Assembly: GCF_000002075.1 (NCBI RefSeq)
Contig: NW_004798181.1
Span: 7,063 to 71,062, forward strand
Direction of reading: 5' to 3'
DNA length: 64,000 bases
Origin: Aplysia californica
Taxonomy: Eukaryota
A program made the translations under genes and the position numbers. How positions within the stretch are numbered: the first letter of the stretch is position 1; every line of letters starts with the position of its first letter. The notes beneath the pieces are model-generated. The model saw only the letters and a list, made by a program, of their open reading frames with translations, searched no databases and had not been told where the DNA came from. Below, one piece after another: positions 1 to 64,000 of this stretch.

Positions 1-14124: not shown

Positions 14125-15661
14125 CTGTCGGAAAGAAATTGGCTGTTTGTTAGAATACTGTATACTGGGTTTTTCCTTGAACAACCTGAATTCCCAATTT
14201 TCACATCTTTAAATAAAGAGATTCACAAATTCAAGCCGTTTGAGAAAAGCTGAAGTTAAAATGAGAAAAGACATGACACTGGGCAACTCATATTGTGAAT
14301 CTATAATATTCACAAAATATGAAACGGGCAAAACAGGGGAAAAATGCACAGTATGTTTTACTGCGCTATCAGAATTATCATCACAATTCGGTCAGGTTGG
14401 GTCAGTAGTCTAGTAGTTAGACACCGGACTTGTAATCATGACATTGCACATTACAGGGTCTGAGGCTCAGGTCATAATTTACGATTAGTTACAAATGACT
14501 GATGGAAATGGAATTAAAGACAAAAATAGAATTTTATGCATATGCAAATCCCATCAGGGTTCCCCCATTGGTCGACCCCCCCCCAAATAAAATAAACGGA
14601 GGGCTCAGATTTTATCGGAGTACTTGGCAGCTCCATTATAGTGAGTTTCTACAGCTTTCCAGACAAAAAAGATTTTCCTCACTCTATTAAGATCTTCCTC
14701 ACCACTGGCACAGGTCCACAACTTGCAGTGAACAGACCCAGAAATAACCTTGATCTACTACGCAGGGCTGCCCACCCACCAGCATATGTTTTAGCAATCA
14801 AAAGATAGAAAATTAGTACACGGCTTAAAAATTCGAAATATGGCCATGGAAAATCATCTTCGATGGGGGTGTCAAGGACAGAGGTTGTGGTCCAGTGAAG
14901 TATAAATGTAACGTAAACAAAGGCGTAATTATACAAAAGGGCAGGAATTTTCTAACACTTTGTCAATCTAACGTTTGCCTTACTCCTGGCTTTGACAATT
15001 CAATGCTAGTCTAAAGTCCAATGTTTTTCTTACGGGCAAAGTGGCAATGAGCGATCGCAAGGGCTCATTGCTAAGACGGTGTCAATATACTGTTTAAAGT
15101 TAGACAGGTGCACGTGATGTAAACTGTCCGAGTGTGAAAGATTTTTTTTTCTATTGTTCTCCCCTTATGCAGTACTAGCTGAGCCCCCTTTTGATGAAAG
15201 GAATGATCGGTGCATTGACGTCAGCCGAAAGTCATTGGCTTATGATATTTACGTTCTACCGGAATGGAGCAAATCTTGAGAGATGCAAAAATTAGAAGGT
15301 TTAGATCTATACTCTCAAAACAGTGCGCACGGTTAGTGAACGGAAACCTACTTTTCTAAAATTACAGAGACAGAAGCGTCGGCCAACAAAAGCGATCGGC
15401 GAAATAAAGAAATTTAATTTTTAGCAGCAAAACTGTCTCGAAACTGAAAAAACGAAGGGCGTCATGAACTGGAGAATATTTTAAAGAATCTTTTGGCGAA
15501 AACCACATGTCGATCGATGCAGCCATTAAAAAACCTTTTGAATAGCAAAATTCGGCCACCATAAATAGATAATAGATACTCCCGGAAGGTTGACAGTGGG
15601 TTGGGGTACCCAAAATGTTTTTTAAAAATCGGTATCAGGGGTAGTACAATCGCATTTTCAT

Positions 15662-16068
15662 GTTGTTGTTGATTTCAAATCCATTTAGATGCGAGCATTT
15701 CGCTCTTGGCAGCTCAATGCCTCCCTCAAGTAACGACATGTCCTTGTCATCTGGTCAATGCCAGAGTAGAGCAGGCTATGTAAGTCTGTAGGTGTGTGTA
15801 GGAGCCTGCGTTGAAGAACTGCCAGGTTTGGGCAGTGAAGGAGAAGATGTTCAACGGTCTCCTCGTGGTAGTTACAGTGTCTGCAATGGGGTTCCCACAT
15901 GGGGTTAATTCTGTTTATGTGCTTGTTGGTGTGTAAGTGACCTGTGCGGGCTCTAAAGATCAATGTCTGATCGGCTCTACATAAAAGATTCAAAGGGTCT
16001 TTGGGGTTGGGTTTGTCCATGTACCTGAAAAGAGATCATCCTGTTTCTGCGTTGGCCAATCTGTTTAT
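15662..16068 (-). mobile_element. 5'-truncated LINE (I/Ingi/Nimb group) 3' end, in an intron of gene D
   Basis: IFRARTGH...CRHC...ETVEHLLLHC is the C-terminal CCHC motif. (CAA)n tail; TSD atcg(c/t)attttcat. Confidence 0.8.
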
Positions 16069-16173
16069 CGTATTTTCATAAAAATCGTAACAATTCCACA
16101 AAATTAGCAATGATGGGCAGCCCTGCTACATGATCACAGCACCCACCAACCACCCGTACCCACATGCACTCAC

Positions 16174-16473
16174 CACAGAGCACACACCGCCAAGCACCCC
16201 GTTGTGGTGCGCGCTGCCTGCGTAGTGGTGGTGGTGGTGGTTACGTTTGTTTACCTCGGCAGCCTGCGTGCGAGATAGGAAGCCGCGTGGGAGGTCGCCA
16301 TTGACCTTGTCGCCAGGGATAGGTATGGACGGACTCTGAGACAAGCCGTGCTGTGATGACATCATCCACGCCGAGAGAGGCGGGACCTCTGATGACGGGA
16401 ACGCGGCGCTCTGAGCAGACATGAGAGGAGGAGGCATATCCTTGAGACAGCCCGGTAGACCCTCAAGCTGAGT
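16174..16473 (-). CDS. Gene D coding exon 3 (TQLEGLPGCLKDMPPPLM...NHHHHHYAGSAHHNGVLGGVCSV)
   Basis: Acceptor tctctctctgcctag| (or cag| 6 nt further on). Donor GTG|gtgagt at 16174; alternative donor GAG|gtaaac at 16255. All are phase 0. Confidence 0.8.
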
Positions 16474-16575
16474 CTAGGCAGAGAGAGATGGGTTTTTTGT
16501 TTGGTTTTTCTTTAAATAGGTGATTTTTACACCTCCATCAAAACAATGTAGAGAGAAGCATGTCAACACAATAAC

Positions 16576-16757
16576 AGTTTTAGTTTTAGTAGAGGTTTTA
16601 CGGCGCTCGCAACTGCATAAGGTCATATGAGCGACAGAAGATTAGAGGTGTTACGAAAGAGTAACAAACATAAAAAAGAAGTAGGGGAGATAAGGACGAT
16701 AGATGTTTGATAGGAAAGAAGAAGCAAACCACACCAGAGCCCCCGCCAACCACCCAC
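16576..16757 (-). mobile_element. SINE-like family 1 (~185 bp, starts GGGTGGTTGGCGGGTGCTCTGGTGTGG); other copies ~1283-1450, ~3615-3805, ~9405-9588, 26073-26258 (all -), ~47567-47742, ~49285-49477, ~49572-49700 (+)
   Basis: Many near-identical copies with an (ACTAAA)n tail. Clear TSDs at the 26073 copy (agatggagata) and the 47567 copy (aaatgac.gagagaaagag). Confidence 0.85.
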
Positions 16758-17803
16758 ACGCAACAACAGTCACAATCTAACACGTACGTAGACGTCAGAC
16801 AGAACTGAGCCCCGAACCAACCCGCAATCTTTCTTTTTCATATCCACCGGCCTAAACGCTACTAGACTACCAACCCCATGCAAAATCAGGATCGGCCAAC
16901 ACTTTATACAAAGGAAGGAAACAAAATAAGAGACAGACTCTACCCTGTGAACGCTGGCTGCCTGAGTCTCCTTGGGAAAAACTGCTATTTATAGATTTCC
17001 CCCCATGGTATGCCTAGATGTGTTCTTTTGTCTGTTCGGTGTGCCTGTGTTCTGTGGGCCCCCTTCATAGCCCACCTTTCAGAACACCTGAGTGGAACTT
17101 TGAGTCTGAACTACACTGTTAAGCACTTCCCAAGATCGATTATCTTCTTTTTTTTTCGGAAGGAAAAAGCATTCTTTGCTTGTTTCAGTGGTAGATGATA
17201 ATATAGTGTAAAGTGCACAGAACTTGCAATCGAGCAGGGAAATGCATTATACAATTACAAATTCAATTTATTATTATTATTATTACTCGTTGGGGTACAG
17301 TTAACAAAACATTAAAGCCATTTTTTCCCATAAATAACAATTTGAAAAAGAAGCCCTTTTATTCTATATTAAGAAACATGTAAGTAGGTGCCCATGGACA
17401 AAGCAAATATCTTAATTCTAGAATCAAGATCAATGTTCAAAATCAAAGTCTTTTCAAAGAAATAAATACATAATGAATAGTAATTAATCATGAAAAAGTA
17501 AGTATGGATAGGAATTTTTTTTTTCCAATCATCTCCTTAAGCCTTGAAATAATAGATTCATTACAGAGTACGGATGTAGGAATGCCATTTGGATTTACTT
17601 GGAAATAAATGAAAATTTATGCAGTTGCATATATGTGCAAAACAAAACAAAAAATTAGTAACAACTAATATGGGGTTAAACAGCTAACAAATGTTCAGAA
17701 TAATACCAGTTCTTCTGGTGAAAATAATGGAAATCCAGGGAAAAACAAATAAATGGCATCAAAGTATGCACAAATGCCCAACCTTAGAGAATGTTAAACG
17801 TAC

Positions 17804-17881
17804 CTGCACTTCGAACTGATGGTCTCCATTCTCAGGAGGCCAGACGCAAACACGCTTCGAGGGAGCAGTGAGCATTTCAGC
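17804..17881 (-). CDS. Gene D coding exon 2 (AEMLTAPSKRVCVWPPENGDHQFEVQ)
   Basis: Acceptor ttctcattgtgtccacag|, donor CAG|gtacgt. 78 nt, phase 0 to 0. Confidence 0.8.
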
Positions 17882-18219
17882 CTGTGGACACAATGAGAAC
17901 CTAATTCATTTTCAAAAGAACCAAACCCTATTTTTAGGCTGAATGACTGTACTAAAAATATAGGCAGTATAAACAAAGCACCTAAGGCGACCTACAGCTT
18001 TCTGAGTGGGTTGTTAAAGGCCGATTTACACTGTTTTTCTGTTTCCTTTGCTTTGTTGTAATAAAACACCAAACGCTGTTCACCTTTAAAAAATTAAGCT
18101 TTTCCTTATCAGGGATGAGAATGGCATCACAAAAAGACTGAAAACTAGGGAAAGTAATGGAAAACCAGCATTCCTGACCTCACATGTCTGCAAGCCACGA
18201 CCACAAAATCCAAACTGAC

Positions 18220-18351
18220 CTCACACAGAGCTGTCTTGTCATTCACATCTCCCGGGACTTTGCGCTTCTGCGTCAAGCCACGATGGGAAAACGCTGCCAT
18301 GTCTCCAAACCCGAACCCATCCATATTCTGACTGTGAGACAGCGGCATCAT
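18220..18351 (-). CDS. Gene D first recognisable coding exon (MMPLSHSQNMDGFGFG...QKRKVPGDVNDKTALCE); the exon itself begins at 18377
   Basis: Acceptor tgatcaacag| at 18377, donor GAG|gtcagt. The frame is open to the acceptor, so an upstream start cannot be excluded. Confidence 0.75.
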
Positions 18352-18898
18352 GAAAGATGAATCTCTGGATATCAGACCTGTTGATCAATATGATGAACAA
18401 TTAACATAGATAAGCACCAGCTGTTTTTTAAGAAGTTAATTTTTAAAATTGACTCTTCAATTTTTGTTTTGTGGCTGTGAAATGCACAGTCAGCATTCTC
18501 CGGTTTGGGCCCCAAGAGCACTGGATATACATCGATACTTACTGACTTAGTACTCAGTATCGGTGTTTTATAATCTGAAAGAGAGCGAGAGATGCGCTGC
18601 TATTTTTCAGTACAAAATTAGCAGTAACTTAATATTTTTTAACGTATTTTTAACAAGGAGGGTTTTAGGGGGGCTTACTTGGATATGGTGGTCCCAACTT
18701 TTGTGACAGGGAAATATAACTTAACCTAAAGAAAATCTAGATTAGAACAATTACTTCTGGTTCTAAGTCTAAACAATTACTTTTTGATTCGCGTGCCGGA
18801 GAGATAGCCTTTCAAACCTAATTGCAAAAAAACATCAAGTCGTGGTCAAATTCAGAGGGGCATGCCCCCCTGAACCACCCCATGTTTTTTTTTTTTTT

Positions 18899-19395
18899 AG
18901 GCCACCTCTATTCTCACCCGGAGTGAGAATAGTGCAGGCGAGTCTTGTGGCTATTCTCACCCGGTGCGCGTTCACCAAATTTTGCGTTCACACTAAACCA
19001 CAGAATTCTACACTGTGATAACAGAAAAATTGTAGAATTCTGTGCCGTGAACAAACGTTCCATTACAATTGTAGCCTACTAAAAGCGTACAATTTTGTCT
19101 GTGGGCAGTGGAGAGAGAGAGAGAAAGAGAGAGAGGAGTAGCGCGAGAATTTCCGGGCAAAACAAAATGGCGACCCGCGTAGTTCGGCTCGATTCGAAAA
19201 GTTAAATAGCCATAGCATCTTTGTGGACAACTAAATTTATTTACTTTTGTGTTTTAACATCATTTTTTAACTTTGTTTTGGTCAATTTGATCGTCCACAC
19301 CGATAGACAGTATTCAGAAAGAGACGGAGAGAGAGAGAAGAGGGGAGGAGTTGATCTTGCGAGAACTTCCGGGCGGGTGAGAATAGCCACTTTCT
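18899..19395 (+). mobile_element. Helentron/HINE-like non-autonomous element
   Basis: T-runs on both flanks. Hairpin ctattctcac-ccgga-gtgagaatag (18908-18932). 17-bp inverted repeat gtggctattctcacccg (18947-18963) / cgggtgagaatagccac (19374-19390). Internal (GA)n. Confidence 0.5.
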
Positions 19396-19649
19396 TTTTT
19401 TAAGTCAGGGGGGGCTTTCTGACTTTGTGAAAAACAAGTGAAATTTTACTGCTCATTTTGTAGGCTAGATTTAGAATCTAGGCTACTGATAAAACATAAA
19501 ACATTGATACCGACTATTTGAATCAGTATCGATATTTCAGTTGCCTACACTTACACTACACAAAAGTCTGGATCACCATCCAAGTCCAAGTAGTGCCAGA
19601 TCTAATCACATGCGATTAAAAGTAGAAATGATGCAAACTATTTTTAGGT

Positions 19650-20270
19650 AAGGCGCCCATCTTGTTTGACGTCAGACCAGGATACCCCTCCGATCACGTG
19701 ACTACATCTAAGTATAGACAACCGCACGGCACCAAAGATGGAAGTGTCTATGTATATATTATGCTTAATCTACACCATTTTTCGGAAGTTCTGATAGCTG
19801 ATTTGATAGCGCGTCTGCGTTTGATGTCGAGCAATGACTTTTGGAGCGGTTCGATTCCGGTCCCGGACAGTTTTTCTTTTCTCTTTTCCTCCTCCCGACT
19901 GACCAACAGTTCCATAAATTATAGGCCTAATTTGTAGAGTTACTTTGACTTTGAAGTTGTTTATTTTTTAAAATGTATTAGTGATTAAAAATGCAGGAGG
20001 GGGGGGGGGTTGGTAGATCTAAATTTAGATATCTAGATCTAGATCTAGAACTAGATATTATCTAGATTTCTAGTCCTCCTGCGTCTTTACGGCAATTTTC
20101 GTGCGGTCTTCCATCATGTCCAGGTAGGCCTAATAGATCTAGATCTAGATTAGATCTAGGCTAGAAAATCCGAAATGTTACCGAAAACACGTCGTTCCAT
20201 GTGGGTATCCCAGGAAGTGATGACATTACATTACTAAAATTAGCAGCCAATCAGAAAGATGCGTCATTTC
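19650..20270. promoter_or_regulatory. Probable promoter region of gene D
   Basis: CRE TGACGTCA (19667-74), E-box ATCACGTGAC (19693-702), YY1-like AAGATGG on -, CAGGAAGT ETS-like (~20211) and AGCCAATCAG CCAAT box (~20245). A candidate 5'UTR donor gtaagt lies at 19554-49 (-). Part of this could be TE-derived. Confidence 0.5.
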
Positions 20271-23200
20271 TAAGTTTAACGGCATGTGATCTAATCTAGC
20301 CTAAGACCTAAGACCTAAGATCTTGAAATAAGATGTTTTGGCACTTAAGTTAGAAATACAAGAGGCTGTATGCCTTCCTATCAACAAAACCGACCATATA
20401 AGTCAGAAGTACGGGTCAGTTTGTCAAAGAATGCATGCACCAGTGCCGAAGACTAAACCACTGGCGACCACGCTTGAGGCGCTGACCGGTGACGATAGAC
20501 AAACGTTGGGAGTCCGAAATGTGCCGGTAGTTCGAAAACAGGAGTGGAGCTATACAATGGCATGGTAATAAAACTAAGTCGGTCAAACATGAAGTAATGA
20601 CCAGCCTGTTTTCAGTTTACAAATTACCTTTTGACATAAACACCTTGTGTATGATCTTGGCGTTCAATCTTGAACAACGCGTTTTGTTTTGACTTTCCTC
20701 GCGTCTCCCTCAAGCTTTTCGTCTGATCCAAATTTAGTGCTCCAGTCACTTACAGCTTTTAAAAACATACATTTTAATTTCAAAGTATACAAATTTTAGG
20801 ACATTCTACAAACATTTCAGGGTATCAAAGTTCATAGAAATTTAGCTATTAAGATATTTTAAAAGTGTGTTTACTAAAAGTTAGCAATAAACGTCTGTTC
20901 TTAACGTTGTAAGTGGAATCCGTTTGTTTTCTTCCGGACAAAGGGGAAAGGCCGTACCATAGATATATTCTGTGACTGAGACATACTAGTTTGAACACTG
21001 TCATGGCCACCGCTCTCTTTAAAAAAAGGTAAACCTTCAGTGTACGCTTCACCGTATTATTTTATCGCACCTTTTCGGCCAAATGAGAGCAATTCAAGGA
21101 AGTTGCATTGTTTTGAGGTCCTTAAGGGGCAATCTTTAAGTAGCCTATGTCCTGTGCAAGTGCTCTGACTTGGGTTTCAAAACATTTTACTGAAGGGTAT
21201 CTAGATATAGATTTAGATCTAGCATGTATACCTATGCAATATTTTCTCGTAACAATTATTTCTTACTAAAGCCTTTGATCGAATAAGTCTCTGAAAAAAA
21301 AAGAAAACTAATTGAAAAAGTACGCTACTACCTTTAACTACTATTAGTAACAGCAGCTAGGCAATGGTGAGATCAACACTGTACACAGTTTTCATAGTCA
21401 CAAACTCAGTCCCGGGGGGAAAAGGGGGGGGGGTATTAGTCCCGGGGGGGTGGGAGGGGGGGGGGGTATTCCTTTCTTTATACTTTATTTATTTCTAGCT
21501 GTGTGCAGTCTGTAGGCTTCATTTAACCTACCTACTTTTTTTTCCAATTAAAACGAAAAAATCAATTGAGAGAGGGTTTTTTTTAATCATTGTTTTTCTA
21601 AAGGTAAATTTTATACAGCAACATTGACTTGAGGATTGAGGAAGACACATATTCTCACTATAGAGTGAAGTGCACACGGCACCTTATGCCCCCTTCCCTT
21701 ACCTTTCATTTTGGCTCTCATTATAACGCGCTCCATCTTACAATGAATTCCTGGAACGTCAAAATGCGCAATCTATGGGGAAAGCACGCTCAAACATGTT
21801 CTAATAATAGACATGATGGCTATGTTTCCGTGTATAGTGTTTGAGTACGGTAAGCTAAGATGACTTTTTTTTTACGATGTAGGCCTTTCGGAATCGGAAG
21901 GATATTGACAATAAATAATTCCTGATTAACATTAGAGAGGATACACTGATTTATTTTTCACGGCCACCTTTAAAATAATTTTTTTATTTTTTATTTTCAT
22001 TCCTCATGGCCGCGCAGAGTTCTTTTTTGTACTGTTCCCATGTAAATGTAACACCATTTTACTTCTTTTGTTATTATGCTTACCTTTGCCTTTAGTCGTT
22101 AGCCTTATTTAATTATATGAAGTGCAAGCTGTCTAGTTGTACCTATAGGCTACTTTTGTCTAGTAAAATTTTGGAACTATAGATGAAAAATAAAAGCGCA
22201 TATAATTCACGACCATAATAATAGATCATTATCAATTGAACATGTCAGAACCCGCCCCCCCCCCCCCCCCCCCCCCCGAATCTATATCTTTGTCTGTCTA
22301 TCCCTTTCTCTGTCTCTCTAGGGGGGGGGGGGTCATATTCAGATGCTACCATGTCATAATTAATTTAATCTTCTTTTTAAAAAATAGGTGTAGCCCAAGG
22401 AGTTTGGTGTAGCCTCTACTGTCTCGCTGTAATTCTACAATTGCTATATTTCCAAAGAAATTATATTGACGCTGTTAGCATTTGTTTTTGTATAATTTGT
22501 TGTTGAAGTAGAGGGTCGAAATAAAAGTTATGATTTTAAACAGATACCCATTTTANNNNNNNNNNNNNNNNNNNNNNNNNNNNNNNNNNNNNNNNNNNNN
22601 NNNNNNNNNNNNNNNNNNNNNNNNNNNNNNNNNNNNNNNNNNNNNNNNNNNNNNNNNNNNNNNNNNNNNNNNNNNNNNNNNNNNNNNNNNNNNNNNNNNN
22701 NNNNNNNNNNNNNNNNNNNNNNNNNNNNNNNNNNNNNNNNNNNNCCAGAAGGGCACTTTGTTTTACAATGGCACACATACATACATAAATACATAATTAT
22801 AAATACGTATACATACATATATACATACATGCATAAATACATATAAATACACACTATTACACAAATACAGAACAGTTTACAAACAATGCCACTGTCGGTC
22901 GCCACTGTGCAGCGCCCGGTGATTTGAGCGAGGGTTGTCGTGTCTTGCTCAAGGACACACTCCAGAGACCACCCATCTGATCCCCGTGTCACCGACACTT
23001 GCTTTAACTTTAAGTCTAAGACTAAAACTAAGAGCGTTTTCTTTATTTTTTGTGTTGTTTTGTTTTGTTTGTTTTGGAGTTGTTGTTTTTTACCCTTTCC
23101 CAACCGGATAGGCAATATTATAATGTATACACCCACTGACCACTTTGAAAGGACGTAACTCCGTATGCGTTCAATGATATTCAATCCACACACTTTTACT

Positions 23201-24024
23201 TCTTTGTCATCCTCAAATGTGGTGTGTTTAACGTTACGCTGTGATCTATCAGAATGTTCAAATGATAAATGTGTGGGAGATCGACTTACTGTTAAAAAAA
23301 ATTTTATGGCGATTATATTCCTACCGGGTGGGTACGTTGTCCACCCATACACTTATGTCACTTTGTATAGACTTTATGGAGAGGATGATCAGACAGGTTA
23401 ATGAGTGAAATAATCCCAACTAACAACAAGTGTGAAACAAGAATTTCGAAAAAAAAAAAAAAGTTATAGAGAGGCGTGAAATAAATGGAATTAACTTTTA
23501 ATTTTCCACAGAAACTTGAAACGTGAACAGAAATAAGGAGACAATTAAGTTTAAATTAAGCTATTGTCAAGGTGCGAGCTGATCACTCCCTCTCAAAAAG
23601 GCATGCCGTCGGGACCATGGCCCGGGGCGGTGCTTCTGACTCAAGTGTCTTTAGGCCATTCCAAAGGTGGGGGGGGGGGGGGGGGGGGGGGGGGGGCGCA
23701 ATTAAACCATGTTCTTATGCAAAGTAGAATTGTAATTTTGTACATGGGCTGATTCATCAATGTCAATGTCATGCTCATAACTGCCTGAACTGCTGCTTTT
23801 TCTTTCCTAATCCTTGCTATCGTCATTTCCCTCTACCGGTACTTCTTTTCTTTAGTATGTTTGTCACTCTCTTGTCAACTGCTATCTCCGGGTGCTTTGA
23901 TAGTCGACTTTGTGCTGTCTAGAAAGGTGAGCAGAGTAAGCCCGATTCCCTGTAAGGACTTCTCTGTTGACGTCCACCCCTTGGCGCTCATATGACCTTA
24001 TGCAGTTGTGAGCCCCGTTTGACT

Positions 24025-24300
24025 CGCGACCGCAATGTCGTGGGTTTGAATCCCGTCAGGGGACCAACATTGTGTCCTATTGGGAAAGGCATTTTACACT
24101 AATCACATGTATTATTTTCCTCACATCACCTTTGTGGGAATGGGTACCCAGTTCAAGTCATATTATAATTTAAATAGATAGTGAAAGATCTTGTCAGTTC
24201 GTTTGTGTTTGAGCACTTAATCAGCTGCTTGCACTGTATGCTTCCCGGGAAGGTGAGAATGTTTCTGAGTGTTGTATGGTCTGCTGGGGTAATAATATAG
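24025..24300 (+). mobile_element. tRNA-derived SINE with CORE/Meta-like domain
   Basis: B-box GGTTTGAATCCC, then gtgtcctattgggaaaggcattttacac...gggtaccc...gctgcttgcactgtatgcttcc. Head region is also seen at ~46200-46270. Confidence 0.6.
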
Positions 24301-25699
24301 TGTGCATCTCTATTATTATAGCTTGCTGTCGAGCGGGGATGCGCTATACACATGCTATTTATTATAATTACTAACTCAATTATTCCTTGATAAGACGATA
24401 AACGCTCCCATTGACACAATTTAGGAGCAGGCTGCTTAAATCCTGTCCATAAAGGCCGACCCAGATTGACAAGGATACGTAACACACATCATGTACCCTA
24501 CATGATGTATAACAGTTTGTTACAGAGTCTCCATCTGTCTACTGGGATGTTTGTAGCCTACATATTCCCACTTCGCCTGGGTTGGTTCTGAGCCAGAGTT
24601 GAAACAGTCTACTAGCCCAACTCACCTAAGTTGTAGGGCCTACATTATTTACAGTTAAAATTCAATAAACATATACACTAATTTATTTTATATATATATA
24701 AAAATATATATATATATATATAAAATAATTTACAAAACCAATCCTTCCCCGCCACCCTACCCTGCCATATTACCTAGTCTAAAAATTCATTTCTAGTATG
24801 CAATGGGCCCTCTCCCTCAACCTGCTAATCATAACTATTACTTTTAATTAATTTGAGGGCAATTTGACTTTGTCAAGTAAAACTCATCCTTGAAGAGTAA
24901 GGGTTCAAATCCTCAAACAGCAAGCGTTAACATCCCTTCCATTTCCAATTTTCCAGCAGGTGGCTGAAAGAAGACACATCCTTCTTCTTTGTTCTCCCAC
25001 TACCGTACTGACAATCAGTCTTGCATTTTCCTAACCCCAAAATCAGTGTAGGTGAGATTCGTTTCAGAATTTGAAATCTTGTTGCAAAACCGGCACCTTC
25101 CCTTTTGAATTCCAAACAAAACTAGAGCTAAAACAACACAGAAACAAGCTGACAAAAAAGAAAAAAAACAACAAATCCCTCAAACATTTCGTAGCATTTA
25201 TTCATGGACCAGTGTGATTTTGATTCTTTTATTGGGTTTTTCTTTTTTTTGACAGGATAAATTATGGGCAATAAAATGATCATCATATATAATCATAGAG
25301 ATTGCAATTTCACAACAGAGTCTATAGAAAGACGTCTCACATTACTTGCAACATCGATGCATGCACATTTAAAGTCAAAACGACTGAAAAATCATTGGTA
25401 GAGTAGTGCCTACATCGTGGACAGAGATTCAAAGAAACAAGAAAAGAAGTAGAAAGAAGATGAAACACTTCTGTTTGTTTTAGTAAGAGTTTTGCAGCAC
25501 TTGCAACCCAATTAGATCATATAAGTGACGGAGATTAGAGGAATTACAAGAGAGTTGTAACAAACACAACAAAAGAAGGGGGAAAGATACGGACGGTAGA
25601 TGTTTCGACAGGAAAAAAAGAGAGAACAATACCACAGCAACTGTCAAAACCAACGAACACTTTTGTCATTTAATTCATATTATATTGCACAAATTGGTT

Positions 25700-26705
25700 A
25701 ATTTAAGTACCATGGCAGCATTATCCAAAACTGCAGACTGCCTTGACGACGTCCATCAAAGACTTAAAAATTCATGGATCACTATTGTGAAATAAAAACT
25801 AGATCTATCTGGAAGTCAAAGATCCTTTCATTTAAGACGAAATTAAAAATATATAATAAAGCAATATTTTGGCTGTATTGACGTATGGCTCAGAGATAGG
25901 GAAAACAAACAAAACAATTCAACGAAAAATAAAAAGCTTCCAAACAAAATATTTACGGAGAATTTTACTTATAAAATTGAATAAATTTTCTACAAATATA
26001 TGAAGTGTTGGAAAGAGCTGGAAATGAAGATACATGTATCAACACAACCATAAAAAGGAGAAGATGGAGATAGTTTAGTTTTAGTTTTAGTAGAGGTTTT
26101 ACGGCACTCGCAACTGCATAAGGCCATATTAGCACCAGAAGATTAGAGGTGTCACAAGAGAGTCACAAACATAAAAAAGAAGAAGGGGAGATAAGGACGA
26201 CAGATGTTTGATAGGAAAGAAGAAGCAGACCACACCAGAGCACCCGCTAACCACCCGCAGATGGAGATATCTAGGACATGTTCTAAGAATGCCGAAGACA
26301 AGAATGCCCTATCACACATGGTGTTGGAGACCAACTGGAAAAAATAAATCGAGGAAGGCCAAATGGAAGCTATCTGTCGCCGTGGTTTTATGCACCCTGC
26401 ATAATTTAGCAAAATTTGATCATTTTTTGCATAATTTCTGATTATTTTCCTTTATCATTCTTTGTTAAAATTAACAGAATCGCATAATTTCGCATTTTTG
26501 GGCTCAGTTTGCATAATTTCGGAATTTTTCTTGCATAAAACTACGGGGACAGAGCTATAGAAGCACAATAAGTAAGGGATGAGGCAATCACCCAGGGCCC
26601 AGGGCCTCGATTTGCCGAAATTGGAGGACGTGGCCAGGGACAGGCAACCGTGGCGTTGACTGCTCTCCGCCTTATGTACCTGACGGTATAAGGAGAGAGT
26701 AAGTC
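25700..26705 (+). mobile_element. Decayed RTE-type LINE 3' end, with a nested SINE-like element (26073-26258) and MITE (26374-26552)
   Basis: Fragments ILAVLTYGSE, KSFQTKYLRRIL, IKRRRWR|RWRYLGHVLRMP, W.PTGK..RGRP. Both nested inserts have TSDs. Confidence 0.75.
26374..26552 (+). mobile_element. 6-bp-TSD MITE copy 3
   Basis: agctat-CTGTC...GACAG-agctat. Confidence 0.85.
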
Positions 26706-27329
26706 AATGGCGTCTATTGTTGTGTGGCTATTAGTGTCAGGTTCTCAGCTATTGTATGCCAAAGACTAAGATAGCAGTTAGATTCCCACGTGCAGAGATT
26801 TTATTTTAACAAGTACAGAATAAATTAAATGATATGTTATAAATATATCTGTACAATTAACTCTGAGAAGTTGGCACATCTGATAACGAAAATAATACAC
26901 CGCATTTATACAGCACATTTCCATAATTTGCAATGGTCAAGGCGCTTTAGTAGACATTTAAATATATAAATTATAGTCTATAATGGCTTAAAAATAAAAC
27001 ATGCAGCACTTGCACACAAGGGCATATATAAAATGACTCAAATACAATACACAGGTAAATCAATGTATAGAGTTACATGAATATAGGAATACCGACAGGA
27101 ACAAAAGCGTGTATAAACAATTCATGTAAACAGTACTAGAAGTATGGATCAAAAGTGCTTTCTTGTTGTATCTCTGTTTCTAATAACAGCGAAAACATTT
27201 CATAACAAAGAGTGAGCTTAAGAAGAAGTCACACTTTCACTGTTAAAAAAAATGGAGACACGACAAGAAAGCATGGAGGTCGCGTAATGTTTCTGGCACA
27301 AGGTTTCGGTAGTCTAATCTTAAAGAATG

Positions 27330-28192
27330 CTTGACAAATGTGTTATTTTTTTCCTGACTCTTTAAGTGGCTACCCCGTGCAAATCTAGAACCACACACTT
27401 TACATCTGGTCGTTAAGACTTTTCTCCTATGTATGTTTGTTGTTCCTGATGCTTTAAGCTGTTCACACGTGCAAATCATTTATTATAAATCACAAACTTT
27501 CACAACTGCATGTGGCTACCAAGCAAACCTTGCTTGTGTGTGTTGCTTATAGTGTGGTAAAAAATTCGTGGAGCAACGTATCCTCAATTATCTCTTTAAC
27601 AGAGGTGCATCAATGTCACCCATACTTTGCACACCAGTTTTTATCAACCTGTCTTAATTTTTAATCATACATGTATTTTTCCCACAACAGTTGGAGCTAG
27701 ATTAAAAAACTTTTCTTTCTAAATTTATATAAAATACTATAAATCTCCTTCACGCGGAGAACGGGATTGTTCAAAAGCATTTTGCATGTATGTGGCCAAC
27801 AATGACACTTTTAGTTTACAAGAAATTAATTTCAAAGTGAACACCTTTTTTGCTTTCAATAAGCATAATGTTGTGATTAGAAAAAAAATGACGGACTTGC
27901 TTTTAAAAGCAATATTGCCCAAGTTGTAAACCTTTCAAAATCTGTAGAAACCACCCACTGGGATTTTTAATTAGTATTTATAAGGAATTTTCTAGAAAAC
28001 AGTCAACAGGAATTTACAAAAATTTTAACGTTAAAACAAATTGATACAAGTCACTGTGAAAAAGCTGGAGAGTCTATGTTCGATAGTTGAGGCAATGCTT
28101 GACAATAAGTTGCGCCACAAATTTTTGACCGCAGTATTTTGATTCTTTACGCAGTCAGCATGTGCAAACAATTTACAAATATTCACAAACTT
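27330..28192 (-). pseudogene. Relic C2H2 fingers downstream of the gene A stop
   Basis: RCKVCGSRFARGSHLKSQ at ~27405-27350. The gene A tail TRKTLQL* is a frameshifted (G)EKPYNCE linker. Confidence 0.6.
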
Positions 28193-30117
28193 TCACAATT
28201 GTAAGGTTTTTCTAGTGTGTATTATTTTTTCATGGATCAGTAGATTAAGCTTCTGAGTAAACTCAGCTCCACAGATTTCACACTTGTAAGGCTTTTCTCT
28301 TGTGTGTGTTCTCATATGTGCTGTCAAGCGACTGCTCTTAGGAAACTTCACACCACAAACTTCACACTTGTACGGGTAAGGCTTTCCTCCTGCGTGTGTT
28401 CTCATATGCACCGTCAAGCGGTCGCCCTGAGCAAACCTAACACCACAAACTTCACAACCGTAAGGCTTTTCTTGGCTATGTGTTCTTTCATAATGAGTCT
28501 TCAAACCGTATCTCGATGTAAACCATTTACCACAAACTTCACATTTGAACGATTTTTCTCCAGTGTGCGTTTTTTTATGTCTCTTTAAATAGCTTTTTAG
28601 TGCGAACTGTTTGCCACAAACTTCGCAGCCGTAAGGCTTTTCTCCTGAGTGCGTTTTCTCGTGGGCGTGTAGATTGGCTGTGTTTATGAACCTAAGTCCG
28701 CAGACTTTACATTTGTAAGGCTTTTCTCCTGTGTGTGTTCTAGTATGCACAATCAAATATTGCCTTAAAGTGAACCCAATGCCACAAACTTCACACTTGT
28801 ACGGTTTTTCTCCGCTGTGTCTCTTTCTATGACTCTTTAAGCCAGAGGCTCTTGCAAACCGTCTATCGCAATCTTCACACTTGTAAGGTTTTTCTCCAGA
28901 GTGTAGTTTTCTGTGACTCTTTAGAGAGCCACTCTTGGCAAATTTAGCACCACAAACATCGCATCCGTAAGGCTTTTCTCCTGTGTGTGTTCTTTTATGA
29001 ATCTTTAGATCACTACACTGTGCAAACACAGCATCACAAACTTCACACTTATAAGGTTTTTGTCCAGTGTGAGTCGTGCCATGAATCCTTAAATCTTGTT
29101 TCCGTGCAAACCGTTTATCACATACTTCACATTTGTAAGGTTTCTCTCCCGAGTGAATTATTTCATGACTCTTCAAACCGCCCGGCTCTGCAAACTGTCT
29201 ACCACAGACTTTGCACTGGAAAGGCTTTTCGCCCGTGTGTTTTCTTTTGTGGCTCTGTAGTTTTATCTCATTTTTTAAGCCAACGCCACATATTTCACAG
29301 TGGTAAAGCTTTTCTTTCATAGCATGTGTTCTTTTGTGACTCTTCAGATGAATGCTCTCGGCAAACTTTTCACAGCAAACTTCACACTTGTAAGGGTTTT
29401 CTTCTAGATGAATCCGCTTGTGTCTGTTAAGGCTTCGAGCATGTATATACCCTGCACCACAAACATCACATTTGTAAGGCTTTTCTTTTTCTCCAGCACT
29501 TATTCTTTTGCCAGTCGCAGACTTGGGTCCATCAGGGACAGCGTTGCTATCTTGTCCAGGAGGAGTCTCTCTGTGCAGTTGTTGAGGTAATGCACCACCA
29601 GAAGACTGGGTACAATTAGTGGATGGAACAAGAGATTGTGAACAAGAAGTCGAAGAAAAGCCCAAGTCGGAAATGTCACTTGTGGACTGCCGAACAATAT
29701 CTGGGCTGTAGTCACATGATGGCTCGTTCAACTTTACCGTAGTGCGTTCTTTTAGCGGTTTTTCTTCAGATGCCTGCGTGAAAATATGACATACGTGCTC
29801 CGTTCCCGAAGTGGTATTCGCCATAACCATCGTTATTTCGGAAGCGTAACCTTTCTGCTTCTGGCCATCATTTACTGCACTTTTGCTGCACATGTCCTTA
29901 TCATACTCTCTGCTGAGATATAGATCAAAGACTTTCTTCTCCGGATTATGGATAGAAGATGTGGTTTCTTCCGAGGCACGGTCATCTTTTCTTTGATCAC
30001 CTATTTGACTTGTGTCAACAACATCGCAACTAGGACCGACTCCGTGTCTCTCCAAGAGGTATTGCTGTGTTGCTGGGTGTGTGGAGGTAGCCAGACTGTG
30101 GTCGTAAGGAACGCCAC
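28193..30117 (-). CDS. ZF gene A, finger-array exon: Ser/Thr-rich spacer + 15 tandem C2H2 fingers (spliced product ~972 aa)
   Basis: Acceptor ttttgtctttttccag|GT. 15 CxxC..HxxxH units with TGEKPY-type linkers. Phase 1 joins the exon at 35527..34534. Confidence 0.92.
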
Positions 30118-30753
30118 CTGGAAAAAGACAAAAGTAATACACACATTATCTGACTGGTAAAATTTCTACTGTCTCCCAATAACTTGGCAGCCCACACACT
30201 CGCATACCTTTTCTTCATAGTAGCCGTTTTCTCTCAACACCATTGTCATATTCCTCTTGACAACTTTTCAAACATGCACATACATCGTGCAACAGTAGAG
30301 CACTTGGCTTTTATTGTACCAAAATTAGAGGGGATAGCTAGAACTGCTTTGTTTTATCAGAAAAAACAAAAAAACAGAAAAAAATTGTAAGTGGTTTGGG
30401 AGGGGGAGGGGAATTTAATTATGTTACACTACAGACACCATGAAATAAAAACATGCTTTTGTAAACTACAGTGTGAAACATGGATAGGTCAAACACAGAA
30501 GACTCAAAATCACACCTCCGTCAAACTGTGCCCGGGGTTTCGTTTTATTTTTCTCATTTTTCTTTGTGAGACATCCGTCGAACTACGGTTCCCTCGAAAT
30601 GCAGAGGCTGGGCCAGGGTCCCGACGGATTCAAGCTATCCGTGTTACACTGTATTTCTTAATCATTCCAGCCTAATTTAAACTCTAGTATAGGTTTAACA
30701 TCCTCATAAACACTGTAGTAGTGTGTGGTTCTACAGGTATACGGTATAGTATA

Positions 30754-31513
30754 CAGCCAAAATTGTCCAAGTCCAAGACAGCCACCCATTGTCGAGGAGA
30801 AAAAGCTGGACGACTTGGACAGTGCATTACAATTTTTTTTTAACACAACGGGGAATGGGAAGTGGTCGTTTGTACAGGTGATTGTCTTATACAGGTGGTC
30901 GTTTGTACAGGTGATTGTCTTATACAGGTGGTCGTTTGTACAGGTGATTGTCTTGGACATGTGGTCGTTTGAAAAGGTGATTGTTTTGGACAGGTGGTCA
31001 TTTGTAAAGGTGATTGTTTTGGACAGGTGGTTGTTTGTAAAAGTGATTGTCTTGGACAGGTGGTCGTTTGTAAAGATGATTGTTTTGGACAGGTGGTCGT
31101 TTGTAAAGATGATTGTTTTGGACAGGTGGTCGTTTGTACAGATGATCGTCTTATACAGGTGGTCATTTGTACAGGTGATTGTTTTGGACAGGTGGTCGTT
31201 TGTACAGATGATCGTCTTACATAGGTGGTCGTTTGTACAGGTGATTGTCTTATACAGGTGGTCATTTGTACAGGTGATTGTCTTGGACAGGTGGTCGTTT
31301 GTACAGGTGATTGTCTTATACAGGCGATCGTTTGTACAGGTGATTGTCTTATACAGGTGGTCGTTTGTACAGGTGATTGTCTTGGACAGGTGGTCGTTTG
31401 TAAAGATGATTGTCTTATACAGGTGGTCGTTTGTAAAGACGATTGTCTTGGACAGGTGGTCGTTTGTAAAGGTGGTTGTCTTGGACAGGTGGCCATTAGA
31501 GTAGGTGTGACTG
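30754..31513. repeat. 33-bp minisatellite (~19 units, 30860-31492) inside a Tc1/pogo-type MITE, in the gene A intron
   Basis: Unit aggtggtcgtttgtacaggtgattgtcttatac is two 16/17-bp CAGGTG subunits. Ends TA-CAGCCAAA..TCCAAGACAGCCACC and GGACAGGTGGCC..AGGTGTGACTG form degenerate inverted termini. Confidence 0.8.
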
Positions 31514-31859
31514 CACACATGTAATAATTGTGTTGGACATCCAAACATAACACCCGTAGATTTATATATATATATATTAGGACAGTTTCAAATGGGTGGA
31601 GAAACTTGGAAACTCAATCTAAACAAACAATCTACATGCATACAGAAAAATTCGAGCTAGGGTCATCTTTTTGATTGTTTTACGATCGCAACTGCATAAG
31701 GCAAGGTCGTATGAGCGTGCGGGACACATTAAACATTTTCAGTTGTAGGAAATTTTGAATTTTGCATGGGTGGCCGAGGCCTACTTTTATCGATTTTAGA
31801 CAACTTTTTTTATATTAAAAAAACACTTTTTGCCCCCTACACAAGTACTTTAAAAAATA

Positions 31860-32075
31860 TAAGGCAGCGTCTAGGGAATAAGGAACAGAGGCAGACTGAA
31901 GAAAAGTTGGGAGGACAACATCAAGAATAGACAGGCCTGGAACTCAAAGACACGCTCAGATAAGCTGAAGACCGGAAAGGGTTTAGGAAGCTGGTGGCCA
32001 AATCTTCAAAAGCGCCCCGACGGACATCCAGTCTACGTGATAGGTGAAGGTGAAGGTGAAGGTGAAGGTGAAGGG
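31860..32075 (+). mobile_element. RTE-like LINE 3' fragment with (AGGTGA)n tail
   Basis: RGRLKKSWEDNI..TGL...AEDRKGFRKLV..APRR...LRDR* followed by the hexamer tail. Confidence 0.6.
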
Positions 32076-32264
32076 AGGAGCAGAAGATTGAGCAGACACA
32101 AAGTGGAAAAAAGCGCACTGCTCTAGTAGTTCTAGTAGAGGTTTTACAGCGCTTGCAACTGCATAAGGTCAGATGAGAAAGCGCACTGCTTTTCAAACAA
32201 GTAAGAGCCTTTGCCAATAGGTGGGTACCTAAAGTGTAGCACAGAGGGTTGATGATAGAGTTTT

Positions 32265-32302
<38 letters not shown>

Positions 32303-33025
32303 GTTTTACATGAATTTTTCTATTCCTGTATATATCTCCTTCTACAAAAACATGTATTTACAGACCTACAGATGGCATGCTAAGCTGTGTTAAACAACAC
32401 CAAGTCAAATTCTTTTGGACATAACTATGATGACACATTTTTTAAGAATTTGGACAAACAAAATTATTTTAATTATTTTCTCATTGCTTTAATTTTCAAA
32501 CATAAGTATGAAGAGCGTATATGTAAAATGGTGAGGATTGCAGAAAAAAAAATTCTGAACGTTGCCGTTTTCACATATTAAATATAATTTGTGTCATCAT
32601 AGTTATATCTGAAAGAAATGAAAAACTTTCCATTATATTATCTTAATTTCTCTTTTGAAAATTTTGGCAAACAGATTCAGGAGATTCAATTTGACTCACA
32701 ATGCATGTTAATGATGACAAAAAGCCACTTTATTCACATTTTTTTACTACAAATCTTCTCTGCAAAATATTAAATATCTTTCAAACATAACCATGATGAA
32801 CAAAATGGACAAATCTTTTACATCAAATTGAAAAAGATCCTGAAAAGTAATTTATGGAATATAAATGTTTACAATACATCGCAGTACCAAAGTAACATAA
32901 CAAGCAAATGCTACTGATACACGTATCAAAACAAATATAATGTAAGAAAAAAAGGTAAAATCAATGGGCTAACTGGTAACTTTCTAACCTCATAAACAAA
33001 AAAAGGAATTAAATTTCCCAATTAA

Positions 33026-33266
33026 CCCTCCCATATGTCGTGTTTTACTATCGTATCCCTACAACGTGGGGAACTCTGTGCCATCACTTTCCAAAGAAGA
33101 AATTTACTCGTTCATCCGATCTGTATGCGTTGCATGGCAGTCTGTCAAAATGATTTTTTGAGAAATACTGAAAGTTTCAAAGAGATCTTCGTTCTAGAAG
33201 TATTTTCTAAAATATGAAGAGTACAACCTTGAGGGTACAAAATGACCCCAGGGTGTACGGATTAGG
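33026..33266 (+). mobile_element. piggyBac-like MITE (TTAA-flanked); inverted partial copy at ~5250-5470
   Basis: TTAA-CCC...AGG-TTAA. The body is the reverse complement of 5250-5470. Confidence 0.5.
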
Positions 33267-34533
33267 TTAACAACAACAGATAAAGTAGCAACATTCATCT
33301 AAATATTGGTGACAAACAAAGCCCCCAAAAGAGTTGCAGAATAGGCTAGGGGTGGGGATGAAAATGGCCGAACCACAGAATAAGCACAAACTTGAACTCT
33401 TTGGTTGCTCGCCCTTTCATTAATCCTATCCATTAAAAATAAAATGGGGTCTTTGACCTGTATTAACTTGCAGCCCCATCTTTAAAAATAGAAACCTTTT
33501 ACTTTTGAAGACTCGTAAAGGATGACTGCAAAATTACGCAGGGTCTCAGTTTCGAAATCGGTCTGGGCAGAGAGTAAACAATGAACGAAACTTGCTCGTT
33601 CCTGGGCCCTAAAATAGGCCATTGAAACAAAGTTACAGGGAATAGAAATTGCCTTGCGAAATGACGCCACATGAACATCTAGAAGACTCACAATTAAAAA
33701 AGAGCACAGGAGATCTTTATTCCTGATGTAGCACCACAAATATTGTAATAGTAGTTTCAATCTAGAAGGATGACTTTCTCAGCGTTAATTTCATTGCTGA
33801 ACTTGACGCGGCAAAAAAAATACAAACCCGACGCGTCACATTTGCGTTCTAAAAATACATCATTTCAGATTTTAATATATATATATATATTATATATATA
33901 TTATATTTGTCTGCTCCCATAGCTGAAACACCACACTAAGCACAACATATATTTTATACAATTTGTCAAAGCTGTAGAATTATTTCTTTGTTTACAAGTG
34001 CTAGTAGAGGTTTTACGGTGCTCGCAACTGCATAAAGGTCAAATGAGCGCCAAGGGGTGGATGTCAACAGAGAAGTCCTTACAGGAAATCAGACTTACTC
34101 TCCTCACCCCTCTTGCTTCAACAGCACAAAGTCTGCTTCAACTATAAAGACACCCTGGATATAGTGGGTCACAAGAGTGTGACAAACATACAAAATTTAA
34201 TAAGAAGTAGAGGGAAAAATGACAAAAGTAAGGATTAGGAAAGAAAAAGCAGTAGTTCTCTTCATTGCAGTTCAGGCACAGTTACGAGCATGACATTGAT
34301 GAATCAGCACATTTACAAAATTACAATTCAACTGTGCATAAAAGGGCAAGGTCAATTAATGTCCCCCCTTTGGGAATGGTCTAAAGACTTCAGTCAGTAG
34401 CACCGCCCCGGGGGGAGGAATCATTATTATTGGAATAGGAAAGGATTTTGTAAGGTCTTTGTGATGAAACCCCCGATCTATTGGCAAAGGCTCTTTTTTA
34501 AATTAATTATCATGTGATCCCTCATACTTTTAC

Positions 34534-35527
34534 CTTGATCTGAGCCGGCCAAGACAGCATAACCAGAATTTGCGACATTGTTTTCCAAAAGAGCTGAGTC
34601 AGCAGAAAAAGATAAAGTTGAACCGTCACCAGTTACAACATCAGCATGATCAGTGCCTGCGTGCGAACTCTGTCCTGCACACAAACTCGTCACATCAGCG
34701 ATTTGCTGTTGTATTTCTTCGGCCTCATTATAACAATCCAACATTGATCCACACTCCTCTTCCAGCACTTCCTGCTTCACATTGACATTATTCTCTATTT
34801 CCTGTTTCATTTCCAGACGGTGATTAGGGAAAAGTCCAAGCTGTGGTTCATCTTTCAAAACACAAGTACATTTCACACACGTTACTTTAGTCTCTATGTT
34901 TTCTTCTCCCTGCTTCACATTAAGTCTATCATCATCTAGATCTAGTTCAGTCTTCACTTCTGGACAATGATTAGGGAAAAGTCCAAGCTGTGGTTCCTCT
35001 TTCAAAAAACAAGTCGGTCTACATTTCTGACACTCTTCAGTCTTTGTGTTTTCTTCTTCAGGAAATGAAAACAAGGGCTCGTCTCTATCAATCTCAATGT
35101 CAATACATTCGTTTTCGACAGGCTGGCAGACATCAGTTACATCGCATGGTAGGTCTGCTTCAACATCTTGCTTTATTTCTCCTTTGAAACTTTCACTTTC
35201 AATAGCTGCAGGTTTTTCCTCTTCAAGTTCAAGCATGGAGCTAGAACCAAACTCTTCTTTTACCACAGACTCCCCACTCCTGATGTCAGGTTTTACAGGA
35301 TCTCTATCAGTACTATCACTATCACTGCTACAACAAGACCTAGGAGAACCACAGGGTTCAGTTTTCACAACAGGAAAAACATCAGGCTTTACGTCTTCAC
35401 CATTATCAGTGGGTGTACAGACATTAAGTTGACAACACGATTCTTTTTCCATAGCACTGTCATCATTAAAATCTTGTCCTGAGGAAAACATTGTATTCTC
35501 CTTCCTCTTTTTATCCACATTCAACAT
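34534..35527 (-). CDS. ZF gene A, acidic N-terminal exon (MLNVDKKRK...SDQ)
   Basis: ATG 35527 aligns with the paralogue B start (MLNMNRKKK). Donor GATCAAG|gtaaaa is identical in all three paralogues. Confidence 0.88.
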
Positions 35528-36210
35528 GTTTCCTTGTTTATCAAACTTAACCCTGCTGTATTTGTCAAAATTAATTTCTGCCACACAACAGTCACAGGGT
35601 GAGAAAATTTATCAGTAATTTAGATTCTAGATCAATAGCCTATAAATAAAAGTTCAGAGGCTTTTTTCAATTAAAAAAAAAATTCTGATCCAAGGCAAGG
35701 TTCATGTCATGTCATGCAATTTGTTCCACTCAGACTCAGAACCTCCAGACTCTAGATATCTAGAATCTAGACTAGTGTAGTACTTGTGACTTGTCTTAGA
35801 AGTGTTCCCATTGACATTGCCACTGCTGCTAACAAGAGACTCTCCCCTGGGACTCTAGGCCTAGTCTTCTGGTAGGCTATAGTAGGTCTCTATAGTCTGT
35901 AGATCTTGTAGATAATAACATAGCCGAGTCTAGGCCAAGAATGTAAACATGATTGTTTGTTGTCATAGACTCAGATTCAGATCATGCCGTCATGCCGATC
36001 TAATATTGAACAAACACTCCATGACTATGACAACGTTGCCATGCTATTTCAAGCACAAATTTGAAGCTGCTGTAACACGAAAGATTCTCTACTGTGGTCA
36101 CACCACTCTCGACAGTCTTTTATTGGCTTTATTTTGGTTTTAGATCTGTTATTCGTTAATTATTATGCAGGCAGGAAAGGAAGACGATTTATGCAAGCAA
36201 GAACTGAAAA

Positions 36211-36219
36211 ACCGGATGT
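36211..36219 (-). promoter_or_regulatory. ETS-type site (ACCGGATGT) upstream of ZF gene A; equivalent sites at 41676-41683 (B) and 53728-53735 (C)
   Basis: CATCCGGT lies in the same orientation relative to the gene, ~0.5-0.7 kb upstream of the ATG in all three paralogues (discounting the hAT insert in C). Confidence 0.45.
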
Positions 36220-36916
36220 GGAGAGTGTACAACAGTTTTAGCAGTAAACCTAGAAAAATAGCATTCGTAGGCAAGGAGATTAAAAGTAATGGAGGATGCT
36301 CTGTGGGCGGCGCCTGATAGGAGCCCTCTCTCGCGGCGGAACCGTGGCCTACCTGCGCTGCGCGATTGCCCGACTAAGGCACTGAAATCTAGGCTAGATA
36401 AGAAAGAAGGTTTTATTCCGAGGTCCTTGAGATTAGGCAAGTCAATTAGTAAAAAAGCCTTGCACCTGTGTTGTATTTAAGTGTAAGAACCGATGTGATG
36501 CTGCAGTGGACCGAAGTTTTCACAGTTAAGTTGTTTCCCTTTTTAAAAAATTGAATGAAAGTGTTTCTATGCTCCCAGCAACACAATTTAAATCATTAAT
36601 ACGGCTGGCGCTACATGCCAAGGCCAACCCAGGCTGAAAGGGATACAACACCCCAGCAGAAAGACTGAGATACTCAATTTTTTAAAAGTATTCTTATTCA
36701 TAAATATATATATATAATTATTATGAGTATATATAATTATTATGTGTGTGTATGTATATACACATTATACATTTTAATTAAAGATGTTGCTTTCCTTTGT
36801 GTGTGCAAATTGGATGCTGCTGTAGTCTAAATGTAGATATCTAGAGGCTCCATTAGAACATGAAATCAATACTCAACAACAATAATGATGAATATTTTAT
36901 ATTTTAAGCTAAGGAA

Positions 36917-37768
36917 CAGTGGAACTCGGATTCAACGAGGTCGCCGGGCCTGAACCTAAAATCTCGTTGAATTTGAGTGTTCATTATTATGGCAAACACG
37001 ATGTTTTGTGTAGATAATTACAAGCACTGAGCAAGCAATTTATAAAGAGAAGTCACAAGTAGTGCCTGAAATGCCTACATATTATGAGCTGCGTCAAAAA
37101 AAAAAAAGATCGATTCGTTCAAATTGCACACGCCTGTGTCATCTCGATTGTTTACCAAAAGGTTGTGTTGCTGTGTAGAGCCTAGCATACGGCAACTTTT
37201 GATTCCATAGACCGGCACACAATTCATTACGTAGATCTACGTCAAGACTAGCTTATCATTGTAATATTATTATAATGATCAGTTGCCAAGGGGGAAAAAA
37301 AAGACTGACGCGTTTGTCTGTCTGCGACGTTCAACGCCCGGACCGCTAGTGCCCCCAACCCCCTCCCCTTCCCGACACAGTCACACGTGTGGAGGCCGCC
37401 CATTCGACCCAGACACACGCTAGAGTAGACACGTGCACGTGCCAACAACGCATGTGTTGGTATGAAAAAAGGTCGCTGATTGGTCGCATGCAATCGACTA
37501 AGTGAATACTGATTCACGATGCAAGTGCAATGGATGGTATCCAGGAATAGATAACGTTTGTTCTGGGAGAAAAATGAGCGAAGCCACGTCCCCGGGAGCT
37601 GTTCACCCTGGAAGCGACCTCGTTGAATCCGAGCTCGTTGATTTAAGTGCTCGTTAAATCCGAGTTATTCTTATTGATTTTAAAGAAGAAAAAAAACGGG
37701 GAATCTATCTCATCTCGTTGAATCCGAGTTCTCGTTGAACCCGAGCTCGTTAAATCCGAGTTCCACTG
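36917..37768 (+). mobile_element. Tigger/pogo-type MITE (852 bp), TIR CAGTGGAACTCGGATTYAACGAG
   Basis: TIRs at both ends, 3' TA, subterminal ctcgttgaatccgag repeats. A second copy lies at 49712-50017 + 51494-51556. Confidence 0.85.
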
Positions 37769-37879
37769 TAACTAATCTTTGGCGGCTATTTTCTCGGTAA
37801 TTTTTCTTCTGAAAACAGGTGACCCCCACCTCATTCATTCGCCAATATCTCGACTTGCATTCAAGATAAATTGATATTT

Positions 37880-38432
37880 TTTTCATCTAAATAAAGATAA
37901 GTAAGTGACCAAGCTTGAAGATGATCAATAACTCTACATGCCCCAAAATTGACGAGAGCCTGATTCCACCACGCTGCCTCACATATATATATATGTATTT
38001 ACTCTGTCTCATTACAATGTCGATCACAATTCCAAAATGTACAGGTGATAATATACAGCCTTGTCTAACACCAATACAGACCGAAGGGCTAGAACCCAAA
38101 TGGCCGCTGGATCGGAAAATAAAAGTAAAGTAAAGTAAAGTCTAACACCAGTGTTTACTACAAAAGGTGTAGAGATATAGTTCTCAGTCAACTAGGACAC
38201 AACAGCTTGTATTGGTAATAATGATCTTATGCTTTTTGTAATTTTTGTTGGGATTTTTCTCAGGGCCTCTCGACCTATGCTGCCAAAGGCTTTTTCTAAA
38301 GTCCACAAAGTTCAAGATAATTGGAGACATTCTATTCTTTGATTTCTTCTTCGCTATCTCTCAGAACAAAAAGTTGATCTGTACATGATCTCCCCCATCG
38401 AGAACCCGACTGTTCCTCTCTTCTTAGTCTCT
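37880..38432 (-). mobile_element. Decayed RTE-type LINE reverse transcriptase fragment
   Basis: LRREEQSG..WGRSCTDQLFVLR, LNFVDFRKAF, GVRQGCILSP. Confidence 0.75.
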
Positions 38433-38603
38433 NNNNNNNNNNNNNNNNNNNNNNNNNNNNNNNNNNNNNNNNNNNNNNNNNNNNNNNNNNNNNNNNNNNN
38501 NNNNNNNNNNNNNNNNNNNNNNNNNNNNNNNNNNNNNNNNNNNNNNNNNNNNNNNNNNNNNNNNNNNNNNNNNNNNNNNNNNNNNNNNNNNNNNNNNNNN
38601 NNN

Positions 38604-38880
38604 CGTAAATAGAAAGTAACAGAAGATGACTCGAATAAAAGAAAACTTTTACGAGTGTGAATTTTGTGGTGCAAGGTTTGCAGAGGACAGCAGTCTTCAG
38701 ATTCAGAGTGACAAAAGAGTACACTGGAGAAAAACTCTACTTTCCAAATAACTGCAATACTTTTCAACATTGTTTAATAAGACTATACTGGTACCCATTG
38801 ACGACAGAGACGTTATAGGTTAAGAACAAGGTGACTGAAGATTTCTTATCATGTGAGTGTTATTTGTCACGATTTGTTTG
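38604..38880 (+). pseudogene. 3' remnant of a fourth ZF paralogue (relic finger + 3' flank)
   Basis: YECEFCGARFAEDSSLQIQ...TGEK. Colinear with the gene C tail at 60840-60980 + 61910-62005. Confidence 0.7.
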
Positions 38881-38986
38881 CGGATGGTTGGAAGGCGCCA
38901 TTAGTTGGTCCTATTTTTTTGTTGCTTTCCCTCGTTATTTCTGTCTGTCCGTCTTACTTTCCCCAGTAGGCCTACTACTACTACTA

Positions 38987-39168
38987 CAGTGGAAACCATA
39001 TATAACAGGCCCAGTAATAACAGGGATCCGGTAATAACAGGGATGTTTAAAATCCCCGTTTTTTCCTACTCTTTGTCTCTATTAAAAGTTATCGGCAATA
39101 ACAGGACCTCATCGGAGCCCAACCGGTTATAGCAGGGACAAAGGCTCGTTAACAATGTGTAAAAGGTA

Positions 39169-39251
<83 letters not shown>

Positions 39252-39674
39252 CTGGTCGGCCTAGATCTAAGCCTACTTCTTTCTTTATGTCACCAACGAT
39301 GTCAAGCGCAAGAGAAAATGCTTTTCAATTGACAAAAAATACGAAATAATCCAGACTGTTGACAAAAAGCAAGCTCCACTGGAAGAGATTTGTCGTCAGT
39401 TCGACATTACACAAGGATTGATTCACACCATTATCAAGGATAGAGAGAAGATAGTGGCAGCATACTCCAATGGAAAGTTTGCTCTGGATCGAAAGAAGAT
39501 GAGACTACCCGGTGCAGATGCTGTGGACCAAGCTCTTCTGATGTGGTTTAAGGAGGCAAGGAGAAAGTTGGTGCCAAAATCCCTGTTCGTGGGTACTTGT
39601 GGCTAGGGAAACTACCGAGGATCGGATATAACAGGACTTTTTCTCTACTCCCATCATCCCTGTTATATCACTAA
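38987..39674 (+). mobile_element. Internally deleted Tigger/pogo transposon with N-terminal transposase fragment (HTH-psq + CENP-B HTH)
   Basis: TA-CAGTGGAAACC..ATAACAGG TIR. The frame from 39301 reads VKRKRKCFSIDKKYEII...EICRQFDITQGLIHTIIKDREKI...RKKMR...VDQALLMWFKEAR. The right end runs into a gap. Confidence 0.85.
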
Positions 39675-40029
39675 NNNNNNNNNNNNNNNNNNNNNNNNNN
39701 NNNNNNNNNNNNNNNNNNNNNNNNNNNNNNNNNNNNNNNNNNNNNNNNNNNNNNNNNNNNNNNNNNNNNNNNNNNNNNNNNNNNNNNNNNNNNNNNNNNN
39801 NNNNNNNNNNNNNNNNNNNAAGTGTCCCCATGGAGATCAATAAAGTGTTTGATATACATGATGTAGGCCTACTTATGTTATTTATTTTATTTATATTTTT
39901 ATCTTAACTAAAGTATAATTTATATTCATATATAGATAAATGGGTCATGCTACGACCTATTTGTTTTACAACATACTAACATAGTTGATTCGGTCCACCA
40001 AGCTATTGGTACACTTTCACTTATGACAG

Positions 40030-41235
40030 CGGGTGGTTGGTTGGAGGGTGCCGCTGGTATAGGTCCTACTTTTTTGCTTTCCCTCTGTTGTTTCTGTCTG
40101 TCTTAAACTTTTTATCGGCACTAATATTACTAATTTATACTAAAAGATGAATCTATTATATTTGATGTTCTTCTCTTTACTCAAAGAACAAACCAGCAGT
40201 GGGTGGTTGGATGGCGCCACTTGTAGGTCCTACTTCTTTTTTTACTTTCCCTAACTCTGTTATTTCTGTTTGTCTCTCCTACTTTTTCCCTGCTCTAATT
40301 GACCATAATAGTGTCCATGCCAGTCATGTGCTTCTATCTACTCTAACAAACAAACAAGAACTGTGGAGAAAACCATTTTTTGTACAGATGATAGATTTAC
40401 CTGAGTGTTATTATCTACTTGCTTTTTCACTTTGGCTGATTTTCATCTCTAGATATGTGTCGCTGCGACTGTCTCAGTTGCTGGATCGGAAAAGTAAAAG
40501 CGACTGTCTCATTACTCTACTCATGAGTAGCTGATGAATTCCTGAATTCCTGGGGTCGCAAAGTTGTGAGATCTCTTGTGTGATTGTTGCAGTTGTAGTA
40601 TTTTGTGTGGGTTTTTTTCTTACCTTTCTTTGACCACACAGCTACTAAAGATCTGTTAGGACTGACTTGCAGAAGGGAGGAATGTCCTCAGCTTTCTTCC
40701 CATGAGCTTTTTAGATACCAGCCAGTGTGGCTTGATTTGTCTATTGTGCGGAATTGAGTAGATGTAGCCTATATGCTTAGACTCAGAGATAGAGATCAGG
40801 TGGTCGCAGGGCACCACTGCTAGTGCTAGGTCCTACTTCTTAGCTTTCCACGTGTTCTTTTTGTCAGTCTGTCTTACTTTTCCCCAGCACTAAATGATCT
40901 TTATTAAAATGTGTCGATGTGCTTTTCTGTACGGTATGTACTCAAACAAATAAACCACTGGTTTTCTGAGTGGTAGGTCCTACTTCTTAATCCTATCCTG
41001 TTGTTTCTGTCTGCCTGACTTACTTTTTCCCTGGCACTAAATCATCCAAATCCAATGACCTTTACACTGTATGTGTTTCTGTGTACTCAAACAAACAAAT
41101 CTGTGGCAGATCCTACTTCTTAACGTTCCCTGTCTGTCTTACCTTTTCCCGGCACTAGATGATCATTAAATTGATCTTGTGCGTGTACATAGTACATGTA
41201 TTGTGTCGATGTGCTCAAACAAATTTAAAGCAAAC
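40030..41235 (+). repeat. Tandem/clustered SINE-like family 3 units (GGGTGGTTGGAKGGCGCCACTGGTAGGTCCTACTTC...ACTCAAACAAAC)
   Basis: At least 5 degenerate ~150-170 bp units here. Others at ~2215-2335 (-), ~12820-12935 (-), ~38880-38970, ~49080-49280, ~51625-51725 and ~53035-53210. Confidence 0.7.
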
Positions 41236-42389
41236 AAGAGACAGGGATCCTTGCTGCTGCCCTTTGCCTTCGCAAGAATCTGTTTCACTGTCTGCATGGC
41301 ATGGTCCTCTCTACAAAGAAGGGGCATAATTAAAATCAAGTACATGTATCGTGTTTCAAGACTCTTATCCTCCTTTTTAAAAAAGCAACTGATAGTGATA
41401 GGCCTACTCTTCCAAATAGATCTAGATCTAGTTCACAGTCAATTCTTTAGACTTTACGGAAATCCTATTTTGACATCTATGCATGATGTTTGTTTTTAAT
41501 ACAGTATCTCTTGTCTTTAACTTTAAATTTGACGTACCCCGCAGATTACGAAATTAATTACTTTTGACCCAGGGACTCGAAAGTGTCGTACGAATTCTCT
41601 CTTTTTAGACTGCCAAAACTGTTGTAAGCTTACTAGTTACTAGCCTAGACAACCGTCGCAGACTTCGCTACTTCGCATCCGGTCCATTCGCCAGAGCTGT
41701 GAAAAAAAGCGTTCCTCCTGCAATTTTCTAAACTTTGATGATGAAATGTGAAGTTCTGTTGTCTTTTTATCATCACCATAGTTGTTTTTTCAGTTCCTGA
41801 TCAATTTAGTTCCACGTTGTCTTAAATAACATTTGTATGAAACCGTTTTGAATAATGTGCAATGTTGTATTTTCGGACAAGAAGTAAGTGACCAGTGGCA
41901 GTGGCACTTTCTTGAACAGTCTTCAGACCCCAGTGTGGACTGGTGTGACTGATTCAGATGATTATCGAGTAGTGCTGATGATGATTTGAAATACAATTTA
42001 GATTAGTCTAGATTTAGACTGTTTAGCAAGTTTTTGTTAGTGTCTACATTGTTGGATTTTCCTGTTGCCAACGGGCTAGGCTAGGTAGGCCTTTAACGAC
42101 TGTGTCTTTCTAAGGCAGGCAGGCTTAGGTTAGGGCTAGGGCTAGATCTAGGCCTAATCACTAGATGATCTGGGCTAATGGAATCCTTTTAAAAACTTTT
42201 TTAGAACCTTGTACTTGTACTTCAGGCTTTAGGTTTTATATTTTTTAAAATTCAGGCCTTAGACTTAATTAGTAGGCCTAGATCTACTTTCATTGTCTCT
42301 GTACTAAAACTGTCACTGGTGGTGTATAAGTATAAGTTGGAGGACAGAACTAAGACCAAGTTTAGAACAAATGTTTTAGTCTCTATTTT

Positions 42390-43209
42390 ATGTTGAATAT
42401 GAACAGAAAAAAGAAGGCAGAGACAATGTTTTCCTTGGGACATATTAATGACGGAAGTCTGATGGAAAAAGAACAATCATGTTGTGAACCTTTCTGTGCA
42501 CCAGTTATAGATGAAGACATAAAGCCTGATGTTTCTCCAGTTGTAAAACGTGAACCTGGGCTTGGTTCTTCTACATCTAGGCCAAGGTTTCATTGTACTT
42601 GTAGAAGAAATGGGACCGAAAGTGATGTAAAAGTTGACATTGGAAGCGTTGAGACCGTCGTAAAAGAAGAGTTTGGTTCTTACTCTGTGCCCAATCTTGA
42701 AGAAGAAAACGCTTCTTCTGGTGATAGCGGAAGTTTTGATGGAAAAATAAAGCATAATTTTGAAGGACCATGCAATGCTACTGATGAGGTCAGACAGACT
42801 GTTGAAAACAAATGTATTGACATCAAAATTAAAGACGAGCCTTTGTTTTTGTTTCCTGAAGAAGACATAACACCAAAAATTAAAATGAGTCCGAAAAGTG
42901 CTGATGTTGTGGAAGACGAACTCCAGTTTCCTGATCATAGTCTGGAATTAAAATTAGAAATACAGAATTATTATGTGAAGCAGGAAGTGTTGGAACAGGA
43001 GTGTGTATCCACGTTGGATCGTTCCAGTGAGGCTGGAGGAATACAACTGAAAATCTGTGATGTGAAGAGTTTGTGTGCGGAGCCGAGTTCAAACCCAGAC
43101 ACTGATGCTGTTGTGTCCACGGTCAGCGGCTCTACTTCTGATGATCCAGCTCTTTTGAAAATGAAATACGGCATCGCAAGCTCTGCTCAATGGGGCATTG
43201 AGGATCAAG
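42390..43209 (+). CDS. ZF gene B, acidic N-terminal exon
   Basis: ATG start; clear homology to the A and C exons; donor GATCAAG|gtaaaa, phase 1. Confidence 0.88.
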
Positions 43210-44242
43210 GTAAAAATACATTATATTTATATTAAATATTAAAATATTTATACGATCACATATATATATCATGTAGAATATCAAAATATTATGACTAATT
43301 ATGTAGTGTTTTGAGTTTCTGTGTGCTGTCGGCATTGCTGATCGTTCATGACATCACAGTGCAAGGAGAGAGAGAGAGAGAGTGATAATGTGTATAGCAG
43401 TTTGAATTTTGATAAAAAGATCTGTTTCCCTACAAGACACACTTTAGTCCAGACAGGGAACGCTATTTTGAATTTTAAAGGGGCAGCTTTGTTATAATTT
43501 TTCACCACTTTTAGTTTACCCAAGTGGAAGAACTTTTGACTCTAGGTTTTCATTTTACACTCAAACACGGATAACAGGACAGACGGGATCGCAAGCGAGT
43601 CCTGTTATAACCGTTATCAAGGGAAATTACCAGTACCATTGCACCTTCAGCTTACTATTATTATTATATTATATATCTTTTTCCAGTGGGCTGTTTTGCC
43701 GACACTGAGACGGAATCGATCAGTGACCCCCAACAAACTGGGCGGGGGGTTTGAAAGTTTGTGTATTGGCAAGCGGTCATAAAAACAGGCGAAATGTCCT
43801 GATTGAGACAAATATTAATTATAATTTGATGGATCGAAAGTAAGTTCATACGCTTGCATGGTCACTGTCCGAGTCTGCGCAAATTGAACCCTGTTACATA
43901 TATATATATATATATAACACAGCCAGGTTCACATTACTTACACTGTTATAATAGAGAAATAAAACGGGGGATTTGATTTATATATATATATAATATATAT
44001 ACATATAATATATATATGTTTATATCCTATATATTCAAATTCGGTGTAAATACATTTGTTTTAGATCACAAATGTATTTACACCGAATTTGAATATTTTA
44101 ACTTTTTAGCATTTTAAAGTAAACTAGTTACCAGTCGTGAAGTGAACTTTCGCAGAGGTGAACAACTTGTGTTTCGCGCGCTCATATGACCTTAGCAGTT
44201 GCGAGCGCCGTAAAACCTTATACTATAACATATATATATATA

Positions 44243-44309
<67 letters not shown>

Positions 44310-44696
44310 CTCTCTCTCTCCAAGTTCCTGTAATTACAGAGGCTGTTGTAAATGGACTAGATTTGGAAATGCAGTTTGCTTTTTTAAAAACTTTAGTTTT
44401 CTCTGCACTTGACACTTGATCTTCATCCAGGGTGTCCATGCCCTGTGTGTGTGTGTGCGCGTGCGTGTGTGTGTGTGTGTGTATCTGGGATCATTGTACT
44501 GTAAATATCTAGATTTAGAGACTAACCCAGAATGGGGAAAGGTGGAAAGTGTTTGTTCGTCCCGTATACATACACCCTGATGCAGGGTGAGAAAGGCATT
44601 GGTGATGGTACTGAATTTAAAAAACCTATGGTACATTTAAAAACAAGGAAAGGTAGATAACATACATTACAATATAATTTGTTTGTTTTTTTGCAG

Positions 44697-45865
44697 GTGG
44701 GATTCCTGACAAGCAGGCAACCTCCACACACCCAGCAACACAGCCATACCTTATGGGGGAGGATACTTTTGGGACAGGTCAAATGATTGATCAAATAGAA
44801 ATTGACTGTGTCTTGGAAGAAACCACATCTTCTTTTATCCATGACCCAGACAAGAAAGTCTTTGATCCCCACATCAGCAGAGAGTATGATAAGGAAATGT
44901 GCAGCAAAAATGTAGTGAATGATAGTTGTCGGCAGAAGCAGACAGGTTACACTTCTGAAGTAACGACGACAATGGCAAATACCAATACTATGGACGTTTG
45001 TTGCGCTCACTCTTCTAGTGTTACAGCACCTCAGCTGCACACAGAGACCCACACTGGCCAAGACAGCGCCACTCCACCTGTTGGACTTGAGTTTGTGACT
45101 GGTAGAAGAACTAGAGCTGGAGAAAAACCTTACAAATACAAATGTGAGGTTTGTGGTTCAGAGTTTTCACAGAAAGTCCAGTTGAAGGTTCACAAAAGAA
45201 CACATACTGGAGAAAAGCCTTACAATTGTGAAGTTTGTGGTGCAACGTTTTCACGGATTGGCCACTTACAGATTCACAAAAGAAGACATACTGGAGAAAA
45301 GCCTTACAAGTGTGAAGTTTGTGGTTTACAGTTTGCACAGAGTGTCCAGTTGAAGATTCACAAAAGAACACACACTGGAGAAAAGCCTTACAAGTGTGAA
45401 GTTTGTGGTTCAAGCTTTTCACGGAATGACCACTTAAAGGTTCACAAAAGAAGACATACTGGAGAAAAGCCTTACAATTGTGACGTTTGTGGTTTAAGGT
45501 TTGCACAGCGTGGCAGCTTAAGGATTCACAAAAGAACACACACAGGAGAAAAGCCTTACAATTGTGACGTTTGTGGTTTAAGGTTTGGGAATAGCAGCGC
45601 CCTGAACCGACACAAAAGAACACACACTGGAGAAAAACCTTACAAATGTGAAGTTTGTGGTTCATCGTTTGGGGATAGTTGCATCCTGAAACAACACAAA
45701 AAAATACACACAGGAGAAAAGCCCTACAAGTGTGAAGTTTGCGATAAGCGGTTTACTCAGCGTGGCAATTTAAAAATTCATGAAAGAACACATACAGGAA
45801 ACAAGTGGGAAATCTGTGGAATTGTGTTCGTGCCGATGAGTAATCAAGAGAACCATAACACATAG
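44697..45865 (+). CDS. ZF gene B, finger-array exon: spacer + 8 intact C2H2 fingers (spliced product ~662 aa)
   Basis: Acceptor tttttttgcag|GT, in frame with ORF 44753..45865; HTGEKPY linkers. Confidence 0.9.
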
Positions 45866-46185
45866 TAGGGACAGGAGAAAACCCGTACAAGTGTGAAATC
45901 TATGGAATTGTGTTCTTGCAGATGAGTAGTGTAAAGATTCACCAAAAAAAACCACACACACTGGATAAAAACCTTACAGGTGTGAAGTTTGTGGTGCTAA
46001 AGACTCACCACCGAGGAATACACGCTGGAGTGAAGCTTTGCAAGTGCGACGTTTGTGGTGCAGGATTTGCAAATGGTGACGACCTGAAATAACACAAAAG
46101 CACACACGATGGAGAAAAACTTTACAAGTACAAGTGTGAAATCAGTGAAACTACGTTCTCGTGAAAGAGCAATCTGCAGACATGT
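45866..46185 (+). pseudogene. Frameshifted relic fingers after the gene B stop
   Basis: Colinear with gene C 59340-59680 (e.g. CKCDVCGAGFANGDDLK) but with stops and indels. Confidence 0.8.
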
Positions 46186-46388
46186 GATGGTGAGATTGCG
46201 ATTTCAGGGGTTTGAGCATCAGCTCGGTCCGACATTGAGTCCTTGGAAAAGGCACTTCTTGAATTTCTTATTTCACTCTGTCTTTTCGGAGATGGGTGTT
46301 AAAATACTCGGAGGTCCCACGACTTAAACATGTTGTGTTGATGGGGGCTTAAACGTATACCATTTTACCATTTTAGATGTTTTCTGTC

Positions 46389-46520
46389 AACCCCTCCTTT
46401 ATGAACTGGGTCAGTATCTCACACTTCTCGTCTGCTAACCCTCCGTTATGAACTGGGTCAGTATCTCACACTTCTCGTCTGCTAACCCTCCTTTATGAAC
46501 TGGGTCAGTATCTCTCACTG
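46389..46520. repeat. ~47-bp tandem repeat x3
   Basis: aaccctcctttatgaactgggtcagtatctcacacttctcgtctgct. Confidence 0.8.
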
Positions 46521-47109
46521 CTGCACTCACCTGCCAGCTGGAGACGTTTTAGACCCCCCGGGGCAGTGCCACTGACTGAAGTGTCTTTAGGCCATTCCCA
46601 AAGGGGGGACATTTCTCATTCAAGCATAGTAGAATTGTAAATGGGCTGACTCATGTCACGCTCATAACTGTGCCTGATCTACAACAGGGAACTGCTGCTT
46701 TTTCTTTCCTGATCCTTACTATTGTCATTTCCTCAACTTCTTTTGTATGTTTGTCACTCTCTTGTGACCTGCTATTTCCGGGGTGCCTTGATACTTTAGT
46801 CGAAGCAGACCTTGTGCTGTTGAAGCTAGAGAGGTGAGCAGTCTAAACCTGATTTCCTGTAAAGACTTCTCTGTTGACACCCACCCCTTGGCACTCATAT
46901 GACCGTATGCAGTTGCGAGCGCCGTAAAACCCTCTCCTATTAAAAAAAAAAGGAGACGTTTTATTTCTTCCAACTTCTCAAGGGACACAGCGGCTTTCTG
47001 TATCTAGTATCACATGCAGTGTCAACAAATGCATCCATTTAATTTTTCTCCTCTCCGAGAAATTTTTGTTTTTTGCTCGAGTCTCCACAATTAATGAAAG
47101 CATCAGACA

Positions 47110-47550
47110 CTCGTCCCTGACACATCTTACCCCCTTCAGGGAGGTGAAGCCGTTCTGTATCGGATGCGACACAGATTTTACCATTAGACACATTTTGACA
47201 GAATGTCTAGACTTCGGAGAGACCCGAAGGAAATATTTTAGATGCAAAAGATTGCAAGGTCTGTTTTCCGTCGTTGATTCCAACAGAATTCTGGATTTTA
47301 TAAAAGCCATTGGCCTTTATATGGCAAGTTGCTGATGGAATTGTTAAAAAATTTTAATGTTTTTTATAAAGTTGTTTTAAATTATTTACATCAAATTTTT
47401 AGTAGGCCTATTTTAGCATTTTCATTTTGATAGAGGGGTTGAGCAGAATCGGGCTATGCAGTGTACTGTTGCAAACAGAACCAACCTTTTTTCGCGCGCT
47501 CAGGTGACCTTATGCAGTTGCGAGCGCCGTAAAACTCTTACTAAAACAAA
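47110..47550 (+). mobile_element. Nimb/I-group LINE 3' fragment
   Basis: CIGCDTDFTIRHILTEC CCHC motif. The 3'UTR ends gcgctcaggtgaccttatgcagttgcgagcgccgtaaaactcttactaaaacaaa. Confidence 0.8.
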
Positions 47551-50154
47551 TGACAGAGAGAAAGAGTGGGTGGTTGGCGGGTGCTCTGGTGTGGTTTGCT
47601 TCTTCTTTCCTATACTCTGAAACATCTATATATCGTCCTTATCTCCCCTTCTTCTTTTTTATGTTTGTTACTCTCTTGTAACGCCTCTAATCTTCTGGCG
47701 CTCATATAACCCTATGCAGTTGCAAAATCTTACTAAAACAAATGACTGAGAGAAAGAGCCTAAAGGTTAGAGTTAGAGATTATTTTGTTTCATTGTTTTC
47801 AAAGAGGTTTACTAAATGAAAAAACAACAACTTTACTACATGTAATGAAAAGACAAGACCATCAACACGAACTGTTAAATGTTAAATTAAAGCATGGAAA
47901 AAAAGCATGGCAGACAAATAGAAACACCTTGAATCATGGTAGATCTAAGCTTCTGAGAGCAATACAAAAACATGTGGCCAACACCCCCTCCCCCCCCCCC
48001 CCCCCCCCCTTCCATTTTCAAAAGTTATAGAAAAAAAAAACAAAAAGCCACTCCGGTTCGGAATAGGGCCTGCTTCGTTCTTTCCCCCGGGTGTTTCGGT
48101 TTTTCTGTCGGCCTTTTCCCCACCACTAAACTGTCCCCATCGTTTTTGCAAGAAAAAATTCTAAAATTATGCAAACTGAGCCCAAAAGATGGGAAATTTT
48201 TTGTTTCTTTTATTTTTAACAAAGAATGTTTTTTTAAGGAAAATATTCAGAAATTATGCAAAAAAATTATCAATTTTTGCTAAATTAGGCGGGGGGCATA
48301 AAACCCGGGGGACAGACTAAAGTAAATGCGGGGTTTTTTTTGTCCAAATGTGCTTCTCGTTCCCCACCAACCAAACGAATCCAAGCAAACCCATGAATTT
48401 TTGAAATTTTGTGTCCACCAAAGCAAACCCAAGACTTTTTTTATGAGAATGATTCTGACTAGTCTGGGGGGGTCCAAACATGCAGGGGGGGCGGCCCCAA
48501 AATAATGTCAAGTAAGTTTTGATGATGCGGGGTTTAGAGGGGGGGTTTCCCTGAGCTGGTTCCTTCTAAAGCCAGGGATGCCAAATGTCCTGTTTTTCCA
48601 GGGGGGGGGGGGGGGGGGGTTCATCCTTTGGAATTGCAAAGGAAAGGGGAGGGGTAAGAGTAAGAGAGAATATGTTTTTGTTTGCTCATTTTAAAAAAAA
48701 AAGCTTTACAAGGTTCGGTTTGGTTGAGATGTGATGCTCCACTCATTTTCAGGTGTTTTTTTCAAAAATCATTTGGCATCCAGGGTAAAGAAAACACCAG
48801 GGCGCTGTACAGTGATGACCAGCAATGGCATGTTTGTAAAATTGTTCCCTCTTGGTGTAATGTTGAGTATATTTGCTGACATGTTGGCCTATTCTTGGTT
48901 GTGTGTACCATTATATAAATGTAGCCTGTTTTACTAGTTTTAGTTTTAAAAAGTTACAATTATTACAATGTATGTTATGTTTGTTTGTTATTGTAATCGG
49001 AGATCAATAAATTGTTATCCGGCACATATGTATTTATTTTATTTATTAAATTTTATTTCTACTGTTTATTTAATTATAGGGTAGGTTCTACTTCTTTACT
49101 TTCTCTCTGTTGTTTCTGTGTGTCTATCCATCTTACTTTTTCTCAGCACTAATATTACTAATAAATGAACATCAGTGTGCTTCTCTTTACTCAAACAAAC
49201 AAACGGCCGGTGGTTGGAGGACGCCACTGGTGGTAGGTCCTACTTTTTTACTTTCCCTTTGTTATTTTTGTCTGTCTGTCTTTGTGGGTGGTTGGCGGGT
49301 GCTCTGGTGTGGTTTGCTCCTTCTTTCCTATCAAACATCTGTCGTCCTTATCTCCCCTCCTTCTTTTTTGTGTTTGTTACTCTCTTGTAACAGTAACACC
49401 TCTAATCTTCTGGCGCTCATAGTCATATGACCTTATTCAGTTGCGAGCGCCCTAAAACCTCTACTAAAACTAAAACTGTCTTTCTTTTTTTTTCAAGCAC
49501 TAATTAATAACACTAAATCTATTATTTTATTCGATGTGCTTCTCTTTACTCAAATATAAACAAACAAACGGTGGGTTGTTGGCTGGTGCTCTGGTGTGGT
49601 TTGCTTCCTCTTTCCTATCAAAAACGTCTATCGTCTTTATCTCCACTCCTTCTTTTTTGTGTTTGTTACTCTCTTGTAACACCTCTAATCTTCGGCACTT
49701 ATAATAACTTACAGCGGAACTCGGATTCAACGAGGTCGCTGGGCCTGACCTAAAATCTCGTTGAATCCGAGTTTTCGTTTATAGCAAACTCGAGGTTTTG
49801 TGTAGATAATTACAGGCACTGAGCAAGTAATGTATAAAGAGAAGTCACAAGTAGTGCTTGAAATGCCTGCATATTATGAGCTGGGTAAAGAGAGACCGAT
49901 TTGTTCAAATGCACACATCTGTGTCATCTTGATTGTTTACCAAAAAGCTGTGTTGCTGTGTAGAGCCTAGCATACGGCAACTTTTGATTCCATAGACGAG
50001 CGCACAATTCATTACGTCCCCCCCCCCCCCCCCTTCCATGTTTCAAAAGTTATAGCGAGATGTTGGAGAGCGCCACTCGGGTCTGGATAGGTCCTGCTTC
50101 GTTACTTTCCCTCGGTTGTTTCGGTCTTCTGTCTGACTTTTCCCCAACACTAAA

Positions 50155-50339
50155 CTGTCCCCATCGTTTTATGCAAGAAAAATTCTAAAATTATGCAAAC
50201 TGAGCCCAAAAGATGTGAAATTATTTGATTCTGTTAATTTTAACAAAGAATGATTTATTAAGGAAAATAATCAGAAATTATGCAAAAAAATTATCAAATT
50301 TTGCTAAATTATGCGGGGTGCATAAAACCACGGGGACAG
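50155..50339 (-). mobile_element. 6-bp-TSD MITE copy 4 (an error-rich duplicate lies at 48131-48315)
   Basis: actaaa-CTGTC...GACAG-actaaa. Confidence 0.85.
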
Positions 50340-51242
50340 ACTAAAGTAAATGCGGGCGTTATTTTGTCTCAATGTGCTTCTCGTTACACAACAAACAAAC
50401 GAATACAAGCAAACACATGAATTTATGAAATTATGTGTACAGCAAAGCAAACACAAGACATTTTTTATGAGAATGAGTCTGACTAGTCTGAGTGAGTACA
50501 AACATGCAGTGAGTGCAGACTCAAAATAATGTCAAGTAAGTGTTGATGATGCGGGGTTTAGATGGGGGGTGTCACTGAGCTGTGTCCTTCTAAAGACAGG
50601 GATGCCAAATGTCCTGTTTTTCCAGGNNNNNNNNNNNNNNNNNNNNNNNNNNNNNNNNNNNNNNNNNNNNNNNNNNNNNNNNNNNNNNNNNNNNNNNNNN
50701 NNNNNNNNNNNNNNNNNNNNNNNNNNNNNNNNNNNNNNNNNNNNNNNNNNNNNNNNNNNNNNNNNNNNNNNNNNNNNNNNNNNNNNNNNNNNNNNNNNNN
50801 NNNNNNNNNNNNNNNNNNNNNNNNNNNNNNNNNNNNNNNNNNNNNNNNNNNNNNNNNNNNNNNNNNNNNNNNNNNNNNNNNNNNNNNNNNNNNNNNNNNN
50901 NNNNNNNNNNNNNNNNNNNNNNNNNNNNNNNNNNNNNNNNNNNNNNNNNNNNNNNNNNNNNNNNNNNNNNNNNNNNNNNNNNNNNNNNNNNNNNNNNNNN
51001 NNNNNNNNNNNNNNNNNNNNNNNNNNNNNNNNNNNNNNNNNNNNNNNNNNNNNNNNNNNNNNNNNNNNNNNNNNNNNNNNNNNNNNNNNNNNNNNNNNNN
51101 NNNNNNNNNNNNNNNNNNNNNNNNNNNNNNNNNNNNNNNNNNNNNNNNNNNNNNNNNNNNNNNNNNNNNNNNNNNNNNNNNNNNNNNNNNNNNNNNNNNN
51201 NNNNNNNNNNNNNNNNNNNNNNNNNNNNNNNNNNNNNNNNNN

Positions 51243-51493
51243 ATGAGACTACCAGATGCAGATGCCGTGGACCAAGCTCTTCTGATGTGGTTTAAGGAAG
51301 CAAGGAGGAAATTGGTGCCAAAACCCCTGTTCGTGGGTAGGCTACTTGTGGCAAGGGAAACTACCCATGAATAAGTACAGCTGGATTAGTCCACAAATGC
51401 TTACTTTCCTTTGCATTTCTGATTTAACAGGGATCGGATATAACAGGACATTTTCTCTACTCCCACCATCCCTGTCATATCAGGTTTCCACTG
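51243..51493 (+). mobile_element. Right end of a second Tigger-like element, nested at a TA within the 49712-51556 MITE
   Basis: MRLPDADAVDQALLMWFKEAR. Right TIR cctgtcatatcaggtttccactg-TA, after which the host MITE resumes (tctcatctcgttgaatccgag, cf. 37707). Confidence 0.8.
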
Positions 51494-52097
51494 TATCTCA
51501 TCTCGTTGAATCCGAGTTCTCGTTGAACCCGAGCTTGTAAAATCCGAGTTCCACTGTGTGTGACCTTATTGTGTTGCAAGTGCTGTAAAACACGTATTAA
51601 TTTATAACTAAAAATAAACAAACAGCGGGTGGTTGGATGGCGCCACTGGCGAGTCCTACTTCTACTTCTTTCTTTACTTTCCCTTTGTTATTTCTGTCTG
51701 TCTGTCTTACTTGTTCTCAGCACTAATATGAACATTATTATTATAATACAGTCACGAGTCACAGTCAAATTCGGATAAAACAGGACAGATGGGACCGGCA
51801 GTTTTTCCCTGTTATAAGCAATTCTGTTATAACCGTTTATCAACCTCAAGGGAAACAGTCAGTAGGCCTACCATTGCACCTTCAGCTTAACTTACTTTAC
51901 TCGATTAGTCGGATTACTGCAGATCCTTTAATCTGGTAGGCTTTTTTTTGCTGACACTGAGACGGAATCGATCAGTGACCCCAACACAGTGTGTTTGAAA
52001 GTTTGTTTAGGCAAGCGATCATACAAACAGGCGAAATGTAATCCTACTTGTATTGATTGAGACAAATTTTAATAATTTGACTGATCGAAAGCAGGTT

Positions 52098-52701
52098 AAA
52101 AATAAAGTTAAAAAACTACACCTCCAGTCTGTGGGAGACTCACTGGAAGAATCAAACCAACAACAAACTACATACACAACATAAGCCCAAACTGGGTCAA
52201 AGATGGGTCCAAGAAAACCTTCTTAGGACTTCTCCAGAAGGGGCGAAGTCATTTTTACTCGATTGCGCATCGGACACACGGCCCTGACATAAATTTATAC
52301 AGTCCTTCAGCGAGATGAGAAGTCGGTCTGTGTCAGATGCGACACAGATTTTACCATTAGACACATTTTAAAAGAATGTCTAGACTTCGGGAAGGAAATA
52401 TTTTTTAGGTGCAAAAAATTGCAAGATCTTTTTTCCGTCGTTGACCCCAACAGAATTCTGGATTTCAGGCCATTGGCCTTTACGGAAAGTTGTGAAAAAC
52501 GTTAAAATTTAAGATTTTATTAAAAAAGTTATTACATTTTTTTACCACAGATTCTTTTTTTTAGCATTTTAACATTTTAATAGAAATATTAACCAAAATC
52601 ACGCTGTGCTGTGAACTGTTGCGAATAAAACCAACTCGTTTTGCGTGCTCATATGACCGTATGGAGTTACGAGCGCCGTAAAACTCTTACTGAAACAAAC
52701 A
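52098..52701 (+). mobile_element. 5'-truncated Nimb/I-group LINE
   Basis: LQSVGDSLEE..NNKLHT, SRRGEVIFTRLRIGHT, CVRCDTDFTIRHILKEC. TSD aaagcaggtt/aaagcaagtt; the empty site is seen in the related sequence at ~43836. Confidence 0.85.
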
Positions 52702-53742
52702 AAAGCAAGTTCATGCGCTGCAAGACCTCTGTTATTCCGAGTCTGCACAGATCGAACCCTGCAGGCCTAGTTATAGTTATAGTTATAGTTATAGTTATAG
52801 TTATAGTTATAGTTATAGTTTAGCCAGGTTTTATTACTAACACTTAGTACTTAGTAGAGAGAAAAAAAAAAAAAACACGGGTATTTAATTTATCACTGTT
52901 GTCCCCCAAGTTCTTGACTGTAAAAACAGAGACGTTATTGTAATACATTGTAAATCAAATGGGCTTATAATTATTATGACTATATATTATTATTCGGTGT
53001 GCTTTTCTTTACTCAAACTCGAACAAACAAACAGTGGGTGGTTGGATGGCGCGACTGGTGGTAGTGGTTTAAGGTCCTACTTCTTTGTCAATACTGGTAG
53101 GTCCTTCTTCTTAACCTCTTGTTTCTGTCTGTTTGATTTTTGATTTTCCCCAGCACTAGATGACCATTATTGATATTGTGTCGATGTGCCTCTCTGTACT
53201 AAAAAAACAAAACAAAACAAGAGACAAAAAAACCTTGCTGCTGTCCTTTGCTTTTGCCTTCACTTCACAAGGATCTGTTTCACAGTCTGCACTGTCTTCT
53301 CTTTCAAAGAAGAGACATATATATAAATAATAACAATAATAATAATGAATTAATAATACATGTAATAATATTATGTTTCAATTTCAAGACTCTTCCTTCT
53401 ACTTCTATATATATTTAATATATATATATATAATATATATATTAATTATAATGTATCTGGATACACCCGCCAGAACTACTGTGTGATTCAAGTGATTGGC
53501 TCTCTCACAGCAGTGCATGGTCAGCTCTTTAGACAACGAAAATCTTATTTTGACATGCATGATGTTTTTTGTTAGTTTTTAATTTTAAATTATAAATCTC
53601 AATAAATTTGACGTATCCCACAGATTACGAAATTAATTAATTTTGATCCTGGGACTTCAAAGTGCCGAACGAATTCTCTTTTTTTTTAAACTGCCAGAAC
53701 TGTTGTAGATCTATTGCATAACTTTCACATCCGGTTCTTCAT

Positions 53743-55980
53743 TAGTGGTGTGCGAGTAAGCGAAAAATCTTGGTCGAGTAATGATCGGTTAAATGCAAAA
53801 TTGTTCGGTTAACCGATGAAATTGACCGAAAAAATTTTCTCGACCAAGAAATCTAGATCGAGCAGGGGTCAAAAGTCATCGCAGCTGCGCTGTAAGCACG
53901 CATTTTTCAGCTGATGTCTGGATCTAAAAATAGCCTAGCTTTTGGTCTTCGTCGCTTCGCGCGGTATAAAAATAAGAGTCAAATATATCGAGAAGATGCG
54001 TGCAAAGTTAGTTAATTTGTTTAACATGTATTTTGATTGCTCCTTTCGGGAAAATTGAAGAATACTGGACCACTCGTATTATTGCGAGAGAATGGGGGTG
54101 GGGGGGGTGGGGGGTTCTAAGCTAGGCCTACCTGTGTGAGAGGGATTAAAAGTGGATAAAAACTGGGGAAAATCATGAATTCCTAAGGTTGTCGAGACAT
54201 AGATATAGGCAAAAGTTGTCCGAATCCGCTGGTCCGGTAGGCCTGTTCTTCAATCTTACCTCCTTTTTTTTGTTTCTTCGCTCAGTTTCCAGCCCAGATC
54301 GAGCATATTTTATTAATAGGTTAGGCTAATTCATTGTGCTGGTATTTATTAAATGTGTTTTTCAAGAAAAGTAAAGATCTAGGCACAGAAACAAAAATCA
54401 GCACAGTAATACAGAATAACAAGTTGCAGATCAAAGTGGAAGCGTTGAAATTAAGTAAAAAGAGGAAAGCATCCAAATTACTAAGATTGAGAATGTGAAC
54501 AAGTCTAGATCGGACGAAATATTCTGGCTTAAGAGGTCAGAATGAGAGCAGAGAGAAATGAAGAGGAACTGAAATAAAGACTTGGTTTGTATAGATGCCA
54601 GTGGGTCACTGGTTTGCATGATATAAATCAGCTGATCGGACAAAGTGAGAACAACAACAACACTAGATCTAGCCTACAGACGATGCGTTTCAAGGTCATG
54701 TAGGGCCAGACGTAGATCTAGTAAGCCTACGATTCTGCTGCTGGCATGTTGGAGGGGCCTGGGTTTACGGGTTTTAATACGTTTTTATATTGTTGTTGCT
54801 GTACTGTCAGTAAATCATTTAGAAAATGGTACCAAAGATGCTTTTGGAAGAGAGCGACCTAGCGCGAAAAGCTCGCGCATACGCTTATCAACGAAAAGAC
54901 CCTCATATTAAACCTGGCTAGATCTAAAAATAAAATGTTCCGTTATGAATATTGATAAGTTGACACACTTGTCTCGCTTTCGTGCTGGTGGCGCGAGACA
55001 TTTGCCAAGTTGTTGGTTTTCCAGGAGCACAGCCATTTCAATGTCTTTTACCCTCAGTGCAGTTAAAAAACCGCGACAGTCTAAAAATAAAGAGTGGCTG
55101 CTGGGTTTGACATTCAACAAGATTCCCAATTGTGTATCTGATAGTAAATATACTCTTGGGCAGCTATTTCCTAATTAGAATATACGACTTTATTCTATTT
55201 TGACTAATAATATGACTTTAAAATATGTTTGGCATTTGTTTGTCAGCAACAAGTAATTTTAGCGTTTGATTGCTGTTTGTTCGAACAAATTTCATCATTG
55301 CCAGTTTGAGGTTTACCCAGGAGCCAGGAGCACCATTATCCCAAAAGCCTAAACGAACACAAAACCGCGACCGTCAACAATTGAAAAGGATACTAGCTTT
55401 TGTACTGAATAATGAGCTCCCAGTTCTACTATTATATTAAAAATATATCTTACAGAATTATAACTGTTATTTCACTCTTTTTAAAGCTAGAAGTTTGCCG
55501 TATCTAAAAATGAGGCAAAGATAAATATTACGTTTCGCGTTTGTTTGATAGTGACAATCAGTTTTGGCGTTTGATTGATGTTTGTTCGAGTAAGTTTCAT
55601 ATATCTGATTGCCTGTTTGAGTGTTACCCAGGAGCACCATCCTCGGGAAAGCCTAAATGGCGAACACAAAAACACAACCGTCAAAAACTGAAAATGATAC
55701 AGGTTTTTATACTGGATAATTAAAACAGATTCTACTATCATGATAAACATACATTTTATGAAATCGTAAATGCTTATTGCATTTTGTTAAAAGTTTGAAG
55801 TTTGCTGGTTTTCAAAACGATGCAATGACAAAATATGGGTTTCGCGTTTGTTTGATAGCGACAATTAATTTTGGCGTTTGATTGATGTCTTGCTCGGTCA
55901 AGAAACCATTTTGGTCGGTTTACTCGACCAAGAATCTTGCTCGGTTAATCGAAAAATTTGATCGATCAATTGCACCACTA
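53743..55980. mobile_element. Non-autonomous hAT element (2238 bp) in the 5' region of ZF gene C
   Basis: Termini TAGTGGTG...CACCACTA, perfect 8-bp TSD ttcttcat, subterminal cttggtcgagtaa/ctcgaccaag repeats and internal ~300-bp tandem units (55230-55890). Absent from the paralogous B region. Confidence 0.88.
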
Positions 55981-56523
55981 TTCTTCATTCTTCGTTAAAT
56001 TAGCCTAGGTTCTAGCCTTATCTTCAATCTTGAATCTTCATCACTTATCATACCATTGCCAGAGATGGCCATTCGCCAGAGCCGACAAAAGCCGTTCCTC
56101 CTGCAATTTTGACTTTGAAGTTGCTTTTTAACATCAACATAGATCTAGTTTATTTTTTTTAGCTCCTGATCAATTGCGGGTAAATTTTTACTTTCAGTCC
56201 CGCACACAGTTGTACTGCTTCTTCGTCGGGGGTCAAATTCTTTAGCCTATGTTGTGATCTTCAGGACTTCAGGCCTAATAGAAGTCAAGTTAGATTTTAG
56301 TGCACTCTGGTACTGGTAGATCTAGTAGTAGATCTAGATCTAGATCTAGATATCTAGAATCTAGATCTCTATAACTCGGAGGACAGAACCAAGACCAAGT
56401 TTGGAACAAATTTTTTAGTCTCTTCTTTTATTATTAGGCCTATCATAGAGGCTATGTTGAAACAGAAAGAAGAGGGAACAGACATGATTGTTTTCCTCGG
56501 GACGTATTAACCACGACAGTCTT

Positions 56524-57265
56524 ATGATGGAAAAAGAACTGTCATGTTGTGAACTTTTCTGTGTACCGGATATAGATAAAGACATAAAGCCTGATGTTTC
56601 TCTGGTTGTAAAAAGTCTTAAAAGTGAACCTGGGCTCGGTTCATCTACATCTAGGTCTCTTTGTAGCAGTGATAGGACTGATAGAGATGTAAAACCTGAC
56701 ATTGAGAATGTGAAGACTGTGGTAAACGAAGAGTGTGGTTCTAATTCTGTGCTTGATCTGGGAGAGGAAAAACCAGCTGCTGTTGTTGATAGTAGAAGTT
56801 TTGATGGAAAAGTAATGCATAATTTTGAAGTACCAAGCAATGCAACTGATGATGTCCGACAGACTGTTGAAAACAAATGTATTGACATTGAAATTAAAAA
56901 TGAGCCTTTGCTTTTGTTTCCCGAAGAAGACATAAAAACTAAAATGAGTCCGAAAAGTGCTGATGATGTAGATCTAGAAGACGAACCGCAGTTTCCTGAT
57001 CATAGTCTGGAATTGAAATCAGAAATAGAGAATTATTATGTGAAGCAGGAAGTGTTGGAACAGGAGTGTGGATCAATGTTGGATCGTTCCAGTGAGGCTG
57101 GGGGAATACAACTGCAAATCTGTGATGTGAGGAGTTTGTGTGTGGAGCAGAGTTCAAACCCAGACACTGATGCTGTTGTGTCCACGGTCAGCGGCTCTAC
57201 TTCTGATGATCCAGCTCTTTTGAAGACCGGCATCGCAAATGCTCAATGGGGCATTGAGGATCAAG
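56524..57265 (+). CDS. ZF gene C, acidic N-terminal exon (ancestral ATG at 56454 now out of frame; first in-frame ATG 56524)
   Basis: Highly similar to the B exon; donor GATCAAG|gtaaaa, phase 1. Confidence 0.75.
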
Positions 57266-57395
57266 GTAAAAAAAAATGTTATATTTATCGAAGTGTTATA
57301 CAGACCCGGTAACCGGGAACAAAGTCACGAAGTATACAGACCCGGTAGGGGAAATCTTTTGTGATTTTGGAAAGTTTCAGCGCCCAGTCCCGGAA

Positions 57396-57431
<36 letters not shown>

Positions 57432-57998
57432 AGGGGGGTGGGGGTAGAGAACACGAGGGGGAAGAGCCGGGAATATATCAGGATGCTTGAGGGCAAAATT
57501 GGGATGATGAGTGTTAGGTCTGGGAAAGGTGTAGGGAAGGAACACTATCAACGCAGATCCTGAAACTCACGATTGGAAAAGAAAAAAAAGGCATGGGTTT
57601 GTGCCATGATGATTGGTCATCAATGTTAACCTCTCTTTGCTCACCATCGGTCTATAAACCCTTCCAATCCAAGGGTCAAGTCAGTTTAAAGGAGAGACCA
57701 TCTTACTGATTATGGGCTTCAAGACGGGTCACAGTGGATTCTCCCCTTAGTGCTTTGCCTAAGATCCCATTCACCTAAGATCCTGTGTTTTCCTTACTCC
57801 CAATCAGCACGGGGATATTAGACAGAGACCACTGTACTGTAATATCTAAATTTAGAGACAGGTGGAAAGTGTTTGTTCGTCCCCTATACCCTGATGCAAG
57901 GTGAGAAAGGCATTGATGATGGTACTGAATAAAAACCTATAAGTATTTAAAAACAAGGAAAGGTAGATAACGTGCATATTATTTGTGTCTTTTTTCAG

Positions 57999-59269
57999 GT
58001 GGGATTCCTGACAAGCGCGCACCCTCCACACACCCAGCGACACAGCCATACCTTATGGGGAAGGATACTTTTGGGACAGGTCAAATGATGATTGATCAAA
58101 TAGAAGTTGACTGTGTCTTGGAAGAAACTACATCTTTTATCCATGACCCAGACAAGAAAGTCTTTCATCCCCACATTAGCAGAGAGTATGATAAGGACAT
58201 ATCATGCAGCAAAAGTGCAGTAAATGGTAGTTGTGGCCTGAAGCAGAGAGGTTGCACTTCTGAAATAACGACGACAGTGGCAAATAATACCAATGTTATG
58301 GACCTTTCTTGCGCTCCTTCTTCTAGTGTTACAGCTCCTCAGCTGCCCACAGAGACCCATACTGGACTAGACAGCGCCACTCCACCTGTTGGACTCAAGT
58401 TTATGACTTTTAGAAGAACTAGAGCTGGAGAAAAACCGTACAAATGTGAAGTTTATGTTTTACGGTTTGGAAATAGAGGCCAGCTAAATTCTCACAAGAG
58501 AACACACACAGGAGAAAAGCCTTACAAATGTGAAGTTTGTGCTGCAGCATTTGCAAGAAGTTCCGGCCTGAAACAACACAAAAGAAGACATACTGGAGAA
58601 AAGCCTTACAAGTGTGAAGTTTGTGATTTACAATTTGCACAGTGTGGCAGCTTAAAGATTCACAAAAGAACACACACAGGAGAAAAGCCTTACAAGTGTG
58701 AAGTTTGTGATTTACAATTTGCACAGTGTGGCAGCTTAAAGAGCCACAAAAGAACACACACAGGAGAAAAGCCTTACAAGTGTGAAGTTTGTGGTTTAAG
58801 GTTTGGGAATGGTAGCGCCCTGAACCGACACAAAAAAACGCACACTGGAGAAAAACCTTACATGTGCGACGTTTGTGCTGCAGCATTTGCAAGTAGTTCC
58901 GGCCTGAAACAACACAAAAGAAGACATACTGGAGAAAAGCCTTACATATGTGAAGTTTGTGGTTTAGGGTTTGCATGTAGTAGCGGCCTATGGAATCACC
59001 AAAAAGTACACACCGGAGAAAAGCCTCACAAATGTGAAGTTTGTGGTTCAGGGTTTGCCTTTCGTAATGACCTGAAACGACACCAAAGAAAACACACTGG
59101 AGAAAAACCTTACAAGTGTGAAGTTTGTGGTTTGTTATATGCCGACAGGAAAGGGCTAAAGATTCACAAAAGAACACATTCAGGAGAAAAGCCCTACAAA
59201 TGTAAAGTTTGCGATAAAGGGTTTGCACACAATAAGACTTTAAAACATCATGAAAAAACACACACATGA
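57999..59269 (+). CDS. ZF gene C, finger-array exon: spacer + 1 broken (CEVY) and 9 intact C2H2 fingers (spliced product ~670 aa)
   Basis: Acceptor tctttttttcag|GT; ORF 57983..59269; ends at a TGA inside a linker. Confidence 0.85.
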
Positions 59270-60950
59270 AACACGCATTATAAGTGTGATGAAGTCTGTG
59301 GAAGTGTGTTCGTGCAGATAAGTAATCTAGAGGACCATAAAAGAACACACATAGTAAGGACAGGAGAAAACCCGTACAAGTGTGAAATCTGTGGAATTGT
59401 GTTCTTGCATGTGAGTAGTGTAAAAATTCACCCAAAAATGCACACTGGAGAGAAGCCTTACAGATGTGAAGTTTGTGGTGCAGGCTTTGTGAACAGTGTT
59501 CAGCTAAAGACTCACCGAGGAATACACGCTGGAGTGAAGCCCTGCAAGTGTGACGTTTGCGGTGCAGGATTTGCAAATGGTGACGACCTGAAGCAACACA
59601 AAAGTAGACACGATGGAGAAAAATGTTACAAGTGTGAAATCTGTGAAACTTCGTTCTCGCGGAAGAGCAATCTGCAGATTCACAGAAGAATACACACTAG
59701 AGAAAAGCCTAATAAGTGTGACGACTGTGACGTAAGGTTTGCAATATGTTAACACCCTGAAGCTACACAAAAGAACGCTCACAGGAGAAAAGCCTTACAA
59801 GTGTGAAATGTGTGGAATTATGTTCTCTCACTTGGATACTCTGAAGTCTCACCAAAGAACACACACAGGAAAAAAGCCTTACAAGTGTGAAATCTATGGA
59901 CTTGGGTTCTCACAAACGGCTAGTCTAAAGGCTCACCAAAGAATACACTCTGGAGAAAAGCCTTACAACAACAAGTGTGAAGTTTGTGGTGCAGGGTTTG
60001 CAAACAGTAGTCAGCTAAAGATTCACAGAAGAACGCACATACGGGGAAAAAACATAATAAAAGTGAAGTTTGTGGTGCCTGTGTATGTAATAAAAACACA
60101 AAGCGACACAAAAGAAGACAGTAAGGTGGAGAACGGTTCATCTGAGATGTCTGCGGTGTAAGTGTGTGCAGTCAGTGGCAGCCTGTTTGAACATCGACAA
60201 TTGTATGCAAGAGAAAATCTCTGTCTATTTTCTAGGCAAGATCTTAGAAAGTGGCAGAAGATTACATATGGCGTAAAGTTAGTAAGAAAAAGTTTTACGC
60301 ATATGTGAAGCGTGCTGACAAAATGAGTTACTTCTCGGATTCAGGCCTTCAGGAAATAGATACATCACACTTATAGGTGAAGTTTTTACAATTTATAAGT
60401 ATGAAATAAAAGGTATGTTATACTTAAAGAATATGGCATCAATAGAAAATCTACAAATTTGACCCCAGTGTCAATTTCTGGCCAATATCTCCATTTGTGG
60501 ACTGCGAGAAGTAACTCATTTTGTCAGCACGCCTCACATATGAAGTTTGTGGTAGGCTACAAGGTTCATAGAGGACAACATGACAAATGATATTATTATT
60601 ATTATTACTATCATTTTTATTATAATTATTATTTTTAGTGTGAAATTCAAGATCGCAAATAGAAAGTCGCAGAAGATCACATGTTTAGTAAGAAAAACCT
60701 TTACGCGTGTGAAGTTTGTGGAGCAAGGTTCGTAGAGGACAATATTATATCGTATATATCTATATCTATATTATAATTATAATTTTTGTTTTTAGTATGA
60801 GATTCAAGATCGTTAGAAAAAGGCATTACTATTATTATTGTAAGAAAAACCTTTACGTATGTTGAATCGTGAAGTTTGCAGTGCAAGGTTCGCAAAGGAC
60901 AGCAGCCTTCAGAGTCTCAAAAGAGCAAGCGACTGGAGAAAAACCTAAGA
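59270..60950 (+). pseudogene. About 9 partly intact fingers plus further relics beyond the gene C stop
   Basis: ORF 59306..59752 is in frame with the CDS. A frameshift near 59745 leads into 59739..60161. Increasingly decayed tgtgaagtttgtgg units continue to ~60950. Confidence 0.85.
60305..60537 (-). mobile_element. Sola1-like MITE copy 3, inserted into a relic finger
   Basis: TSD atat; reverse orientation relative to the 9868 copy. Confidence 0.8.
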
Positions 60951-60982
60951 ACACAAATGGGACTTGTCAAACTTATGTTTAA

Positions 60983-61906
60983 CTCACTTCAGACGGGTCA
61001 CACAACAGTTGCGTGACCCCCGCCATGACGCTCGCGTCGGGTCTCACAAGCCCTGCGTGACCAACTTTGGAATTTTTTTTTAGCTCTACAAATCACGCAC
61101 GGATCGCGAGACCCGCCTCGTACCCTTGTTTGGCCAAGCCTGAGCTACTTAGACTTCGTTTCGTATCTCTGGGGCTGGTAGTTTTTAAGTTATTGAAGGT
61201 GAAGGACAGTGACCCAGACTGGGGTTGAACAGACCGGAACTCGCGCTTTGTTTTTTTCTATACAGCTCATAGTAATCCGACAGTCGCGTCGTAGTAACGG
61301 TCGAAGAAGTCGCATGAACAAGAATCACATAATTTCGCCGTTTTCTATACTTCTGTGCGTTTTACTAGTTCTAGTGTCTCAGAATATGATGTGTCTAATA
61401 GTTAGGATCCTGGATAAGTACCCGAACACGGCCCGAGTCGTAGTTCTAGGGCTAGATCTAGCACTAGTACCGGTGTTGTTTTTCGCGCAACGAAATCACA
61501 ACGTCGTGCCGTACATCTGTCTCATGTAATTCAGTGTATGGGTCTGAATCAATGCACAGACCAGCTTTTATATTTTCACCAAACACTTGCACATGTATAC
61601 AAATCAAACCAGAACACTTTGAACTTTTATTTTTGTTGTTGCAGTGAATTTCATTCTACTTGTCACGTCTCTGGAAATTTTTCGAAAATCAAATTCATGC
61701 CAATTTTTAAAAAATCATACAAATTAAAGTATTAGACTTAGACAACTTTAGTTTTTTGTATTAGATTAAGCTTGAATGTTACTTTACTATGTCAAAAAAT
61801 GATTACAATAGGGTAATTCTGAGAGTTGTGGTGATTTATTGAAATACCCCCCAAAACGCCAGTCTTCAACGCTTGTGGCTGGTGAAAGGGCCCAGTCGCA
61901 AGTGAG
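60983..61906. mobile_element. TTAA-specific (piggyBac-like) non-autonomous element
   Basis: TTAA-CTCACTTCAGACGGGTC...GGCCCAGTCGCAAGTGAG-TTAA. The empty site tgtTTAAtaagact is seen in the paralogous tail at ~38772. Confidence 0.75.
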
Positions 61907-62874
61907 TTAATGAGACTGCTAATACCCAATGACAGAGACGTTAAAAGTCAAGGACGAGGTGACTAAAGATTTCTTCATGTGAATGTTGTTAGTTACGGCT
62001 TGTTTGCTAGTGCTTAGAGGGAGTGATTGACAGATCCTATTTTTTCTTTAGGCCCGAGAAGTCTGTTGCAGTCATTCTCCTGGCTGGGTGACCAGATGGG
62101 GTATTTTGTACTGCTGGCTGTGTGACTTCAAAGTGTTAAGAGGCACCTGAAATTTGGTGTGTAGGTTCGAATTGGGGTGAAACAAGGCAGAAAGAAGAAT
62201 GTTTCTCTTCAGGTCATCCTGATGGGGGTGTCAGATTGTCCAGTACACTGGACGCCATGCATTCGAGGAGCACTTCAAGGGGGAAAATGTACAAAAAGGT
62301 ACTGCTAGTCATACAGAGATGTACTAACTTAGAGATAACACCTTACTTCAGCAGGATAAAATGAACAGAAATAGTATCCTTTTTTTAAAAGTAGTAATTA
62401 TTACCCTTTATTACAGTTGTTTGGCATCGAAAGAAAATACAGTAAGCCCCTACCAAATATTCAATGAGGTTTTTTTTCTTTTTCTTTTGCCAAAACAGCC
62501 AAACATTACACTCTATACTCTAATCTAACTGTCAACATTAGCTCTGTGAAAAGTTACTAATGTTTTATTTTTCTCTCTATGTTGTGTTTTAATTTGCTGG
62601 TGTGTTATTTTCTTTTCTCGTTATTTTTTTGATGTGTTGTCTATTTTTGTGTGTTTATTGCAATGTCAATATCATTTAATTTGATGTTATTCCTTCCTTT
62701 AAAAAAAAATGCCTTATGTGACAGCGTGTCTCCACCAAAACTGAATACATATTCATGTACAATGTAGTGACACTGGCAGGCCCCTTGTGTGTGATTCTAT
62801 AATTTACATGTAATATCCTGTACTTTTTCTTGAATAATACACATTTAGGGTTAAAATTAAAACAGCCACTTCTC

Positions 62875-63943
62875 GGGTAGGTGGACACATGCCCTTATTA
62901 GTTGGTTTTTGTGGTTATTTATGTTCTGTTCTAGTTTTCATTTCATTCTGTTCTGAAATCTTTATTTTTCACGTTTTTACACTCTGTGTGGCTACAATTA
63001 ATGATCTTCTGGATGCTTGTAACAGAACACAAAAAATTCTGGTGCTTTAGATTAAGTTACCTCTATCAACATATTTCTAATCTATATTTGTCGTCATAGA
63101 GAGTTGAAAGTTTGAAAATGATTGGCTACTTTTATGGCAACTTTTGGACAATATAATGGAAACAAACACAGATGCTAGCCCTGTAAAGTGCGGTAGCCAA
63201 GCATTCACACACATTTCAAGGATGTGAAAAACGATTCTCCTGTGCCATTTCCTCCTTTTTTTTGGTTGTTCCTCAAGTTCCTGTAGAAGTAAGGAATGCT
63301 ACATGTCACACTTGTCAACCCCATCATGTAGTTGGCATTGGTTGCTCAGAAGTAGTTGGCATTGGTTGCTCAGAAGTAGTTGGCGTTGGTTGCTCAGAAG
63401 TAGTTGGCGTTGGTTGCTCAGAGGCAGTTGGCGTTGGTTGCTCACTCAGAGGCAGTTGGCGGTGGTTGCTCACTCAGAGGCAGTTGGCGGTGGTTGCTCA
63501 CTCAGAGGCAGTTGGCGTTGGTTGCTCACTCAGAGGCAGTTGGCGTTGGTTGCTCAGAAGTAGTTGGCGTTGGTTGCTCAGAAGTAGTTGGCGTTGGTTG
63601 CTCAGAGGCAGTTGGCGTTGGTTGCTCAGAAGTAGTTGGCGTTGGTTGCTCAGAAGTAGTTGGCGTTGGTATCTCAGAAGTAGTTGGCGTTGGTATCTCA
63701 GAGGCAGTTGGCGTTGGTATCTCAGAAGTAGTTGGCGTTGGTTGCTCAGAAGTAGTTGGCATTGCTTCCTGTGGGTTGGGCCTGTCGTCAGTAACCATTG
63801 CAGGCATGAAATCTGCATCAGTGAACCGTGAGGGTTCGTTAAGTGGCCAGACTCCAGTCACCCTGAAACGTGACTGAATGTTCTGTGGTGATGCAGCCTG
63901 AATCCATGCCCTACCAATCAGTGGCGCCATGTCGTAAATTGTG
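62875..63943 (-). mobile_element. Decayed pogo/Fot1-like DDE transposase C-terminal part, containing a 24-bp tandem repeat (63328-63765)
   Basis: IYDMAPLIGRAWIQAASPQNIQSRFRVTGVWPLN...FTDADFMPAMVTD matches the A...NI.SGF..TGIWP.N...F.D.DF.P..VTD motif. It is followed by (TTSEQPTP)n. The left boundary is approximate. Confidence 0.7.
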
Positions 63944-64000
63944 CTGTCCCCGTGGTTTTATGTACCCCGCATAATTTAGCAAAATTTGATCATTTTTTGC
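63944..64000 (+). mobile_element. 6-bp-TSD MITE copy 5 (cut by window end), inserted in the transposase relic
   Basis: ctgtccccgtggttttatgtaccccgcataatttagcaaaatttgatc. Confidence 0.8.

What the first reader, a model, noticed from the sequence alone, without database searches (positions are those of the whole stretch)
28193..60950. KRAB-ZFP-like gene cluster built on an unrecognised acidic N-terminal effector exon
Seen: three paralogues (A -, B +, C +) share one architecture. A 250-330 aa acidic exon ending GATCAAG|gtaaaa is followed by a phase-1 intron and one exon carrying a spacer plus 8-15 TGEKPY-linked C2H2 fingers. The N-terminal exon keeps conserved blocks (MEKE.SCC, D(I/V)KPDV..VVK, VENxCIDIxI..EPL..FPEE, VKQEVLExEC.S.LD, IxDVxSLC) but has no KRAB, SCAN, ZAD or BTB pattern I recognise. 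Established: vertebrate KRAB-ZFPs use the same layout of effector exon plus single finger exon in tandem clusters, and fish FiNZ-ZNFs and insect ZAD-ZNFs are independent clustered equivalents. Inference: this is an independently evolved, lineage-specific ZF repressor family, plausibly TE-targeting given the TE-dense surroundings.
Basis: partly seen in the sequence, partly recalled or inferred. Interest (0 to 1): 0.85.

Follow-up and report, generated by a model that had tools for sequence, protein, structure and literature searches.

The report
Sea-hare zinc fingers with silencing motif
These are three of about 38 copies of a fast-evolving zinc-finger gene family found only in sea hares and unidentified marine relatives; their unstructured front end carries a short motif like the one mammalian proteins use to recruit the gene-silencing enzyme SETDB1, a testable idea for how invertebrate zinc fingers could silence DNA without a KRAB domain.

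Summary
Observation confirmed. Three Aplysia californica paralogues (A-, B+, C+) each have a 247-331 aa acidic exon, a phase-1 intron and one finger exon; no assembly gap lies inside them. A probable-RNA contig joins C's exons at the predicted junction; RefSeq models give the same junctions for all three. The family has at least 38 loci; about 30 have their own finger array, several in one intronless frame. A profile search of 1.84 billion proteins found only Aplysia and marine-metagenome fragments. What persists are SUMO-type psi-K-x-E sites (about 5 per exon) and I-x-[DN]-V-x-S-L, which matches the ATF7IP-binding FAM motif of MGA at the three residues shown to be needed. Aplysia has the ATF7IP FNIII domain. 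The motif is intact in 24 of 32 members and lost in one intronless subclade. Base-contacting finger codons are under positive selection (pN/pS 2.5, p 0.002). Repression, ATF7IP binding and transposon targeting are untested. A first-stage note on this same window also flagged the motif; none was found on other DNA.

The parts
34534..35527 (-). Gene A, acidic N-terminal coding exon (331 aa; internal duplication of about 50 aa; 8 psi-K-x-E sites)
   Evidence: same start and junction in RefSeq model XP_005110626.2
34682..34702 (-). FAM-like motif of A (IADVTSL)
30118..34533 (-). Gene A phase-1 intron, 4416 nt, no gap
28193..30117 (-). Gene A finger exon: spacer plus 15 C2H2 fingers (13 of canonical spacing) and stop
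42390..43209 (+). Gene B, acidic N-terminal coding exon (273 aa)
   Evidence: RefSeq model XP_035828825.1
43053..43073 (+). FAM-like motif of B (ICDVKSL)
43210..44696 (+). Gene B phase-1 intron, 1487 nt, no gap
44697..45865 (+). Gene B finger exon: spacer plus 8 C2H2 fingers and stop
45866..46180 (+). Relic fingers after B's stop, homologous to C's relic tail
56524..57265 (+). Gene C, acidic N-terminal coding exon (247 aa)
   Evidence: covered from 56859 by a probable-RNA contig
57118..57138 (+). FAM-like motif of C (ICDVRSL)
57266..57998 (+). Gene C phase-1 intron, 733 nt; skipped in run X5 contig 11, present in DNA-like run X1
   Evidence: table 8
57999..59269 (+). Gene C finger exon: spacer, one degenerate plus 9 intact C2H2 fingers, stop
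   Evidence: stop also present in contigs of runs X1 and X5
59270..60090 (+). Relic fingers after C's stop (about 7, one frameshift)

Best explanation
A sea-hare-restricted family of tandem C2H2 transcription factors that work as sequence-specific silencers through short motifs rather than a folded effector domain. Shown: the gene structure, the family, disorder of the N-terminal region, retention of psi-K-x-E sites and of I-x-[DN]-V-x-S-L, diversifying selection on base-contacting residues. Inferred: the finger array binds DNA; the acidic region is SUMOylated at several lysines; the motif docks on the C-terminal FNIII domain of ATF7IP (Windei), which brings SETDB1 and H3K9me3, with SUMO adding avidity. 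Duplication and finger turnover change the target while the recruiting exon is reused. The targets are probably fast-changing sequences such as transposons, but that step has no direct evidence.
For: Motif has the spacing of MGA's FAM (IVNVTSL), where I, V and L to R abolishes ATF7IP binding and tethering deposits H3K9me3 (PMC12303078; PMC7706265). I, V and L are 3 of only 9 invariant columns in 18 members; I, V, S, L are the only invariant columns among 10 diverse members; it is the best-conserved 10-column window of 32 rows (0.79 against a median of 0.51) and has the lowest dN of 210 windows when distant members are included. It survives in L036, L038 and two plankton-metagenome fragments whose exon is otherwise barely alignable. 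A shuffled exon has it about 3% of the time. Aplysia encodes an ATF7IP-type FNIII domain above the Pfam cut-off (PF16794). psi-K-x-E: 161 seen against 14.6 in shuffles; lysines in that context are kept in 86% of paralogue pairs against 64% elsewhere. No fold. Contact codons pN/pS 2.5, Fisher p 0.002, ML omega 1.73 against 0.78 for framework; held-out non-contact controls median 0.62, maximum 1.48.
Against: No binding or repression data. The motif is a 7-residue match and has one ancestral origin, so the many copies are not independent. It is degenerate in 8 of 32 members, including a whole intronless subclade that keeps long open frames with 13-19 fingers; with distant rows left out and degenerate rows put in, it ranks only 42 of 210 windows; ML omega 0.54 against 0.76. 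The SETDB1-binding region of ATF7IP (PF16788) was not found in the genome search, which is inconclusive for a split, degenerate coiled coil. FAM binding has been shown only for mammalian proteins in the papers read. Almost no reads in the one raw-read RNA run.
Confidence: 0.5

Rival explanations
1. Repressors that act through multi-site SUMOylation and SUMO-binding co-repressors in general; the I-x-D-V-x-S-L motif binds some other partner or is incidental.
For: psi-K-x-E sites are in all 32 members, including those that lost the motif; SUMO-dependent recruitment of silencing complexes is described in Drosophila (PMC10672805, title and abstract only).
Against: Does not explain why the three FAM-critical positions are the ones kept in the most distant members.
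Confidence: 0.25
2. Not silencers: ordinary lineage-specific transcription factors or architectural proteins with an acidic disordered region that activates or spaces; expansion by birth and death.
For: Acidic disordered regions often activate (own knowledge); exon dN/dS 0.64-0.76 shows weak constraint; pseudogenised members and relic fingers are common.
Against: dN/dS above 1 at contact codons only is not expected from drift; motif and SUMO-site retention.
Confidence: 0.15
3. The 60-aa core (V-K-x-E to S-L-C) is a new compact effector domain that folds on binding an unknown co-repressor, a true KRAB or FiNZ analogue.
For: The core is the part shared by all subfamilies; KRAB itself is largely unfolded when alone (own knowledge); the alignment given to AlphaFold was shallow (18 rows).
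Against: The core tolerates a 25-30 residue indel in its middle; no helix or strand predicted; no atlas look-alike.
Confidence: 0.1

Closest known systems
FiNZ-ZNFs of cyprinid fish (Wells et al. 2023, PMC10547256)
   Same: Lineage-restricted, acidic N-terminal exon upstream of one finger exon, clustered, no similarity to known domains, positive selection; effector mechanism unknown there too.
   Different: FiNZ is 28 aa and highly conserved over about 700 genes; here the exon is 250-330 aa, loosely conserved, about 38 loci, several intronless. No cyprinid protein was hit by the profile. TE de-repression has been shown for FiNZ-ZNFs, not here.
KRAB-ZFPs of tetrapods
   Same: Effector exon plus single finger exon, tandem clusters, TGEKPY linkers, diversifying contact residues, proposed end point SETDB1/H3K9me3.
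   Different: No KRAB match in the exon or the genome (absence not proven); the proposed route is direct ATF7IP binding, not TRIM28.
FAM-bearing ATF7IP partners: MGA, ZMYM2, ZMYM4, ZFP518A, MBD1 (PMC7706265, PMC12303078)
   Same: Same short motif in a disordered region of a DNA-binding protein; ZFP518A is itself a C2H2 protein.
   Different: Those are conserved single-copy genes; here the motif sits in a rapidly expanding tandem-finger family in a mollusc. Binding is not shown.
ZAD-ZNFs of insects
   Same: Independent clustered C2H2 expansion; one member guides an H3K9me3 domain (PMC9822104, abstract only).
   Different: ZAD is a folded C4 zinc dimerisation domain; no match here.

Membership tests
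Tandem C2H2 zinc-finger proteins | Array of C2H2 fingers with TGEKPY-type linkers | tested here: met
   PF00096/PF13465, 8-15 stretches per gene
KRAB-ZFP | KRAB-A domain (PF01352) | tested here: not met
   No hit on the exons at E<=1; none in the genome
KRAB-ZFP | Effector exon upstream of a single finger exon, clustered genes | tested here: met
   but at least nine members are intronless
KRAB-ZFP | TRIM28 recruitment and repression | not testable with these tools
   needs tethering or co-IP
FiNZ-ZNF | 28-aa FiNZ sequence, cyprinid-restricted | tested here: not met
   Profile search returned only Aplysia and marine-metagenome proteins; no direct profile-to-profile test against FiNZ was possible
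FiNZ-ZNF | Positive selection on base-contacting residues | tested here: met
ZAD-, SCAN-, BTB-ZNF | The named folded N-terminal domain | tested here: not met
   RefSeq's name 'zinc finger and SCAN domain-containing protein 2' for gene A is not backed by any SCAN hit
FAM-bearing ATF7IP partners | I-x-x-V-x-S-L motif with the I, V and L positions kept | tested here: met
   A, B, C and 24 of 32 members
FAM-bearing ATF7IP partners | Receptor (ATF7IP C-terminal FNIII) present in the organism | tested here: met
   PF16794, two exons, 37 and 64 bits against a cut-off of 27
FAM-bearing ATF7IP partners | Motif-dependent binding to the FNIII domain | not testable with these tools
   no complex prediction or assay available
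TE-silencing zinc-finger proteins | Binding to and repression of transposon sequences | not testable with these tools
   no binding data; local TE density is not a test

The most novel reading that the evidence does not exclude
A mollusc lineage built a KRAB-ZFP-like, fast-evolving transposon-silencing family by attaching tandem fingers to a disordered exon that recruits ATF7IP-SETDB1 directly through a FAM motif plus SUMO, with no TRIM28-type adaptor and no folded domain. If other invertebrate finger expansions use the same short motif, which domain databases cannot see, it would supply the missing effector mechanism for them.
Probability: 0.3. Interest if true: 0.85.

Novelty: new variant of a known kind. 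Interest (0 to 1): 0.6.

Why it matters
Zinc-finger gene number tracks retroelement number across animals, yet outside tetrapods it is an open question how these proteins reach the silencing machinery; Wells et al. (PMC10547256) say so even for FiNZ. This family gives a named partner, a seven-residue motif and three point mutations with a mammalian precedent, so the question becomes directly testable in an established neurobiology model. It makes up as much as a fifth of the 177 finger arrays counted in this genome. If binding fails, it remains an ordinary, undescribed lineage-specific finger expansion.

Tried and rejected
Pfam on the exons: nothing. Word-indexed homologue searches found only the query's own record, so they say little. 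Atlas feature and structure searches: no usable hit. AlphaFold model too poor for a fold search, so none was run. PDB search with one FNIII exon: no hit. Exon against spacer profile: unrelated. All-against-all finger dN/dS for A, B, C alone was saturated and uninformative; replaced by disjoint nearest-neighbour pairs over 273 fingers with held-out controls. The RefSeq model that fuses B and C into one 1343-aa protein was not accepted: B has its own stop and I found no AG acceptor at the implied position in C. A folded new domain and 'TE-dense surroundings imply TE targeting' were considered and marked down. Seven literature searches found no description of this family or of FAM motifs in invertebrate finger proteins; the library lacks most subscription papers. 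No N stretch was filled or looked up.
Full report
Observation. The window holds three paralogous genes as described: A on the minus strand (35527 to 28193), B (42390-45865) and C (56524-59269) on the plus strand. Each has one acidic coding exon ending GATCAAG|gtaaaa, a phase-1 intron and one exon with a spacer and 15, 8 or 9 C2H2 fingers. The introns contain no N; the three assembly gaps fall between the genes, so no frame or junction depends on them. B and C end in stops followed by homologous relic fingers. The organism is Aplysia californica: a paralogue's open frame is on record under that name, and RefSeq models of A and of B plus C use the same junctions. Those models are predictions, named after unrelated human finger proteins.

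Splicing. Reads could be laid once, on gene C. A 949-letter contig from run X5 (RNA by guess) consists of 56859-57263 directly followed by 57997-58540, which removes exactly 733 letters, the predicted intron (two letters fit either side). It differs from C at about 1.6% of letters, whereas B is only 81% alike, so it is C or an allele. The DNA-like run X1 has a contig inside the intron. A contig from run X8 is consistent with the same join. The raw-read polyA run X21 has almost no exon coverage, so expression is low or restricted. Junctions of A and B were not tested with reads. Independent support that exon and fingers form one protein: at least nine paralogues carry both in one open frame of 637-1956 codons.

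Family. A profile of 18 exons finds about 38 loci in the genome, with clusters on contigs C282 (11), C911 (4, a fourth lying just beyond the window), C417 (3) and others (lower bound). Searches with the family's spacers and inspection of loci pair about 30 of them with their own finger array. A published count gives 177 frames with five or more fingers for this assembly (PMC10547256 supplement). Against 1.84 billion representative proteins the profile returns 13 hits. Eleven were traced: eight Aplysia records and three fragments on short marine-metagenome contigs of unknown animal origin; of the other two, one matches the C319 exon and one lies beside the JGI fragment by length and sequence. 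No other named species appears, so the family is lineage-restricted at the sensitivity of this search.

What the exon is. It is not a folded domain on present evidence: AlphaFold with the alignment gives pTM 0.15 and no secondary structure, Pfam and the atlas give nothing, indels are tolerated throughout, and dN/dS is 0.64-0.76, close to the spacer's 0.66-0.82. Two kinds of short motif stand out in the wider family. First, psi-K-x-E, the SUMO acceptor consensus (own knowledge): 161 sites in 32 exons against 14.6 in shuffles, at six aligned positions, with the lysine kept in 86% of paralogue comparisons against 64% for other lysines. Second, L-x-I-x-[DN]-V-x-S-L near the exon's end. Its I, V and L are three of nine invariant columns in 18 members, and I, V, S, L are the only invariant columns among ten diverse ones. 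It persists in members whose exon is otherwise nearly unalignable.

That motif has the form of FAM, the motif through which MBD1, ZMYM2, ZMYM4, ZFP518A and MGA bind the FNIII domain of ATF7IP, the partner of the H3K9 methyltransferase SETDB1 (PMC7706265). In MGA the sequence is IVNVTSL; changing I, V and L to R abolishes binding, and a tethered FAM-bearing fragment recruits SETDB1 and H3K9me3 (PMC12303078). Aplysia has an ATF7IP-type FNIII domain. Limits: the match is short and has a single origin; a shuffled exon shows it about 3% of the time. It is strict in 24 of 32 members and degenerate in one intronless subclade that retains long finger arrays, in one frameshifted copy and in one distant member. 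When the distant rows are left out and the degenerate ones included, its advantage shrinks to rank 42 of 210 windows, against rank 1 with them. So it is the best-kept element over long distances but can be lost.

Fingers. Over 273 fingers from 22 genes, disjoint pairs chosen on non-contact codons show pN 0.227 against pS 0.091 at helix positions -1, 2, 3 and 6 (ratio 2.5, Fisher p 0.002; 1.6 and p 0.003 with looser pairing). Held-out sets of other positions give a median ratio of 0.62 and never reach 2 in 60 trials; a codon model gives omega 1.73 for contact and 0.78 for framework columns. The finger tree is weak and gene conversion is not modelled, but the signal is confined to the contact positions. 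B and C, at dS 0.13-0.19 outside the fingers, share few finger signatures.

Mechanism. Most likely (0.5): sequence-specific silencers in which a variable finger array picks the target and a reusable disordered exon recruits ATF7IP-SETDB1 through the FAM-like motif, helped by SUMOylation. Structure, family, motif retention and selection are shown; SUMOylation, binding, repression and the nature of the targets are inferred. Rivals: SUMO-only repression (0.25), non-repressive factors (0.15), a new domain that folds on binding (0.1). Transposon targeting is plausible by analogy with KRAB- and FiNZ-ZNFs and from the selection signal, but nothing here tests it.

Comparison and verdict. It works, on this reading, like KRAB-ZFPs and FiNZ-ZNFs but belongs to neither; KRAB, SCAN, ZAD, BTB and FiNZ sequences are absent. 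Lineage-specific finger expansions with their own N-terminal exon are a known kind; an effector made of a FAM motif and SUMO sites in such an expansion was not found in the papers searched. I reached the motif reading before consulting earlier notes; first-stage notes on this same window say the same and are not independent support. New variant of a known kind; interest 0.6.

Noticed in passing
window 39271-39603 (+); L031 about 564-884: Fragment of a pogo/Tigger-like transposase (weak CENP-B-type helix-turn-helix, E 0.04) between the head-to-head genes A and B; a 74%-identical copy lies in an intron of the ATF7IP FNIII-coding region on contig C271.
   Followed up: partly
window 42390-59269: RefSeq model XP_035828825.1 joins B and C into one 1343-aa protein; B has its own stop and no AG acceptor was found at the implied position, so it is probably an annotation artefact.
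   Followed up: partly
L004, L010, L014, L023, L039-L042: Intronless members look like in-frame deletions across the intron (they lack exon-end and spacer-start residues) rather than clean retrocopies, and arose in at least two subclades; one of these subclades lost the strict motif.
   Followed up: partly
G000 C282:790789 and C31:1350000-1355200: Family members associated with very long open frames (4283 and 1865 codons), the latter with repeated spacer pieces; not read.
   Followed up: no
L038 (C523:607900-609300): Distant member with tandem repeats of a D-[IV]-K-P unit and an intact motif; no finger exon checked.
   Followed up: no
window 54500-56270: High-copy repeat upstream of gene C (depth about 100 times single-copy in the DNA-like run) covered by a 1.8-kb contig in probable-RNA run X8.
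   Followed up: no
window 30862-31492: 33-bp tandem repeat, 19 copies, in the intron of gene A, with open frames on both strands.
   Followed up: no
window 1-351 (+): 3' end of a sulfotransferase gene (PF13469/PF00685).
   Followed up: no
window 15688-16035 (-), 46585-47550 and copies at 12447, 23715, 34002: Non-LTR retrotransposon 3' fragments (zf-RVT) and related dispersed repeats.
   Followed up: no
window 27339-27504: Finger-like DNA relic about 700 nt beyond the stop of gene A.
   Followed up: no

What the first reader, a model, noticed from the sequence alone, without database searches (positions are those of the whole stretch)
43047..43076. Conserved LxIxDVxSL motif resembling an ATF7IP(Windei)-FNIII-binding motif
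Seen: QQIADVTSLC (A, 34679-34708), LKICDVKSLC (B) and LQICDVRSLC (C, 57112-57141) keep I-x-D-V-x-S-L-C even in the diverged paralogue A. From recall, ATF7IP partners (MBD1, ZMYM2, MGA, ZNF518, RESF1) bind its fibronectin-III domain through short ITEFSL-like hydrophobic-x-S-L motifs. Inference: these ZFPs could recruit ATF7IP-SETDB1 (H3K9me3) directly, without TRIM28. The motif is short, so the resemblance could be chance.
Basis: inference. Interest (0 to 1): 0.75.

Follow-up and report, generated by a model that had tools for sequence, protein, structure and literature searches.

The report
ATF7IP-docking-like motif in sea-hare zinc-finger genes
A short peptide kept across a sea-hare-specific family of zinc-finger genes closely matches the motif that mammalian proteins use to dock the ATF7IP-SETDB1 gene-silencing complex, which gives a testable idea of how such genes silence DNA without the mammalian KRAB system.

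Summary
LKICDVKSLC (gene B, 43047-43076, +), LQICDVRSLC (C, 57112-57141, +) and QQIADVTSLC (A, 34679-34708, on the minus strand) are all present. Each lies near the end of the first coding exon of a two-exon C2H2 zinc-finger gene.

Source names identify the genome as Aplysia californica. It holds at least 34 distinct copies of this exon. Of the 33 without an indel, 25 keep I-x-x-[IV]-x-S-L. The family consensus is ISNVRSL.

The published ATF7IP-FNIII-interacting motif (FAM) of mouse MGA is IVNVTSLAA, and changing its I, V and L to R abolishes binding (PMC12303078). The Aplysia consensus shares I, N, V, S and L with it.

- The genome encodes an ATF7IP-type FNIII domain.
- The motif lies in a segment predicted to be disordered.
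- It has the lowest dN/dS in the exon.
- It survives in two diverged unnamed homologues.

Caveats:
- The conserved unit is a block of about 30 residues, not only the motif.
- Eight of 33 copies lack the full motif.
- The minimal FAM is common by chance.
- Binding and expression were not tested.

Verdict: a plausible, untested, KRAB-independent route to SETDB1. Confidence about 0.4.

The parts
42390..43209 (+). Gene B, first coding exon: acidic, rich in SUMO-consensus sites, no Pfam domain. It ends in phase 1 at a GT donor.
   Evidence: ORF; no Pfam family; donor caag|gtaaaa read; gene model P0004 reads ...EDQG|GIPDK (read only)
43017..43106 (+). Gene B, conserved block of about 30 residues (DRSSEAGGIQLKICDVKSLCAEPSSNPDTD). 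It is the second conservation peak of the exon.
43053..43073 (+). Gene B, FAM-like core ICDVKSL (I at -6, V at -3, S at -1, L at 0)
   Evidence: compared with the MGA FAM
42975..42986 (+). Gene B, VKQE SUMO-consensus site. This is the most conserved spot of the exon family-wide.
   Evidence: V27 and E30 invariant, K28 at least 90%; top-ranked window ENFVKQE
44697..45865 (+). Gene B, zinc-finger exon (8 C2H2 fingers), starting after a cag acceptor
56488..57265 (+). Gene C, first coding exon. The start is uncertain: the upstream ATG is out of frame, and in-frame stops precede the open frame.
57118..57138 (+). Gene C, FAM-like core ICDVRSL
57999..59269 (+). Gene C, zinc-finger exon
34534..35527 (-). 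Gene A, first coding exon
   Evidence: gene model P0008 reads ...SDQG|GVPYDH (read only)
34682..34702 (-). Gene A, FAM-like core IADVTSL
28193..30117 (-). Gene A, zinc-finger exon

Best explanation
The motif is the core of a conserved docking peptide in the disordered N-terminal effector exon of a C2H2 zinc-finger family that was found only in Aplysia and a few unnamed relatives.

Proposed mechanism (inferred): the fingers bind DNA, and the peptide Q-x-Q-I-[SC]-[ND]-V-[RK]-S-L acts as a FAM-type short linear motif that binds the C-terminal FNIII domain of the Aplysia ATF7IP orthologue. That would bring SETDB1 to deposit H3K9me3 without KRAB or TRIM28. The many psi-K-x-E SUMO-consensus sites in the same exon may add a second contact, through SUMO, to SUMO-interacting motifs in ATF7IP or SETDB1.

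Shown here: the motif, its conservation, its match to the published FAM, and the presence of the FNIII partner. Inferred: binding, SETDB1 recruitment and silencing.
For: - Match to a validated FAM. Mouse MGA's FAM is IVNVTSLAA, and RVNRTSRAA loses ATF7IP binding. The family consensus ISNVRSL shares I, N, V, S and L. The hydrophobic residue at -3 and the L at 0 are also the critical pair in MBD1 and in ZMYM2 FAM1 and FAM2, by residue numbers.
- Conservation. 25 of 33 distinct paralogues keep I..[IV].SL. Among the 14 closely related copies of the largest subfamily, changes fall mostly at the x positions (Q/K, S/T, N/D, R/K).
- Selection. Pooled Nei-Gojobori dN/dS is 0.37 in the 7 motif codons (dS 0.62), 0.57 in the block and 0.70 in the rest of the exon.
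- Cross-organism retention. Two unnamed homologues whose best matches in this genome are only 44-58% (P0013) and 55% (P0007) identical still read LQIQISNVRSL and LQLQISDVRSL.
- Partner present. PF16794 (fn3_4) matches two adjacent exons on contig C271, at 37.6 and 66.3 bits, with a stop codon right after. Aplysia SETDB1 is annotated and measured by qPCR in PMC11488329 (passages).
- Context. The exon has no Pfam domain. The block is predicted to be disordered, with pLDDT 55 and pTM 0.15. Psi-K-x-[ED] sites are enriched: in 8 of 12 representatives, 0 of 2000 shuffles reached the observed count.
Against: - The minimal published FAM ([IV]xSL) occurs in 10-26% of shuffled exons. The stricter pattern was defined after seeing the match.
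- Conservation is not confined to the FAM residues. A block of about 30 residues is uniformly conserved, and the top-ranked window is a SUMO-consensus site, with the motif window ranking 9th of 266.
- Eight of 33 copies lack the full motif. These include the open-frame copies ISTERGL (L054, L055) and VSNSNSS (L061 = P0002).
- Synonymous divergence is also lower in the block (dS 0.44 against 0.86), so shared ancestry or gene conversion contributes.
- No canonical FAM was found in the 23 kb of the Aplysia MGA locus that was read, which includes a 2195-base N run. This check is inconclusive.
- AlphaFold2 gives only a low-confidence helix over the motif.
- No complex prediction, no binding data and no expression check.
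- The FAM logo (Tsusaka Fig. 3g) and the supplementary figures were not seen.
Confidence: 0.4

Rival explanations
1. The block of about 30 residues is a docking site for a different partner, such as an unknown mollusc corepressor or a SUMO E3 or other SUMO-pathway protein. Under this reading the resemblance to FAM is coincidence, and silencing would run through the SUMO-consensus array or another route.
For: Conservation extends well beyond the FAM residues (DHxSQAGG upstream, CMEQSSNPDTD downstream). The best-conserved site is a VKQE SUMO consensus. Psi-K-x-[ED] sites are strongly enriched. The minimal FAM is common by chance. No FAM was found in the Aplysia MGA region that was read.
Against: The match to MGA's FAM covers 5 of 7 positions and all three residues shown to matter. 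In shuffles the strict pattern appears in only 0.1-0.4%. In the diverged homologue P0007 the flanks have changed but LQLQISDVRSL is intact.
Confidence: 0.33
2. The hydrophobic pattern L-x-I-xx-V-xx-L is a nuclear export signal, or a small amphipathic helix or strand used for self-association. It would not be a chromatin-factor docking site.
For: The spacing fits, from recall, a reverse-class CRM1 export-signal pattern (recalled; no call tested this). AlphaFold2 places a low-confidence helix over residues 70-84 of the block.
Against: Such spacing patterns are very degenerate. The conserved polar residues (Q, S, N/D, R, S) are not explained. Model confidence is low (pLDDT 55).
Confidence: 0.1
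3. The motif has no function of its own. It is kept because the paralogues are young and exchange sequence by gene conversion, or because of a constraint at the DNA or RNA level near the end of the exon.
For: Codon usage in the block is nearly uniform (for example TTG for L(0) in 31 of 31 copies). dS in the block is about half that of the rest of the exon.
Against: dN/dS is lowest in the motif, while dS there (0.62) approaches the exon background. The motif is kept in homologues only 44-58% identical to anything in this genome, and across subfamilies whose exons are otherwise 37-41% identical.
Confidence: 0.12

Closest known systems
[quoted passage not shown]
   Same: A short peptide with a hydrophobic residue at -3, S at -1 and L at 0. 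As in MGA, there is also an I at -6 and an N at -4. It sits in a DNA- or chromatin-binding repressor. The FNIII partner is present in the same genome.
   Different: It is found in a mollusc, in a multi-copy, lineage-restricted tandem zinc-finger family. It is embedded in a longer conserved block of about 30 residues. Binding is untested. No FAM has been described outside mammals in the papers found.
KRAB zinc-finger proteins with TRIM28 and SETDB1 (tetrapods)
   Same: Clustered, fast-duplicating tandem C2H2 genes, with a small N-terminal effector exon spliced to one large finger exon. The proposed end point is SETDB1 and H3K9me3.
   Different: There is no KRAB domain. The proposed adaptor is ATF7IP, bound through a linear motif, rather than TRIM28 bound through a folded domain.
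FiNZ zinc-finger genes of cyprinid fish (PMC10547256)
   Same: A lineage-specific zinc-finger expansion with a short, acidic, conserved N-terminal sequence of unknown partner.
   Different: The sequence and the lineage are unrelated. That paper states that it is unknown whether FiNZ recruits heterochromatin factors. Here a specific candidate partner is proposed.
MBD1 with MCAF1/ATF7IP, a two-part contact through the repression domain and SUMO
   Same: A FAM-like motif together with SUMO acceptor sites in one repressor.
   Different: Here SUMOylation is only inferred, from enrichment of the consensus site.

Membership tests
FAM (ATF7IP FNIII-interacting motif) | Core with a hydrophobic I or V three residues before a critical L, with S at -1 ([IV]-x-S-L) | tested here: met
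   Present in A, B and C and in 26 of 33 distinct paralogues. The definition comes from residue numbers and the MGA sequence.
FAM (ATF7IP FNIII-interacting motif) | Extended MGA-type form with I at -6 (I-x-x-V-x-S-L), all three hydrophobic residues being needed for binding | tested here: met
   25 of 33 paralogues. The consensus ISNVRSL is identical to IVNVTSL at 5 of 7 positions.
FAM (ATF7IP FNIII-interacting motif) | Direct binding to the ATF7IP FNIII domain, lost when I/V and L are changed to R | not testable with these tools
FAM (ATF7IP FNIII-interacting motif) | The partner domain exists in the same organism | tested here: met
   PF16794 fn3_4 matches on C271 in two exons, 37.6 and 66.3 bits, both over the 27.1-bit cut-off, at the C-terminus. 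PF16788 (the SETDB1-binding domain) was not detected, and the tool's controls did not ring either.
FAM (ATF7IP FNIII-interacting motif) | The motif lies in an accessible, unstructured region | tested here: met
   AlphaFold2 on the 12-sequence block alignment gives pLDDT 55.5 and pTM 0.15. The Atlas found no fold match.
FAM (ATF7IP FNIII-interacting motif) | FAM use is conserved in this lineage's orthologues of known carriers (MGA) | tested here: inconclusive
   The MGA locus was found with PF16059. No [ILV]..[IV].SL occurs in plus-strand ORFs of 60 residues or more in the 23 kb read, which includes a 2195-base N run. The rest of the gene could not be fetched.
KRAB zinc-finger proteins | A KRAB domain (PF01352) in an N-terminal exon | tested here: not met
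   No Pfam hit in the first exons of A, B and C. The genome-wide search found none, but the tool marks that answer as uninformative.
Tandem C2H2 zinc-finger transcription factors | An array of C2H2 fingers with TGEKP linkers | tested here: met
   zf-C2H2 and zf-H2C2_2, 8 stretches, E = 6e-74 for gene B's second exon.
SUMO-acceptor-rich repressor regions | Enrichment of psi-K-x-[ED] consensus sites | tested here: met
   For example 7 observed against 1.05 expected in B, and 12 against 1.28 in A. In 8 of 12 representatives, 0 of 2000 shuffles reached the observed count. SUMOylation itself was not tested.

The most novel reading that the evidence does not exclude
A mollusc-specific zinc-finger expansion has evolved its own KRAB-independent link to SETDB1. 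A FAM-type peptide docks on the FNIII domain of ATF7IP, helped by an array of SUMO acceptor sites that engage SUMO-interacting motifs. This would be a convergent analogue of KRAB-TRIM28 and the first FAM outside vertebrates. It would imply that the FNIII-FAM interface is ancient and has been co-opted repeatedly by fast-evolving DNA-binding families.
Probability: 0.33. Interest if true: 0.8.

Novelty: new variant of a known kind. Interest (0 to 1): 0.6.

Why it matters
How the many lineage-specific zinc-finger expansions outside tetrapods connect to heterochromatin machinery is an open question. PMC10547256 says this is unknown for FiNZ. Here a specific partner and a seven-residue interface are proposed, with three point mutations already validated in the mammalian counterpart. 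A pull-down or a tethering assay could therefore test the question directly. If the proposal holds, it would also extend the FNIII-FAM interaction from mammals to lophotrochozoans.

Tried and rejected
- Pfam on the first exons: nothing.
- ESM Atlas on the block region of P0001: best feature score 0.86 and TM at most 0.26. No lead.
- PDB sequence searches with the Aplysia FNIII exon b (only titin and generic fn3 hits) and with the upstream S/P-rich ATF7IP exon (no hits). No solved ATF7IP FNIII or complex was found this way.
- PF16788, KRAB and SETDB1 Tudor_4 in the genome: no matches. The tool's own controls did not ring, so these say nothing.
- Aplysia MGA FAM check: inconclusive. The nearest look-alike after the bHLH exon, VVNLVSP, lacks the critical L.
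- Splicing and expression by reads: not obtained.
- A folded domain for the block was considered and rejected on AlphaFold2 confidence.
- A HP1 (PxVxL), CtBP (PxDLS) or Groucho (eh1) motif was considered from recall. None fits the conserved residues by eye, and none was tested by any search.
Exons were searched apart, and the gene models P0004 and P0008 were only read.
- Supplementary figures of PMC7706265 (FAM alignment and mutants) and its Fig. 3g logo were not available. They may refine or weaken the consensus used here.

Full report
**What is in the window**

The window carries three paralogous two-exon C2H2 zinc-finger genes.
- Gene A is on the minus strand. Its first coding exon is 34534-35527 and its finger exon 28193-30117.
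- Gene B is on the plus strand, with exons 42390-43209 and 44697-45865.
- Gene C is on the plus strand, with exons about 56488-57265 and 57999-59269.

The first exons end in phase 1 at GT donors, and the finger exons follow pyrimidine-rich cag acceptors. Two predicted gene models returned by the protein library use exactly these junctions: P0008 for A, and P0004, which fuses B and C (read only). Exons were searched apart.

The finger exon of B has eight C2H2 fingers. The first exons of A, B and C match no Pfam family.

Copy A is on the minus strand, and the plus-strand translation at its coordinates is unrelated.

**The family**

The window lies on contig C911 of a 927-Mb assembly with 4332 contigs. 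Names given by public sources to five family members all read Aplysia californica: 'zinc finger protein 714', '436-like', '91', '37' and '708'. Of the 9 proteins looked up in that call, 5 carried names and 4 did not.

Searching the genome with the first exon of B gave 37 matches. Searching with the first exon of a diverged paralogue (L015) gave 44. These lie on at least 15 contigs, with the largest cluster on C282. A fourth close copy lies just beyond the window (L002).

The distant matches to B cover only residues 206-254 of the query, which is the stretch around the motif. Several copies are single open frames that carry the N-terminal region and the fingers together (L004, L009, L050, L051, L054, L055, L047). 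This confirms that the two exon types belong to one protein.

A profile of the block, built from 12 paralogues with gene B left out, was run against 1.84 billion representative proteins. It found 14 hits at E up to 0.001. Thirteen are family members or fragments. One, P0014, is a 1196-residue repeat protein hit only over profile positions 29-69, and I take it as spurious. The family is therefore narrowly distributed.

**Conservation**

After removing duplicates, 34 distinct copies of the block were found. One (L020/L051) has a one-codon deletion and was left out of the position counts.

Counts in the other 33:

| Position | Residue | Copies |
|---|---|---|
| -6 | I | 30 of 33 |
| -3 | V | 29 of 33 |
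| -1 | S | 29 of 33 (G in 4) |
| 0 | L | 31 of 33 |
| -4 | N / D | 20 / 8 of 33 |

The full pattern I..[IV].SL is kept in 25 of 33. The eight exceptions are SSNVRSL (L030, in a copy with in-frame stops), ISNVRSV, ISTVRGL (two copies), ISTERGL (two copies), TSNLRSL and VSNSNSS.

The flanks are about as conserved: Q-9 31, S-15 30, Q+4 30, S+5 30 and C+1 28 of 33.

I also took 13 representatives clustered at under 65% identity. L057 was dropped because of an N run. The motif window ranks 9th of 266 seven-column windows (0.603). The top window is ENFVKQE (0.716), a SUMO-consensus site. The conserved unit is therefore a block of about 30 residues, DHxSQAGGLQLQISNVRSLCMEQSSNPDTD, with the motif at its centre.

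Pooled Nei-Gojobori estimates over all pairs of the 13 representatives:

| Region | dN/dS | dS |
|---|---|---|
| 7 motif codons | 0.37 | 0.62 |
| 25-codon block | 0.57 | 0.44 |
| Rest of the exon | 0.70 | 0.86 |

The pairs are not independent, and the poorly aligned remainder inflates both rates.

Two unnamed homologues have best matches in this genome of only 44-58% identity (P0013) and 55% (P0007). They still read LQIQISNVRSL and LQLQISDVRSL. In P0007 the flanks have diverged.

**Chance**

In 5000 shuffles of each of 12 representative exons:
- [IV].SL appears in 10-26% of shuffles
- I..[IV].SL in 0.3-1.8%
- I.[DNE][IV].SL in 0.1-0.4%

In the six-frame translation of the whole window (127,996 residues) the strict pattern occurs 5 times, three of which are A, B and C.

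**Comparison with the published motif**

Tsusaka et al. 2020 (PMC7706265; abstract and passages) named the FAM. They showed loss of ATF7IP binding on changing MBD1 I576/L579, ZMYM2 V187/L190 and ZMYM2 V217/L220 to R. This places a critical hydrophobic residue three positions before a critical L. They list MGA, ZMYM4 and ZFP518A as carriers and KIAA1551 as an interactor.

PMC12303078 (passages) gives MGA's FAM as IVNVTSLAA. It shows that RVNRTSRAA, or deletion of the motif, abolishes ATF7IP binding, SETDB1 recruitment and H3K9me3 at a TetO array.

The Aplysia consensus ISNVRSL is identical at I, N, V, S and L, and A, B and C keep I, V, S and L.

Only these two papers hold the phrase 'ATF7IP-interacting motif'. 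Searches combining ATF7IP, FNIII and motif, ATF7IP, fibronectin, AlphaFold and SETDB1, and Windei, zinc finger, fibronectin and Eggless found no description of FAM in invertebrates or in zinc-finger expansions. The figures and supplements that carry the FAM logo were not seen.

**The partner**

PF16794 (fn3_4) matches two neighbouring minus-strand exons on C271, at 37.6 and 66.3 bits, followed directly by a stop codon. Upstream lie long acidic and S/P-rich exons, one with a hydrophobic-acidic stretch, LIDLTDEDES. From recall, this resembles the SUMO-interacting motif of the human protein. This was not verified, and a PDB search gave nothing.

PF16788 was not detected, but the tool's controls did not ring either. 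SETDB1 is annotated and measured by qPCR in Aplysia neurons in PMC11488329 (passages). My own genome search with one SETDB1 Tudor family found nothing and is uninformative.

**Structure and context**

AlphaFold2 on the block alignment gives pLDDT 55.5 and pTM 0.15, with only a low-confidence helix over the motif. The Atlas gives no fold or family lead.

Psi-K-x-[ED] sites are strongly enriched in the first exons. B has 7 against 1.05 expected and A has 12 against 1.28. In 8 of 12 representatives, 0 of 2000 shuffles reached the observed count.

**What stayed open**

- The check for a FAM in the Aplysia MGA orthologue was inconclusive. It covered 23 kb with a 2195-base N run, and no further letters were available.
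- No complex prediction was possible with the tools.

**Verdict**

It remains a short motif inside a longer conserved block, with binding untested.

I put the ATF7IP-docking mechanism at about 0.4. Another partner for the block stands at about 0.33, and an export signal, self-association or no function share the rest.

Noticed in passing
window 56360-56520: Gene C has no clean start. The ATG that corresponds to gene B's start is out of frame with the long open frame, and in-frame stops precede it. The public gene model P0004 fuses B and C into one 1343-residue protein. This is a frameshifted 5' end, an assembly error, or use of an internal Met.
   Followed up: partly
window 34534-35527 and 42390-43209; family-wide: The first exons carry dense arrays of psi-K-x-[ED] SUMO-consensus sites (7-12 per exon against about 1 expected). 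The single best-conserved spot of the exon is VKQE (B: 42975-42986).
   Followed up: yes
window 30862-31492: A 33-bp tandem repeat, 19 copies, 89% matches, inside the intron of gene A. It is open in several frames.
   Followed up: no
window 63328-63764: A 24-bp tandem repeat, 17.5 copies, 93% matches, open on both strands.
   Followed up: no
window 59306-60161: Further zinc-finger open frames in shifted frames directly downstream of gene C's finger exon. They may be a frameshifted continuation or a decayed neighbour.
   Followed up: no
window 15685-16020 (-) and 51243-51374 (+): Transposon remnants, identified by eye and from recall only: an ORF resembling the C-terminal part of a non-LTR retrotransposon protein, and a pogo/Tigger-like helix-turn-helix fragment beside an N run. 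The same Tigger-like peptide recurs near the ATF7IP locus (L031).
   Followed up: no
L002 (G000:C911:75405-76217, just beyond the window): A fourth close paralogue, 73% identical to B's first exon, reading LQICDVRSLC.
   Followed up: partly
L063:2334-3161 (-), ATF7IP locus on C271: The exon upstream of the FNIII exons contains LIDLTDEDES, a hydrophobic-acidic stretch of the kind that binds SUMO. From recall, human ATF7IP has a similar motif shortly before its FNIII domain.
   Followed up: partly
L067:8507-8947 (+), MGA locus on C831: After the bHLH exon of the Aplysia MGA orthologue there is VVNLVSP. It resembles MGA's FAM in position and partly in sequence, but has P where the critical L should be.
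   Followed up: partly
L054, L055, L053, L014/L050 (contigs C417 and C22): One subfamily with long open frames has changed the motif to ISTVRGL or ISTERGL (S to G, with or without V to E). These are natural variants that could serve as controls in binding tests.
   Followed up: no
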